The notes below the pieces were generated by a model. That model made no database searches and was not told the DNA's origin. It saw nothing but the letters and a program-made list of their open reading frames with translations. This document shows, in pieces, positions 1 through 62,065 of a DNA stretch of 62,065 bases. Position 1 is the stretch's first letter, and each line of letters starts with the position of its first letter. Source of the DNA: Burkholderiales bacterium. GTDB lineage: Bacteria; Pseudomonadota; Gammaproteobacteria; Burkholderiales; SG8-41. The DNA is taken from positions 1 to 62,065 of the forward strand of contig JBKBXX010000004.1 in the NCBI GenBank assembly GCA_046313915.1, written 5' to 3'. A program made the translations under genes and the position numbers.

Positions 1-471
1 CTAGTATTTCACTATCATTTTGTCCATATCTTCCTTGGTGATGGCCGGCACTTTGCCGCGCGCTTGCCAGCGGTTGAGTTTCCAGCCGTCTTTGCCTACC
101 CACTCCTTGAAAAGATTCAGGTTTTTCTGGCGTTCTTCCTCGCTGGCGCCCAGGTTCTGATACATGTTGCCCGGCTTGCCGTCGCTCGTGTTTTTTCCGT
201 CATCGAGCCTTCTCATGAGGGCGCCGGTATCAGGCCAGCCGACGAAAGAAATCAGATCGGCGTAGGTGTCCATTCTCGGCCCTTTGAACATGGCTTCGTA
301 TTTCTTTTTGTTCTCCTCGAAATCGCCTATATAAGGGGAGTCCGCTCCATGACAACCGGAACATTTTTGAAGCCATAGCGGCCGGATATCTTTCCGATAA
401 GTCACATCGGCGGCGATGCCGGTGATCGAAACTCCCAGCATGGCACAAAACGCAAACATGATCCGCAACAT
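1..471 (-). CDS. periplasmic monoheme cytochrome c family protein
   Basis: Signal peptide, single CxxCH (CSGCH), SD-like AAGGAGG upstream; stop at 1-3. Confidence 0.8.
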   Translation of the reverse strand: MLRIMFAFCAMLGVSITGIAADVTYRKDIRPLWLQKCSGCHGADSPYIGDFEENKKKYEAMFKGPRMDTYADLISFVGWPDTGALMRRLDDGKNTSDGKPGNMYQNLGASEEERQKNLNLFKEWVGKDGWKLNRWQARGKVPAITKEDMDKMIVKY

Positions 472-607
472 GATTTGCCTCCTTCCTTGTCAAGAACCTG
501 ATGGGCGAGCACGACGGAATCCGCTTCCAACCTTGTTTCCCGCCGTTACTGTATATACCTGGAGCACGAGCTCACTTGACAGTTTGGCTCCGTAGAGCGG
601 GAGGTTT

Positions 608-621
608 TTGATATAAATCAA
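608..621. promoter_or_regulatory. FNR/CRP-family (FNR-type) box
   Basis: TTGAT-ATAA-ATCAA, exact FNR consensus, intergenic upstream of the cytochrome c gene. Confidence 0.8.
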
Positions 622-676
622 CTTTTCTGGATTTGGCCGGGAATGCCGCACAAAGACGACGCGCAACAGCGCCGCG

Positions 677-1564
677 TCACCTTTGCAAGGTGGTGATGGC
701 TGCAGCGATTTGGGCGCTCAGGTCTATCGCATTGGAGGGATGCGGGACGGTGTTGCAGGTCACAACGCACGCTGCCCCCGCGGCGAGCAGATCTTCATAA
801 GCCCGCCCCGCAAAAATGGCGTGCACGCCGATGCATACGGGCGGCGCCAGCCCGGCGCGTTTCAGGTGTGCCATGGTTTCGATCATGGTCCGGCCGGTGG
901 AAATGATGTCGTCGATCAGCACCGGAGTGTGGGTATGGTATTGAACGGTTTCCGGAAGCGATACTTCGACGTCGCGGTCGCCGCGCCGGATTTTTTCGAG
1001 GACGGTGCAAGGCGCGGTGGTGGCGTCCGCGACTTCGCGGACCCGCTGCATGCTTTCCGCGTCGGGGCCGATCAACCACGGCGAAGAAACATTCTCGATG
1101 ATCCATCGCGCTATGCATGGGGCAGCGCGCACTGCCGTGGTGGGAATCGCATAAAGCTCGCCGAGCGAGCCGTAGCGATGCAGATGCGGGTCCACTGTCA
1201 CCAGCCAGTCGGCGTGGCTGCCGACGAGGCGCGCAAAGCTCTCCGAAGTGATGGCCTCGCCCGGCTGGAAGCGCCGGTCCTGCCGCATGTAGGGGAGATA
1301 GGGAACGACAAGGCCGACGCAAGTCGCGCCGAGTTCCCGGGCGGTAGTGACTGCAAAACAGACCTGCAGGAATTTCGTGTCGGGGTCTCGCATATTACAT
1401 ACGAGAACGACAGTATGGCCGGCAACCGGCGTATCGAGCCGCACGTAGCTTTCGCCGTCCGGGAAACGGCGCACGGTGAGTTGGCCGAGTTCGCCGCCCA
1501 GTCTTGCTGCCAGGGCGGCGCAGAGTTTGTCCTGGCCGTGCAGCGCAAAGAAAACGGGCCTCAG
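677..1564 (-). CDS. ribose-phosphate pyrophosphokinase-like protein
   Basis: RRFPDGESYVR, PYLPYMRQD, VDPHLHR, LIDDIISTGRT PRPP motif; probable CTG start overlapping the upstream TGA. Confidence 0.85.
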   Translation of the reverse strand: MRPVFFALHGQDKLCAALAARLGGELGQLTVRRFPDGESYVRLDTPVAGHTVVLVCNMRDPDTKFLQVCFAVTTARELGATCVGLVVPYLPYMRQDRRFQPGEAITSESFARLVGSHADWLVTVDPHLHRYGSLGELYAIPTTAVRAAPCIARWIIENVSSPWLIGPDAESMQRVREVADATTAPCTVLEKIRRGDRDVEVSLPETVQYHTHTPVLIDDIISTGRTMIETMAHLKRAGLAPPVCIGVHAIFAGRAYEDLLAAGAACVVTCNTVPHPSNAIDLSAQIAAAITTLQR

Positions 1565-3090
1565 GACTCGTCTCCCAGTACGATGATGTCTTTCTGAGAG
1601 GCGAGGTATTCCCTGGCGTAGGCGAGTTCGCCGGGGGCTTCGGCGTGGATGGTGAAAAGCGGTTGACCGGTTTCGATGTTGTTGCCGAGCGGCGTGAAAA
1701 AATCGAGCCCCGCCGCAGGCGCAGTGGGCGCGCCGGCAAGCTTGGCAATGCGTGCGAGCCGCCGGTTGTCGATGGCGGTCACGCGCCCCGCGCGCGGTGC
1801 GGTCACGGTATGGGTATGCCGCGAGCGGGGCGGCTCGCGCATGCCGCCCTGCGCTTCGCAGATGGCCTGGAATTTTCGCCACGCGCGTCCGTCGCTCAGG
1901 ATGGCATGCGCCAGATCGTAACCGGTGCCGGTCGGGACGTTCGCAGCGAGCTCGATGATCTCGCCGGCGAGCACGAGCGAACGCTCGCGCAGATCCTGCG
2001 GTGCGCCGGGGTCACCGCGCAGCACCGCGAGCGCGTCGCGCGCTTCGAGCGCCGGGCCGATGCCGCGCCCCACCGGCTGCGAGCCGTCGGTGAGCGCCAC
2101 ACACACGTTCATGCCGAAAGCGCGACCGACCGCGATCAACTCCTCGGAGAGCTGGCGCGCTGCTTCCCGCGAGCGTACTTTGGCGGTGGGGCCGACCGGG
2201 ATGTCGATCACCACGTGCGAGGAGCCGGCGGATATTTTTTTCGAGAGTACCGAGGCGACCATCTGGCCGGCGCTGTCCATTTCCAGCGGACGTTCGACGC
2301 GGATCAGGATGTCGTCGGCCGGGCTCAGTCTGACCGCGCCGCCCCAGACGATGCATCCGCCTGTCTGCTCGACGACCTTGCGGATGGTACGGATATCGAG
2401 ATTGACGGGCGCCAGCATTTCCATGGTGTCGGCGGTGCCTGCCGGCGAGGTGATGGCGCGCGACGACGTTTTGGGGATGGTCAGGCCGTATGCCGCGACA
2501 ATGGGTACCACCAGCAGCGTGGTGCGGTTGCCCGGCAGCCCGCCGATGCAGTGTTTGTCGACGACCGGCGCTACCGGCCAGCTCATGCGCTCGCCGACCT
2601 CGACCATGGCGCGCGTGAGGGCGATGGTTTCTCCGGTGTCGAGATGATTTCCGGCGCACGCGGTGACGAAAGCCGACAGATGCAGCTCCGAATACCGTCC
2701 CGCCACGATGTCGCGCACGATGGCCGACATCTGCTGGTCCCCGAGGCGCTGGCCGAAGACCTTGGCGCGCACGTGGCTCAGGGATTCCAGCGGTTCCGGG
2801 TGCGAGAATTCGGCGTGATCGCCTTCATGTGCCTGCAACAGGCGCCACGCCGCGTCGGACAGACCGGCTTCATCGGGGGAGAGCAGCCGCTCGTCGGTGA
2901 CGACATTGAGCGTGCCGATGATGGTGTTGCCGCGCGAGGTGACGAGCACGCGCGACTGCGCTTCGAAACCCTCGGAGCGGCAGATATGGCAGTCGGCGCG
3001 CATGTAGATCACGGGCTCCTGGTGCGTGTCTATCCCCATGCGTCGCAGGCGTAGCGCATGGAGATTGAAAACGGCGGGTACGGACGGCAT
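1561..3090 (-). CDS. thymidine phosphorylase family protein (AMP phosphorylase-like)
   Basis: DKHCIGGLPGNRTT, KTSSRAITSPAGTADTME motifs plus N-terminal extra domain typical of the AMP-phosphorylase-like subfamily. Confidence 0.9.
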   Translation of the reverse strand: MPSVPAVFNLHALRLRRMGIDTHQEPVIYMRADCHICRSEGFEAQSRVLVTSRGNTIIGTLNVVTDERLLSPDEAGLSDAAWRLLQAHEGDHAEFSHPEPLESLSHVRAKVFGQRLGDQQMSAIVRDIVAGRYSELHLSAFVTACAGNHLDTGETIALTRAMVEVGERMSWPVAPVVDKHCIGGLPGNRTTLLVVPIVAAYGLTIPKTSSRAITSPAGTADTMEMLAPVNLDIRTIRKVVEQTGGCIVWGGAVRLSPADDILIRVERPLEMDSAGQMVASVLSKKISAGSSHVVIDIPVGPTAKVRSREAARQLSEELIAVGRAFGMNVCVALTDGSQPVGRGIGPALEARDALAVLRGDPGAPQDLRERSLVLAGEIIELAANVPTGTGYDLAHAILSDGRAWRKFQAICEAQGGMREPPRSRHTHTVTAPRAGRVTAIDNRRLARIAKLAGAPTAPAAGLDFFTPLGNNIETGQPLFTIHAEAPGELAYAREYLASQKDIIVLGDES

Positions 3091-3230
3091 GAGAGCCCCG
3101 GTGGTTGGGTTCGATGCGATTATGCCATTCCCGCCGGACCGGCACATGGCCGGGCGCCGCATGGCAGCGTGCAATGGTTTTCTCGGGCGCCACCGCGGCC
3201 GGTATTACGGCTTTCCCGCCACGCAGGACA

Positions 3231-3476
3231 TCAGGTTTCGAGGTCGCGTTTTTTCTGCTCGTATTCTTCCTTGCCGATTTCACCTCGGGCATAGCGTTCC
3301 TTGAGGATTTCGAGAGCGCGGTCTGTGGTTTCGCGCCCGCTGCGCAAAGAACCTCCGATCAGCAGTCTGAATAGCACGACGATGCCCAGGATCAGCAGTA
3401 CCCACCACAGAACCATGTGCAATCCGCTGAGTATTCCCCAGCCGCCACCCCAGCCCATTCCCATATCACCCCACAT
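3231..3476 (-). CDS. SHOCT domain membrane protein
   Basis: Met/Gly-rich N-terminus, TM helix, ALEILKERYARGEIGKEEYEQKK. Confidence 0.85.
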   Translation of the reverse strand: MWGDMGMGWGGGWGILSGLHMVLWWVLLILGIVVLFRLLIGGSLRSGRETTDRALEILKERYARGEIGKEEYEQKKRDLET

Positions 3477-3567
3477 GATGTTTCTCCTTGCTGGTCGTCA
3501 ATAAACCGGTTCCATCATGCACTTGTCGGTGCCGCAGTCGGCCGCCTCGCAGGCAACGCGACCTGTT

Positions 3568-4114
3568 TCATCTTCTCCTGCATCGCGTGCCCATTCGAAG
3601 CCGTGGCAGAAAGCGCGGAAAGAACGCCGGCGTGCGCTCGGCATAGCGGATGTATTTGTTACCGAATTCGGCGGTAGCCTCGCGTTCCTCCCGTCGCGCC
3701 AAATGCACGACATCATTATCAGGACGGGAAACATTAGCAAGGTCACGAGTGTCGGCCATTGCAGGAGGAAGCCAACCATGATGAGGATGAAAGCAGCATA
3801 TTGGGGATGCCTGATGTGCTGATGAGGTCCCGTCGTGGCGAGCTGGTACTGGCGCTGTGCCGCGTAAAGGACTTTCCAGGCCACGGACCACAGGAAGAAG
3901 CCGCCGATGATGAGGATGTTGCTCCGGATATGGAACGGCCCAAAATGCGGGTTGGTACGCCAGCCGAACAAGACTTCGAGCAGATGTCCGGCATCATGAC
4001 TCATGAAATCGATGCCGGGGTAGCGGCTTCCCAGCCAGCCCGAGAGCAGGTAGATGGTGAGAGGGAAGCCGTACATTTCGGTGAACAGCGCGACAAGGAA
4101 AGCGGAGAAGGCGC
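3568..4114 (-). pseudogene. isoprenylcysteine carboxylmethyltransferase-family pseudogene (5'-truncated, frameshifted)
   Basis: Paralog of 5869-6531; 5' end replaced by IS fragment; 1-nt loss near 3710 (ATG-TC-GTG) splits the frame. Confidence 0.85.
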
Positions 4115-4281
4115 AATCGACTCAATCGACTCAATCGCCGCCCACAGCGAGGGATACTCGCCACGCTGTTCGAGCACCATGTGCACCGCGCGTTCGCCTA
4201 TTTCGGGGGAATACTGGTTTGATTTGTTCACGGCTCCATTCTCTCAAGTCTTGGAGCCTCCTCAAAATCCGGGGCGATTCA
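4111..4281 (-). mobile_element. IS3-family (IS51/IS401-like) remnant: left inverted repeat plus first ~40 codons of orfA
   Basis: Starts TGAATCGCCCCGG at 4281; [38 protein letters not shown] is a typical IS3 OrfA N-terminus; no orfB or right end. Confidence 0.85.
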
Positions 4282-4356
4282 GCCTGTCGCCAAAGCATCG
4301 ATCGACAGCGATCCATTATATGTGTCCCGGCGAATGAAGCCAAGTCCGACAGGCTG

Positions 4357-5490
4357 CTAGACGGCGCCGCCACAGCGGCACCATACGCACGTGCAGTCGA
4401 TATGATTGCACGTGACATCGCGCCGCCGCGACTGGACGCGAAAATGCGCCCATGGATACAGCAATCGATTGACGAGGGTAGGGTGATAATACCGGCGCAA
4501 TAAGCCCCGCACATCGGCGCTGCCGGATGCCCAGCGCAAGAACCACCTGTATCCCCTGTTGCCCAGTGCGCCGTAGACGGCGCGATTGACCAGTGCGGTA
4601 CGCAATAGCGGGTCCAGTTCTCTGCGCCACCGCGCGTCGTAGTTGTCGCTGTCGATCAAGCTGCGCGCCGCCAGAACCCCGGAAGCAATTGCGAAGCGCA
4701 TGCCAAAACCCCACAGCATATCCTGGAATCCTGCCTGTTCGCCAACGATCGGATGAATCCCCGAATACGCGGATGCCGGTATTCGAAAGTTTCCAGCGCC
4801 GCCATGGGGCTGCGGATTTTTCATGTCCAGCCCCACAAGCTGACAGAAACGCTCGACCGTGCGGGTGACATACTCGCTCTCCCGCTTGAATCCGGAAAAC
4901 ATGCAGCTTTTTACCGTCCCGCGGCCATTTGTTATCAGCAGGTAGGCATAGCCTTGCGGGGCGAGATCGTCATCGCAGATGACCCACCAGCCATCAGGCA
5001 TGGCAGTCTCGAAGTGGAAACCCACAGCGATGGCGTCGGCCGCCCTGGGGCCTGCGGCGAGTATTCCAGAACCTTCGAGCTGCTTCACTCTGCTGTTGAA
5101 GCAAATCTCGACGCCCAATTCCCGGGCCTGGGCCAGAAGCGCGGAGTCGAGCGTGCCAGCACCCGGGCCGCGCTCAACGAGGTAGAAGAGCGGGTTGTCG
5201 CTGTGTATTTCGTATCGATTTCCCCATGTGTCAAAAGCGATGCCCTCTCGACAAGGGATCGCGGCAAAATTGCACGCGATCCCTTGTTCACGCAAATCGT
5301 CGAGGACATCATGCTCGGTGGTCCAGTTTTCGAGACCCTGATGATCGCCCTGAAAGCGGGAACCCACTTCCGCAGCAACTTCATGGACCACGACCGGCCG
5401 TCCGGCGCGCGCCAAGGTGATGGCCGCGGCGAGTCCGGCGGGGCCCGCCCCGACGATCTGAAACTTTTTGTGACTGACGGAGCTGCTCAC
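4357..5490 (-). CDS. FAD-dependent oxidoreductase (geranylgeranyl reductase-like) with Cys-rich C-terminus
   Basis: GAGPAGLAAA Rossmann motif, GYAYL, VGEQAGFQD; tail CNHIDCTCVWCRC. Confidence 0.8.
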   Translation of the reverse strand: MSSSVSHKKFQIVGAGPAGLAAAITLARAGRPVVVHEVAAEVGSRFQGDHQGLENWTTEHDVLDDLREQGIACNFAAIPCREGIAFDTWGNRYEIHSDNPLFYLVERGPGAGTLDSALLAQARELGVEICFNSRVKQLEGSGILAAGPRAADAIAVGFHFETAMPDGWWVICDDDLAPQGYAYLLITNGRGTVKSCMFSGFKRESEYVTRTVERFCQLVGLDMKNPQPHGGAGNFRIPASAYSGIHPIVGEQAGFQDMLWGFGMRFAIASGVLAARSLIDSDNYDARWRRELDPLLRTALVNRAVYGALGNRGYRWFLRWASGSADVRGLLRRYYHPTLVNRLLYPWAHFRVQSRRRDVTCNHIDCTCVWCRCGGAV

Positions 5491-5868
5491 TTGTCGGTTG
5501 CAGTTTAGGTCGTATCAGACTGCCGTTACGGTTGCGCCCGCATGGCAGTGTTCGAATGGATCGAGGGCTGGTATAACCCCATCGTCGCCATTTGTTCCTG
5601 GGCTACTTGTCACCCGTCAACTACGAGAGGAAATGATTGAGCCGCGAAACTGCAATCGTTCAGGCAACCAACCGTCGACGAAAGCGGGGCAAGTCCAGAT
5701 ACGTTTCATGATGTGCTCCTTTGCGTCTGTTTGGAAGGAACGTCTAAAAACGTGGGAGCCATGCGATTAAAGCGCGACAAAGGTGTTTGCTGCACTCAAA
5801 GAGCTAAAGGCCGGGCTTTTGTTGAACCGCCAGTTGTTCCAGTATGATCTGCATCATGCTCATCAATT

Positions 5869-6531
5869 TTACGTGGTCCCGTTTTCCGGTCTGGACAAGG
5901 TCAAACGCGGAATAAATGCCGGCACCCTTACAGCGTAGCGGCGATATTCGTCGCCGAACTCGGCGATGGCATCGTGCTCCTCCCGCCGCGCTAAAAAGAC
6001 ATACATCGTCACCAATACCGGAAACATTGCCAGTGTGACGATGGTCGGCCACTGAAACAAAAATCCTGTCATGATCAGAATAAAGCCGATGTATTGGGGA
6101 TGCCGCACTCGCGCGTAAGGTCCCGTCGTGGCAAGCCGGTGCTCGCGCTGCGCCGCATAGAGGACTTTCCATGCCGCGGACAACAGAACAAAGCCGCCGA
6201 TGATCAGGAAACTGCTCAGAATATGAAACGGTCCGAAATGCGGGTTGGTGCGCCAGCCGAACATCACTTCCAGCAAGTGGCCGGAATCGTGCGCCAGGAA
6301 ATCGATCCCCGGGAATTTGCTCGTGAGCCAGCCGGACAGCAGGTAGATGGTGAGTGGAAAGCCGTACATTTCGGTAAACAGCGCAACGAGAAACGCGGAA
6401 AACGCGCCGAACGAACGCCAGTCACGTGGACTTTGCGGCTTCGCAAAGCTGAATGCAAAAATTATAAAAATCAATGAGTTAATAATGACGAGCAACCACA
6501 GCCCGTAGGCCGAATCCTGGGGTTGGTTCAT
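5869..6531 (-). CDS. isoprenylcysteine carboxylmethyltransferase (ICMT/PEMT) family membrane protein
   Basis: [12 protein letters not shown] motif, [11 protein letters not shown], multiple TMs; follows DUF2933 as usual in Cu-ATPase clusters. Confidence 0.9.
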
Positions 6532-6821
6532 TTTTTTTCTCCCTCACGCTGGGCGTCCGGCCGCGTGCCGCCGCCCTTGTGGTGGCTATCGTGTCCGCCA
6601 TTTCCGCCGTGCCCTCCGTGTCCGCCGTGCATGAACATATGCAGCAACGGGCAGGCGAGCAGCAGCAGGTACGGCAGGTAGTAAAGCAGCCCGGAGAGAT
6701 GCGCCTGGTGTTCCATGAGCAGAAAATAGACGGCGATGGCGAGAAATGCCATGAATACCCATTTGGTTTTGGCGTGGACGTTGTTGCCGTCATTTTGTTG
6801 CTGTTCATGTTCGTGATTCAT
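6528..6821 (-). CDS. DUF2933 domain membrane protein
   Basis: EH..H...[23 protein letters not shown]. Confidence 0.9.
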
Positions 6822-6887
6822 GATCGGGTTCTCGATGAGTTGTCCGGCGACACAACGCCGCCAGATGAAATGTTCATACAAGCGGCC

Positions 6888-7676
6888 TCATTTCCCCCTC
6901 TTCGCTTCAATTTTTTCCCCGGCCCCGCTTTTTCTGAGTAGGTAAAAGGCGATAATGGAGGTCAAAATCAACACCACGCTGAAAATCTGCGCAGCGGGTA
7001 TGTCCCAGGCAAAGATCGCCGGCTGACCACGGAAAAATTCAACCGAGAAACGCGCAACGCCGTAGCCGGCCACAGCAGTGAAAAAGCTGAAACCTTCCGA
7101 CCGATACATTTTTCTCGTGAGCCAGACGAGCAGAAAAACCAGAAAATAGGCAATGATTTCGTAGACCTCTATGGGGTGAAGCGGTATGTTGAGTGGCGCC
7201 ATGGCGCGGGGATCGGTAAAGATGATCGCCCAGGGAAGGTCCGTCGGTTTGCCGTAGCTATCACCATTTAACAGGCAGGCAAACATTCCCATAGTCTGAC
7301 CCAGGGCTAGACCTGGAGCCAGGGTATCGGCGAATCGCCCAAAGGATATTTTATTTCTCCGGCAGTACCATAGCGCAGTCAGGAATCCGCCCAGAAAAGC
7401 CCCGATAATCCCTATGCCCCCACGCCATACCGCAAAGATTTCCCATGGATTCTGCAAAAAATAGGCCGGCTTGGAAAAGAGAACAAAATAGATTCTGGCT
7501 CCGATAATCCCGCCTAAAAGCGCGTAAAGGGCAAAGTCCTGAATGATGCGCGGATCCAGCCCCTTCCTTTTCGCTTCACTTGTGCTTAACCAGAGGCCAA
7601 TGAAAAAAGATAGGGCGACAACGATCCCATAAGTATGGATTTGATAATTTCCGAGCTGAAAAAGAACGGGATACAT
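6888..7676 (-). CDS. lgt: prolipoprotein diacylglyceryl transferase (atypical accessory paralog)
   Basis: YG, GARIYFV, HP..YE, RF..EFFR motifs; signature region divergent. Confidence 0.85.
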   Translation of the reverse strand: MYPVLFQLGNYQIHTYGIVVALSFFIGLWLSTSEAKRKGLDPRIIQDFALYALLGGIIGARIYFVLFSKPAYFLQNPWEIFAVWRGGIGIIGAFLGGFLTALWYCRRNKISFGRFADTLAPGLALGQTMGMFACLLNGDSYGKPTDLPWAIIFTDPRAMAPLNIPLHPIEVYEIIAYFLVFLLVWLTRKMYRSEGFSFFTAVAGYGVARFSVEFFRGQPAIFAWDIPAAQIFSVVLILTSIIAFYLLRKSGAGEKIEAKRGK

Positions 7677-7744
7677 ATGCTTTTCCCCTCAAATTCTCAG
7701 TGGCGAGCGCCAGTGCAATGCGGTCATGATTGAAACCTGAGCTT

Positions 7745-8257
7745 CTATGACTGCGGTTTTCCAGTCACAACCGCATGCCGGTAGTCGAATGCAACCTTCA
7801 CGGCCTCGCGCGTACCCTGCCGGCGGATCTTCACTTCTACCCGGTACGGTGCCGGTGCGGGCATGTTGAAGTAATTGCCGTAAACCGTGCCGGCGGCGAC
7901 CTGCATCGGATCGAGTTTTTTTTCGGGCCCCGACACGCGCCTGCCGGGTAAGGTCGCATTGAAAACCGCGGCGCTGATCTCCGCGTCGGTAATGCGAGCA
8001 CTACTCTCGTTGTCGAATATCGCCACGATCACGTGGTATTGCGAACCCCAGGTCGGGCCGCTGCCGTGCGTCTTGGAGGGCTCACCCCCCGGCCGATGCT
8101 GCATCGTCATTCCGGCTGGCAGAACCCTGATATAGACCGCCAGACCATTCGCCAGCTGGTACTGCGGTTTTTCCGCGGCCCATGACATGTTTGCGAGCAT
8201 CAGCCCCATTGCGATGCCCACGACAGCCACAAGGCGCTTTGCAAGATATGTGCTCAT
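7745..8257 (-). CDS. exported hypothetical protein, possible metal-binding (P19-like fold)
   Basis: Signal peptide, YHVIVAIFD, LDPM...YGNYFNMP..PYRVEV. Confidence 0.65.
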   Translation of the reverse strand: MSTYLAKRLVAVVGIAMGLMLANMSWAAEKPQYQLANGLAVYIRVLPAGMTMQHRPGGEPSKTHGSGPTWGSQYHVIVAIFDNESSARITDAEISAAVFNATLPGRRVSGPEKKLDPMQVAAGTVYGNYFNMPAPAPYRVEVKIRRQGTREAVKVAFDYRHAVVTGKPQS

Positions 8258-8351
8258 GTTCAGATCATGTCTCCATGTGTCGCTGATTTCATCCACGTCG
8301 CATGCTCATCCCGGTCCAGAACGGGCCGAAACCGAAGCCGAACCGGTCTCA

Positions 8352-10868
8352 TTACAGCTTCACTCGCCGCAGCCGCAGCGCGTTGGTAACCACTGATACC
8401 GAACTCATCGCCATCGCCGCGGCGGCGAAAATCGGCGACAGCAGCAGGCCGAAAACGGGATACAGCACGCCAGCCGCCACCGGAACGCCTAAGGCATTGT
8501 AAACAAAGGCGAAAAACAGATTCTGCTTGACGTTGCGCATGGTCGCGTGCGACAACCGGATCGCCTTCGCGATGCCGCGCAGGTCGCCTTTCACGAGTGT
8601 CACGCCGGCGCTTTCGATGGCCACGTCGGTGCCGGTGCCCATGGCGATGCCGACGTTGGCCTGGGCGAGCGCCGGTGCGTCATTGATGCCGTCGCCCGCC
8701 ATCGCCACGATGCGTTTCTCGCCTTGCAGCTTCTTGATGACCTCGACTTTCTGGTCCGGCATCACTTCTGCGATGACTTCTTCGATGCCGAGTTGTTTGC
8801 CGACGGCTTCCGCAGTCTTGCGCGAATCGCCCGAGAGCATGACGACACGCACGCCCTCGGCGGTGAGCATCTTGATCGCCTCCAGCGTTGTTTCCTTGAT
8901 CGGATCGGCAACCGCGATCACTGCTGCGACACGCCCATCGATTGCGGCGTACAGCGCAGTCTTGCCCTGTGTGCGCAGGGCTTCAGCCTTGTCGGCAAGC
9001 GCCTGCGGCACCGTGCCATGCGCTTCCATGAAGCGGCGGTTGCCCACGGCGACTTTGCGCCCGCTTATCGTTCCGTGCACCCCCTGGCCGGTAACGGACT
9101 CGAAGTGTTCCACCTGTCCCAGTTGCAGGCTGCGTTCTTCGGCGGCCTTGACGATGGCCTCGGCAAGGGGATGCTCGCTGGCGCGCTCGAGACCGGCGAT
9201 CAGCGCGAGCGCCTCGTTCTCGGCAATTCCGCTTTCGACGACCAGGTCCACGAGCTGCGGCCTGCCGAGCGTGAGCGTCCCGGTCTTGTCCACGACCAGC
9301 GTATTCACCTCACGCAGCTTCTCGACGGCTTCCGCGTTGCGGAACAGGATGCCGTTCTTCGCGCCCTGGCCCATGGCCACGGTAATCGAGATCGGTGTCG
9401 CGAGCCCGACGGCGCACGGGCAGGCGATGATGAGCACGGCCACTGCGTTGACCAGGGCGTAGGTGATCCGCGGCTCGGGGCCGAAAAACCACCACACGAG
9501 CGCGGTGATGATGGCAATGACTATCACCGTCTGCACAAAATAGGCGGCGACGAGATCGGCCAGCCGCTGCACGGGGGCGCGCGTACGCTGCGCCTGCGCC
9601 ACCATATGCACGATCTGCGAAAGCAGTGTGTCGGCACCGACTTTTTCGGCGCGGATCACCAGCGCGCCTTTGCCGTTGATGGTCGCGCCGATGACCTTGT
9701 CGCCTGCTCTTTTGGGGACGGGAACGGGCTCGCCGGTGACCATGGATTCATCGACGTTCGAAGAACCTTCCAGGCACGTGCCGTCGACCGGCACTTTTTC
9801 GCCGGGCCGTACGCGCAGCTTGTCGCCGACCTGCACCTGGTCCAGCGGCACTTCCGCTTCGCTGCCGTCGGCCTCGATGCGCAGCGCGGTGTTCGGTGCG
9901 AGCGCGAGCAATTCGCGTATCGCCTGGCTGGTCTGGCCCATCGCGCGCAGCTGCAGCACTTCGCCCAGCAGCACCAGGGTGACGATGACCGCGGCGGCTT
10001 CGAAATAGGTGCCGACCCGACCTTCATGCTCGCGGAACGCCTCCGGAAACAGCCCGGGCGCAAGCATCGCAAACAGGCTGAAAATATAGGCGAGCGCGAC
10101 GCCCAGCCCGATCAGCGTATACATGTTCGGATTCAGGCTGCGAATCGAACGCGCAAACTTCCGGAAAAAAGGCCAGCCGCTCCACAGCACGACCGGCGTT
10201 CCGAGCGCTAACTCGACGTACATCCTGATGTGCGGTGCCAGGCCGAACGGTTGCGCCATGCCGAAATAGGGCCCCATCGCGATATAAACCAGTGGCGCCG
10301 AAAGTATGGCTCCCACCCAGAAGCGGCGCGTCATGTCGCGCAGTTCGGCGTCGTCTTCCTGTGCACTCGCCACCGGCACCAGCGCCATGCCGCACTTGGG
10401 GCACGAGCCCGGCGTGTTCTGCCTGATTTCCGGATGCATCGGACAGGTGTATCCGGTTGCGGCCGGCCCGGCAGGCACCAGCGGCACCAGCGCCATGCCG
10501 CATTCGGGACAGGAGCCGGGCCCCTCCTGCTCCACTTCCGGGTGCATCGGACAGGTATGGGTTCCGTGTGTTTTTTGCGCAGCAGCAGCGGCCGACGCAG
10601 TCTTTGCAAGATACTTCAGGGGGTTGGACTTGAATTCCGAAAGGCAGTGGGCACTGCAAAAATAGTACTTCGTGCCCTTGTGCTCGAGCATACCGGCTGC
10701 TGATCCGGAATCGACGTACATGCCACACACCGGGTCGGTCACTTGCGCGGCGTGCGTGCCTCCGTGATGTTCGTGCTGAGCATGGGCATGGGCATGGGCA
10801 TGGGCACGGGCATGGCCGTCATGGCGATGGCCACTGGCTTCACGAGTCTTCTCGTCAGGTGCTTTCAT
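8352..10868 (-). CDS. copA: Cu+/Ag+-translocating P1B-type ATPase with His-rich tail, YHS and two CPMHP domains
   Basis: TGE, CPC, DKTGT, HP, GDGIND, YN and MAMSS; YHS DPVCGM..YYFCS. Confidence 0.95.
10780..10815. repeat. 6-bp tandem repeat encoding His-Ala run in ATPase N-terminus
   Basis: (GCATGG)n, about six copies with one mismatch. Confidence 0.7.
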
Positions 10869-11335
10869 GTCCGCCTCCTATTTGAGATGCCGAGTTTTTT
10901 GGTGCGCTCGCCTCCGCCCTGGTCTTGCGGCGAATCCTCGCCAGATAAAGTTTGCACGCCCGAAGCCAAGAAGCCTTGTGCCGGGACGCCGAGCGCGGCG
11001 TTGAATTTGCTCGACATATTCTGATACGCAATGAGCGCGGTGAGTTCCACGATCTCCTGGTCGCTAAAGTGCTGGCGCAGCCGGGCGAAAAGCGCATCGC
11101 CGACGCGGCGAGAGGATTCGGTGACCGTTTCGGCGTAAGCCAGGGCTGCGCGCTCGCGCGAGCGGTAAAGCAGGGTGAACATTACAAACGCCTGCAGCAT
11201 GCGGCCCCGAAGCAACGCCGGTTCCAGCGCGCGCCCGTATTTGCGCCGCTGCAGCATCAGAATCAAGCGCACATACCAGGGATAGCGGCTTAAGGAGTAA
11301 CCGCAGACATGGGGCTTGGCGGCGACACTCATCAC
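10865..11335 (-). pseudogene. carboxymuconolactone decarboxylase/AhpD-family gene with probable internal in-frame deletion
   Basis: N-term YPWY..QRRKYG..LEP and C-term ERAALAYAE..IVELTALIAYQNMSSKFN present, but the central CxxC segment is absent. Confidence 0.6.
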
Positions 11336-11976
11336 GTGGTGCCTGGACCTTCGCCGATCACCACCTTGGTGTCACTCAGGTAGTGATAGGGCGGAACGAC
11401 GAGATTCGTCGGCGCCGGCACGTTCCGGTAGACCCTTCCGGCGAAATCGAACTTGGAGCCATGACACGGGCAGAAATAGCCGCCATCCCAATCCGGTCCC
11501 AGATCCTTGGGTGCTGCATCAGGACGAAAAGTGGGTACACAGCCCAAATGGGTGCACAACGAGATCACGATAAGATGCTCCGGTTTGACCGAACGATTGG
11601 CGTTTTGGGCGTAGACGGGCTGCTGGCTTTTTACTTTGGATTCCGGGTCGGCGAGCTTCGCCAGATGGCGCGGGTTCTGCAAGGTCTTTAGCATGGCTTC
11701 AGTGCGGTGAAGTATCCATACTGGTTTGCCGCGCCACTCCACTGTTGTTTGAGTGCCCGGTTCGAGACGGGAGAAGTCGGCTTCCACCGGCGCGCCCGCG
11801 GCGCGCGCCCGCTCGCTCGGATTCATCGAGGCGATGAACGGGACCGACGCCGCGGCAAGTGCGACGCCACCTGCAGCGCCGGTTGCCGCCAACAGTATTT
11901 TTCTGCGCTCCGGATCGGAAACCGGCTGTGATTTTTCATCTCCGGCAGCATCCAGGTTATCGAACGTTTTATCCAT
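11332..11976 (-). CDS. petA: Rieske Fe-S protein of ubiquinol-cytochrome c reductase type (orphan)
   Basis: Tat RR, TM anchor, CTHLGC and CPCHGS boxes, PAP; SD GGAGG before ATG 11976. Confidence 0.9.
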   Translation of the reverse strand: MDKTFDNLDAAGDEKSQPVSDPERRKILLAATGAAGGVALAAASVPFIASMNPSERARAAGAPVEADFSRLEPGTQTTVEWRGKPVWILHRTEAMLKTLQNPRHLAKLADPESKVKSQQPVYAQNANRSVKPEHLIVISLCTHLGCVPTFRPDAAPKDLGPDWDGGYFCPCHGSKFDFAGRVYRNVPAPTNLVVPPYHYLSDTKVVIGEGPGTT

Positions 11977-12014
11977 GGTTCCACCTCCAGGCGTGTCACG
12001 CCCGCGAATCAGGA

Positions 12015-12809
12015 TCAATCAGGCGTGATTTTCCATTTAAACGCTTCTGGTGCGCCAACTTCAGCGACGCTGCACTTGATTTCCACCATCGCGCGCAGTG
12101 TTTCCTGCTCTGCCACGAACACCTCTGTGGCCACGGGATCGAACTGAGTGCCGGACTGGCGCAGTATTTCGGTGCACGCAGCATCGAACGAAAGCGCTTT
12201 GCGGTACGGGCGGTCTGAAGTGATTGCGTCGAGCGTATCGATGATCGCGAACAGGCGCGCCCACAACGGAATCTGCTCTCTTACGAGTCCCCTCGGGTAG
12301 CCGGTGCCGTCGTAGCGTTCCTCATGGCTGAGCACGATTTCCGCCGCCTCGGCCATAAACGGCACGCCGGCCAGAATGCGGTGGCCGATTTCGGGATGCG
12401 TGCGCATGATCTGCCATTCAGCCTCGGTCAGAGATCCCTGTTTGAGCAGGATGGGATCGGCAATCCCGACTTTGCCGATGTCGTGCAGTAGCGCACCCCA
12501 GTAGACCTGATGTAGCTGCCGAGGATCGTCGGTGAAATGCTTCGCCAGTGCCAGGGTATGGCAGGCAACGCGTTTGGAATGAAGGCCGGTTTCGTGTTCC
12601 CGCGCATCGAGCGCGGCGACCAACGTTTCGGCCAGCACAAACGACGCGTCATCGACTGCTGCCGCCAGCGCATGCTGTTTCTGCTCAGCGAGAAAACAGC
12701 CTTCGCAGCAGTAGTCGTCGGCCTCGCGGACGTAGGGTGTGACGTGGATCGGTGCGTGACAATGACGACATAGGGCGACCGCCTGCCCGTCAGCCGCGGT
12801 GGCTTTCAT
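12015..12809 (-). CDS. HD-GYP domain protein with N-terminal Cys-rich metal-binding domain
   Basis: CRHC..YCCEGC; HSKRV, LHDIGK, HEERYDGTGYP, DRPYR. Confidence 0.9.
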   Translation of the reverse strand: MKATAADGQAVALCRHCHAPIHVTPYVREADDYCCEGCFLAEQKQHALAAAVDDASFVLAETLVAALDAREHETGLHSKRVACHTLALAKHFTDDPRQLHQVYWGALLHDIGKVGIADPILLKQGSLTEAEWQIMRTHPEIGHRILAGVPFMAEAAEIVLSHEERYDGTGYPRGLVREQIPLWARLFAIIDTLDAITSDRPYRKALSFDAACTEILRQSGTQFDPVATEVFVAEQETLRAMVEIKCSVAEVGAPEAFKWKITPD

Positions 12810-12832
12810 GCGCCCTCGCAATGGGCCGCGCC

Positions 12833-13009
12833 CTAATGTTGATGACCGTGCGCCGCGCCGGGCTTGTCGGACGGGGGTTGCTTGCCGTGGCCGCCGCAGC
12901 ATCCGCCATGTCCCTCGTGCCCGCCATGACTGCTGCGGGAGAAGCCCAAAAACGCAACCACGCCGATTGCGACCGCGATCCAGATCCAGTTCTGAGTGAG
13001 CCATTCCAT
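12833..13009 (-). CDS. 58-aa membrane peptide with His/Cys-rich tail (absent from ORF track)
   Basis: MEWLTQNWIWIAVAIGVVAFLGFSRSSHGGHEGHGGCCGGHGKQ..HGHQH; SD AAGGA upstream. Confidence 0.8.
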   Translation of the reverse strand: MEWLTQNWIWIAVAIGVVAFLGFSRSSHGGHEGHGGCCGGHGKQPPSDKPGAAHGHQH

Positions 13010-13061
13010 GATTTCGTCCTTTCGTTAATCGCGCATCATTCGACTGCCGTACCCAACGTGT

Positions 13062-13090
13062 AATATATACCCCATACGGGTATATGTCAA
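13062..13090 (-). promoter_or_regulatory. sigma70 promoter with CsoR/RcnR-type operator in the spacer
   Basis: TTGACA-17nt-TATATT; palindrome ATATACCC-N5-GGGTATAT at 13065-13085. Confidence 0.85.
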
Positions 13091-13120
13091 CCGCTGGGCG
13101 AATACTGCCGCTTTCCCGTT

Positions 13121-13516
13121 TCAGTCAAACCACCGCCGGTGCGCCGGTCTCGCTGATCCGCGAAAATGGCGGGTGTCCGGCTCCAGCTTTTGCACTCGCA
13201 GTATCAGATGCTCCTCGCCGACGACTTCCACTTCGTCTCCGGCGCGCAGTGGGACTCCTGGCGACACTGCGTGCCACAGTTCGTTGTGTATCTGTATCAG
13301 CAAGTCTCCCTTGCGGTTTTCAATTACTTTGCCAATTTCGCCGACCATGCCTTCGAGACCGTTCTGGATGGGCTGGTTCATCGCCTGTATGGCGTACCAA
13401 TAGATCACGGCGGACAGGCCCGTTACCATACCGTAGGCGGGAAGCGCCACCGAGAGCGGGAAAATCCAGAACATGGGCAATGCCAGCAGCGGCAGGGCGA
13501 GGAGAAGATGGCACAT
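13121..13516 (-). CDS. NfeD family protein (OB-fold)
   Basis: Two TMs then G.EGMVGEIG..IHNELWHA..GDEVEVVG..LILRV. Confidence 0.8.
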   Translation of the reverse strand: MCHLLLALPLLALPMFWIFPLSVALPAYGMVTGLSAVIYWYAIQAMNQPIQNGLEGMVGEIGKVIENRKGDLLIQIHNELWHAVSPGVPLRAGDEVEVVGEEHLILRVQKLEPDTRHFRGSARPAHRRWFD

Positions 13517-13609
13517 GAGCGTTCCGCAATCCCGACATCAGCAGACAACATCCCCTGCCGGACCGACGCTGGCGCGACCGGAATCGCGGAACTCGGGCAT
13601 CAGGGATTT

Positions 13610-13837
13610 CTATCCGCCGATATCTCGCTTCTTGCGCTCGAATTCGTCCTGGCCGATTTCGCCGCCTGCATAGCGCTCCTTGAGGACATCGAGGGCGGTT
13701 TTTCCCCCAGACCCCGTTCCGGCGCGCCTGAACCACGAACTGGCGAGCCAGACCACCAGTGCTATCGGCACCAGCCACACCAGCAACATCATCAGACCGC
13801 CGCCGAACATCCATCCGCCATGACCGTATCCATACAT
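13610..13837 (-). CDS. SHOCT domain membrane protein
   Basis: ALDVLKERYAGGEIGQDEFERKK after a TM helix. Confidence 0.85.
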   Translation of the reverse strand: MYGYGHGGWMFGGGLMMLLVWLVPIALVVWLASSWFRRAGTGSGGKTALDVLKERYAGGEIGQDEFERKKRDIGG

Positions 13838-13910
13838 GTCTTTCTCCTTTCACGGTAAAACACTGTCGTTGGGGCACCCCGTAGCGCGATGGCAGGAAGC
13901 AATCGCCGTG

Positions 13911-14189
13911 TCACGAGGCTTGCCCCGGAGTTCGCCGGGAAAACCGGTCAACGAAAAAGTTGTACAGCGGCACGAACACGAGCCCGATGTAAATGCCATA
14001 GAGGAATGTTTCGGCCAGGCCGAGCACGAAGCTTGGCCAGGTGAGCCAGGTAAATCCCGGCAGCAGCTTCAGCCAGGTCTCGTACATGCGCTGGTCAAAA
14101 GCCAGGTCGTAAGCTACACAAATGATGAAGGAAATAGCCAGAAACGAACCGGAGGCCAGTCCGACTACACGCCAATCGAGCTTACCCAT
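13911..14189 (-). CDS. DUF5676-like membrane protein
   Basis: Two TMs, LLPGF.WL..SFVLGL.E..LYG..LYNFF. Confidence 0.7.
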   Translation of the reverse strand: MGKLDWRVVGLASGSFLAISFIICVAYDLAFDQRMYETWLKLLPGFTWLTWPSFVLGLAETFLYGIYIGLVFVPLYNFFVDRFSRRTPGQAS

Positions 14190-14496
14190 GATGATGTCCT
14201 CCTTGTCGATGACCGCTTTGCGCGGCAGCGCCCGCGTATTTTTCCGGCGCCTGCTCGAACTTGTCGCGGCACGAAGTTGAACAGAAGTAATAGGTCACGC
14301 CTTCCCGCACGGCTGTTGCCGCGGCTTTTTGCGGATCGACGTCCATGCCGCACACCGGGTCTTTGGTGCCGCCGCCGTGACCGCCGTGACCGTGGCTGCC
14401 CATCATGTGGGCGCCACAACCGTAACGCATCATCACGAAGAACAGACCGCCCCACAGCAGCAACCAACCGAGACTTTTCAGACTTTCGGCATCCAT
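14182..14496 (-). CDS. YHS domain membrane protein
   Basis: GCGAH, DPVCGMDV..YYFCSTSCRDKF, His tail. Confidence 0.9.
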   Translation of the reverse strand: MDAESLKSLGWLLLWGGLFFVMMRYGCGAHMMGSHGHGGHGGGTKDPVCGMDVDPQKAAATAVREGVTYYFCSTSCRDKFEQAPEKYAGAAAQSGHRQGGHHHG

Positions 14497-14553
14497 GGTG
14501 TTCCTCCATAAAGTAACTCTGAGGTGGCCGCGCCCGTTTTATGTGTCAAGGGC

Positions 14554-14958
14554 TCATTTCAACTGCCACCGGAACGTACGCGGCCTGGTTTCGCCCTGGC
14601 GCGTGATCCGCAATTCGATCACCGCAGGCAGGGGCGAAACCGCTTTGAACCGCAAGGTGCCGCTGCGGTGATGCCCGCCGGGCGGATCGCCTTGCCACTT
14701 CACGGGTGTCTGCGATGCGCCGCCGTCGGCGACGAGCACCGCCGTTTTTTCAAGGTCGTCGTTCAGCGCTTGTGAGTGGGTGTCGAAAGCAACATCGAAA
14801 TCCCAGGTTGCGCCGCTGAGCGTGCGCGGCGTGATTTTTACCGTAACGCTTGCTTCAGAAGTGGACTGGGGAGCGAGAGCGGGCGAGGCCGCCTCGCCGG
14901 GCAAGGCAAACAAAATTGTCGTCAGTGCCACGAGAAAAACATTCAGACGTGTGCGCAT
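14554..14958 (-). CDS. exported hypothetical protein (DTHS / GHH motifs)
   Basis: Signal peptide; FDTHSQAL, GGHHRSG; overlaps upstream gene. Confidence 0.7.
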   Translation of the reverse strand: MRTRLNVFLVALTTILFALPGEAASPALAPQSTSEASVTVKITPRTLSGATWDFDVAFDTHSQALNDDLEKTAVLVADGGASQTPVKWQGDPPGGHHRSGTLRFKAVSPLPAVIELRITRQGETRPRTFRWQLK

Positions 14959-15410
14959 TGTGCGTGCTCCCTGGTGGCTTGCAGTAACTTGTTGCCGATG
15001 TAGGCGACACCCGCGGCATTGAATGCAAGGCCCACCCAGAAAAACTCGACTTGGTATTGGGTGGCGAAGGTGATCAACCCGGTCGCGCCGAGCACCGGCG
15101 CGATATTGACCAGGTAGTGGGCGCAGCATGAGATCATCGCCGCGGTCGAAGTGGTGCCGGACGCGGCCATCACGGCGCGTGTCTCCTTTGACTGGTGCAG
15201 CAGTTGCCGCAGCCGAGTGTAAAGCGCGACCTGCAGCCCGAAGCCGGCGCCCAGCGGTACGATGTAATACCAGAACTCGGAAAACTGGGACACGGTGAAC
15301 TTCCAGCCCGAGACCAGCGTGAGCACGCCGAAATACGCGGCGAGCAGCAAGCCGAAAGCCAGCGTTCCCCAGCCGGCTGGCCGTGCCGCTGTGGCGACAT
15401 GAGCATTCAT
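14943..15410 (-). CDS. membrane protein with SCCAH motif
   Basis: Four hydrophobic segments, intramembrane MISCCAHY. Confidence 0.75.
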   Translation of the reverse strand: MNAHVATAARPAGWGTLAFGLLLAAYFGVLTLVSGWKFTVSQFSEFWYYIVPLGAGFGLQVALYTRLRQLLHQSKETRAVMAASGTTSTAAMISCCAHYLVNIAPVLGATGLITFATQYQVEFFWVGLAFNAAGVAYIGNKLLQATREHAQCAHV

Positions 15411-15500
15411 GGCATTTCCTTTCGGCGGAGTGGAGGCAGGATCAATTGCGGAATATCCCGGACCGGCGGCGGCTGCCGCCGGCTTTGGGGTATCACGCGG

Positions 15501-16112
15501 TTACTCGATGTCTTGTCCCCACCACGGCGCGTAGCGGCGCAACTGCTGCTTCTGTTCCCTGGTGAACACGCCGTCGATTTTTTCCTGTGCTTCGAGGCGC
15601 GCCGCGAAGCGCTGTTGCCGCAGCTCCTGCAGTTTCTTGTACTGGTTGATGACTGCGGTGCGGTCGGACTTTTCTGCGCTCATCAGGTTGCGCAGCTTGA
15701 AAGCCTCTTCCTGCATCTTGGTCGCGAGTTCCCAGTTCTTTTTCGCGAACTCTTCGTGGATCGCGTTGAGTTTGTTCTGCTGTTCAGGCGTCAGATTGAG
15801 CTGAAAAGGCGTTCCATAACCCCCCATCATTCCCGGCCCCATGCCGTAGCCGGGGCCATAACCCCCCATCATGCCGGGCCCCATGCCATAGCCGGGGCCA
15901 TAACCCCCCATCATGCCGGGGCCCATCATGCCCGGCCCCATCATGCCCGGGCCCATCATGCCCGGGCCCATCATGCCCGGGCCCATCATGCCCGGGCCCA
16001 TGCCGTATCCACCATATCCCGGATCGGCAATGGCAGCGGTGCCCAGTGCGGTCGCTCCGATCAGCGCGGCGGCGATCAGCGTTTTGTGGAATTTCATCGG
16101 TTTCAGTTTCAT
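15501..16112 (-). CDS. Spy/CpxP/ZraP-like periplasmic protein with Met-rich repeats
   Basis: Signal peptide, LNLTPEQQ and FTREQK LTxxQ motifs; SD AAGGAG. Confidence 0.85.
   Translation of the reverse strand: MKLKPMKFHKTLIAAALIGATALGTAAIADPGYGGYGMGPGMMGPGMMGPGMMGPGMMGPGMMGPGMMGGYGPGYGMGPGMMGGYGPGYGMGPGMMGGYGTPFQLNLTPEQQNKLNAIHEEFAKKNWELATKMQEEAFKLRNLMSAEKSDRTAVINQYKKLQELRQQRFAARLEAQEKIDGVFTREQKQQLRRYAPWWGQDIE
15817..16003. repeat. coding tandem repeats: 15-bp (GPGMM) x~6 and 42-bp (GPGYGMGPGMMGGY) x2
   Basis: Directly visible CCCATCATGCCCGGG units. Confidence 0.9.
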
Positions 16113-16250
16113 GATCAACTCCTTTCGTATGGTGAAGACTTGCAGCCGATAATCGACTGCCGGAATCACAGATCACAGAAAAAGGATGCAGGCGACGGCC
16201 TGCGGTGACGTCGCGCTGCAGCTGCTTTTGCAGCGCGGCGTGGGGAGAAG

Positions 16251-16637
16251 CTAACTGCGGAAGCTGCCGAACAGGATGTAGGCAGGCGGTGCCGCGGCAG
16301 GAATGCGGTCCACCCGCAGTGCCGGGAGCGTTTCCGCGCCGTGCGTGGCAGAAGCAGCAGGATACGCGACCAACACCGCCTCGCCATCATCCGGTGGCCG
16401 CGACGGTCCTGTCGCTTCAGCGTTGGCCGATTTCAGGTGGCAATACAGTCTTTGCCCGTCGCCAGAAAAGGAGGCGCATTCGAGCCCGTGCGAGTCGGAA
16501 ACGGTATCGTGCGCGGCAATGCCGGCTTTTTTGACCGGCATGCCGGTATCCGCGCTCGCCGGGGCGAAGGCGAACAGCGCCATCAGCATGATCATTGCCC
16601 GCAGCAAGCTCGTCATGGATGTGCTGAATTTCTTCAT
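16251..16637 (-). CDS. exported Cys-containing leader-type protein (C-term PPAYILFGSFRS)
   Basis: Signal peptide, C54/C66, Pro-rich tail; first gene after FNR box. Confidence 0.65.
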   Translation of the reverse strand: MKKFSTSMTSLLRAMIMLMALFAFAPASADTGMPVKKAGIAAHDTVSDSHGLECASFSGDGQRLYCHLKSANAEATGPSRPPDDGEAVLVAYPAASATHGAETLPALRVDRIPAAAPPAYILFGSFRS

Positions 16638-16671
16638 GTTCCCGATTATTCCCGCATTGCGCGATTTCGTT

Positions 16672-16685
16672 TTGATTTGGATCAA
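16672..16685. promoter_or_regulatory. FNR-type box (class II geometry)
   Basis: TTGAT-TTGG-ATCAA centred 41.5 nt from ATG 16637; AATAAT -10 ends 7 nt before the ATG. Confidence 0.85.
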
Positions 16686-16724
16686 ATCCATCGCAGGGTC
16701 AGCGACCATCCCTGCAGCAGGAAT

Positions 16725-17114
16725 TCATCCTTTCAGACTGTCGCGCACCCGCTCCAGCTTGGCACGCACTTCCTTGCCGAGCGCGTGTACCTCAGGTTTG
16801 TCGACCAGCTTCAGGACCGCGTCGGGATCCATGAAGCCGACCCAGACTTTGCCGTCGTCTTCCTGCCGCACCACCACATTGCACGGCAACAGCAATCCGA
16901 TATCGGGATCGGCGTCGATGGCACGGTGCGCAAGCGGCGGGTTGCAGGCGCCGAGGATGCGGTACGGTTTGCGATCGATGTTGAGCTTGGCTTTGAGCGT
17001 CGCCTTGACGTCGATGTCGGTGAGAACCCCGAAACCTTCTTTCTTGAGTGCTTCGGTCACGCGTTCGACAGCGGCATCGAACGGAATGTCGAGAGTGGTG
17101 CTGAAACCATACAT
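16725..17114 (-). CDS. DUF302 domain protein
   Basis: [28 protein letters not shown]. Confidence 0.9.
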
Positions 17115-17307
17115 GGCATACCCCTTTCTTGGTTTTGGTTGGTGGCCGGAATATTCGAATATTCTGACATCATTGCCGGAAAAATGTTCCGCCGGCGCCT
17201 GGAAGCGTACCTGCGGCCCGTATATTGTCCTCTGAAATCAAGCGGCTTTATCTGATAGCTATCCATCCATAATGACGGCATTGAGGCGGTCCCAGATGCG
17301 GCGCCAG

Positions 17308-18570
17308 CTAGCGAGCGCCGGTTGGGAACGATTCCGGCAGGGCCAGCACCGGATGGCCGACCGGCGCCTCGTACACGATCTTCCAGCGGCCGTCTTCCAC
17401 GATCCAGTACTGCTGTTTTCGCGTTCGCTGGGTGAAGGTGCTCGAACGGTAGTTCTGGTCGAACGCGACCACCACGAGATTCCCCGCAGCGGGGCTACTG
17501 AACACGCTCACGTTTTCGAATGCGACTTTGATCCACGTTTTGCTCGCATTGATGCGCCGCTTGTGGGCACCCCATGTGTCGATATCCATGCTTCCCGAAC
17601 GGAAGGTGCGCGAATAATGCGCGAGGTAGCGGTCCGTGTCGAGGCTCTCCCAGTCGCGACGCCAGGCTTCCAGTTGCTGCATGAATCGATCGCCCTCCGC
17701 GCGCCACGCATCCGGCGTCACCCATTCCACGCGCTTGGCGATGATGACGGGCGTCGTGCCGGGCTGCACCCGCTTCGCGAGCAACGCTATGTCGGGATTG
17801 GCGAGCGCGATGCAGCCGTCGCTCGCGAGCGGCGGTCGGGCATAGGTATCCGCCGGAACGCCATGGAGCCAGATTCCGTAGCCGGTCTTGCGGTTCAGGC
17901 GATCCCATGCGTTGGGGTAGTTGATCGGGAACGCGCCCCAGCCGTAGAGATCAGGTAGTTTGCTGCCGGGAATTTGCGACGTTACGTGATAGACACCGAT
18001 CGGTGTTTTCTGGTCGCCTTCCACGACCTTCTCGAACCCGCGCTTGCCGATAGTCGCATAAAAGTCTTCCACGAGCCGCGGCATGCCGTCGCGATTTTCG
18101 TAGACGTAAACGCGCGAGCGGCTGGCGTCGACCACCACAGCGTTCTCCTGCCCTGGGGCGAAGCGCAGCAGGTAGCGCGGGATCAGATTTTCAGGTGGAT
18201 GTTCGGCATATGCGCGAACGCGCGCATGGATTTCGGCCCTCAGCTCCTCCAGGCGGTCGGCCGCGGCGTGACCGGTGTTGCCGATATCCGTTATGGGCCG
18301 TGCCCGCGCAAGCAGCAGATCGCCCCGGACGAGGTGGGCGAGGCGAAAATTCGGATACACGGCTGTCAACCGGTTCGCGGCGTCGAGCGCCGCGTCCAGC
18401 TTGTTTTGTGCGATCTCTTCGAAAATGCGCTGGAGCTGGCTCTCGGCGCCGTTCGGATTCGTCCTCGTGTGCGGGCCGTCAGCGACACCGGCGCCCGACG
18501 CGAGGACAAGGAGGGTTGCGGCAAGCCGGGATCGCCTCGAAAAACCCGGGCTGCGGTGCGCTGTTTTCAT
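17308..18570 (-). CDS. L,D-transpeptidase family protein (YkuD + NTF2-like C-terminus)
   Basis: EGDQKTPIG, GIWLHG..SDGCI catalytic His/Cys. Confidence 0.9.
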   Translation of the reverse strand: MKTAHRSPGFSRRSRLAATLLVLASGAGVADGPHTRTNPNGAESQLQRIFEEIAQNKLDAALDAANRLTAVYPNFRLAHLVRGDLLLARARPITDIGNTGHAAADRLEELRAEIHARVRAYAEHPPENLIPRYLLRFAPGQENAVVVDASRSRVYVYENRDGMPRLVEDFYATIGKRGFEKVVEGDQKTPIGVYHVTSQIPGSKLPDLYGWGAFPINYPNAWDRLNRKTGYGIWLHGVPADTYARPPLASDGCIALANPDIALLAKRVQPGTTPVIIAKRVEWVTPDAWRAEGDRFMQQLEAWRRDWESLDTDRYLAHYSRTFRSGSMDIDTWGAHKRRINASKTWIKVAFENVSVFSSPAAGNLVVVAFDQNYRSSTFTQRTRKQQYWIVEDGRWKIVYEAPVGHPVLALPESFPTGAR

Positions 18571-18678
18571 TTTCCCAGTCCCTGGAGATTCCGGTTCCGG
18601 CGGACGGTTCCCGAAAGCCGCGCTCCGCGGGGCGAAGCGGGGTCGGCACCCGCGCGACGGGCGGAGGCGCTTTTTATC

Positions 18679-18969
18679 CTACTTCGCGGTCTCGATGTGC
18701 GTCACCGTCAGCGTGCCGCCGACGTTGTCGGCCGAAAAGCGAATCCTGTCGCCGGCTTTCAGCTGCTCGAGCATCGCCGGATCCTTGACGCGAAATACCA
18801 TGGTCATCGCCGGCATGTCGAGGTTACGAAGAGGGCCGTGCTTGATGGTGACCTTGGCGGTGTCCTTGTCGATTTTGCGTATCTCGCCATCGGTGAGGGT
18901 TTCCGCGGCGTGCGCCAGTGCGGCAGCCGAAAGAATGGTTGCAAGCAGAAGAGCGGTGATTTTTTTCAT
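18679..18969 (-). CDS. cusF: CusF-like periplasmic Cu/Ag chaperone
   Basis: TIKHGPL..LDMPAMTMVF. Confidence 0.9.
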   Translation of the reverse strand: MKKITALLLATILSAAALAHAAETLTDGEIRKIDKDTAKVTIKHGPLRNLDMPAMTMVFRVKDPAMLEQLKAGDRIRFSADNVGGTLTVTHIETAK

Positions 18970-19070
18970 GATGTTCCTTTCGTTGACGTTTCAAAGGGTT
19001 GATAAAAAACAACGGGCGATGCGCAGCTGTCGCGACCGAGCCCGGCCAAGCGGTTTGAATACTTGCTGGC

Positions 19071-19553
19071 TCATGGTGTTACCGTGATTTTTCCGATCAT
19101 TCCTGCCTCATAGTGACCAGGGTGCAGGCACGCGAAATGGACTGTGCCGACCTTGGTGAATTGCCAGGTGAGCTCGGCGGTCTTTCCCGGGGCGGCGCTC
19201 ACCTGATTGGGATCGGCATGCTCCATCCCGGGATACTTTTGCATCTGCTCTGCATGCTCGCGCAGTGATTTCTCGTCTCCCAGCACCAGTTCGTGCGGCA
19301 TCTGCCCGGCGTTGCGCAGCACGATCCTCACGGTCTCGCCCCGCTTTACCGTGAATCGGGCGTGGTTGAAGCGCATGGTGTCGTAGGCGCCGATCTCGAC
19401 GGTGCGGGTGGCTTTCCTGGGATCACCTGGGCGCCCGATTTTGGCCCACTCGTCATCGTGGCCTCCCGCATGCTTGCCTGCCGCGACAGCAGGCGGGACG
19501 GCGAAAACGGCGAGGGCCGAATTCAGGAACAAAACTTGAAGCAACTTCTGCAT
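19071..19553 (-). CDS. cupredoxin (CopI-like)
   Basis: HELVLG, His/Met region, C..PGHYEAGM type-1 Cu site. Confidence 0.9.
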   Translation of the reverse strand: MQKLLQVLFLNSALAVFAVPPAVAAGKHAGGHDDEWAKIGRPGDPRKATRTVEIGAYDTMRFNHARFTVKRGETVRIVLRNAGQMPHELVLGDEKSLREHAEQMQKYPGMEHADPNQVSAAPGKTAELTWQFTKVGTVHFACLHPGHYEAGMIGKITVTP

Positions 19554-19678
19554 GGTGCGTTTCTCCCAATTTTAATTGATACGGCTGCTGCATCGAAAAA
19601 TTGCCGACTCCGTTGCGGTAATCACGGAACAGGCTCTTGAAACCCGAGTTCTTCTGATATTGAAGGACTTGAGCCTGA

Positions 19679-21049
19679 TCAATGACGGCTGCGACCGCCC
19701 GGCTTGCGGGCCCGCAGGGTAACGCCAGCCTCACGCCCCTGCACGACGCGCGCTGCTTCGGGTGCCGTTCCCGTCCATTCGTAGGCGACGGTTCCCGGCG
19801 GGTGCGGATACCAGCCCGGATCCTTGTAGTCGTCGCGTGCCAAGCCTTCGCGCACCTTGACCACGGTAAACATGCCGCCCATTTCGAGCGGACCGAAAGG
19901 GCCGCTGCCGGTCATCATCGGCAGCGTATTGTCGGGGATCGGCATTTCCATTTCAGCCATGTCGGCCATGCCGCGCTCGCCCATCACCATGTAATCCGGC
20001 ACGAGGTTGATGATTTTTTGCGCCACGCCGCGGTGGTCGACGCCGATCATGGTCGGCACGTTGTGGCCCATCGCGTTCATGGTATGGTGCGACTTATGGC
20101 AGTGAAACGCCCAGTCGCCGGGATAGATCGCGTCGAACTCGAAAGCGCGCATCGCGCCCACCGGAACGTCGATCGTGACCTCGGGCCATTGCGCGCTTTT
20201 CGGCACCCAGCCGCCGTCGGTGCAGGTCACGGTGAAATCGTAACCGTGCAGGTGGATCGGGTGATTGGTCATGGTGAGATTGCCCATGCGTACACGCACG
20301 CGATCGCCTTTGCGCACCACCAGCGGTGCGATGCCGGGGAAGACACGGCTGTTCCACGACCACAGATTGAAATCGGTCATGGTGGCGATTTTGGGAGTGT
20401 AGCTTCCCGGATCGATGTCGTAGGCGTTGATCAGGAACACGAAATCGCGGTCGACCCGCATGAAATTCGGGTTTTTCGGGTGCACCACGATGAAACCCAT
20501 CATGCCCATCGCCATCTGCACCATTTCGTCGGCGTGCGGGTGGTACATGAAAGTGCCGGACTTTTTCATCTCGAATTCGTAGACGAAAGTCTTGCCCACC
20601 GGGATCTGGGGCTGCGTCAGCCCGCCGACGCCGTCCATGCCCGAGGGCAGCAGAATGCCGTGCCAGTGGATGGTGGTGTGCTCGGGCAGCTTGTTGGTGA
20701 CGAATATGCGTACCTTGTCGCCTTCCACGCATTCGATCGTGGGGCCGGGCGACTGGCCGTTGTAGCCCCACAGGTGCGCGGTCATGCCGGGTGCGATCTG
20801 GCGGCGCACCGGCTCGGCGACGAGGTGGAACTCTTTCCAGCCGTTGTTCATGCGCCACGGCAGCGTCCAGCCGTTCAACGTCACCACCGGTTGATAGGGC
20901 CGGCCGGTGGACGGCGCGAGCGGCGGCTGAGTGTCGGGTTTGGTTTGAATGGGCGCTTCCGGCACAGCGGCGTGCGCGACCTTGCTGACCGCGGCGGCGC
21001 CCAGCAGTGCGCCGCCCGCGGCCCGGAGAAAATTGCGTCGTGTAGACAT
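19679..21049 (-). CDS. Tat-exported multicopper oxidase
   Basis: TRRNFL; HWHG, MYHPH, HPIHLHG, HCHKSHH. Confidence 0.92.
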   Translation of the reverse strand: MSTRRNFLRAAGGALLGAAAVSKVAHAAVPEAPIQTKPDTQPPLAPSTGRPYQPVVTLNGWTLPWRMNNGWKEFHLVAEPVRRQIAPGMTAHLWGYNGQSPGPTIECVEGDKVRIFVTNKLPEHTTIHWHGILLPSGMDGVGGLTQPQIPVGKTFVYEFEMKKSGTFMYHPHADEMVQMAMGMMGFIVVHPKNPNFMRVDRDFVFLINAYDIDPGSYTPKIATMTDFNLWSWNSRVFPGIAPLVVRKGDRVRVRMGNLTMTNHPIHLHGYDFTVTCTDGGWVPKSAQWPEVTIDVPVGAMRAFEFDAIYPGDWAFHCHKSHHTMNAMGHNVPTMIGVDHRGVAQKIINLVPDYMVMGERGMADMAEMEMPIPDNTLPMMTGSGPFGPLEMGGMFTVVKVREGLARDDYKDPGWYPHPPGTVAYEWTGTAPEAARVVQGREAGVTLRARKPGGRSRH

Positions 21050-21070
21050 GTGTAGCTTCCTTGTCTCGGA

Positions 21071-22513
21071 TTAATGAGCGGGTTGTCCCGCGCCGCCGGC
21101 GACGGCTTGCATTGCACCGCCGTTCACACCACTCACGACACCTGGCGATTTGCCGGTGAGGGCCAGCGTGAGGTTCGATTCGGCGAGCCAGTAGTCGCGC
21201 AGCGCTTCGATATAGGCATTGACGGCACCGATCTGCTGACGTGCGTCGGCCAGCAGTTCGAACACGCTGATCAGCATGCCGTTGTAGCGCAACACGGTTT
21301 CTTCCGAGATTTTTTTCCTGAGGGGCACAATTTCGTCGCGATAGTGTTTTGCGAGATCGAACGCGGTGCGGTAGGCGTGATAGGTTTCGCGCACTTCGGA
21401 GCGCGCTCTAATCGCGATGTCGGCAGCGCGGTTTACCGCCTGCATGTAAGTGTGCTCGGCGCGTGCCACCCGGGCGCTGCCCCAGTCAAAAATCGGCAGC
21501 CGTAGCTCGATTTCATAACCCCTTTTGAACGGCTGCGCGCTCTCGCTGGTGCGCGCATAGCCGACTTCGAGCACGTTGACGAAACCGGTGGCCTTGGTGA
21601 GGCCGAGCGAGGCGGCGATGTTCTCGGCTTCTTTCATCGCGCCCTGGACGTCGAGACGCTGCTTCAGCGCCCGTGTCTCGAGGTCCGATATTTCGCGCGC
21701 CGTCTTCGGCAGCTCGGGCAGGCGCTCAGGCATTACGAAACGGATCTCCTCGCCCCACAATCCCATCAGTCGCGTGAGCCGTTCGCGTTGCGCCAGGGCA
21801 CTTTGCCTCGCCTTCGCAAGCTGGGCGGTGACTTCGGCGTAAAACGCCTGTTCACGCGCCTGGTCGAGTTTGCTGAAATTGCCCGCTGCCGCCATGCGGC
21901 GCGCGAGCTCGGCACCCGCCTCGGCGGCAAGTTTGACCTGCTCCATGTATTTGGCGCCTTCCTGCGCTGCGACTGCGCTGAACCACGCGCGGCGCGTATC
22001 GGTGGCCACCTGCAGGGTTTCGGCGGTGACGCGCATTTTGGCGAGTTCGAAGCGGCGCTGCTCGAGTTCGGTGCGGATCGGCATGGTGATCAGTCCCAGC
22101 ACGTCGAACAGAAAAGTGCGTTCGATTTCGACTTCATCGCCGCGCGTCGAGCGCGTGAATGAGAAACCCGGGTTGCGCAGCCGTCCCGCCTGCACCAGAT
22201 CGGCTTCGGCGATGCCGAGTTCGGCGTAGGTCGCCTGCAGGCCGCGGTTGTTGAGCAGCGCGATCTGCACCGCCGCATCCACGGTGAGCGGCGCGGCCAG
22301 CAGTTTCTTCACGATCACCTGCACCTGCGCGGCGTCGCGTTCGGTCTTCACCCACTTGATGTCCTTATCGACGAGCCGTTGACGGGTCATGGTCTCGACA
22401 GCGTCGAAGCCGCCGTCCTGAGAAAGTGTCGCGCAACCACCGAGAAAGGCGGCGCTCAACACCAACGCCAGCGCTTTGGCCCGGTCTGTTTTCGGGCTTG
22501 AAATTTTTTTCAT
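21071..22513 (-). CDS. TolC family outer membrane lipoprotein
   Basis: Lipobox LGGC, OEP repeats (AVQIALLNN, LPIFDWG). Confidence 0.9.
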   Translation of the reverse strand: MKKISSPKTDRAKALALVLSAAFLGGCATLSQDGGFDAVETMTRQRLVDKDIKWVKTERDAAQVQVIVKKLLAAPLTVDAAVQIALLNNRGLQATYAELGIAEADLVQAGRLRNPGFSFTRSTRGDEVEIERTFLFDVLGLITMPIRTELEQRRFELAKMRVTAETLQVATDTRRAWFSAVAAQEGAKYMEQVKLAAEAGAELARRMAAAGNFSKLDQAREQAFYAEVTAQLAKARQSALAQRERLTRLMGLWGEEIRFVMPERLPELPKTAREISDLETRALKQRLDVQGAMKEAENIAASLGLTKATGFVNVLEVGYARTSESAQPFKRGYEIELRLPIFDWGSARVARAEHTYMQAVNRAADIAIRARSEVRETYHAYRTAFDLAKHYRDEIVPLRKKISEETVLRYNGMLISVFELLADARQQIGAVNAYIEALRDYWLAESNLTLALTGKSPGVVSGVNGGAMQAVAGGAGQPAH

Positions 22514-22526
22514 CGCTGAGCTCCTG

Positions 22527-22841
22527 CTAACGGTCGCCGTGACCGGGCATCGCGGCTTTGGTGGAGGACGGCGACGCGGGCTGACCACCGTGCATGCCGC
22601 CGGATGGGCGCAAAGTGCCGGCGTGGCCGCCGATGCGTGCCGCTTGATCGTTGACGTCCCGCCACGAAGCGATTTCGGGGTCGCGGTGCGGGATGTAGCC
22701 ACTGAAAGCCGATTCATATCCGACGGCTGGCACGGCTGCTGCGGGATCCGATGCCGCGGGATGCGCAGTCGGTTGCGCGAATGTCGCTGCTGCTGTGGCC
22801 GCCATCGCAATGGCTAAAAAATACCTATTAAAAACAATCAC
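22527..22841 (-). CDS. exported hypothetical protein of TolC-copper oxidase operons
   Basis: Signal peptide, YESAFSGY..WRDVND..GGH; SD AAGGAG. Confidence 0.75.
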   Translation of the reverse strand: MIVFNRYFLAIAMAATAAATFAQPTAHPAASDPAAAVPAVGYESAFSGYIPHRDPEIASWRDVNDQAARIGGHAGTLRPSGGMHGGQPASPSSTKAAMPGHGDR

Positions 22842-22944
22842 TTATAATTTCTCCTTGATGCCAATCAAGCGCATGAACAGCGCGCGCAAAAGCGCTGCGA
22901 CTGCCAACGGGGCCAGCTCCGGGGTTATCCGGAGAGCAGGGTGG

Positions 22945-23301
22945 TCAGCTTCGGGGAGGGCGTTGCGGCTGTTCGGGAAAGAACGGCCGGGGAGGGGAAA
23001 AGCTCGCTGCGTGATAAGCCGGCAGATCGTCAGCGAAGGCCATGACGATCGCGCTCGGGATGCCGGAGGACACCTGGTGACAGGAAAGGTGACCGGCGTA
23101 ATCGGCTGCAGAGGAATCGCCTTGGTTCTGGTCGTGGTGATGGAGCGGGGCGCTTGCATCGCTGGCATGCGCATGGCTGGCGGCGTATTCCGTATCGGCG
23201 GGCTGGAAGCACGACACGTGCGACAGCGATGCGGCGATTCCCTGCGTGGGGATCAGCAGCAACAGCGCCAGGAACAATATCTTTTTGCCGATAATAGACA
23301 C
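22945..23301 (-). CDS. CopL/CzcI/DUF2946-like leader protein ending PEQPQRPPRS
   Basis: Signal-like segment, His-rich middle, SCH, C-terminal RPP. Confidence 0.7.
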   Translation of the reverse strand: MSIIGKKILFLALLLLIPTQGIAASLSHVSCFQPADTEYAASHAHASDASAPLHHHDQNQGDSSAADYAGHLSCHQVSSGIPSAIVMAFADDLPAYHAASFSPPRPFFPEQPQRPPRS

Positions 23302-23308
23302 GGTCCAG

Positions 23309-23338
23309 ATTCTAGAGTAAAACAAGTTTTCTTTGCAA
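23309..23338 (-). promoter_or_regulatory. sigma70 promoter, likely leaderless
   Basis: TTGCAA-18nt-TAGAAT ending 7 nt before GTG 23301. Confidence 0.65.
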
Positions 23339-23495
23339 GGGGCGCGAGCGTCATGACCCGCCGCTGAAATTCGCAGCAGGGCCATGACCCGATGATCCCG
23401 ATCACCTTTTCAGATCAGTCACGTTTCCGCGGACATCGGTTTGCCGGCGGCGTCACATCAATGGCGGTCCGAAAAGCTTCGGTGTGGGGTGCTTG

Positions 23496-23939
23496 TCATC
23501 CCTGGTCGTACGGATCACTCCCGACATACACTTTTACGCCTGCCACATCGATGTCCTTGGGCGCTATTTCCTGCAAATCGAAGACGGGCGTGCCCAGGGT
23601 ATCGAATTTCCAGGCAAAGGACTTCCCGCCGACCGTGATCAGCACCGTTTCTCCGCGCGTGACGTTCACATAGCGGTCGCCGGGGCGAAGCTCGATTCCG
23701 CGATCGGATGATTGGGGCGAAGTGGCGCTGCCCAGATGCTGTCCTTTGACTTTGAACGTATTCATGTGCCCTTCGATCATGCTCATGAATGAGCCGCCGG
23801 ACGCAGTTGCGGCATCGCGGGCCCACTGGCTGTTTCCGGGGTTATCCCACGTTTGTTGGGTACCGCCGGCGGATGCGCCGGTTCCGAATGCTGCGGAAAA
23901 GGCGCCTGCGGCAAGCGTGATGGAAAGTTTGCGTAACAT
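23496..23939 (-). CDS. CzcE family periplasmic metal-binding protein
   Basis: G..A..DR.IEL..GDRYVNVTRGETV..FAWKFDT. Confidence 0.8.
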   Translation of the reverse strand: MLRKLSITLAAGAFSAAFGTGASAGGTQQTWDNPGNSQWARDAATASGGSFMSMIEGHMNTFKVKGQHLGSATSPQSSDRGIELRPGDRYVNVTRGETVLITVGGKSFAWKFDTLGTPVFDLQEIAPKDIDVAGVKVYVGSDPYDQG

Positions 23940-24048
23940 GGTGTGTCTCCTTGATGACTGAAGTGGGTTCGCCGTTTGCGGCGAGCGACCGAATGTTCGA
24001 TCGTGAACGCACTGTAATGCCGCACTGTTTACCGGCCCCTGACTTGCG

Positions 24049-24066
24049 GATTACAAGTTTGTAACC
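24049..24066. promoter_or_regulatory. CusR/CopR binding box
   Basis: GATTACA-AGTT-TGTAAC palindrome between divergent czcE and cusR. Confidence 0.8.
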
Positions 24067-24116
24067 CATGGCGGCGTCACGATGCGGCACAATGAAAGCC
24101 GAACACGAGGAGCGAT

Positions 24117-24788
24117 ATGCGGATTCTGGTGGTGGAAGACGAACCCAAGACCGGCGATTACTTGAGAAAAGGTTTGAGCGAATCGGGTTTCGTGGTGGAT
24201 CTGGCGCGCACGGGACCTGACGGCCTGCACATGGCAAGCAGCGGCGATTACGATCTCGTCGTGCTGGATGTGATGCTTCCGGGGATCGACGGCTGGCAGA
24301 TCATGCGGGAACTCCGAAAAACCAGGGAGACGCCGGTGCTGTTCCTGACAGCCAGAGACGAAGTCGAGGACCGTGTCAAGGGGCTGGAACTCGGCGCGGA
24401 CGATTATCTCGCCAAGCCTTTTGCTTTTGCGGAGCTGCTGGCGCGCATTCGCAATCTCATGCGGCGAGGCCGTCGTCGCGAGCAGGAATTCATCCGGATC
24501 GCCGATCTCGAGATCGATGTTCTCAAGCGCCGTGTTGCAAGGAATGGCAAACGCATCGATCTCACCGCAAAGGAGTTTGCTCTGCTGTATTTGTTGGCCA
24601 GTCGTCAGGGGGAGGTATTGTCGCGCGCGCTCATTGCGTCTCAGGTATGGGATATGAATTTTGACAGCGATACCAACGTCGTCGATGTCGCGATCCGCCG
24701 GCTGCGCGCAAAAGTCGATGATCCATTTTCCCGCAAGCTCGTCCAGACGGTGCGCGGCATGGGGTATGTGATCGAGGATCGCGAATGA
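24117..24788 (+). CDS. cusR: heavy metal response regulator
   Basis: Receiver + OmpR w[24 protein letters not shown]. Confidence 0.93.
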
Positions 24789-26194
24789 TATCGCTGAGGT
24801 ACATGTCGCTCGCCACCCGGCTGGGATTGCTTTTTGCCACGCTGGCCACGCTGGCTTTCGGGATTGCCGGCTATCATCTCTACCATCCCTTCTCGCATCA
24901 GTTCCGGGCGCGGGATGATGCGGCATTGGTAAGCATTGTCAATCTCTTGCGTGATCGATTGAAGGATTTTGACAGCGTTGCTGCGGTTGGCGCGAATCCC
25001 GGCGTACTGCTGGATGTCGTGGACGGCCGGAAAGGATTGTTCCTGACGATCAGGGATTCCAGAGGTGTATTGCTTGCGACAAGTTCAAGGAATTATGCGC
25101 TGTTGCCCGCTGTCCCGCCTTTTGTCGTGAGCGATGATCTGGGCGCCATTGGCATTCGCGATTGGCAGGAAAGCGGCGGAGTTCGCGGGCACATCATCAG
25201 CGCATGGGCAAAAGTCAACGACAGTTCGGGGAGCCGGGTCATGCTGCTGCTCGCGCAGGAGGAGCGGCAGCAGATGACTGCCGAACTCGAAGCTCACCGC
25301 AAGGACGCGGCATGGACGATAGTGGCTGGCGCGCTTGCGACGATATTCTTCGGCTATGTCATAGCGCGTCGCGGATTGCAGCCGTTACGTGCGTTGGCAA
25401 AAACGGCAGGCGAGATCACCGTCCACCAGCTTGGAGAACGATTGCGGATCGAGGATGCTCCACCTGAGCTCGAGGAAATGGTGCGCGCTTTTAACCTCAT
25501 GCTCGACCGGCTGGAAGATTCTTTTCGCCGGCTTACGCAGTTTTCATCGGACATTGCTCACGATCTGCGCACGCCGATCAGCAACCTCATGGTGGAAACC
25601 CAGGTCACGCTTGCGCAGCGGCGCTCGGTACAGGAATACGAGGAACTGCTTGTTTCCAATGTCGAGGAATATGAACGGCTGACAAGGATGATAGAAAACA
25701 TGCTGTTCCTCGCGCATGCGGAAAACGCCCAGGTCACGCTGCGCCGGGAGATGTTGTCCATCGAAACGGAGCTGAAGCGCATAGGCGAGTATTTTGAAGG
25801 CATGGCCGAAGAGGCAGGTATATCGCTCGACGTAATCGCCAGCGGGAGCCTGGCTGCCGATGCCATCCTGTTCCGGCGTGCCGTAAGCAACCTCGTCGTC
25901 AATGCGATCCGGTATACAACCCCCGGGGGGTGTATCACGATGCGCGGATACCCGCGCGCGGGAGGCAGGTTCGTGATCGAAGTGAGCAACCCCGGCGTGG
26001 GTATTCCTTCCGAACATTTGCCAAGAATCTTTGACCGCTTCTATCGTGTAGACACCTCACGAGTCCAGTCGCACATCTCGTCGGGCCTTGGACTCTCCAT
26101 TGTCAAATCGATTGCGGTATTACACGGCGGAAGCGTCGAGGTCGAAAGCGTTCCGAACGGACTCACGACGTTTAGGCTGATTTTCAAAGGGTAA
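24785..26194 (+). CDS. cusS: heavy metal sensor histidine kinase
   Basis: 2 [18 protein letters not shown], HATPase. Confidence 0.9.
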
Positions 26195-26534
26195 TGCCAA
26201 AACGGGAAAGAATCGGCACGGCTGCCACATAACACACGAGCATGACGCCGATCGACACACCAAGGCTGGCATAAAAACCCATTCCGGATTTCAGCAGCGC
26301 CGGCAACACCAGGAACATCGGCAGGGTGGGCAGCACCAGCCAGAACGTGCTCACCGACAGTTCGGCGATCTTGCCGGTGTCCCCGGTATCGACGTAGAGC
26401 CAGATCATGGCGAGGATGGAGATAAGCGGCAGCGATTTGATCAGTGCGCCCAGCCCCGGACTGGCTTTCGCGACTTCGGAGACGATGACGATGATGCCGG
26501 CCGAGAGCAGAAGCTTTACGACATAATACAGCAT
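26184..26534 (-). CDS. DUF3147-like small membrane protein
   Basis: VSEVAK..GALI.SLPL.S.LAM.WLY; four TMs. Confidence 0.75.
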   Translation of the reverse strand: MLYYVVKLLLSAGIIVIVSEVAKASPGLGALIKSLPLISILAMIWLYVDTGDTGKIAELSVSTFWLVLPTLPMFLVLPALLKSGMGFYASLGVSIGVMLVCYVAAVPILSRFGITL

Positions 26535-26734
26535 GCATGTTTCCTCCATGGATGATAGCCGGAGAGTTTACGTCGGAATCTGGCGGCAAGACAGGGTTGC
26601 CCGTCCATCATCAGGGCGCTGCCACTGCAGCAGGTTGCGGCTGGGCGATTGGCGCGGTCCGGTTTTGCCGGCTGCCGGAGATTACGGTGGCATAGGACGG
26701 TTTGCGTGTGACAGTGCCATGGTCCGATGGATTA

Positions 26735-26748
26735 TTGATTTGCATCAA
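26735..26748. promoter_or_regulatory. FNR-type box (class II geometry)
   Basis: TTGAT-TTGC-ATCAA with AATAAT at 26770-26775, same spacing as the 16672 box. Confidence 0.85.
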
Positions 26749-26848
26749 ATGAAAACGGCTGGCATCATGAATAATCCGTCTCCGGGAAGAGCTGTCAGGG
26801 CAGCCATGGGGTTGCTTTCCAGGCTTTTCGCGCTATCGACCCCGATTA

Positions 26849-27229
26849 ATGGCCGTGACCAGGAATCCAGAGCGTTTTTTGCACTCGCTGTGCCGCGCGA
26901 TCATCATCGCGCTGCTGTTTACGCAGGCTGCTTTTGCGGCCCAGCCCTGTATCACGCCGGGCGTTTCCGTAGCCAGCGCGATGTCGGGGCAGATGGACGA
27001 CGATTGCAATATGCCTGCTGTAAGCGCCGGCAAACTGTGCGCGGTGAAGTGCATGGATAGCGACCAGTTGGCCGTGTTTGCTGCACCGGTCGTCCCCCCG
27101 CGGCCAACCGTTGCGGTTTTGACGCTACCGCCACCGCCGGCAGATGGCGTCGTGGTGGCGATGCGCAACCGGATCGAACCGGCACGGGATCCTCCCAAGG
27201 CCATCCGTTTCTGCAGCTTCCTGATTTGA
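26849..27229 (+). CDS. exported Cys-containing leader-type protein (C-term PPKAIRFCSFLI)
   Basis: Signal peptide, LCAVKC, Pro-rich tail; heads the cusCBA-like operon. Confidence 0.7.
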   Translation: MAVTRNPERFLHSLCRAIIIALLFTQAAFAAQPCITPGVSVASAMSGQMDDDCNMPAVSAGKLCAVKCMDSDQLAVFAAPVVPPRPTVAVLTLPPPPADGVVVAMRNRIEPARDPPKAIRFCSFLI

Positions 27230-27294
27230 TCCTCCCCTGTACGTGGTAGTGCGCCGCGATCGCGGCTGCGTGTCTTTCTTTGCGGAGGTGTGTC

Positions 27295-28647
27295 ATGTTT
27301 TTTGTACGCTTCGGGGTGTTCCCGAAACGGTGGCGGTGGCGCGGAGCGCGCAAGCTCCCTGCACGCTATCTTCCAATCGCGCTCTGGTGTATGGCTGCCG
27401 GACTGGCGCTGCCCGCATCGGCTGCCGAACCGGTATTGCCGGCAGCCCCCAGCGCCGTTTCGCTCGACAAGCTGGTGGCCGAGGCGCTGCAGAACAATCC
27501 CGAGATCCGGGCTGCGCACAAGGAGCAGGCGGCGGCAGCGGAGCGTGTCGCGCCCGCCGGCGCGCTCGACGACCCCATGCTCGAGGCGGGCATCGTCAGC
27601 CTGCCGAGCAACTCGCTGCGGTTTGACCGCGAAGACATGACGATGAAAATGATCGGCTTGTCACAGCGTTTCCCTTATCCCGGCAAGCGCGGTCTGCGTG
27701 AAGATGTGGCGGCGCGCGAAGCCCAGGCGGCCGGCTACAACTACCAGGAAATCGCCAATCGCATCATCCGCGACCTCAAGCTGGCCTATTTCGATCTCGG
27801 ATTGGTGATCGCTTCGACACGCCTGGTCGAAAACACCAAGCTGATCATCGAACAGCTCTTGCGCATTGCCGAAACCCGCTATGCGGTGGGGCAAGGCACC
27901 CAGGCCGACGTGCTGAAAGCACAAACGCAACTCTCGAAGATGATGGACGAGCTGATCAGACTCGAGCGCGAGCGCCCGATGGCGGAGGCCGAACTCAACC
28001 GCGCACTGGGGCGCAGCGCTGCTGCGCCGGCGCCGCTGCCCGAAGCCGCCAGCCTCGGCGAGACGAAGCTGCAATTGCAGGCGCTGTACGAAGCGGCGCT
28101 GCGCGCACGTCCCCAGCTGCTCGCATTGGAAAAAACGATTGCCCGCAACGAAAAGGCGCTGGAGCTTGCGCAGAAGGACTATTATCCGGACTTCGACGTG
28201 CGCTTTTCCTATGGCCAGCGCGAAACGATGCCCGATGGCACGCGCCGCGCCGATCTGGTGAACTTTACCGTCGCCATCAATCTTCCCGTGTGGCGCGAGC
28301 GCAAGCTCGCGCCGCGCGTGGCCGAAGCGCAAGCCATGCGCGACCAGGCCCGGATGATGTACGAGGCACAGCGCAACGAGCTCGGCGCGAAATTGCGCCA
28401 GCAGGTCGCCACCGCAGAACAATCGCTGCGCTCGGCACGGCTCTATCGCAGCGACATTCTGCCGCAAGCGCGCCTTACGGCCGAGGCGTCGCTTGCCGCC
28501 TACAAGGTGGGCCGGGCCGATTTCATGACGTTGCTCGACAGCCAGATGGCGGTGCTCAATTATGAAATCGCTTACGCGACGGCGGTTACCAATTACAACA
28601 AGGCGCTGGCGGAAATCGACCTGATCACCGGCGGCCCGTCATTCTGA
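27295..28647 (+). CDS. TolC family outer membrane factor of the metal RND system
   Basis: OEP repeats; SD GGAGG at 27284-27288. Confidence 0.9.
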   Translation: MFFVRFGVFPKRWRWRGARKLPARYLPIALWCMAAGLALPASAAEPVLPAAPSAVSLDKLVAEALQNNPEIRAAHKEQAAAAERVAPAGALDDPMLEAGIVSLPSNSLRFDREDMTMKMIGLSQRFPYPGKRGLREDVAAREAQAAGYNYQEIANRIIRDLKLAYFDLGLVIASTRLVENTKLIIEQLLRIAETRYAVGQGTQADVLKAQTQLSKMMDELIRLERERPMAEAELNRALGRSAAAPAPLPEAASLGETKLQLQALYEAALRARPQLLALEKTIARNEKALELAQKDYYPDFDVRFSYGQRETMPDGTRRADLVNFTVAINLPVWRERKLAPRVAEAQAMRDQARMMYEAQRNELGAKLRQQVATAEQSLRSARLYRSDILPQARLTAEASLAAYKVGRADFMTLLDSQMAVLNYEIAYATAVTNYNKALAEIDLITGGPSF

Positions 28648-28684
28648 ACGAACCCATAATCATGCCGAAATCCTGGAGACGATC

Positions 28685-30301
28685 ATGAAGCGGATGGCCA
28701 TCTCGACCCTCGTTCTGGCGCTGACAGGCGCCGCGCTGGCGGCCGGTTACTGGTGGGGAAGCCGCACGAGCGAAAGCGCGAGACCGAGGACGGAAATCGC
28801 CGACGCCGGCAATGCGGAGACCGCAAAAAAAACCGAACGCCGGATACTTTACTATCGCAACCCCATGGGCTTGCCCGACATCTCGCCGACGCCGAAAAAG
28901 GATCCGATGGGCATGGATTACATCCCGGTCTATGAAGGCGAGGAACAGGCGGCGAGCGGCTCCGCAGTGAAAATCAGCATCGACAAGGTGCAAAAACTGG
29001 GCGTGAGGACCGAGGCCGTTGCGCTGCGCGAACTGATCCGCACCGTGCGCGCCGTGGGCATCATCCAGCCGGACGAGCGGCGCATCTACGCGGTGGCGCC
29101 GAAATTCGAGGGCTGGATCGAGCAATTGCATGTCAATGCCACCGGCCAACCGGTGACGCGCGGCCAGCCATTGATGGAGGTATACAGCCCCGAACTGGTC
29201 AGCGCGCAGCAGGAATACCTGATTGCCTGGAAAGGAGTGGAGGCGGTCAAGGACGGCAGCCCGGAAGCCCAGGCCGGCATGCGGCAGCTGGTGTCCAGCG
29301 CGCTGCAACGGTTGAAGAACTGGGACATTTCCGAAACCGAGCTGCAGCGCCTGCAGAAGGAAGGTGTTGCCCGACAGACGGTGACGTTGCGCTCGCCGGT
29401 TGGCGGCGTAGTGCTGGAGAAACCGGCGCTGAAGGGCATGCGTTTCATGCCGGGCGAGACGCTCTACAAAATTTCGGATCTATCGTCGTTATGGCTGCTC
29501 GCGGACGTTTTCGAGCAGGAACTCGCGCTGATCCGTCCCGGCCAGGCGGTGAAAATCACGGTCAATGCCTATCCCGGCAATACCTTTCCCGGCAAGGTCG
29601 CGTTCGTTTATCCGACGCTCACGCCGGAAACCCGCACCGCAAAAGTGCGCATCGAGCTTGCCAATCCGCGGGGACTGCTGAAGCCGGACATGTACGCGAA
29701 CGTCGAGCTGCTCGCCGGCAGCCCGCAGGCGAAAGCGCTGGCTGTGCCGGACTCGGCGGTGATCGACAGCGGCACGCGGCAGATCGTGCTGGTGCAGCTC
29801 GGTGCGGGCCTGTTCGAACCGCGCACGGTGAAGCTTGGCGCGCGCGCCGACGGCTACGTCGAGGTGCTGGACGGCCTGCGGGCTGGAGAAAACGTCGTGA
29901 CCAGCGCCAACTTCCTGATCGATTCGGAAAGCAATCTCAAGGCGGCATTGGGCGCGTTTGGTGCAGCGGGTGGCGAACTCGTCCGGCAGCGAGCGGCCGC
30001 GGATGCGCCGCCCGCTGCGGCACAAGTGCACAAGGGGCAGGGCAAGCTGGAAGACATCGATGCCAAGAGCGGCACTGTCACTATCGCTCATGGCCCGATT
30101 CCGAGTCTCAAATGGCCGGCGATGACCATGGAATTCCAGGTCGGGGACAAAGCGCTGCTGAAAAACGTGAAACCCGGTCAGAATGTGGCAATCGATATTG
30201 TGCAACGGGGGCCGGGCGAGTACGTGATCACGCAAATCACACCTGCCGCGGCACCGACCGCGGGCGCGCCGGCAAACGCCGCCGACCACAAGGGGCATTG
30301 A
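28685..30301 (+). CDS. cusB: RND periplasmic adaptor with fused C-terminal CusF domain
   Basis: NPM..KDPMGMDY, MFP core, HGPIPSLKWPAMTM. Confidence 0.92.
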   Translation: MKRMAISTLVLALTGAALAAGYWWGSRTSESARPRTEIADAGNAETAKKTERRILYYRNPMGLPDISPTPKKDPMGMDYIPVYEGEEQAASGSAVKISIDKVQKLGVRTEAVALRELIRTVRAVGIIQPDERRIYAVAPKFEGWIEQLHVNATGQPVTRGQPLMEVYSPELVSAQQEYLIAWKGVEAVKDGSPEAQAGMRQLVSSALQRLKNWDISETELQRLQKEGVARQTVTLRSPVGGVVLEKPALKGMRFMPGETLYKISDLSSLWLLADVFEQELALIRPGQAVKITVNAYPGNTFPGKVAFVYPTLTPETRTAKVRIELANPRGLLKPDMYANVELLAGSPQAKALAVPDSAVIDSGTRQIVLVQLGAGLFEPRTVKLGARADGYVEVLDGLRAGENVVTSANFLIDSESNLKAALGAFGAAGGELVRQRAAADAPPAAAQVHKGQGKLEDIDAKSGTVTIAHGPIPSLKWPAMTMEFQVGDKALLKNVKPGQNVAIDIVQRGPGEYVITQITPAAAPTAGAPANAADHKGH

Positions 30302-30302
30302 C

Positions 30303-33300
30303 ATGCTGAGCCGCATCATCGAATGGTCGGTGCGCAACGTTTTTCTGGTACTGCTCGGCACGGTATTCGTCGCTGGCGCCGGGATTTACGCGCTGGTCAA
30401 AACACCGCTCGACGCCATTCCGGATCTTTCGGACGTGCAGGTGATCGTTTACACCGAATATCCGGGCCAGGCGCCGCAGGTGGTGGAAGACCAGGTCACC
30501 TATCCGCTGACCACCGCCATGCTGAGCGTGCCGCGCTCGAAAGTGGTGCGCGGATTTTCGTTTTTCGGCGCCTCCTTCGTCTATGTCATTTTCGAGGATG
30601 GCACCGACATCTACTGGGCGCGTTCGCGCGTGCTCGAATATCTGAATTTCGCGGCCGGCCGCCTGCCGCGCGGCGTCACGCCATCGCTGGGGCCGGACGC
30701 CACCGGCGTGGGCTGGGTTTATCAGTACGTGGTGCTCGGTGCCAATCGCACGCTGGCGGAGTTGCGCACCCTGCAGGACTGGTTCGTCCGCTATCAACTC
30801 ACCAAGGCGCAGGGGGTTGCCGAAGTGGCGAGTGTCGGCGGTTTTGTCCAGCAGTACCAGGTCATCGTCAATCCGCGCAAGCTCCAGGCTTACGGCATTC
30901 CGCTGGCGAAAATCACGCAGGTGATCCGCATGAGCAATACCGATGTCGGCGGGCGTGTGGTGGAAATGGCGGAAACGGAGTTCATGGTGCGCGGGCGCGG
31001 CTATCTGCGCGGTGTTGCTGATCTCGAGCAACTGGTGGTGAAAGCCGAAGGCGGCGTGCCGGTATTGCTGAGGGATGTCGCGCGCGTGGAACTCGGCCCC
31101 GACGAGCGGCGCGGCATCACCGAATTGAACGGCGACGGCGAGGCCGTTGCCGGCATCGCGATGGCGAGATACAGCCAGAACGCGCTTGAAGTCATCAATA
31201 ACGTAAAAACCAAAATCGCGGAGATCGCGGCCGGATTGCCGCAGGGCGTTACCCTCGAAGCGGTTTATGACCGCTCCGAGCTGATCTATCGCGCCATCAG
31301 GAACCTGCAGACTACGCTGATCGAGGAAAGCCTGATCGTGGCGCTGGTGTGCATCGTGTTTCTGCTGCACGTCAGAAGTGCCCTGGTCGCGATCATCATG
31401 CTGCCGATCGGCGTTCTGATTGCCTTCATCGCGATGCGCGCTCTCGGTCTCAATTCCAACATCATGAGCCTGGGCGGGATCGCCATCGCCATCGGTGCGA
31501 TGGTCGACGCCGCGATTGTGATGATCGAAAACACTCACAAGCACCTGGAACGTCTGCAACCGGGCGCATCGCGCCTGGAGGCAATCATCGTGGCGTGCCG
31601 CGAAGTCGGCCCTGCGCTGTTTTTCAGCCTACTCATCATCACCATCTCGTTTCTGCCGGTGTTCACGCTGGAGGCGCAGGAAGGGCGGTTGTTCGCTCCA
31701 CTTGCCTTCACCAAGACCTTTGCCATGGCGGGAGCGGCTTTGCTTTCGATCACGCTGGTCCCGGTGCTGATGCTGCTGTTCGTGCGCGGGCGGATCATGC
31801 CGGAGGCGAAAAATCCCATAAACCGCTTTCTCATCTGGATCTACCGGCCGGTCATCGCACTGGTGATGCGCTGGAAAAAGCTCACCATTGCCATTGCTGT
31901 CGCCGTCATGGCGTTGTCGGTATCACCGGCGCTGAAACTGGGCACGGAGTTCATGCCGACCCTCAACGAAGGCACACTGCTCTACATGCCGACGGGGCTG
32001 CCGGGGATGTCGGTCACCAAGGCGGCCGAGCTGATGCAGACCCAGAACCGCATCATCAAAAGTTTTCCCGAGGTGGCGTCGGTGTTCGGCAAAGCCGGAC
32101 GCGCCGGGAGCGCGACCGATCCGGCACCCATTGAAATGTTTGAAACGGTGATCAATCTCAAGCCGGAAAACGAATGGCGCCCGGGCATGACGATCGACAA
32201 ACTGATTGCCGAATTGGATCGGGCGGTGCAGCTGCCGGGCGTGAGCAACGCCTGGACCATGCCGATCAAGGCGCGCATCGACATGCTGTCCACGGGGATC
32301 CGCACTCCTATCGGCATCAAGGTGTTCGGCAAGGACCTCGCCGGGATGGAGCGCCTGGCAAAACAGATCGAGGCGGTGGTGAAAACCGTTCCCGGCACCA
32401 CCAGCGCCTATGCCGAGCGCATCACCGGCGGCTATTTTCTCGATATCGAGCCCGACCGCGTGGCGCTCGCGCGTTATGGACTGGCGGTGGGCGATCTGCA
32501 GGAGGTGATCGGCACTGCGCTCGGCGGCGATCTGGTGACCACCACCGTCGAGGGCCGGGAGCGCTTCGGTGTCATCGTGCGCTATCCGCGCGAGCTGCGT
32601 AACGATCCGCAGGCGATTGCCACCCAAGTGCTGGTGCCGGCGATGGGCGGCGCGATGATACCGCTGGGCCAGGTTGCCAAAGTGACGGTCACGCGCGGGG
32701 CGCCGAGCATACGGACCGAGAACGCGCTGCTTTCCGCCTACATTTTCGTCGACATGCGCGGCCGCGACATCGGCGGCTACGTCGCCGACGCGCAGAAGGC
32801 GGTGCGCGAGCAGGTGGAGTTCCAGCCCGGCTACTACATTACTTGGAGCGGCCAGTTCGAGTATCTGGAGCGTGCCAAGGAGCGCATGAAAGTAGTGGTG
32901 CCGGTGACCGTGCTGCTGATCTTCATACTGCTGTATCTCAATTTCAGACGTCTCACCGAAACGCTGATTGTGATGCTGTCGGTGCCGTTTTCTCTGGTGG
33001 GAGGGGTCTGGCTGATGTACCTGCTCGATTACAACATCAGCGTGGCGGTCGTGGTGGGATTCATCGCGCTCGCCGGTGTGGCGGCCGAAACCGGGGTGGT
33101 GATGCTGCTTTATCTTGACCATGCATTCAGGACGGCGGTGGCCAGGCAGCACGCAGCGGGCCGACCTGTCACTGCGTCTGATCTGTACGATGCGGTCATG
33201 CAGGGCGCGGTGGAACGGGTGCGGCCGAAAATGATGACGGTGGTGGCGATCATGGCTGGCCTGTTGCCGATCATGTGGGGCAGCGGCACCGGCTCCGAGG

Positions 33301-33425
33301 TGATGCGCCGCATTGCCGCGCCCATGGTCGGGGGAATGATTTCCTCGACCGCCCTCACCCTGATCGTGATTCCCGCGATCTACGCGCTGGTGAAGGAATT
33401 TACGCTCAGCCGCAACGGCGTGTAA
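30303..33425 (+). CDS. cusA: CusA/SilA heavy metal RND permease
   Basis: LDAIPDLSDVQV, GAMVDAAIVMIEN, RVRPKMMT. Confidence 0.95.
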   Translation: MLSRIIEWSVRNVFLVLLGTVFVAGAGIYALVKTPLDAIPDLSDVQVIVYTEYPGQAPQVVEDQVTYPLTTAMLSVPRSKVVRGFSFFGASFVYVIFEDGTDIYWARSRVLEYLNFAAGRLPRGVTPSLGPDATGVGWVYQYVVLGANRTLAELRTLQDWFVRYQLTKAQGVAEVASVGGFVQQYQVIVNPRKLQAYGIPLAKITQVIRMSNTDVGGRVVEMAETEFMVRGRGYLRGVADLEQLVVKAEGGVPVLLRDVARVELGPDERRGITELNGDGEAVAGIAMARYSQNALEVINNVKTKIAEIAAGLPQGVTLEAVYDRSELIYRAIRNLQTTLIEESLIVALVCIVFLLHVRSALVAIIMLPIGVLIAFIAMRALGLNSNIMSLGGIAIAIGAMVDAAIVMIENTHKHLERLQPGASRLEAIIVACREVGPALFFSLLIITISFLPVFTLEAQEGRLFAPLAFTKTFAMAGAALLSITLVPVLMLLFVRGRIMPEAKNPINRFLIWIYRPVIALVMRWKKLTIAIAVAVMALSVSPALKLGTEFMPTLNEGTLLYMPTGLPGMSVTKAAELMQTQNRIIKSFPEVASVFGKAGRAGSATDPAPIEMFETVINLKPENEWRPGMTIDKLIAELDRAVQLPGVSNAWTMPIKARIDMLSTGIRTPIGIKVFGKDLAGMERLAKQIEAVVKTVPGTTSAYAERITGGYFLDIEPDRVALARYGLAVGDLQEVIGTALGGDLVTTTVEGRERFGVIVRYPRELRNDPQAIATQVLVPAMGGAMIPLGQVAKVTVTRGAPSIRTENALLSAYIFVDMRGRDIGGYVADAQKAVREQVEFQPGYYITWSGQFEYLERAKERMKVVVPVTVLLIFILLYLNFRRLTETLIVMLSVPFSLVGGVWLMYLLDYNISVAVVVGFIALAGVAAETGVVMLLYLDHAFRTAVARQHAAGRPVTASDLYDAVMQGAVERVRPKMMTVVAIMAGLLPIMWGSGTGSEVMRRIAAPMVGGMISSTALTLIVIPAIYALVKEFTLSRNGV

Positions 33426-33475
33426 AAGGGACTGTAACCGCAGGCGGCGAATCGAATGCAACCGAGGAGGATGTC

Positions 33476-33814
33476 ATGGATATTAAAATCATCATCGCCA
33501 TTATCCGGACCGACAGGCTGGAGAAGGTGGAAAAGGAGCTGCAACGAATCGGCGTCGAATGTATCAGCGTCTCAAAAGTGAAGGGATACGGCGAGTATCA
33601 GGATTTTTTCGAACGTGACTGGATGGTCGAGGAAGTCAGGCTTGAAATACTCACCAGGCGGGAGGAGGTGGATGCCATCACGGCGGCGATCATGGCGGCT
33701 GCGCATACCGGTTTGCCCGGCGATGGCGTCGTCGCGGTGGTTCCGGTCGAAAAACTGTTTCTGATCCGCACGCGATCCGAGGTCACTGCTGACGACTGCT
33801 GGTTGCCGAAATGA
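33476..33814 (+). CDS. PII-like protein with shortened T-loop
   Basis: AIIR..L, VKGYG, AAHTGLPGDG; SD GAGGAGG. Confidence 0.85.
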   Translation: MDIKIIIAIIRTDRLEKVEKELQRIGVECISVSKVKGYGEYQDFFERDWMVEEVRLEILTRREEVDAITAAIMAAAHTGLPGDGVVAVVPVEKLFLIRTRSEVTADDCWLPK

Positions 33815-33833
33815 GCAATGGTGTTCCTTGCTT

Positions 33834-34454
33834 TCACGATGCGGCCGGCTCGGCGCGTCCGCAATAGACGTAACTCATCGGTCGTGGTCCCTTCGCATAC
33901 CCCGTTTCGAGTTCCGTGATCCGGAAGCCTGCAGCCTGAATCAGTTGATCCATTTTCCGGTTGAGGTTGCATCCTCCGGCTATCCTGCCCCACAGCGGGT
34001 TGAGCCGTTGCTGCCAGCGTTGAACTCGGACTTCGGGGGCGAGGCCGTGCTCGGCGAACAGCAGTATCCCGCCGGGCTTGAGCACCCGCTTCATTTCCTT
34101 CAAGGCCTTCAGCGGGTCGGGGATAGAACACAGGGTCCAGGTCATGACCACGGTGTCGACGCAGCCGTCATCCAGCGGAATTTTTTCACTCGAGTGCGCC
34201 AGAAATTCGACAGGCAACGTAATGCCACGGGTTTTTTTTCTGGCCATCACCAGCAGCTCCTTCGACGGATCGAGTCCATAGAGGTGATCGACACCGCTAC
34301 CGTAAAAAGGCAGGTTGAGCCCCGAGCCGACGCCGATCTCAAGGACCGTGCCGCGCGCCCGGGGTACGATTTGCGCGCGGTAACGCGTCGCCTCCTTGTT
34401 CCGCATGGCGATGTCTATGAAACGCGGTAGTACCCATTTGTCGTAGAAGCTCAT
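33834..34454 (-). CDS. class I SAM-dependent methyltransferase
   Basis: VLEIGVGSGLN, WTLCSI, EHG, GGCNLNR. Confidence 0.9.
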   Translation of the reverse strand: MSFYDKWVLPRFIDIAMRNKEATRYRAQIVPRARGTVLEIGVGSGLNLPFYGSGVDHLYGLDPSKELLVMARKKTRGITLPVEFLAHSSEKIPLDDGCVDTVVMTWTLCSIPDPLKALKEMKRVLKPGGILLFAEHGLAPEVRVQRWQQRLNPLWGRIAGGCNLNRKMDQLIQAAGFRITELETGYAKGPRPMSYVYCGRAEPAAS

Positions 34455-34674
34455 ATCATGGTGGTGACGAATCAAATGAGTGGGTGCAAGAAAACACCAT
34501 GTTCCGACGACTGTCGCCCGGTTTTCGCCGGGACCGGCGGAGGTTCACGCGTTGCGCACAAAGAGAAGAACGCACTTGGGCCGGATTTCGAAAAGTATGC
34601 ATATGCGCTCGTCGACGAACAGCACGGCAGGCGCGGGCGAATCGACGATGACAGGCTCATGGCGATGTGGCGAA

Positions 34675-35415
34675 CTATCCGATGCTTCCCAACACCGGGA
34701 AAGTCCGCAACAGCCACCAGGAAAAAGCCGTAAGCTGGCCGGTAATCATGGCAAACCCCATGAGCACCATCACAATGCCCGCCACGATCTGGAGCCAACG
34801 GCCGATGTGCCCGAAGTTCCGGAGCCGTTTTGCAAATGCGCCGGTAAAGACTGCGCAAGCGAGAAACGGGATTCCGAGTCCGACAGAGTATATGCCCAGC
34901 AGGATAATGCCACCGGAGACCGAGACGGCTACTGCGCTTACCGTGAGTATCGCTCCCAGCACCGGTCCGATGCACGGTGTCCAACCGAATCCGAACGCGA
35001 GACCCAACACGTACGCGGCCAGCGGCTGTCCGCTGCCGACTCGGGGATGGAGACGGAAATCGTATTGCAACCACGGGATTTTCAGGAACCCCGCCGTGAA
35101 AAGGCCGAACATGATGACGATGGCACCACCTGCAATATTGGTCTCGTAGCGGTAGCGCAAAAGCAGTTGCCCGAGTGCAGTGGCGCTTGCGCCGAGCGCG
35201 ATGAATATCGTCGAGAAACCCAGCACGAAGCACAGACTCAGCACGAGCGCCGAAAGCCTGCTGGTGATGTGTTCCTCATGGCCCGGACGTGTCAGCGAGT
35301 GGCCGGCGACGTAGGAAACATAGGCGGGCACCAGCGGCAGCACGCAAGGCGAGAGAAAGGAGATCACTCCCGCTGCGAAGGCGGTCAATAAGCCGAGACT
35401 GGAGATATCACTCAT
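34675..35415 (-). CDS. ccdA: cytochrome c biogenesis / thiol-disulfide transporter CcdA
   Basis: SFLSPCVLP and GWTPCIGP. Confidence 0.92.
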   Translation of the reverse strand: MSDISSLGLLTAFAAGVISFLSPCVLPLVPAYVSYVAGHSLTRPGHEEHITSRLSALVLSLCFVLGFSTIFIALGASATALGQLLLRYRYETNIAGGAIVIMFGLFTAGFLKIPWLQYDFRLHPRVGSGQPLAAYVLGLAFGFGWTPCIGPVLGAILTVSAVAVSVSGGIILLGIYSVGLGIPFLACAVFTGAFAKRLRNFGHIGRWLQIVAGIVMVLMGFAMITGQLTAFSWWLLRTFPVLGSIG

Positions 35416-35503
35416 CGCAATGCGCCCTGCCCATTTTCCATTCTCATGCCGGAGTGCAGTCCGGCAAGCCCGAGGTGCGTGGGTTGCGGTGATATGTTCT
35501 TTT

Positions 35504-35962
35504 TCAGCAACATTTCTTCATGTCTTCTTTTAGCTTTTCGATGACGGTGCTGTTTTTTCCAGATTGGCGGCGCGGCACGAAAAATGCCGTCGCCAGAATC
35601 AGCAGCGCGACGATGGCGAGCGTCAGCAGCTTCCAGTGCGGGACGGCGAGGCCGTAGGCAGCTACGAAGCCGGTCGGCAGGAACAGCGTTTTCCATAGCA
35701 GCGGCGAACGGCCGCCGGGCAGACGCTTTTCAAGCTGATCGCCGGTTCCAACCACCGATGCGCCCAAAAGTATCGCGAGCATCGAGACATCAAAATCAAA
35801 GCCTGCAAAGCGCCCCGCCAGCATCCACAGCCACGTTCCGGAAATGCCGACGCAGATGGGACAAATGGAGAAGGGCAGAATCTTTGCCGCCAGCCATGCC
35901 AGCCCCGTAATGGCGAATATCGATACGATCGTGACGAGTGAGGTGGTCATGAAGTTTGCCAT
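35504..35962 (-). CDS. membrane protein with CPIC motif and C-terminal KKCC
   Basis: Several TMs, ICPICVG, terminal CC; start uncertain. Confidence 0.7.
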   Translation of the reverse strand: MANFMTTSLVTIVSIFAITGLAWLAAKILPFSICPICVGISGTWLWMLAGRFAGFDFDVSMLAILLGASVVGTGDQLEKRLPGGRSPLLWKTLFLPTGFVAAYGLAVPHWKLLTLAIVALLILATAFFVPRRQSGKNSTVIEKLKEDMKKCC

Positions 35963-35972
35963 GGCAAACACG

Positions 35973-36893
35973 TCAATCGTTTTTCAGCGGGGTGCCGCAC
36001 TTTGCACAGAAGCGGTCGTCCGGGGCCCGCCGGGTGCCGCATTGGGGGCAGAGGCGGGAATTTTTCCGTTGAACGCCGGCTGCGGCTCCGCGCTGTCGCC
36101 ACCACAGAAAAGCCGCCCCGCTTCCGGTGAGCAGTGCCACGGCGCCGGCCAGAATCATGGCCCACCAGCCGGCTGGTTTGCCGCTGGAGCGACCGGGAGT
36201 CTGGGGCTGAAGTATCTCCGAGGAAGTTCGCGAATCCGTTTTCGTGTAGTGGATCCTGATCGGCAGCTGTTTCCCCGCCGCCAGGGCACCCAATTCTGCC
36301 GACAGGTAGCGCAGCCCGTCTTCGCCGATTGCGGTGGCGTCGAGGTTCGGCTGCGCCGAGAGACCGAGCGCTCCTGCGGGCTCTTGAACCACTACGCTCA
36401 GCCGGTCTGCCGCCAAGTCGCCCGGCCAGACATAGGTGTAGCTGCGTTGTGGCGCGGCTGTGGCGAGCGGTTCGTAGAATTCGACGTGGAACAGGCGTTG
36501 TGGGATCTCGAAGCTTACCGTGATGAAATCGTCGGCATTCTTGCGCTCGTAATTTACGTTGAAGAGCCTGGCCCCCGGCCCAGCTGCCGAGGCCACTGCC
36601 GTCGGGCCGCCGGATGAAGCCGGGGTGCGAAGCGATATGGCGGCTGGCAACGCGATGTCTGCCGCCAGCTCGCCCTTGAGGATCACCAGCGCTGCCGGGC
36701 GGTCGAATTCCGGCCAGATTTCGATTTGCAGACTTGCAAGCCGCGGATTTGCCTTGAGCGCACCGCGATCCGGCGGATCAGCGGCAAGGGCGGGCAGCAG
36801 AAAGACAGCCAGGACGATCGTCAGGACTCGCGATGCAACAAGGGCTTGGGCGCCGCTATCCCCGGTTTCCTGTTGTTTTGTCAGGTTTTCCAT
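35973..36893 (-). CDS. membrane-anchored protein with C-terminal zinc ribbon
   Basis: Periplasmic domain (IWPEFD), TM, CPQC..FCAKCG. Confidence 0.8.
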   Translation of the reverse strand: MENLTKQQETGDSGAQALVASRVLTIVLAVFLLPALAADPPDRGALKANPRLASLQIEIWPEFDRPAALVILKGELAADIALPAAISLRTPASSGGPTAVASAAGPGARLFNVNYERKNADDFITVSFEIPQRLFHVEFYEPLATAAPQRSYTYVWPGDLAADRLSVVVQEPAGALGLSAQPNLDATAIGEDGLRYLSAELGALAAGKQLPIRIHYTKTDSRTSSEILQPQTPGRSSGKPAGWWAMILAGAVALLTGSGAAFLWWRQRGAAAGVQRKNSRLCPQCGTRRAPDDRFCAKCGTPLKND

Positions 36894-36937
36894 GCAGGTT
36901 TCCTTCGCCCCGGAACGCGATGCTGTGCAGGCCGGCT

Positions 36938-37513
36938 TCATTTATGCAGCTCATTTATCAGCGGAACGATTTTTTCTTGCACGATTTGTGGTGTCAATGG
37001 CCCGATTTGCTTGTAGGCGATGCGGCCGTCACGGCCAATGACGAAAGTTTCCGGCACGCCATAGACACCCCAGTCGATCGCCACCCGGCCGTTGATGTCG
37101 GCGCCGGTGCGCGTATACGGGTCTCCCAGATCGTCGAGCCATTTCTCGGCATCCTCCGGTTTGTCCTTGTAATTGAGCCCATGGATGGGGACAACGCCTT
37201 TTTCCTTGAGTTCCATCAGCAGCGGGTGCTCGGCGCGGCAGGCTACGCACCACGAGGCGAATACGTTGACCAGCGACACCTCACCCTTGAGGTCGGTGCT
37301 GGCGAGCCCTGATGTGCGGCCCTTGACCGGCGGCAAGCTGAATTCCGGCACCGGTTTGCCGATCAACGGTGACGGGATTTCCCTCGGGTTCAGTGTCAGT
37401 CCGATGCCGAACAACACCACCATGCCGAGGAACAGCAGCAAGGGCACGAATCCTCCCCAGCGTCCGACTCTTCGCGGCAAACCGGTGTTGCTCACGTCGA
37501 CGTTGTCACTCAT
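36938..37513 (-). CDS. dsbE: DsbE/CcmG thiol:disulfide interchange protein
   Basis: NVFASWCVACRAEH, GVYGVPETF. Confidence 0.92.
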   Translation of the reverse strand: MSDNVDVSNTGLPRRVGRWGGFVPLLLFLGMVVLFGIGLTLNPREIPSPLIGKPVPEFSLPPVKGRTSGLASTDLKGEVSLVNVFASWCVACRAEHPLLMELKEKGVVPIHGLNYKDKPEDAEKWLDDLGDPYTRTGADINGRVAIDWGVYGVPETFVIGRDGRIAYKQIGPLTPQIVQEKIVPLINELHK

Positions 37514-37530
37514 TGTGCATGGCTCCTATA

Positions 37531-38313
37531 TCACAGAGTGAGGAAAACGAGACCAAGCAGAATCATGGCGATACCGCCGCCGAAGCGCATCGTTCTTGAC
37601 TGCCGGTTCCTCCATTCCTGCACTTTTTCCACGAGCGCCGGGTCACCTGAAATGCGAAGAATGATCATCAGCGGCAGGATGAAGATCAGGTTGTAGATCA
37701 CGAGATAGCCCAGGCCGGCTGCGTACGTCGCCTGGTCGTGCAGCAATCCCACCACCATCAGATATGGTCCGCCGGTGCATGGAAATTCACAGACGCCCAC
37801 CAGTCCGCCCAGAAGAAACGCTGACGGCAGCGATCCTTTTTCCATCAATGTCGCTATCTGGTGATGTGCGGCCTGCGGGATTTTCAGCCTGATGGGGAAC
37901 GTCGGAAAGAGCTCGCCGATGACGTTGATCAGGCCGAGCGCAATCAAAAGCGTTGCGCCGACCTTCGCCATGAAATGCGGGGTGTCGAAAATGTGGAGCG
38001 CCTGCAGAATGCCGAGGCCGATCAGCATGTAGGCGAGAAAGATGCCGAGGATGTAGGCGCTGCCGATTTCCAGGACGCTCGACCGCAGTTTGCCGAGGCT
38101 GAAGAGGAATGCGATCGTGAGTATCAGGATGGAAAAGGCGCAGGGATTGATGCTGTCTATGAGGGCTGCGACGACGATGAGCGGCAGCAGCCACTTGCCT
38201 TCGTTCGACAGCTGCCAGAGTGCCGCTGTGCCGACATTTCCGGACTGGAAAAGCAGTACGGAGCCGGCAAGCAGCACGCCGAACCCGATTAAAGTCGCAA
38301 GTGTTTTATTCAT
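37531..38313 (-). CDS. CcdA/DsbD-like membrane protein (second type)
   Basis: DSINPCAF and EFPCTGGPY. Confidence 0.85.
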   Translation of the reverse strand: MNKTLATLIGFGVLLAGSVLLFQSGNVGTAALWQLSNEGKWLLPLIVVAALIDSINPCAFSILILTIAFLFSLGKLRSSVLEIGSAYILGIFLAYMLIGLGILQALHIFDTPHFMAKVGATLLIALGLINVIGELFPTFPIRLKIPQAAHHQIATLMEKGSLPSAFLLGGLVGVCEFPCTGGPYLMVVGLLHDQATYAAGLGYLVIYNLIFILPLMIILRISGDPALVEKVQEWRNRQSRTMRFGGGIAMILLGLVFLTL

Positions 38314-38323
38314 GTCGGCCGAC

Positions 38324-38866
38324 TTATGGCGTTACCATGGCGACGAAGCCGAGTTCGAGTGGCCTGCCTGCATTGGTCTGGATCGTGATGGCGCGTTCGA
38401 TGCGGCCGACGCCGGCGGGGCCGTGGGCTGCCGGATCGAACACGATTTCCACCTGCGCCCGGCCTTCCGGCAACAAAGTCTCGGCGATGCCCGGAATGGC
38501 TGCGTGCCCGGGCATGCCGAACGGCCCTTTCTTTCCCGCCAACGTTATCAACGTGGCGGTCGTGCACATGCAGGAAGTGTAGAGCTTGGTGATGGTTATC
38601 GCGGTCCGGCCGGTGTTTTCGATTGTGAACCTGTGAGAGACTTTTCCTGTGGCCATCGAGATCCTGCCGAAATCGAAAAACGGCTCGGGCGAGGTGAGTG
38701 CGCTGCCTGCAGCGGCTTCCCGCGCCGGACCCGGCACCGGTTTTGTCGCCTGATCCTGGCTGATGAAGACCGCGAGCGCGATCGCAATTGCCGTGGCAGT
38801 GACCAAGGCGTAGAAAATTTTCCTGTGGGACGTAATCCGCAATGCTTCCATTTTTTTCTCTTTCAT
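38324..38866 (-). CDS. DUF1573 domain protein
   Basis: FDFGRI..F.IEN.G..TSCMCT..FDPAAHGP; start 38866 or 38851. Confidence 0.85.
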   Translation of the reverse strand: MKEKKMEALRITSHRKIFYALVTATAIAIALAVFISQDQATKPVPGPAREAAAGSALTSPEPFFDFGRISMATGKVSHRFTIENTGRTAITITKLYTSCMCTTATLITLAGKKGPFGMPGHAAIPGIAETLLPEGRAQVEIVFDPAAHGPAGVGRIERAITIQTNAGRPLELGFVAMVTP

Positions 38867-39085
38867 GGCCAATTGAAAAATGGCGAGCGGTTCCTCACGT
38901 TGTCTTTCCTCGGCGGCGGCCCTCTGAGGTCGGCGAGGCGGCCGCAAGCCATGAGATTCGCAGGCCCGATGCCATGTCCTCGTCGGGGCGGCATCGCAAC
39001 GCAAACGCGAGCTCCCCGCATCAGGATGTTGTGCCAGAACGCGGCCGTAATGGCCGTCGCACAACGCTGGCGCAAGGAGGGAAGG

Positions 39086-39484
39086 CTAATTTCGCAGGCG
39101 GGAGTAAAGGATGTGTTGTGGCGGGAAGGCGGCGCGGGCGGGCGGGAACCCCGCCGCGGCAATGACGCGCTCGGCAAAAACCAGCTGAGCGGGACGTGCC
39201 GCGAGCGGCGACAACCCGGCTGCAGCGAGCGCTGCGAGATGGGGCACGGCCGGCGTTGCCTGTGGCGAGAAATAGTGCTCCTGGCAGCAGTCTGGTCCGG
39301 CCGCCATGCTGCCCACCGCGGCTGACTCGCAGCACGATGGTTCGGGCATGATGGCGGCGTCACGCGGGCCGGCGGTGCCCAGAATGCAGGCATGAGCGAC
39401 CGTTGCGGTCAGATATAGCAGCAATATCAGGCTGGTAACGCCGGCCACGACACGCCTTGTCAAGCGGGTCAGTTCCATGTCCAT
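39086..39484 (-). CDS. exported Cys-containing leader-type protein (C-term PPQHILYSRLRN)
   Basis: Signal peptide ending AHA-C, two CC pairs, Pro-rich tail. Confidence 0.65.
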   Translation of the reverse strand: MDMELTRLTRRVVAGVTSLILLLYLTATVAHACILGTAGPRDAAIMPEPSCCESAAVGSMAAGPDCCQEHYFSPQATPAVPHLAALAAAGLSPLAARPAQLVFAERVIAAAGFPPARAAFPPQHILYSRLRN

Positions 39485-39538
39485 GTGGCGAATATTAAGC
39501 GCGCAAATACGCTGACGCAAACGCTTCGGACAGCTAGT

Positions 39539-39552
39539 TTGACTTAAATCAA
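39539..39552. promoter_or_regulatory. FNR-type box (class I geometry)
   Basis: TTGAC-TTAA-ATCAA centred 61.5 nt from ATG 39484; TAATAT(T) just upstream of the ATG. Confidence 0.75.
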
Positions 39553-39613
39553 TATATTATGGCGCACCCGAAGCTCATGGCTGATGGCGATCGAGTCTTG
39601 CCGCAGGCCGAAT

Positions 39614-41122
39614 TCAGAACTCGAGCAGTTTCAGCCGCTGTACCTTGCCCGACGGGCCTTTGGGCAGGTCATCAACGAACCGGATGACCTTGGGCGTTTT
39701 GTATTTGCCGAGTTCGCGCTGCGAAAATTCGGCGAGTTCGTCGATGCTGCACTCATGGCCAGGCTTGAGCACCACGCACGCCATGATTTCCTGGCCGTAA
39801 TTCTTGTCCGGTATGCCGACGGCGGCGGCTTCCAGCACCGCGGGGTGTCTGAGCAGCGCTTCGTCGATTTCACGCGGTGCGATGTTTTCGCCGCCCTTGA
39901 TGATGAGTTCCTTGGTGCGGCCAGTGACGAACACGAAACCGTCTTCGTCCATGTAGCCTATGTCGCCGGTATGCATCCAGCCATCGTGCTCCAGCGTCCG
40001 GGCGGTGTTTTCCGGATCCTTGTAATAGCCTTTCATCACATTGTCGCCGCGCACCATGATCTCGCCCGGCACGCCGGGCGGCTGGGTCTCGCCGGTTTCG
40101 GGAGCGATGATTTTCGCCTCGTTGCCAAACGCCTGGCCGGGGCTGCCGATCTTGCGTTTGGCGCGATCGTAAGGGTTGGTAAAGCATGGCGCATTGGTCT
40201 CAGTCATGCCGAAGGTTTCGATCACGCTGATGCCGAATCTTTCTTCGAACGCGCGGTGCAGTTCCGGCGGCAGCGGGGCGGAAGCCGAGCGGCAAAACTT
40301 GACGCGCGAGATATCGAGCCTTGCTTCACGCGGATCGGGCGCGTTGAGCAGATAGGCGATGATGGTCGGCACGACATTGATCCAGGTGCATCGATATTGC
40401 GCCACCAGTTCCCAGTAATTGCCCACGCTGAAGCGGTGCGGCATGACTACGCTGCCGCCATGTATCAGCGGCGCTACCGCAGTCACGATCTGGCCATTGA
40501 TATGGTAGAGCGGCAGCGCGCACAGCACGCGATCCTGCGCTGTGAGCCGATGCGCCTGGCTAGTGAATTCGCCGCCGGCGCACACGCTTCTGTGAGTGAG
40601 CATGCAACCTTTGGGCTTGCCGGTGGTGCCCGAGGTGTACATGAGTAGCGCATCGTCTTCCTCGCCGATATCCGGCAACCTGACGTCCGGCAGTGCGGCA
40701 GCATCGAACAGTTCGGTGGCGTCAGGATCGATCACGATCATTTTGATTTCGCGCCCGACGCTGGCAATTGCTGCCGTCAGGCGCTCGGCGAATTCGCTGC
40801 TGGTGAAGACGACGCGGGTGTCGGAATGATCCAGCACGTAGGCCAGTTGCGAGGGCTGCGCCAGCAAGTTCAACGGCGCGACCATGAAGCCGGCATACAT
40901 CACGCCGATCAACAATTGCCCCGTTTGATAACTGTTGTGCAACATCAGTGCGACCTTGTCGCCTTTGCCCAGCCCCAGGCTCAGCAGGAAACAGCCGAGA
41001 TCGCATGCATTTTCCCGCAGCCGGCCGTAGGTCAGCGTTTTTCCGGTTTCGGGGGCGATCAGGTAAGGGGCGTCGGGCTGCTCGCGCGCACGCAGATCGA
41101 CGTAATGCCGGAGGGTCCTCAT
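39614..41122 (-). CDS. sauT: acyl-CoA ligase, probable sulfoacetate-CoA ligase
   Basis: YTSGTTGKPKG, FGMTE, TGD; adjacent to SauS-like gene. Confidence 0.75.
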   Translation of the reverse strand: MRTLRHYVDLRAREQPDAPYLIAPETGKTLTYGRLRENACDLGCFLLSLGLGKGDKVALMLHNSYQTGQLLIGVMYAGFMVAPLNLLAQPSQLAYVLDHSDTRVVFTSSEFAERLTAAIASVGREIKMIVIDPDATELFDAAALPDVRLPDIGEEDDALLMYTSGTTGKPKGCMLTHRSVCAGGEFTSQAHRLTAQDRVLCALPLYHINGQIVTAVAPLIHGGSVVMPHRFSVGNYWELVAQYRCTWINVVPTIIAYLLNAPDPREARLDISRVKFCRSASAPLPPELHRAFEERFGISVIETFGMTETNAPCFTNPYDRAKRKIGSPGQAFGNEAKIIAPETGETQPPGVPGEIMVRGDNVMKGYYKDPENTARTLEHDGWMHTGDIGYMDEDGFVFVTGRTKELIIKGGENIAPREIDEALLRHPAVLEAAAVGIPDKNYGQEIMACVVLKPGHECSIDELAEFSQRELGKYKTPKVIRFVDDLPKGPSGKVQRLKLLEF

Positions 41123-42547
41123 TCAGATTTTGTACTTGCGGCGGTAATCGCCGAAAATGTCTTCCGGACTTGGCTCGTCAGGCGGTATGGTACGCACGAT
41201 GCGCGTGATGTTCATGAAGTGTCTGTAATTGAGATTGTCGGAAAAGCTGTTGCCGCCCCAGGTGCCGCAGCCCATCGACAGTGAGAACGGCAGGCCGTTG
41301 TCGAAACTACCGCCGTTGGCGAAGGTGTGCGCCTGCTTGACGATGACGCGGCACACCGTCATTTCGTGCGCCAGGCGCCGGATGTGCGATTCATCCTCCG
41401 TGTGGATGCCGCACGAATGGCCGTCGCCGATGTAATCGTAGATGCCGCGCATGATGCCGAAGGCATGGTCGAAGTCGCGGGCGCGATAGAGCGTCAGTAC
41501 CGGCGACAGCTTTTCGCCCGAGAACGGATAGTCGCTGCCGGTGCCGGTTTCTTCCACCAGCAGGCATTTCGCCTTGACGAGTGCGGGGCGTGTCAGCCCC
41601 GCCACGGCGCAGATCCGCGATACCGGTTGTGCGGTGATGGCGGACGAAAGTCTGCCACCGGGAAACATCGCCTGCTGCAATGTCGTCTTTTCCGCCGGCG
41701 TGAGCAGGACACCGCCTTCCTTGGTCAGCGCCGCCAGCATCGCATCGTAGACTTTGTCGTGGATGATGACGCTGTTTTCCGACGAGCAGCTCGTGGCATT
41801 GTCGAAAATCTTGGAACGCATGATCTTGGCGGCGGCATCGGTGCAGTCGGCGGAATCGTCGACGATCACCGCGACGTTGCCAACGCCGACACCGAGCGCT
41901 GGCGTGCCGCTCGAGTAGGCGGCGCGCACGTTGTTCTGAGAGCCGGTCACGACCACCAGATCGGCCTGCTTCATGAGTTCGGTGGATAATTCCTTGGTCA
42001 CCGGATGCGACAGCATCTGTACGAGGTCGGGCGGTGCGCCGATGCGCTGCAGTTCGGCGTTGACATACTCGAGCAGCAGGGCCGAGGTCGAATAGCCCTT
42101 GGGAGAGGGCGACAGGATGATGGCGTTGCCGCACTTGAGCGCATTGATGATGTTGTTGGCGGGGGTGGCGCCGGGGTTGGTCGACGGCACGACGGCGGCG
42201 ACCACGCCGACCGGCCGCGCGATTTCGATGATGCCTTTTTCCGGCTGCTCGGCGATGACGCCGGTCGAGATTGCACCTTTGAGGTCGCGCAGCAGTCCCA
42301 GCGTCTTGCGGTGGTTCTTCACGATCTTGTCGGCGACATTGCCGAGCCCGGTATCCCTGACCGCCAGTTTGGCCAGCGCCCGGTTGTGCTCCGGATTCAT
42401 GATCGCCCAGCCGGCGGCGGTCACGGCCTCGTCGAGCTGGGCCTGGCTGTAGCGGGCGTAGGTTTTCTGTGCCGCGCGCGCGCGGCGGATGAGATCCCTT
42501 ACCGCTTGCGCGGCTGCAGATTGCGGCGTGTCGGTTGGTATCGCCAT
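41123..42547 (-). CDS. sauS: acylating aldehyde dehydrogenase, probable sulfoacetaldehyde dehydrogenase
   Basis: KNHRKTLGLLRDL, FDNATSCSSENS, GEKLSP, GCGTWG. Confidence 0.8.
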   Translation of the reverse strand: MAIPTDTPQSAAAQAVRDLIRRARAAQKTYARYSQAQLDEAVTAAGWAIMNPEHNRALAKLAVRDTGLGNVADKIVKNHRKTLGLLRDLKGAISTGVIAEQPEKGIIEIARPVGVVAAVVPSTNPGATPANNIINALKCGNAIILSPSPKGYSTSALLLEYVNAELQRIGAPPDLVQMLSHPVTKELSTELMKQADLVVVTGSQNNVRAAYSSGTPALGVGVGNVAVIVDDSADCTDAAAKIMRSKIFDNATSCSSENSVIIHDKVYDAMLAALTKEGGVLLTPAEKTTLQQAMFPGGRLSSAITAQPVSRICAVAGLTRPALVKAKCLLVEETGTGSDYPFSGEKLSPVLTLYRARDFDHAFGIMRGIYDYIGDGHSCGIHTEDESHIRRLAHEMTVCRVIVKQAHTFANGGSFDNGLPFSLSMGCGTWGGNSFSDNLNYRHFMNITRIVRTIPPDEPSPEDIFGDYRRKYKI

Positions 42548-42556
42548 GAATCGTCC

Positions 42557-44077
42557 TCAGCCCGCGGCTTTCCCGGTTTGGTGCATTTTACCCTTGTGCC
42601 GTGCGTGCCTGAATACGGGATAGATCAGCGTGATGATCGCGATTGCCATCAGCGGTCCGCTCACCGGGCGGGTGAAAAACACGCTCCAGTCGTTGCCATG
42701 GCTGATCATGGTGGTCATGAAGGCCGATTCGGCGAGCGGACCGAGAATCACGCCCAGCACCAGCGGCGTGACGGGGAAGCGGAAGCGCTCGAACAGATAG
42801 CCCAGCACGCCGAAAACCACCAGCAGCCAGACATCGGTGATATTGTTGCGTGCGGCGAACGCGCCGAGGATGCAGCACATCACGACATAGGCCGAAACGA
42901 TCACTTCGGGAAACTCGAGCACCCTGACCATGAATCTGGTGGTGAAATAGCCGATCACGCACATGACGATGATGCCGACGAATACCGACGCGAACATCGC
43001 ATAGACGATGTTGCTCGAGGTGGCGAACACCTGAGGGCCCGGCTGCAGGCCGTGCAGCAGAAAGGCGCCGAGGATGATCGCGGTCGCACCGCTGCCGGGA
43101 ATGCCCATGGTGACGAGTGGAATGATTGCACCGCCGACCGAAGAGGTGGCGGCGGCCTGCGGCGCGATGATGCCTTCCGCGATACCGCTGCCCATTTCCC
43201 GCCGGCGTTTCCCGTACTGGCTCTCGATGCCGTAGGAGAGGAAGGACGCGACGGTGGCGCCGGCGCCGGGAACCAGTCCCACGATGATGCCGATCACGCT
43301 GCCGCGCGCGAAAGTCGCTTTCCTGTCGAGCATCTCGCTGAGGCGCGGCAGGCGCGTCCTGATTTCAGTCACGGCTTCGAGCGGCACGGACTTGAAACCC
43401 TGTTCCAGCCGCATGAAAACTTCGCCCAGGCCGTAGGCGCCGACCATCACCACCAGGTAATCGATGCCGTCGGCGAGCAGCGGCACGCCGAAGGTGAAAC
43501 GGTGCGTGCCGTAGGTGTCGTCGACGCCAACGGTGGCGATCAGCAGCCCGGCGAACAGGCTGATCAGTCCATTGACGAGCGAGGCGCCGCCCAGAGAGAC
43601 CACGCTCACCAGGCCGAAGAACAGGATTGCGAAGTACTCGGGCGTGGAAAAAGTGAGTGCGATCTTGGCGACGGGTTTTGCCAGCAGCACCATGACGGTC
43701 GCTGCCACCAGCCCGCCGATCAGCGCCGACACCAGCGTCCAGCCGAGCGCGTAGGCGGCCTCACCCTTGCGCGCCATCGGGTAACCGTCCCAGAGCAGCG
43801 GCACATCAATAGGCTCGCCCGGGACGCGGAACAGAATCGAAGTCCAGGCGCCGGCGTAGGTGCCCGACACGTACATGGCGGTGAGCAGGATGATGGCCGG
43901 GATCACGTGCATGCTGTAGGTAAAAGGCAGCGCCAGCACCACGCCCATCACCAGCGTCAGCCCCGGCAGCACCGCGACCAGCAATCCCAGAACGATGCCG
44001 ATCACCAGAAACAGCAGATTGAGCGGCTCGAAGACGTGCGCGAAGCCGATTGCAAGATTGTGCAGCGTGCCGTCCAT
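42557..44077 (-). CDS. tripartite tricarboxylate transporter large permease TctA
   Basis: LPGL, PG.P..DGYPMA.KG, GIPGS, GLQPGP. Confidence 0.92.
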   Translation of the reverse strand: MDGTLHNLAIGFAHVFEPLNLLFLVIGIVLGLLVAVLPGLTLVMGVVLALPFTYSMHVIPAIILLTAMYVSGTYAGAWTSILFRVPGEPIDVPLLWDGYPMARKGEAAYALGWTLVSALIGGLVAATVMVLLAKPVAKIALTFSTPEYFAILFFGLVSVVSLGGASLVNGLISLFAGLLIATVGVDDTYGTHRFTFGVPLLADGIDYLVVMVGAYGLGEVFMRLEQGFKSVPLEAVTEIRTRLPRLSEMLDRKATFARGSVIGIIVGLVPGAGATVASFLSYGIESQYGKRRREMGSGIAEGIIAPQAAATSSVGGAIIPLVTMGIPGSGATAIILGAFLLHGLQPGPQVFATSSNIVYAMFASVFVGIIVMCVIGYFTTRFMVRVLEFPEVIVSAYVVMCCILGAFAARNNITDVWLLVVFGVLGYLFERFRFPVTPLVLGVILGPLAESAFMTTMISHGNDWSVFFTRPVSGPLMAIAIITLIYPVFRHARHKGKMHQTGKAAG

Positions 44078-44078
44078 G

Positions 44079-44651
44079 TCAGCGGATTCCCATGATCTGC
44101 ATCAGGAACAGCGTGATGACGGAGAAAGGTTCCTCGCCGATCGGCAGTGAGACGTAGACCACCTTCATGAAAAAGAACAGCAGCAGTAGCGTACCGAGCA
44201 GGCTTACCGCGGCAATCACGCTCCACTTGCGGTAGCCGCCAAGTACGATGAACAAAGCGAGATAGAACACGGTAGCCAGGAAAAAGCCGAGTTTCTGGAC
44301 CGCAGACACGTAAACCGCGGTCAACGCCATGCCCGCGAGCAGCGTCCAGGGATGGCTTTCGCTCGTTGCCGCGGCGCCCATCTCGGCGTGCTGCTCGGCG
44401 GATTCCTCGACGATTTCCTCGAGCACGCCGCCGATTTCATTGTCGGGCGCTGTCGACAGCAGGCGCTTGCCGATTTCATAGACGCAGGTCACGAGCAGCA
44501 GTATCAGGACTGCTTTCGGCCAGAAATCGGGGCCGAGGGTGCCGGCGCGACGGTGAAATTCGAACTGGGTGGCGGCGTAATAAAGCAAGCCGGCCGCAGC
44601 GCCCACGGTCAGATAGGGAAGTATTCCGGCCCAACGCGATCCGGCGGTCAT
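44079..44651 (-). CDS. TctB family small permease
   Basis: GPDFWP, LGF, V.LP; four to five TMs. Confidence 0.88.
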   Translation of the reverse strand: MTAGSRWAGILPYLTVGAAAGLLYYAATQFEFHRRAGTLGPDFWPKAVLILLLVTCVYEIGKRLLSTAPDNEIGGVLEEIVEESAEQHAEMGAAATSESHPWTLLAGMALTAVYVSAVQKLGFFLATVFYLALFIVLGGYRKWSVIAAVSLLGTLLLLFFFMKVVYVSLPIGEEPFSVITLFLMQIMGIR

Positions 44652-44720
44652 CTCGACACCAGTGTATTACCGAAACAAGTGCTCAGGCAGGGCACCGGGG
44701 AGGGCGCTCCATGCCGCGAC

Positions 44721-45683
44721 TTATTTCCCGGGCGCATACTGGCGCATGATGTCGAGCTCGCGTTTCATGAACGCCGCTGCGCCGGCAGCGCCGACGAAGC
44801 TCTTGTCGTCAGCATACTGGTCCTTGAGCCAAGCCTTGTAATCGTCGGTGGCCGCGACTTTCGCGAGTGCGTCCGATACCGCTTTCACACGAGCCGCGTC
44901 GGTTCCGGCTTTCATCACGATCGAACGAAACTGGCTGATCGCGATCTTGTGGCCGAGTTCATGGCTCGCCGGGATGCTGGCGAACGCCGGAAAACGCTGT
45001 TCGGCAAAAATCAGGATCGGCCGCATCTGCTTGCCGTCGAGGAAGCTTTTGACGTCGCCCAGCTGTTCATAGAGGAGGTCGGCGTGTCCGCCGAGGATCG
45101 CGCTGTAACGTTCGGACGGTTTGGGAAAAGGCACCGAGGTCAGTTTCAGGCCTTTGCCGTTGAAGTAGACGACGTGCAGGTCATCGGCGCTGCCGAAACC
45201 GGTGACGCCGACCTTGAGCGGCCGCTTCCTGGCTTCGGCTTCGACATCCTGCCAGGTCTTGAGCGGACTGTTTTCGGCCACGAAAAAAGCCGAAGGCTGC
45301 TGGATCATGATTGCTGCCGGAACGATATCGGCAGGCTTCCATTTGGTAGCCGGATCGAGCTGCAGCGCGAGCGTGTCGGCGATCAGCACCGAAATCGAAT
45401 AGCCGTCGGCGGGAGCGGTCAGCATTTTGGTGAGTCCGCTCTGGCCGGTGGCGCCCGGCACATTGATCACCGGCAGGGAAACACGGAGCTCTTTTTCCAG
45501 GCCGGGAGCGATCTTGCGCGCGAGCTGGTCGGCGCCGCCGCCCGGCCCCCACGGCACGACGAATTCGATCGGTCGCGTCGGGTACTTCTCCTGTGCCGCA
45601 GCCGCGAGCGGCATGCCGCACAGCGCAAACAAGGCCAGCGTCCGCGCCACGGTCGATTTGCTGTCAAGCGCATGTCGGTTCAT
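44721..45683 (-). CDS. TctC/Bug substrate-binding protein
   Basis: YPTRPIEFVVPWGPGGGAD, N.PGA.G, DGY. Confidence 0.92.
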   Translation of the reverse strand: MNRHALDSKSTVARTLALFALCGMPLAAAAQEKYPTRPIEFVVPWGPGGGADQLARKIAPGLEKELRVSLPVINVPGATGQSGLTKMLTAPADGYSISVLIADTLALQLDPATKWKPADIVPAAIMIQQPSAFFVAENSPLKTWQDVEAEARKRPLKVGVTGFGSADDLHVVYFNGKGLKLTSVPFPKPSERYSAILGGHADLLYEQLGDVKSFLDGKQMRPILIFAEQRFPAFASIPASHELGHKIAISQFRSIVMKAGTDAARVKAVSDALAKVAATDDYKAWLKDQYADDKSFVGAAGAAAFMKRELDIMRQYAPGK

Positions 45684-45900
45684 GGTCACCCCCTCCTTTG
45701 GTGTGTTTTCCCGTTGAACGCGAAGCCTCGCTTTGTTGTTGTGCCGGTCGAGGATACAAGGCCTGGATTGCCTGCGAGCCCGTGTCCCGTTTTTCGCGTT
45801 CGAGGCGTCAAGAGTAGTGAAACGCGCGCCAATATGCAAGCGCTTTCATCCGGTTTCGCGCTTTCCCGTTTCATTGTAGGCGCCGGAATAAATAAGTGTA

Positions 45901-45915
45901 ATAACAATAGGTTAT
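45901..45915. promoter_or_regulatory. possible LysR-type operator
   Basis: ATAAC-AATAG-GTTAT (T-N11-A dyad) in AT-rich divergent intergenic region. Confidence 0.4.
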
Positions 45916-46243
45916 ATGTTTCCATCACAAAAAGAACGGCCTGCGGGCAAATGCGCGATTTTCGTGGGCGGATTCTAAAAAGGGCGATGCGTGCGACGAC
46001 GCGGGCTGTGGCCGGATCGGGCGGATGCGGCGCGCCTCCATGGCAGGGGGCAGCCGGCTTCGCAAAGCCGGGGCCTGCCCGCAACGGGATCGTCCGCTGC
46101 GACGCGACGCCGGCGCGGCGCAAATTCTCGAGCTGGTGGCAATCGTCCGCCTTCTGCTGCGATCCGGCGCATTTCGTGTGCGTTTCCGGCCGAAAGTTGA
46201 TAGACTCCGGATTCCCGAAAAACAGCAATGCCCAGTTTATGAA

Positions 46244-47659
46244 ATGGACGAAACAAAGCACATCAGCTATCAGGGGAGACTGGTCATCGTCGGTTTCGGC
46301 TCGGTCGGGCAGGGGACGCTGCCGCTGCTGCTGCGTCACATCGACATGCCCAGGGACCACATCACCATCATTACCGGCGATGAGCGCGGCAAGTCGGAAG
46401 CCCGGCATTTCGGCATAAACTTCATCGTCAGGCCGCTCACGCGCGAAAACTACCCTGCGCTGCTCGATCCGCTGCTCGGCGAAGGCGATTTCCTTCTCAA
46501 TCTTTCCGTCGATGTTTCCAGCGTCGCGCTGATCGAATACTGCTGCACCAGGGGTGCAATGTATCTCGACACCTGCATCGAGCCATGGCACGGCGGTTAT
46601 ACCGATCAGAGCGTTTCCCCCTCACACCGGTCCAATTACGGCTTGCGCGAAGCGGTGCTGGCGCTGCGCCGGAGATATCCTGCCGGGCCGACGGTGATCC
46701 CGACCCACGGCGCCAATCCCGGTCTGATTTCGCACTGGGTGAAACAGGCGCTCGTCAACCTGGCGCGTGATATTCTCGGGCAGACCGTCATCCCCCAGAG
46801 CAGGGCGCAGTGGGCGCAGCTCGCGATGGAACTCGGCGTCAAGGTGATCCACTGCGCCGAACGCGACACCCAGACCGCCAATCCCGGCAAGCGCCGCTTC
46901 GAATTCGTCAACACCTGGTCGGTTGACGGTTTCATCGGTGAGGGCTCGCAGCCGTGCGAGCTGGGCTGGGGTTCGCATGAGAAGCATTTTCCTCCCGACG
47001 GCAGGCGCCACGAATTTGGCTGCGACGCGGCGATTTACCTCGCCCGGCCAGGCGCTTCGGTGCAGGTGCGCTCGTGGACGCCGACGGAAGGCCATTATCA
47101 TGGTTTGCTTATCACTCACGGCGAGGCGATCTCGATCTCCGATTACTACACCGTGCGTAACGGCGACGAGATCATCTACCGCCCGACGTGCCATTACGCC
47201 TACCATCCGTGCGACCACACGGTGCTGTCGGTATATGAACTTGCCGGTAAAGGATGGGTGGGGCAGGAGCAAAGGCGTGTGCTGATGGACGAGATCTACG
47301 ACGGCACGGACGAACTCGGGGCGCTGCTGATGGGGCACGCCAGGGGCGCGTACTGGTACGGCTCGCAGCTTTCGATTCACGAAGCACGCAAGCTCGCTCC
47401 GTTCAACAATGCCACCAGCCTCCAGGTTGCCGCCGGAGTGATGGGGGCAGTAGTGTGGATGATGGAGCATCCGATGGCTGGCATCCTCGAGCCCGACGAA
47501 ATCGATTTCCAGCGCGTGCTCGAACTCGCGAGTCCCTATCTCGGCACCCAGCTTGGCGTCTATTCCGACTGGACCCCGCTCCAAGGACGTAACCATCCTT
47601 TTCCCGAAGATCTCGACACCTCCGATCCGTGGCAATTCAAGAACTTTCGCGTCGTGTGA
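46244..47659 (+). CDS. hss: homospermidine synthase
   Basis: GFGSVGQG, HGANPG, NTWSVDGF, NATSLQV, DPWQF.N. Confidence 0.92.
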   Translation: MDETKHISYQGRLVIVGFGSVGQGTLPLLLRHIDMPRDHITIITGDERGKSEARHFGINFIVRPLTRENYPALLDPLLGEGDFLLNLSVDVSSVALIEYCCTRGAMYLDTCIEPWHGGYTDQSVSPSHRSNYGLREAVLALRRRYPAGPTVIPTHGANPGLISHWVKQALVNLARDILGQTVIPQSRAQWAQLAMELGVKVIHCAERDTQTANPGKRRFEFVNTWSVDGFIGEGSQPCELGWGSHEKHFPPDGRRHEFGCDAAIYLARPGASVQVRSWTPTEGHYHGLLITHGEAISISDYYTVRNGDEIIYRPTCHYAYHPCDHTVLSVYELAGKGWVGQEQRRVLMDEIYDGTDELGALLMGHARGAYWYGSQLSIHEARKLAPFNNATSLQVAAGVMGAVVWMMEHPMAGILEPDEIDFQRVLELASPYLGTQLGVYSDWTPLQGRNHPFPEDLDTSDPWQFKNFRVV

Positions 47660-47745
47660 CGCGGGAATGCGGTTCAAGAGCAAAAAGCGACGGGAAAAGC
47701 GGTGCGCCGGTCGTGTTCGTTGTTTTTTATCCGTGAAACCAGGCC

Positions 47746-48285
47746 ATGGCCGACAGCCGCCGGCATTCCCATCCTGACACCCCGTCGGCTTGGGTATGCC
47801 GGTGGGCGCAGCGGATTCAGCCCGGCGGACGGGTGCTCGATGTCGCTGCCGGTGGCGGACGCCACGCCCGCTGGCTGGCGGCGCGCGGCCACCCGGTCGA
47901 CGCAGTGGATCGCGATGCGGCTGCGCTTGCCGGGCTCGCGGGGGTGGCAGGGATCACCCCTTTGTGCGCCGATCTCGAATCGGGGCCCTGGCCTTACACC
48001 GGGTGCCGGTTTGCCGGCATCGTGGTGGCAAACTATCTGTACCGTCCGCTTTTCCCCCATCTGCTCGCAGCGCTTGCGCCGGGCGGCGTGCTGATTTACG
48101 AGACTTTCGCTGCCGGCCACGAGCAGTATGGGCGGCCCCGCAACCCCGATTTTCTGCTCAAGCCGGGCGAATTGCTGGAAGTCGTGCGTGGACGCCTGCG
48201 GGTTCTCGCCTATGAGGACGTATTCGTCGCCGACCCCGGGCCCGCGCTGGTGCAGCGGATCTGTGCGGTCGCTCCGGCTTGCTGA
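47746..48285 (+). CDS. class I SAM-dependent methyltransferase (TehB-like)
   Basis: VLDVAAGGGRH, NYLYR, YETF..NPDFLLKPGELL. Confidence 0.85.
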   Translation: MADSRRHSHPDTPSAWVCRWAQRIQPGGRVLDVAAGGGRHARWLAARGHPVDAVDRDAAALAGLAGVAGITPLCADLESGPWPYTGCRFAGIVVANYLYRPLFPHLLAALAPGGVLIYETFAAGHEQYGRPRNPDFLLKPGELLEVVRGRLRVLAYEDVFVADPGPALVQRICAVAPAC

Positions 48286-48297
48286 ACGGTGCCCCTT

Positions 48298-48329
48298 AAA
48301 AAAGTTGAGTGGGGACTCAACCTTTTTTT
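48298..48329 (+). terminator. intrinsic terminator
   Basis: GTTGAGT-GGGG-ACTCAAC hairpin flanked by A and T tracts. Confidence 0.75.
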
Positions 48330-48387
48330 CCGTCAGTCGTTACAGACAGTAAGGATTTTGTAAATTGTTCCAACTTACCATCTAACG

Positions 48388-48600
48388 ATGCGACTGGCGA
48401 TCATGGCTGCTGCGGATACGGTGAGCGACGTGCCCCCACCCGAAGACTACGGGGTGGAGGTGCTGTGCGCGAGCTGGAATCCGGTGGTGGCCGCCGTGGC
48501 CGAACCGGTGGTTGCCCACGCCTGTCGGGAGCCGTTGGCGGCGCCTGCGGAGGTCGATGCCGACGCTTTCCTCGAGCAGTTCTATCGCTGTCAGAGCTAG
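48388..48600 (+). CDS. small acidic hypothetical protein
   Basis: 70-aa ORF after AT-rich promoter-like DNA, ends FLEQFYRCQS. Confidence 0.55.
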   Translation: MRLAIMAAADTVSDVPPPEDYGVEVLCASWNPVVAAVAEPVVAHACREPLAAPAEVDADAFLEQFYRCQS

Positions 48601-48898
48601 GCATCCGGCACAGTCTGCCGGCTCTGCTGCCGGCGTAACGGCCGGTCAGCGGCATTACTGCCGATGCTGGGTGGCAGGGCCTGTCTTATCCGCGATGGGT
48701 CCTGCGAGCGCTTGCCCGGCCCCTTGTTCGCGTCAGCCAGGTCACGCGGCGATGCGGCGATAACCGTCCGCTGCAGCCTCTGCCGCCGCGCCGCGTCTCA
48801 TCGACTATCCCGCACCATGGCGAATCGGGTAAAATGGCCCGATTTAGTCAAGGCGTAAACTCATCGGTTTGCGCCCTTTTCCAAGGGAACCCCGGTAA

Positions 48899-49783
48899 AT
48901 GGCTACGCTGCAGGGCAGCCTGGTCGCAATCGTGACTCCGATGCTGGAGGACGGCGGCCTCGATTTCGACGCATTCCGCAAACTGATCGACTGGCACATC
49001 GAACAAGGCACCGACGGTATCGTCGTCGTCGGCACCACCGGTGAATCGCCGACGGTCGATTTCGACGAGCATCGCCTGTTGATCAGGACCGCAGTCGAGC
49101 ACGTGGCGAAACGGGTCCCGGTGATCGCCGGCACCGGCGCCAATTCGACCCGCGAGGCGATCGAGCTGTCGACTTACGCCAGGGACGCGGGTGCCGACAT
49201 GAGCCTGTCGGTCGTGCCGTATTACAACAAGCCGACCCAGGAAGGGCTCTACCGCCATTTCAGGGCGATTGCCGAAGCCGTCGATATTCCACAGATCCTC
49301 TACAACGTACCCGGCCGCACCGTCGCCGACATCGGCAATGATACGGTGCTGCGCCTGGCCAAGATTCCGAACGTCGTCGGTATCAAGGACGCGACCGCCA
49401 ATCTCGAACGCGCTGCCGATCTGCTGCGCCGCAAGCCCGCCGGTTTCCTGGTCTATAGCGGCGATGATGCCACCGGGCTTGCATCGATGCTGCTGGGCGG
49501 CGATGGCGTGATCTCGGTGACCGCCAACGTGGCGCCCAAGCTGATGCACGAAATGTGCGCGGCGGCGCTTGCCGGCAACGTCGCGCAAGCGCGCGAAATC
49601 AACAACCGCCTGCTGGGGCTGCACCGTCATCTGTTCTGCGAAGCGAACCCGATTCCGGTGAAATGGGCCGTGCAGCAGATGGGGCTGATCAAGGGCGGCA
49701 TCCGTTTGCCGCTCACGCCGCTCGCCGACGGCTTTCATGAGCGGGTGCGGCAGGCAATGAAGGAAGCGGGAATCGCGGCATGA
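48899..49783 (+). CDS. dapA: 4-hydroxy-tetrahydrodipicolinate synthase
   Basis: GTTGES, YNVPGRT, GIKDA, NPIPVK. Confidence 0.96.
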
Positions 49784-50973
49784 AGCAAATTTTTGGCGGC
49801 GGATCGGGAAAGGACGGCGGCGCACGGCGGCGCGGATTGCTCGGCAAGGTGGCAGGCGCGGTGCTCATCCTGTCGCTGGCGGCGTGCAAATCGACGTCCA
49901 TCGAGCTGCCCAGCAAGAAAATCGATTACAAATCAACGAGTCAGCTGCCACCGCTCGAGATTCCGCCGGATCTCACCCGTCCCGGCAGCGATGATCGCTT
50001 CGTGGTGCCCGATGTCAACCCCCAAAGCACGGCAACCTATTCGGCCTATAGCAGGGAGCGGGCGGGAGAAAAACGAGCGGGAGTCGGTTCCGGCGTGCTG
50101 CCCAAGCTCGAGAATGCACGCATCGAGCGCGCCGGCACCCAGCGCTGGCTGGTGGTCAAAGGCGATCCGGAGCGGTTGTGGCCGGTGGTCAAGGATTTCT
50201 GGCTGGAGTCCGGTTTCGTGGTCAACCTCGAGATGCCGGAAGCCGGCATCATGGAAACGGACTGGGCCGAGAACCGCGCCAAGATCGACGAGGGTTTCGG
50301 CATCCGCGGCCTGCTGGGCAAGGCGATCAATGCGCTTTATTCGACTTCGGAACGCGACAAGTTCCGCACCCGGCTCGAACGCGGTTCCGAGCCCGGCACG
50401 ACGGAAATCTACGTCAGCCACCGCGGCATGGAAGAAGTCTATGCTTCCTCCAGCCCGGATGTGCGGGATACCCGCTGGCAGCCGCGCCTGCCGGATCCCG
50501 AACTCGAAGCCGAGATGCTGCGCCGCCTGATGGTGCGTTTCGGCGTGCAGGAGGACCGCGCGCGAACCGAGATCGCCAATGCAACCGCTCCCCTCCGCGC
50601 GAAACTGTCCACGGCCAAAGACGGCACGGCGATGCTGGCGCTCGACGAACAGTTCGACCGTGCGTGGCGGCGCGTGGGTCTCGCGCTGGACCGTGTCGGT
50701 TTCACCGTCGAGGATCGCGATCGTTCGAAGGGGGTGTATTTCGTGCGTTACATCGATCCCGGCATCGACAACAAGTCGGCGGACGACAAAGGCTGGCTGT
50801 CCAAGCTCAAGTTCTGGAGCAGTGATTCCAAAACCAAGAGCGAGCAGTACCGCATCGTGGTGAAGGACGTGCCGCCGGGCGCCGAAGTCAATGTCCTCAA
50901 CAAGGAAGGGGCGCGCGAGCAGTCGCAGACCGCAAGCCGCATACTGTCGCTGCTCTACGAGCAGTTGAAGTGA
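49780..50973 (+). CDS. bamC: outer membrane protein assembly factor BamC
   Basis: Lipobox LAAC, LEIPPDL, METDW; follows dapA. Confidence 0.92.
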
Positions 50974-51064
50974 AACGTGAGCGATGAAAAGTGAAGCGTG
51001 ATCCCCTGTCTGGCTACGAAGTGGGCTCTGCTTTTCACGTTTCGCGTTTCATGCGCCACGCCCA

Positions 51065-51832
51065 ATGATGCGCTTTGCATCGCTGGGCAGCGGCAGCGAA
51101 GGCAATGCGCTGGTCGTGGAGGCCGGTTGCACCCGGCTGATGCTCGATTGCGGTTTCGGCATTGGGGAAACGACGCTGCGGCTCGCCCGTCTCGGTCTCG
51201 AGCCCGGCGATCTCGAGGCGATCATCGTTACCCATGAGCACGGCGATCATGTCGGCGGTGTCGAGCGCCTGGCGCGCAGGCACGCGATCCCGGTCTATCT
51301 GACCTCTGGCACGCTCACTGCGCTCGATAGCTCGCGGCGCAGTCTCGAGCAGGTCACGATCATCGATAGCCATACGCCGTTTGCTGTCGGCGATATCGAG
51401 GTGCGGCCGTATCCGGTGCCTCACGATGCACGCGAACCGGCGCAGTTCGTGTTCGGCGACGGTCGGGCCGCCCTGGGTGTGTTGACCGATGCCGGATCTT
51501 CGACGCCCCATATCGAAAGCATGCTCTCGGGGCTCGATGCGCTGGTCATCGAGTGCAACCACGATCTCGAGCTGCTGGAAAAAAGCGGCTATCCGCCGCT
51601 CCTGAAGCAGCGCATCGCCGGCCGTTTCGGCCATCTCGACAATGGCGCGGCCGCGACGCTGCTGGCCAGTCTTGATCGCAGCCGCCTCAAGCACGTCGTC
51701 GCAGCCCATCTCTCGCAGCAGAACAACACCCCTGAACTCGCGCGCGCTGCGTTGTCGCGGGTGCTCGATTGCGACCCGCGCTGGGTGGAAGTCGCCGACC
51801 AGCGTGGAGGCTGCGCTTGGCTATCAATATAA
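51065..51832 (+). CDS. MBL-fold metallo-hydrolase (YycJ-like)
   Basis: SGSEGN, THEHGDH, HDA, ECNHD, HLS..NN. Confidence 0.9.
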   Translation: MMRFASLGSGSEGNALVVEAGCTRLMLDCGFGIGETTLRLARLGLEPGDLEAIIVTHEHGDHVGGVERLARRHAIPVYLTSGTLTALDSSRRSLEQVTIIDSHTPFAVGDIEVRPYPVPHDAREPAQFVFGDGRAALGVLTDAGSSTPHIESMLSGLDALVIECNHDLELLEKSGYPPLLKQRIAGRFGHLDNGAAATLLASLDRSRLKHVVAAHLSQQNNTPELARAALSRVLDCDPRWVEVADQRGGCAWLSI

Positions 51833-51850
51833 CACATTGATTTTAAAATA

Positions 51851-51881
51851 AAAATGCCGGCCTCGAAAGGCCGGCATTTTT
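51851..51881. terminator. bidirectional intrinsic terminator
   Basis: AAAATGCCGGCCT-CGAA-AGGCCGGCATTTT between convergent genes. Confidence 0.9.
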
Positions 51882-51894
51882 GTGTTGCGAGAAA

Positions 51895-52131
51895 TTACTT
51901 CTTCTCTTCCTTCTTTGCTTCGGCGGGAGCGGCAGGGGCTGCCGGGGCAGCACCTTCGGCCTTGGGCGCTTCGGCTGCGGGAGCAGCCGGAGCAGGCGCT
52001 TCAGCCTTGGGCGCTTCCGGAGCGGGTGCCGGGGCAGGCGCCGGAGCGGGGGTGGGCGCCGGAGCGGGTTTTTCGCCGCAGGCGCTCAGACCAATAGCCA
52101 GAAGAGCAGCAATGAGGAGCGAGCGTTTCAT
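51895..52131 (-). CDS. small Ala/Pro-rich lipoprotein
   Basis: Lipobox LSAC followed by PAP/AEAPK repeats. Confidence 0.8.
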   Translation of the reverse strand: MKRSLLIAALLAIGLSACGEKPAPAPTPAPAPAPAPAPEAPKAEAPAPAAPAAEAPKAEGAAPAAPAAPAEAKKEEKK

Positions 52132-52367
52132 GTTTGTTTTCCCTTAGATCAGTAAATAGTTAACACCAAAAAACAACGGCCAACGCGGATCGACCTGACA
52201 TTAACGGCCGTTGATGCCTAGCCGTTGACATGCAATTATAGCCAAGGTTGGGCTACAAGTGGTTTTTATGTTACCCGCCAGCAGCCTCAAAACATTCCAT
52301 TTTATCGCCGTTTTCTTACAGCCCGCTTACGGCGGCTGCCGAAGCTTGCCGCGAATTTTCCGTGGAA

Positions 52368-53498
52368 TCACCGGTAGCCTGGACCGCAGCCGAGCTCGAC
52401 ATAACCGCAGCAGTACCACCGATAGAGCCAGTTCCCGGCTTCGGCGCCGAGAGGGGTGCGAGGCGGCAGAAAGCGCCGGTCGGCGAGGCGCAACAGCACG
52501 CGCTCGCCCCGTGTTTCACAGCACTCGCCATTGATGAAAATCCGGTGGCCGCGGTACAGCATCCGCGTTTTCAGTGCCAGACGCACGCCATCGCGCCGCG
52601 CCCGCGCCGCGAAAATTGCACTGGTGAGCGGCCGCGAGGGACGGTCGAACACGATATGGGGCTGGGGTTCGGTCAGAAACTGGCCGGCGAATTGGGCGAC
52701 ATCGCGCTCACGCCAGCGGATGCGTGCGACCATGTGCTGCATCTGCTGCAGCATCGCCGGTCCGAGCTGCGCCGGATGCCGCTGCGGTTCGAGATCGGGA
52801 TCGCGATACCGGCCTTCGAGCGCGAGACGGTCCTGCAGAAACTCGAGAAAATGCGACCCCAGTTCCTGTGCGCTCGGGGCGCGAAAACCGATCGAGCAGG
52901 TCAGGCACTCATCGACGGCGATGCCGTCGTGGGCGTAGCGCGGCGGCAAGTACAGCATGTCTGCCGGCGCGAGCAGCCATTCGTGCTGCGGGCGGAAGCG
53001 GCGCAGTATCCTGAGCGGCGCACCGTCGACCAGCGCCAGATCACGCTGTGCACTGATGCGCCAGCGCCGCGTGCCGGCGAGCTGCAGCAGAAACACGTCG
53101 TAGCTGTCGAAGTGGGGGCCGACGCCGCCGCCGGCAGGAGCATAGCTCACCATGATGTCGTCGAGCCGTGCATAAGGAATGAAGGCGAAACGCTGCAGCA
53201 GTTCCCCGGCTTCGGGCACGACGTGGTTCACCCCCTGCACCAGCAGCGTCCAGCCGGTTCGCGGCAACCGCGCCAGGGCGCGTTTCGTAAAAGGACCGTG
53301 CGCGACTTGCCAGCGGCCGCGCTGGCGCATCACGAGGCGCGACTGGACGTCGTCGCGCGCGGCGAGCTCGAACAGCGTTTTGCGGTCGAGCATGGCGGCG
53401 TAGTCCGGCAGGGCCTGCCGCGCAAGCAACGGTCTTTTCTGCCAATGGCGGCGCAGGAAGGCTGTCGTGGTCAGGCCGGCGAGAAATTTCTTCTGCAT
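52368..53498 (-). CDS. roxA: JmjC/cupin ribosomal protein uL16 3-hydroxylase
   Basis: RLDDIMVSYA..GGVGPHFDSYDVFLLQ, LYLPP..AHDG. Confidence 0.88.
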   Translation of the reverse strand: MQKKFLAGLTTTAFLRRHWQKRPLLARQALPDYAAMLDRKTLFELAARDDVQSRLVMRQRGRWQVAHGPFTKRALARLPRTGWTLLVQGVNHVVPEAGELLQRFAFIPYARLDDIMVSYAPAGGGVGPHFDSYDVFLLQLAGTRRWRISAQRDLALVDGAPLRILRRFRPQHEWLLAPADMLYLPPRYAHDGIAVDECLTCSIGFRAPSAQELGSHFLEFLQDRLALEGRYRDPDLEPQRHPAQLGPAMLQQMQHMVARIRWRERDVAQFAGQFLTEPQPHIVFDRPSRPLTSAIFAARARRDGVRLALKTRMLYRGHRIFINGECCETRGERVLLRLADRRFLPPRTPLGAEAGNWLYRWYCCGYVELGCGPGYR

Positions 53499-53613
53499 TC
53501 GGCCATTATAGCGTGCGCTGCTCGCGGCACTTCCGCATTGCCGGCGCGACGCCTATACTGTCCCCGGAGTTTGGATGGAATCGATGTTCGAGGAGCGAGA
53601 CGGATCTGTTAAT

Positions 53614-54090
53614 ATGCTGCAACCGGGACAACCCGCGCCGGTTTTCGACCTGCCCGACGCCGACATGAACATGGTGAGCCTGGCGAGTTTCAGGAACCGC
53701 CATAACGTCGTGCTTTATTTTTATCCCAAAGACGACACGCCGGGCTGCACGCTGGAGGCGATCGGTTTCAGCGACCTGGAAGAGGAATTCAGCCGCGCCA
53801 AGGCCGTGGTGCTCGGCGTCAGCATGGACGATTGCCTGAGCCACGGTTCCTTTCGCGACAGGCACGGCCTGTGCGTGCAGTTGCTGGCTGACACCGAGGG
53901 CGAAGTCTGCCGCAGTTATGGCGTGATCCAGGAAAAGGAAACCGACGGCAGAAAAAGAACATGTATAGTGCGTTCGACGTTCGTCATCGACCGCAAAGGC
54001 GTCATCAAACACGCGCTCTATGGCGTGAACCCCCGCGGCCATGCCGCGGAAGTGCTCAATCTGGTCAGGAAAATGGAAAAATGCAAATAG
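53614..54090 (+). CDS. bcp: peroxiredoxin Bcp
   Basis: YFYPKDDTPGCT, RSTFVID. Confidence 0.9.
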   Translation: MLQPGQPAPVFDLPDADMNMVSLASFRNRHNVVLYFYPKDDTPGCTLEAIGFSDLEEEFSRAKAVVLGVSMDDCLSHGSFRDRHGLCVQLLADTEGEVCRSYGVIQEKETDGRKRTCIVRSTFVIDRKGVIKHALYGVNPRGHAAEVLNLVRKMEKCK

Positions 54091-54560
54091 CCAAAAACAC
54101 CGTAGTGACGCTGCAATATGAGTTGTCGGACGCCGATGGCAACCTCATCGAAAAAGCCGATACGCCGATCGAGTATCTGCACGGCGGCTATCACGGTATT
54201 TTCCCCGAGGTGGAAAAGGCGCTCGACGGCAAGACCGTCGGCGACAGCTGTGCGGTGAGGCTGGATCCCGACAATGCGTTCGGTGATTACGATTCCGATC
54301 TGGTGCACGTCGAGACCCGCGACAAGTTTCCGGAGAACGTCGCCGTCGGCATGCAGTTCGAGGGCCGGGGCGAGAACTCGGGAGAGGTCCTGATCTACAC
54401 CGTCACCGATATCGCCGAAGACAAGGTGGTGGTCGATGGTAACCATCCGCTCGCGGGACAGACGCTGAATTTCTCGTGCACCGTGGCGGACGTTCGCGCC
54501 GCCACCACCGAAGAGATAGCGCACGGCCACGCCCACGGCGCGCACGGCCACCATCATTGA
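54081..54560 (+). CDS. slyD: FKBP-type peptidyl-prolyl isomerase
   Basis: VDGNHPLAG, His-rich tail. Confidence 0.92.
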   Translation: MQIAKNTVVTLQYELSDADGNLIEKADTPIEYLHGGYHGIFPEVEKALDGKTVGDSCAVRLDPDNAFGDYDSDLVHVETRDKFPENVAVGMQFEGRGENSGEVLIYTVTDIAEDKVVVDGNHPLAGQTLNFSCTVADVRAATTEEIAHGHAHGAHGHHH

Positions 54561-54609
54561 ATTGGGTGAGCGGCGAGCCGCGGGCTCTTATCCCGTAGCC
54601 CACCGTTAC

Positions 54610-57183
54610 TCACGTATCGAGCTGTTTCATCCGGTAGAGCAGTTCGAGCGCCTGTTTGGGCGTGAGCGTATCGGGATCGGTGTCGTGTAGCAGCTGCAGC
54701 GCCGGATGGGCTGCCGCTTCGGCAGGTGCCGCTGGCGCCGGCGGTGTGCTGAACAGGTCGCGTTGCGGGCTGGCAGCGGCGGCGTGCTGTTCGAGTTCGG
54801 CCAGGTTCCTGCGGGCGGCGCGGATCACCGAGGCCGGCACGCCGGCGAGGCTTGCGACCTGCAGGCCGTAGCTCTGGTTGGCGGGGCCTTCTTCCACGCT
54901 GTGCAGAAACACGATGTGGTCCTTGTGCTCGACCGCGTCAAGATGGACATTGGCTACCTGGCGGAATTTTTCCGCAAGCCGCGTCAACTCGAAGTAATGC
55001 GTGGCAAACAGCGTGAAGCAGCGGTTTTTTTCGACCAGGTGGTGCACGATCGCCCACGCCAGCGCCAGGCCGTCGAAGGTCGAGGTGCCGCGCCCGATCT
55101 CGTCCATCAGCACCAGGCTGCATTCGGTGGCGTGATGCAGGATGTATGCGGCCTCGGTCATTTCCACCATGAAAGTCGAGCGTCCGCCCGCCAGATCGTC
55201 GGCGGCACCGATGCGTGTGAAAATCTGGTCGATGGGGCCGAGCTTTGCACGCTTCGCCGGCACGAACGAACCGCAGTGCGCGAGCAGCGCGATCAACGCC
55301 ACTTGGCGCATGTAGGTCGACTTGCCGCCCATGTTGGGGCCGGTGATGAGCAGCATGCGGCGCGTTTCGGCAAGCCGGGTGTCGTTGGCGATGAAGTGGT
55401 CGACTTGGGATTCGACCACCGGATGGCGGCCGGCCTCGATTTCGATGCCGGGCTCGTCGGCGAAATGCGGCGCATTGAGGTCGAGCGCCGTCGCGCGTTC
55501 GGCGAATGCGGCGAGCATGTCGAGTTCGGCGAGCGCGCCCGCCGCGCGCTGCAGTGCCGCGACGTGGGCGGCGAGATCATCGAGCAGCCTGTCGTAGAGG
55601 AATTTTTCGCGCGCCAGCGCGCGTTCCTGAGCCGACAGCGCCTTGTCCTCGAAAGCCTTGAGTTCCGGCGTGATGTAGCGCTCGGCGTTTTTCAGCGTTT
55701 GCCTGCGCCGGTAGTCTTCGGGTACCTTGTCTGATTGCGCGCGCGTGACCTCGATGTAGAAGCCGTGCACGCGGTTGTATTCGACCTTGAGGTTGGCGAT
55801 GCCGCTGCGGCTGCGCTCGCGCGCTTCGAGCTGCATCAGGAATTCGCCGCAGTTGTTCTGTATCGCGCGCAGTTCGTCGAGTTCGGTGTCGAAACCGTCG
55901 GCGATCACGTTGCCTTCGCGCAGCACCGCCGCCGGCTCGGACTGGATCGCGGCCGCGAGCAGCGTTGTGAGATCGTCCTGTGGCGCGAGCGCCTGCGCCA
56001 GATCGGCCAGTCGCGGTGTGAACGCACCCGCCAAGGCAGCGCCGATTTCGGGGAAACGCTTGAGCGTTTCGCGCAATCCCGACAGATCGCGCGGCCGTGC
56101 CGACTTGAGCGCGATGCGCGCGGTGATGCGCTCGACATCCACGCATTGTTTCAGGATGGCGCGCAATGCGTGCTGCGGCCCGTTACCGGATTCGCCTGCC
56201 AGCGCCGCAACGGTAGCGAGCCGCGCCTGCAGCACCTCGCGGTCGGTGAGCGGATGGTGCAGGCTGTGACGCAGCAACCGGCTGCCCATGGCAGTAGCGC
56301 AGCTGTCCATCAGTGAGAGCAGAGTGGGCGCCGCCTCGCCGCGCAGAGTTTCCGAGATTTCGAGATTGCGGCGGGTTGCCGAATCCATGCGCACGTAAAC
56401 CCGCTCGTGTTCCACGGCGAGTGCCTTGACGTGGGCGATCGTGGTGCCCTGGGTGGCTTGGGCGTATTCCAGCAAGGCGCCAGCCGCGGCAACCGCGACA
56501 GTGAGATCGGTGGCACCAAAAGCCGCGAGGTCCAGGGTTTCGCACTGGCGTGCGAGGTTGCGGCGCGCGATGTCGGCATCGAACTGCCACGGCGGCAGGC
56601 GCTTGACTGCAATGCCTGCGCCATCGAGTTCGGGAAATGTCGCATCATCGGCGATCAGCACTTCGGCGGGGCGCAGCCGTTCCAGTTCATTGGCGAGATT
56701 CGCGGCAGCGGTTTCCATGATCCTGAAGCGGCCGGAGGCGAGAGACAGCCAGGCAAGGCCGACACGATTGCGTTCGCGCTGCAGCGCGAGCAGCAGGTTG
56801 TCGCGTTTGTCGTCGAGCAGCGCCGAATCAGTGAGGGTGCCGGGCGTGACGATGCGCGTCACCTTGCGTTCGACGGGCCCTTTGCCGGCATGAGGATCGC
56901 CGATCTGTTCGCAGATCGCCACCGATTCGCCGAGCCTCACCAGTTTCGCCAGATACTGCTCGACCGAATGGTAGGGCACACCCGCCATTTTGATTGGCTT
57001 GCCGGCCGAGACGCCGCGCGTGGTGAGCGTGATGTCGAGCAGCCGCGCCGCACGCTCGGCATCGTCGTAGAACAGTTCGTAGAAATCCCCCATGCGGTAG
57101 AACAGCAGCATGTCGGGATGGTCCGCCTTGATGCGCAGGTACTGTTGCATCATGGGCGTGTGTTTTTCGGGCATTTCGTGCAT
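54610..57183 (-). CDS. mutS: DNA mismatch repair protein MutS
   Basis: [37 protein letters not shown]. Confidence 0.97.
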
Positions 57184-57303
57184 GTCTGGAGACCCGCCGG
57201 GGCCCGTATTTTGACACGATTCCCGGCTGCAACGATTCCGGGAGCGGATTTTGCGGTAAAGTGCGGTCACTCGCAAAGGTTGTAGCACATATCAAAATCA
57301 AAC

Positions 57304-58569
57304 ATGAGAGTCGTCATTCTGGGCGCGGGCGTCATCGGCGTTGCCAGCGCGTGGTACCTGCGCGAGGCGGGCCACGAGGTCACGGTAGTGGACCGGCAGC
57401 CTGGCCCGGGGCTCGAAACCAGTTTTGCCAACGGCGGGCAGATTTCGGTCACCCATGCCGAGCCGTGGGCCAATCCGGCAGCACCACTGCAGATTCTCGA
57501 GTGGCTCGGCAGGCCGGATGCGCCGCTGCTGTTCCGGCCGCGCGCCGATCTCGACCAGTGGCTGTGGGGTGCGCGCTTTCTGTTCGAGTGTCTGCCACAG
57601 CGCGCGCGCCGCAACGCGCGTTGCATCCTGGCGCTGGCGCTCCATAGTGTGGAAGCATTACGCGCGCTGCGCGAGGAAACCGCCATCGCCTACGCCGCGG
57701 GGGCCCGCGCCATCCTTTGTTATTCCACCGCGGGGCGCGACTTCGCGCGCCCCGCAGCGCTGGTGGAACCGATGCGGGCCTGGGGCTGCATGCGCGAAAT
57801 CAAGACGGTCGCGGAATGCGTCGCGCTGGAGCCGGCGTTGCGCGCGGCGGCACCGCGGTTGGTGGGAGGCATTTACGCGCCGGGTGACGAATCGGGTGAT
57901 GCGCATCTCTTCACCCAGCGTCTGGCAGCACTGTGCCAGACGCGCGGCGTCGTTTTTCTGTATACGCATGCGGTGCGGCGGCTTGGCGTTGCCGGCGGAC
58001 GTGTTTCGGGAGTCGAAGTCGCGGTGCCGTCCGGTGCGGTGGCGACGCTGGAGGCCGACGCCTATGTCGTGGCGCTCGGCAGCCACAGTGCGCCACTCGT
58101 GCGCGGCATCGGCATTGCCATTCCGGTCTATCCGGTCAAGGGCTATTCGGTGACGCTGCCGGTAGACTCGCAGCACGATGCGCCCACGGTGAGCCTGACC
58201 GACGAAGCACACAGACTCGTATTCTCGCGCCTGGGCAACCGCCTGCGTATCGCAGGCACCGCCGAACTGGCCGGTTACGACACCGCCATCGACCGCGCCC
58301 GCTGCGAAGCGATCCTGCGCCGCGTTTTCGAAATGTTTCCCGCTGCGGGGGACCGGGATCGTGCCGGGTTCTGGGCGGGACTGCGGCCCGCGACGCCGGG
58401 CAATGTGCCGCTGATCGGCGGCACGCGTTATCCGAACCTGTTTCTCAATACCGGTCACGGCACGCTGGGCTGGACGCTGGCGTGCGGTTCGGGCAAATCC
58501 CTTGCCGCCATCATCGGCGGCAAGGCGCCCGAAACGGATTTCCCGTTTCTGGCAAGGGCGCAGCCATGA
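57304..58569 (+). CDS. dadA: D-amino acid dehydrogenase
   Basis: GAGVIG, ETSFANGGQ, YPVKGYS, NTGHGTLGWT. Confidence 0.9.
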   Translation: MRVVILGAGVIGVASAWYLREAGHEVTVVDRQPGPGLETSFANGGQISVTHAEPWANPAAPLQILEWLGRPDAPLLFRPRADLDQWLWGARFLFECLPQRARRNARCILALALHSVEALRALREETAIAYAAGARAILCYSTAGRDFARPAALVEPMRAWGCMREIKTVAECVALEPALRAAAPRLVGGIYAPGDESGDAHLFTQRLAALCQTRGVVFLYTHAVRRLGVAGGRVSGVEVAVPSGAVATLEADAYVVALGSHSAPLVRGIGIAIPVYPVKGYSVTLPVDSQHDAPTVSLTDEAHRLVFSRLGNRLRIAGTAELAGYDTAIDRARCEAILRRVFEMFPAAGDRDRAGFWAGLRPATPGNVPLIGGTRYPNLFLNTGHGTLGWTLACGSGKSLAAIIGGKAPETDFPFLARAQP

Positions 58570-58612
58570 GCGGCAACGCGGCAGCAGGCGGATTGCCCGC
58601 TGCCGCGCAGGC

Positions 58613-59428
58613 TCAGCTCCGGACTGGCGGCTTCGATTTCAGTGCCGGCGTCAGATGCGGCGCGATCAGCTTCAGCATCTCGACGAAAACCTTGGGCGTG
58701 CCGGCGACGACGTTGCCGCTTTGCATGTAGGTTTCGTTGCCTTCGAGATCGCCGATCAGCCCGCCGGCTTCGGTGATGAGCAGGCTGCCCGCCGCGATAT
58801 CCCACGGTGACAGGCCCAGCTCCCAGAAACCGTCGAGGCGCCCCGCCGCGACATAGGCGAGGTCGAGCGCGGCCGCGCCGGGGCGGCGCACGCCAGCGGT
58901 ATTTTTGACCATGTCGCGGAACATCGCGAGATAGCTGTCGAGGTGCTCGAGCTGGCGGAAAGGGAAGCCGGTGCCGATCAGGCTGGTCTTGAGATGCAGC
59001 CGCTTGCTGACGCGGATGCGGGTTTCGTTGAGAAACGCGCCGCGGCCGCGGCTGGCGGTGAAAAGGTCGTTGCGCGCGGGATCGTAGATCACGGCTTGGG
59101 TGACCTGGCCCTTGTGCGCGAGCGCGATCGACACCGCGTATTGCGGAAAACCGTGCAGGAAATTGGTGGTGCCGTCGAGCGGGTCGATGATCCACTGGTA
59201 TTCGGAATTGCCGGAAGCACCGCTTTCCTCTGCTAGAATCGAATGATCGGGATAGGCGTCGAGTAGTGTCCTGATGATCGCCTGCTCGGCTTCGTGGTCG
59301 ACCTCCGAAACATAGTCGTTGACCGCTTTTTCCCTCACGGAAACGATGTCCAGGTTGCGGGTGGCGCGATTGATGATGTTGCCGGCGCGGCGGGCGGCCT
59401 TCACCGCGATGGTGAGCATGGGGTGCAT
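58613..59428 (-). CDS. suhB: inositol monophosphatase / Nus factor SuhB
   Basis: [18 protein letters not shown]. Confidence 0.95.
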
Positions 59429-59534
59429 GGTCAGGGGCGAAGGGCGAAGAGTGAAAAATGGAGAACAGGCCCGGTGCTTCCGTTTCGCCGCCGGGTTTTC
59501 GTGTGCGTGGCGGTTTGCATAGGCCATATTGTAA

Positions 59535-60272
59535 GTGATTGAGATCGACCCGCTCAAAAATATCCGCATCGTGCTGTGCGAAACCGGGCATCCCGGCAAT
59601 ATCGGCGCGGCGGCGCGTGCGCTGAAAACCATGGGCCTGTCGCAGCTGTTGCTGGTCAATCCGCAGCGTTTTCCCGATCCCGAGGCGCAGTGGCGCGCAT
59701 CGCGCGCGACCGACGTGCTGACGGGCGCCCGCGTGTGCGCGAGCCTCGACGAAGCGCTCTCCGGCGTGGCGCTGGCGGTGGCGTGCTCGGCGCGCAGCCG
59801 CGAGATCGCGGTACCGGAGGTGACGGCGCGCGCAGCCGCGACGCAACTGGTCGCAGTCGCCCATGCCCAGCCCGTGGCGCTGGTGTTCGGCAACGAGACC
59901 TATGGCCTCACCACGGAGGAAGCGAACAAATGCCGGATGATCGCCACCATACCGGCCAATCCCGAATATTCCTCGCTCAACCTCGCGGCGGCGGTGCAGG
60001 TGTTTGCCTACGAATTGCGCATGGCGGCAGGCGCGGCGATGCCGCGCGGCAAGCCGCGAACCATGGCGAGCCACGAGGAGATCGAAGGTTTTTATGCGCA
60101 TCTCGAGCAGACCATGGTCGAGGCCGGTTTTTTTGATCCCGGGCATCCGAAGAAGCTGATGCCGCGGTTGCGCCGGCTGTTTGCGCGCGCGCAGCTGGAA
60201 AAAGAAGAAGTCAACATCCTGCGCGGCATACTCAAGGCGCTGAGCCAGCCGAAAAAGCGCAATAAGCCGTGA
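59535..60272 (+). CDS. trmJ: tRNA C32/U32 2'-O-methyltransferase
   Basis: [27 protein letters not shown]. Confidence 0.92.
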
Positions 60273-60332
60273 GCGGCGAAAGTTATTTATAACTCATTGT
60301 ATTTTAAGTGTTATTTTCTATCACCAGCGCCA

Positions 60333-60357
60333 ATAGTTGATAGAAATAGTGGGGTAT
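60333..60357 (+). promoter_or_regulatory. IscR type-1 site upstream of cysE
   Basis: ATAGTTGATAGAAATAGTGGGGTAT resembles the sites at 61108-61160. Confidence 0.7.
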
Positions 60358-60393
60358 TGTAGACTTTTCCGTGTCTTATCTATCTGGAATGCG

Positions 60394-61119
60394 ATGTTTG
60401 ACCGGCTCAAAGAAGAGATCGCCGTCGTGTTCGAACGCGATCCCGCGGCGCGCAATGCCTGGGAAGTCATTACCTGCTACCCCGGTTTTCATGCACTGCT
60501 GTTTCATCGTCTCGCGCACTGGCTGTGGGGAGCAGGCTTCAAGTGGTTCGCACGCCTGACTTCGCATCTCGGGCGCTGGTTGACCGGGATCGAAATCCAT
60601 CCGGGCGCAATCATCGGCCGGCGGTTTTTCATCGACCATGGCATGGGAGTGGTGATCGGCGAGACTGCGGAGATCGGCGACGACTGCACGCTCTATCACG
60701 GCGTCACGCTCGGCGGCACCTCGTGGAACAAGGGCAAGCGCCATCCGACGCTCGGCAAAGGCGTGGTGGTCGGCGCCGGAGCGAAGATACTCGGTCCCAT
60801 CGAGATCGGCGACGGCGCCAAGATCGGTTCCAATGCCGTGGTGGTGAAAGCCGTGCCGCCCGGTGCGACCGCGATTGGTGTTCCCGCGCGCATCGTCGAA
60901 GAACGCAGCACTACGGCCGGACGCTTCGCCCCCTATGCGCTGGCGAAGGATACGAACGACCCGATGGTCAAGGCGATACACGAGCTCATCGCTCACAGCG
61001 TCGACACCGACAAACGCATCGATCGGATACTCGCCGACCTCAAACGCCTCGGCGTGCAACTCGAAGAGCGCCAGGCGGCGAAGCTCGATGCGGGTCAGCT
61101 GAACAAAATGGTTGACTGA
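60394..61119 (+). CDS. cysE: serine O-acetyltransferase
   Basis: RDPAA, EIHPGA, DHGMG, RHPT hexapeptide repeats. Confidence 0.95.
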
Positions 61120-61160
61120 ATTTGTCGGGTAAGATATAGTTTACGGAAATAGTCGGGTAG
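61108..61160 (+). promoter_or_regulatory. tandem IscR type-1 sites
   Basis: ATGGTTGACTGAATTTGTCGGGTAA and ATAGTTTACGGAAATAGTCGGGTAG upstream of iscR. Confidence 0.8.
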
Positions 61161-61212
61161 CGGGTTTCGCTATATATAATTGATTAATTTGAGTATTTTA
61201 TAGAGGTGCCCC

Positions 61213-61689
61213 ATGAGACTGACGACTAAAGGGCGATTTGCCGTTACCGCGATGGTCGATCTGGCGATGCATCACGGCAGCGGTCCGGTGACGCTCGCGG
61301 AAATCAGCGCCCGGCAGAAAATTTCACTGTCCTATCTCGAGCAGTTGTTCGGCAAGCTGCGGCGCCACGCGCTGGTCGGCAGCGTGCGCGGTCCGGGAGG
61401 CGGTTACTGTCTGGCCAAGGACATCGCCAACGTATCGGTCGCGGACATCATCCTCGCCGTCGACGAACCGATCGATGCGACGCAATGCGGCGGCAAGGAG
61501 AATTGCCGCGATGACCAGAAGTGCATCACGCATGACCTGTGGGCGACGCTCAACGAGCGCATTTTCGATTATCTGGAATCGGTGAGCCTGCGCCAGCTGG
61601 TCGATAACCAGAAGGCCAAGGAAGCGGGTGTCGCGCAGGTGCACGACATGCGTAGCATCGCGAGCAGACGCGAAACGGTTTCGGTATAG
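61213..61689 (+). CDS. iscR: Fe-S cluster assembly regulator IscR
   Basis: MRLTTKGRFAVTAM, three Cys plus His ligands. Confidence 0.96.
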   Translation: MRLTTKGRFAVTAMVDLAMHHGSGPVTLAEISARQKISLSYLEQLFGKLRRHALVGSVRGPGGGYCLAKDIANVSVADIILAVDEPIDATQCGGKENCRDDQKCITHDLWATLNERIFDYLESVSLRQLVDNQKAKEAGVAQVHDMRSIASRRETVSV

Positions 61690-61787
61690 CGCGGTGGGGA
61701 CGATGAGTAATGCGCCGTGGTCGCAAGCCGTTTCGCCCAGCCGGAAACGAGCCCTGTCGCCCTGAGCCATCTGCAGAGCGGATTTCG

Positions 61788-62065
61788 ATGATGAGCCACG
61801 TCTATTTCGACCACAACGCGAGCACGCCTCCCGACGAACGGGTGGTCGCGGCGATGCTGCCCTATTTACGCGGCGAATACGGCAATGCTTCGAGCCGTCA
61901 CGAGTTCGGCACCGTCGCGCGCAAGGCGCTCGAGCGCGCACGCGAGCAAGTTGCCGCGCTCGTCGGCGTGCAGCCGGCGCAGGTGATTTTCACCAGCGGC
62001 GGCACGGAAGCCAACAACCTTTTCATCAAAGGGGCGGCTTCCTGCCTCAGGCCGTCGCAGGTCGC
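61788..62065 (+). CDS. iscS: cysteine desulfurase (5' part, runs off window)
   Basis: YFDHNAST, GNASS.H, FTSGGTEANN. Confidence 0.88.
   Translation, partial: MMSHVYFDHNASTPPDERVVAAMLPYLRGEYGNASSRHEFGTVARKALERAREQVAALVGVQPAQVIFTSGGTEANNLFIKGAASCLRPSQV

Follow-up and report, generated by a model that had tools for sequence, protein, structure and literature searches.

Low oxygen and copper may jointly gate Cu(I) efflux through FNR-type promoters and SilD-type leader ORFs in a Burkholderiales bacterium

Cu(I) efflux in this Burkholderiales bacterium appears to be gated by low oxygen and copper together, through FNR-type promoters combined with leader peptides that would respond to copper. Judged from sequence, the probability of this reading is about 0.55. 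In the window, the whole analysed stretch of 62,065 nucleotides (Table 1), the boxes at 16672, 26735 and 39539 each stand directly before a small unannotated leader ORF of the SilD/CusD type (CutF-like), designated uA, uB and uC. The original prediction had described the boxes, and it had missed four small leader ORFs, the likely copper input, as well as the CsoR-type operator at 13067.

Table 1. Positions of the features discussed, in window coordinates
Feature	Position	Strand	Remarks
PccH-type cytochrome c	1..471	-	Pfam PF22297, E 4.7e-61
FNR-type box	608..621	-	upstream of PccH-type cytochrome c gene; PWM 22.5
CopA-type Cu(I) P1B-ATPase	8352..10868	-	TIGR01511 over cut-off; unit headed by CsoR-type promoter
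σ70 promoter TTGACA-17-TATATT with CsoR-type palindromic operator (13067-13083) in spacer	13062..13090	-	same arrangement in L015
Spy/CpxP-like (LTXXQ) Met-rich periplasmic protein	15501..16112	-	Pfam PF07813, PF13801; first gene downstream of uA
Leader ORF uA, 128 aa	16251..16637	-	signal peptide, Cys/His, C-terminal PPAYILFGSFRS; SilD/CusD-type; mRNA predicted leaderless
FNR box 16672-16685 with AATAAT -10 at 21-nt gap	16645..16685	-	class II geometry; PWM 25.1
Oxidase operon body	16725..22841	-	small exported protein 22527-22841, OEP 21071-22513, multicopper oxidase 19679-21049, CopI, CusF, L,D-transpeptidase, DUF302
Fifth perfect TTGAT-N4-ATCAA	22855..22868		overlaps ribosome-binding site of 22527-22841, inside oxidase-operon leader region
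CopL-type leader ORF, 118 aa	22945..23301	-	heads oxidase operon; C-terminal PEQPQRPPRS
Plain σ70-like promoter TTGCAA-18-TAGAAT	23309..23338 (23338-23309)	-	7 nt before GTG of CopL-type leader
CusR/CopR-type palindrome TTACA-N4-TGTAA	24051..24064		between czcE (23496-23939, minus) and cusRS (24117-26194, plus)
FNR box 26735-26748 with AATAAT -10 at 21-nt gap	26735..26775	+	class II geometry; PWM 22.8
Leader ORF uB, 126 aa	26849..27229	+	signal peptide, C53/C64/C68, C-terminal PPKAIRFCSFLI; homologue of C. metallidurans SilD
Predicted hairpin, post-stop CCUCC with GGAGG ribosome-binding site of cusC	27227..27297	+	folding, P=0.91 vs 0.29 shuffled
cusC-cusB(F)-cusA and P-II-like gene	27295..33814	+	profile matches; TIGR00914 over cut-off for CusA
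DUF1573, SfLAP/CcdA-like, DsbE, Zn-ribbon membrane protein, CcdA/DsbD, methyltransferase	33834..38851	-	unit downstream of uC
Leader ORF uC, ~132 aa	39086..39484	-	signal peptide, CC..CC, C-terminal PPQHILYSRLRN; predicted leaderless
FNR box 39539-39552 with TAATAT -10 at 41-nt gap	39492..39552	-	class I geometry; PWM 22.5

A motif scan of the window recovered TTGATATAAATCAA at 608, TTGATTTGGATCAA at 16672, TTGATTTGCATCAA at 26735 and TTGACTTAAATCAA at 39539, all intergenic according to our own gene calls, in agreement with the original prediction. Seven matches with at most one mismatch were counted against a shuffle mean of 1.10, and none of 100 shuffles reached seven. The PWM scan against the genome background, which had been proposed as a check, yielded five sites of at least 15 bits in 39 kb versus 0.79 expected from the remaining genome (Poisson P ~0.001, or ~0.009 if four sites are counted rather than five). 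The four scores fall among those of the host's other intergenic boxes. Genome-wide, 55 of 62 TTGAY-N4-RTCAA sites are intergenic; the intergenic share of the genome is about 10%. Activator sites of FNR are centred near -41.5 in class II and at -61.5 in class I promoters. The minus-strand box at 16672 and the plus-strand box at 26735 each stand 21 nt from the predicted -10, and the box at 39539 stands 41 nt from it. These gaps agree with both spacings for inferred start sites and bear out the claim that two boxes share an identical distance to AATAAT and a third fits -61.5. No -10 at canonical spacing was found by eye for box 608. The four boxes behave as true FNR-family sites, and very likely they are functional activator sites. 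A fifth perfect box, at 22855, had escaped the earlier list. Its PWM score of 16.3 equals that of the lowest-scoring training site, folding predicts a local RNA hairpin in the region, and the box fails the conservation test, as it was not found in 29 related oxidase-operon loci. It is probably a chance match.

The box of the pump operon is the most widely conserved box here. It is kept in 17 of 25 family loci, and across eight promoters every column varies except those of the ten half-site bases and a single additional A. In front of cusC there is no CusR-type box. The sole perfect CusR-type palindrome lies between czcE and cusR, as had been predicted, and matches with at most one mismatch are not above chance in the window (3 vs 2.23 expected). 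The three-methionine periplasmic Cu(I)/Ag(I) site of E. coli CusA consists of M573, M623 and M672. In an alignment to PDB 3t51/3k07, the window CusA has methionine at all three positions, and this triad marks the predicted CusCBA as exporter type. Third-position bias supports uB as coding; it contains CAVKC, a CxxxC form, and shares 26% identity with SilD (pairwise E 6e-5). In 21 of 22 homologous cusC regions, the Shine-Dalgarno sequence (SD) is predicted to be paired with bases that follow the leader's stop codon. RNAalifold on a MAFFT alignment found no consensus structure, and covariation support for the hairpin is weak because the core SD pairs are invariant.

The published CutF-like rule comprises a length below 150 aa, an N-terminal signal peptide, PP in the last 15 residues and a gene on the same strand no more than 1000 nt away; the CutF-like network carries labels for SilD and CusD (PMC9973294). 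All four window leaders show these features, with gaps to the next gene of 138 (uA), 65 (uB), 234 (uC) and 103 nt (CopL-type); hydrophobicity was the basis for calling the signal peptides. In uA and uC the Cys and His residues are spaced differently, without a clean CxxxC; across homologues, conservation reaches at least 90% in two Cys columns. The leaders are best conserved over their last 12 residues, where PP keeps a constant distance from the stop. This distance is 11-12 codons in SilD-type leaders, whose anti-SD begins 3-11 nt downstream of the stop codon's first base. SD shielding with P >0.5 was predicted for 28 of 40 SilD-type leaders (mean 0.68 vs 0.21 shuffled) and for 19 of 38 CopL-type leaders. 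Within the window, a shielding stem-loop is predicted for uB (P=0.91) and uA, where the spy SD pairs with the segment after the uA stop (P=0.66 vs 0.08 shuffled); across the gap behind uC, coupling is less clear. No Pfam or NCBIfam family, including PF11162 (DUF2946/CruR), matched uA, uB or uC. A DUF2946/CruR identity was rejected on this ground and for lack of RAPP.

Box and leader type were compared across cusC homologues, counting each distinct one for which sufficient DNA upstream was available; the window is included in the SilD-type set. The box accompanies 43 of 53 SilD-type leaders vs 2 of 45 CopL-type leaders. Its gap to the -10 measures 20-23 or 40-42 nt at 24 of 29 leader promoters, where 1000 shuffles gave a mean of 3.9 and never more than 11, and in 38 of 43 boxes of the larger cusC-leader set, where spacing is bimodal and half-sites are conserved. 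The host's SilD-type leaders are boxed in 3/3 cases vs a promoter base rate of 5.5% (69/1249). Three of the ten SilD-type cusC leaders lacking a nearby box are boxed 350-660 nt further up, and 34 of 43 CopL-type rows without a box belong to one clade. With phylogeny taken into account, this link does not reach significance (median p of 0.125 in a sign test), with about six independent pairs, 4.2 in the same and 0.1 in the opposite direction. SilD/CusD homologues on seven Cupriavidus, Ralstonia and Polaromonas records have box scores of at most 9.4.

The multicopper oxidase operon is organized differently. The enzyme carries the Cu motifs HWHG, YHPH, HPIHLHG and HCHKSHH. The CopL-type leader is kept in relatives, and its codon bias is further evidence for it; its profile matches remain under cut-off (DUF2946, E 0.046, 14.9 vs 23.7 bits; CopL_fam, E 0.077). 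The plain σ70 promoter foreseen for this operon was found, and a conserved FNR-type box occurs in 0/29 related loci. The predicted contrast between boxed cusCBA and an unboxed oxidase operon is real and conserved. Separate anoxic and oxic copper arms, as originally proposed, stand less firmly. A terminator scan found none between czcE and the oxidase leader and none between DUF302 and box 16672, and the arms may therefore be uninsulated. Moreover, copA has a promoter of its own and box 608 lies outside copper defence. The palindrome at 13067-13083 is of CsoR type by its form, a G/C-tract palindrome over a σ70 promoter. The host encodes a CsoR-family protein (Cys-His-Cys) on C32, and CsoR control of copA is likely.

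In CutF-cutO of Rhodobacter capsulatus, too, the leader is a small protein exported by Sec, with Cys/His residues and PP towards its C-terminus; it heads a copper-defence operon and is followed by a stem-loop hiding the next ribosome-binding site (PMC9973294; bioRxiv 10.1101/2025.02.05.636593). However, CutF acts on an oxidase and ends in PPPRL, with its prolines close to the stop, whereas the boxed leaders carry PP further upstream and head pump or accessory genes. FNR is not mentioned in the main text of either report. The silDCBA/cusDCBAF operons of Cupriavidus metallidurans CH34 share the homologous leader type, the PP..IL.CC..I end common to SilD and uB, the anti-SD/GGAGG layout and the TolC-MFP-RND order. 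Unlike here, only degenerate boxes (13.3 and 9.4 bits) occur, at non-canonical distances from published start sites; that of silD, one mismatch off the motif, is positioned at -44.5/-59.5. Regulation of sil has been described as not elucidated, and acute copper did not induce it (PMC7563307). E. coli cusCFBA, which encodes a CusA orthologue with the Met triad, has been credited with an important role in tolerating copper when oxygen is low (PMC8910356; PMC10304878). Its tabulated activators are CusR, HprR and PhoB, a table without FNR (PMC8910356). In contrast to E. coli, a leader ORF and no CusR-type box precedes cusC here. CruR (DUF2946) of Bordetella pertussis is an upstream ORF of comparable size that responds to copper and stands at the head of a copper operon. 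It has RAPP three residues from its end, absent from the boxed leaders, and a CxxC at fixed spacing (~45 residues upstream). Through CruR, copper represses an importer by Rho termination (PMC9426467); copper does not act in the same direction through CutF (PMC9973294) as through CruR, which counts against the AND-gate model.

In the proposed mechanism, FNR would activate the leader promoters of cusCBA and two accessory units when oxygen is low, as three conserved boxes stand at activator distance from these predicted promoters. The exported leader peptide would bind copper. By analogy with CutF, the copper-bound leader would then cause ribosome stalling and hairpin melting, freeing the ribosome-binding site of the next gene, which would be translated only with copper. 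The net result would be an AND gate of low oxygen and copper. The pump is predicted to be made mainly under both conditions because the FNR-shaped box feeds first into a likely copper-sensing leader. Given the PP and anti-SD positions of SilD-type leaders, any arrest would more likely fall close to the stop codon than on the prolines, where it falls in CutF. The O2-requiring oxidase has its CopL-type leader and plain σ70 promoter, with CusR-driven read-through out of czcE as a possible further input; because of this leader and promoter it would respond to copper without anoxia. More tentatively, and with somewhat less than even odds, a Burkholderiales lineage may possess a portable cassette of FNR class I/II promoter, copper-sensing SilD-type arrest peptide and anti-SD hairpin before Cu(I) efflux and envelope-repair operons. 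It would form a two-input AND gate without a copper-sensing transcription factor and a stop-proximal subtype of CutF-like stalling.

It is unlikely that the gate responds to oxygen only, with FNR controlling the promoters and the small ORFs being exported copper-binding or chaperone proteins or translational couplers. The lack of a family match for uA, uB and uC and the variable Cys spacing across leader homologues would fit, plain translational coupling is equally compatible with a post-stop anti-SD, and CusD has been discussed as a possible Cu-binding protein (PMC10304878). The conserved C-terminus and its fixed PP suit an arrest peptide better than a folded binder, however. The Atlas model shows poor folding (pTM 0.22), and the named clusters that come nearest to it in features include one with DUF2946 in 23% of members. 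CH34 without metal stress expresses only cusD (PMC10304878).

NO-responsive DNR-type regulators might read the boxes instead of or alongside FNR, tying copper efflux to denitrification and not to oxygen itself; this seems decidedly unlikely. By gene names read by eye, the host encodes three DNR-type CRP/FNR proteins and a box precedes nirS, and DNR recognises a near-identical box, with the beta-proteobacterial consensus CTTGAT-N4-ATCAAG (PMC1274295). Box 608 is slightly nearer the nirS box (15/22 matches vs 14/22 to the hemN box), but 16672 and 39539 are nearer the hemN/fnr box (16/22 vs 12/22). Both C/G flanks of the DNR site, a weak discriminator, occur in 0/4 window boxes and 4 of 43 homologous cusC-leader boxes, while 26 of the 43 have neither. 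FNR is encoded in 10/10 genomes examined. The host protein (C14:36745-37494), with sensor cysteines and an ETISR helix, matches a solved FNR at E 7e-67, and its gene adjoins hemN and ccoN, both box-bearing.

The FNR input could instead serve supply and envelope upkeep for low-oxygen respiration, through the maturation of cuproenzymes and cytochrome c and the repair of disulfides, and not a copper-defence arm; this is improbable. FNR controls fixI/ccoI-type Cu-ATPases for cbb3 oxidase assembly (PMC2908626, PMC3759049). There, as in the present system, a gene for copper transport is preceded by an FNR box, but here the box belongs to a transenvelope exporter with a leader peptide in front. The original prediction had tied all four boxes to the copper island. 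Box 608 precedes a cytochrome c gene and belongs to the host respiratory regulon, with no copper-defence role, because pccH relatives keep the box (14/24 loci) in other contexts (prs upstream in 0/24). A service to copper defence needs qualification also for 16672, kept in 12 of 14 close spy loci (one of the 14 not analysable), and 39539, kept in 3/3 relatives having uC upstream: they head Spy-like/accessory and DUF1573-DsbE-CcdA thiol-redox units, without pumps. Against respiratory upkeep stands the pump itself, an exporter type by its Met triad and with the most widely conserved box. That the palindromes are chance or relics without regulatory role is barely credible, for all the chance appearance of 22855 among five perfect or near-perfect sites, in view of their enrichment over shuffles and genome background, half-sites invariant in otherwise diverged promoters and bimodal spacing.

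The individual parts of the preferred AND gate are already known. The combination of an FNR box and a SilD-type leader on a copper pump was not found in the literature searched. Cus-type pumps have been described as mattering most without oxygen. Comparative genomics here points to a pump wired directly to oxygen atop a copper-sensing leader peptide, with the O2-dependent oxidase unwired. If true, this would provide a direct genetic basis for an oxic/anoxic division of labour in copper defence, and SilD/CusD leaders would gain a mechanism distinct from CutF. Operons of the cus/sil type may appear silent in aerobic screens, and the cassette, if correctly read, might explain the absent sil response of CH34 in published copper experiments.

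The boxed regulatory feature in the window is real, and each of its components was already known. A search of the window sequence finds the four FNR-type motifs (TTGAY-N4-ATCAA) of the original prediction at 608, 16672, 26735 and 39539, and a fifth perfect motif at 22855. Matches with at most one mismatch number seven against 1.10 expected, a count reached in 0 of 100 shuffles. The PWM scan against the genome background, which had been proposed as a check, yields five high-scoring sites in 39 kb against 0.79 expected. The contig (C4) belongs to a 3.28-Mb genome, 93.6% complete and about 90% coding by gene calls made for this analysis. Across this genome, 55 of 62 TTGAY-N4-RTCAA sites are intergenic, and the genes behind host boxes, read by eye, are ccoN, hemN, fnr, universal stress proteins and nirS. 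Thirteen boxes are packed around fnr, hemN, ccoN, narI-like, universal stress and U32 peptidase genes (names by eye) on contig C14 (4400-37800). An FNR matrix was trained on 50 intergenic sites, all outside C4. It scores the four boxes with 22.5-25.1 bits and 22855 with 16.3 bits, the same as the lowest training site. The promoter base rate, training sites counted, is 69 boxed genes among the 1249 whose upstream gap is 100 nt or longer. Six host CRP/FNR proteins exceed the Pfam cut-off. The sensor cysteines of FNR and an ETISR helix are present in one of them (E 7e-67 to solved FNR), and three are DNR-type, i.e. NO-responsive, by appearance.

Three of the boxes stand directly upstream of small ORFs, uA, uB and uC, which precede the spy-like gene, cusC and the DUF1573 unit, respectively. 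All three have a hydrophobic N-terminus, cysteines and the C-terminal motif PP-x-x-I/L-x-F/Y-x-S-x-x-x. They pass the filter for CutF-like leaders, whose network carries the labels SilD, CusD and CopL (PMC9973294, excerpt). uB shares 26% identity (E 6e-5) with its homologue SilD of C. metallidurans pMOL30. The reading frame is preserved in homologues of uB, of uC and of the oxidase leader, and third codon positions are the most divergent in 9/9 pairs tested. The multicopper oxidase operon runs from a plain σ70 promoter, as had been proposed, and has its own leader type, ending in PEQPQRPPRS. Three of the four leader ORFs (starts 16637, 23301 and 39484) begin exactly 7 nt past a predicted -10 hexamer. 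Several relatives show a like spacing. The sequences suggest leaderless mRNAs for these three leaders.

Leader ORFs and the CsoR-type promoter of the copper cluster
Feature	Positions	Strand	Context
σ70 promoter TTGACA-17-TATATT, near-consensus	13062-13090	minus	CsoR-type operator in spacer
uA	16251-16637		behind box 16672
uB	26849-27229		behind box 26735
uC	39086-39484		behind box 39539

Conservation differs from box to box. The FNR box claimed for the cusCBA-like operon recurs at 15 bits or more in 17 of 25 family loci; two of the eight loci without it have hardly any upstream DNA. The box of the spy-like gene is present in 12/14 close loci (one not analysable) and in 14/24 in all. DUF1573 has a box in 3/12 loci, exactly those in which a uC leader precedes DUF1573; in the remaining nine, DUF1573 stands behind other cluster genes. 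Gene order is shuffled in loci anchored on DUF3147, so these loci are mostly uninformative. At the oxidase operon, a box of 12 bits is reached in 0/29 loci; they come from the best 29 among 70 matching genomes, one of them being without upstream DNA. The original prediction as a whole is borne out in part: the contrast between a boxed cusC and an unboxed oxidase operon stands, and box 608 as a copper element does not.

In an alignment of eight promoters, no column is invariant except those of the ten half-site bases and one additional A. In 24/29 leader promoters, the distance from the box to the best -10-like hexamer is 20-23 or 40-42 nt (mean 3.9, maximum 11 in 1000 shuffles), and the same is true of 38/43 promoters in a larger set. 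Such gaps correspond to the positions of class II and class I activators. It is possible that the boxes are read by DNR regulators; both flanks of the DNR consensus (PMC1274295, excerpt) occur in only 4/43 boxes. The flanks discriminate weakly, because they are also present in just 3/50 host sites. The box is not a mere sign of possessing FNR, since FNR is encoded in 10/10 genomes tested, boxed and unboxed alike, including all five genomes without a cusC box. A role of the 22855 site in repression of the oxidase operon by FNR was rejected, since the site scores lowest, overlaps the SD and is not retained in the 29 relatives. Box 608, counted as part of the copper island in the original prediction, is ruled out as such by related pccH loci, in which the box recurs in 14/24 and pccH follows prs in none of 24.

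Leader type was compared with the box across loci. With a box-blind rule, an earlier locus set has a box with 29/42 SilD-type and 0/41 CopL-type leaders; the rule overlooked some leaders read by eye, among them CopL-type leaders with a box. A set of cusC homologues with 50% identity or more, drawn also from metagenome and family searches, comprises 149 loci, of which 134 are distinct; 23 loci were left out for short upstream DNA. In this set, a box accompanies 43/53 SilD-type versus 2/45 CopL-type leaders, and 5/13 loci in which no leader was detected have one as well. On a FastTree of 97 CusC sequences, 13 changes are required for the box and 7 for the leader type. As judged from these sequences, the box is conserved over many branches of the CusC tree. 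Independent pairs number only 6, of which 4.2 go the same way and 0.1 the opposite way (median p 0.125), and 34 CopL-type sequences form a single clade; the association of box and leader type is therefore suggestive only. Applied genome-wide, the leader rule finds in the host the four leaders of the window and one RAPP-type leader on contig C58; among these five, only the three SilD-type ones are boxed. The C58 leader (approximately 11770-12146) is a true RAPP-type (CruR-like) leader without FNR box, and the gene behind it reads by eye like a PCuAC copper chaperone. Module shuffling is seen in two relatives. A uA-like leader and its box stand in front of cusCBA in L012 (12422-13158); L011 (19270-19668) has a uA-like leader without box.

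Pfam and NCBIfam scans covered 81 and 53 chosen ORFs of the window, respectively. The copper cluster comprises copA, Spy-like, DUF302, cusF, copI, multicopper oxidase and OEP genes, and further czcE, cusRS, cusCBA, P-II, ccdA and dsbE. CusA retains its Met triad and the multicopper oxidase its copper motifs. No tRNA was found in the window, and no nosZ match in the host; control genomes likewise gave none for nosZ. The single CusR-type box reported previously lies at 24051 and is the only perfect palindrome of this type. The CsoR-type promoter heads a small His/Cys peptide ORF (starting at 13009), HD-GYP, Rieske, YciW-like, copA, lgt, DUF2933 and ICMT genes. A host CsoR with the Cys-His-Cys residues is encoded on contig C32, and the site in the promoter spacer is its candidate operator. 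This arrangement, with the same operator (at 11405), occurs in L015 too. CueR control of copA was rejected: no host match exceeds the TIGR02044 cut-off and the window has no CueR-like pattern. The Rieske iron-sulfur gene (11332-11976; bc1 type, over the TIGR01416 cut-off) is solitary within the copA unit and adjoins copA in L015 too. A second ICMT-like ORF (3498-4231) and the YciW-like ORF (10865-11335) appear degenerate or frameshifted, and 4001-4231 resembles, by eye, a transposase remnant. The terminator scan detected none between czcE and the oxidase leader and none between DUF302 and uA, so read-through could blur the proposed oxic and anoxic arms.

The left cluster edge (677-3174) carries a thymidine phosphorylase-like gene and a PRK07199 ribose-phosphate diphosphokinase, with a σ70-like promoter further upstream of the pair (4343-4315). 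The end of contig C82 (15587-15703) matches pccH residues 118-156 at 100%; C82 therefore probably adjoins the left end of the window. It carries cytochrome c maturation genes and a DNR-type regulator. The flank of the cluster at 41123-45839 carries genes for a sulfoacetaldehyde dehydrogenase (sauS, over cut-off) and an acyl-CoA ligase, together with tctABC. The ligase flanks it in several relatives as well, which suggests a fixed chromosomal site.

Extension of the box to Cupriavidus, Ralstonia and Polaromonas found no support, as SilD/CusD homologues on seven records reach at most 9.4 bits. The silD gene of strain CH34 has a one-mismatch FNR-like site of 13.3 bits. Relative to the two start sites given in PMC9045368 (excerpt), the centre of this site falls at -44.5 and -59.5, off the canonical positions. 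Degenerate FNR-like sites lie upstream of C. metallidurans silD (L253, 12488-12501) and of cusD (L260, 1433-1446), both at non-canonical distances from published start sites. The sil genes are reported not to be induced by acute copper, and their regulation is called unexplained (PMC7563307, excerpt). Among eight class-level distant cusA loci, one has 17- and 15-bit boxes upstream of cusC. Six named plasmid cusA loci include a perfect box before a leader only in Azospirillum sp. TSA2s, 77 nt upstream of a CopL-type leader and cusCBA.

Regulators tabulated for E. coli cusCFBA are CusR, HprR and PhoB (PMC8910356, excerpt). Cus has been argued to matter anaerobically, in a paper whose searched text lacks the word FNR (PMC10304878). 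Known ties of FNR to copper transport are cbb3 assembly ATPases (PMC2908626, PMC3759049, excerpts). Word searches of the available text found no mention of copper, heavy metal or cusA in PMC6446978, nor of these or efflux in PMC5398030. PMC13492112 gives silDCBA promoters, and FNR has no whole-word match in it. Searches of a partial literature turned up no account of a cus/sil pump or a CutF-like leader being driven by FNR.

Pairing of the segment after the uB stop with the GGAGG of cusC is predicted (P 0.91 versus 0.29 shuffled), and likewise in 21/22 homologous regions and 28/40 SilD-type leaders. RNAalifold on a MAFFT alignment returned 0 consensus pairs and the core pairs of the hairpin hardly vary among homologues, so its support comes from single-sequence folds. 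The spacer after uC (38852-39085) resembles the uB-type hairpin cassette of 65-72 nt. Its downstream start looks lost, the next gene lying 234 nt on; relative L201 retains GGAGG-ATG.

FNR would most likely switch on the three leader promoters when oxygen is low. Copper would then bind the exported nascent leader and stall the ribosome, by analogy with CutF (PMC9973294 and bioRxiv 10.1101/2025.02.05.636593, excerpts). Arrest close to the stop is inferred from the position of the leader prolines, 11-12 codons ahead of the stop, and from the anti-SD, whose start is 3-11 nt after the first base of the stop. The stalled ribosome would melt the hairpin and free the ribosome-binding site of the next gene. 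The sign of copper control can be reversed, as in CruR (PMC9426467, excerpt). An SD-masking hairpin before an exporter nevertheless fits activation by copper.
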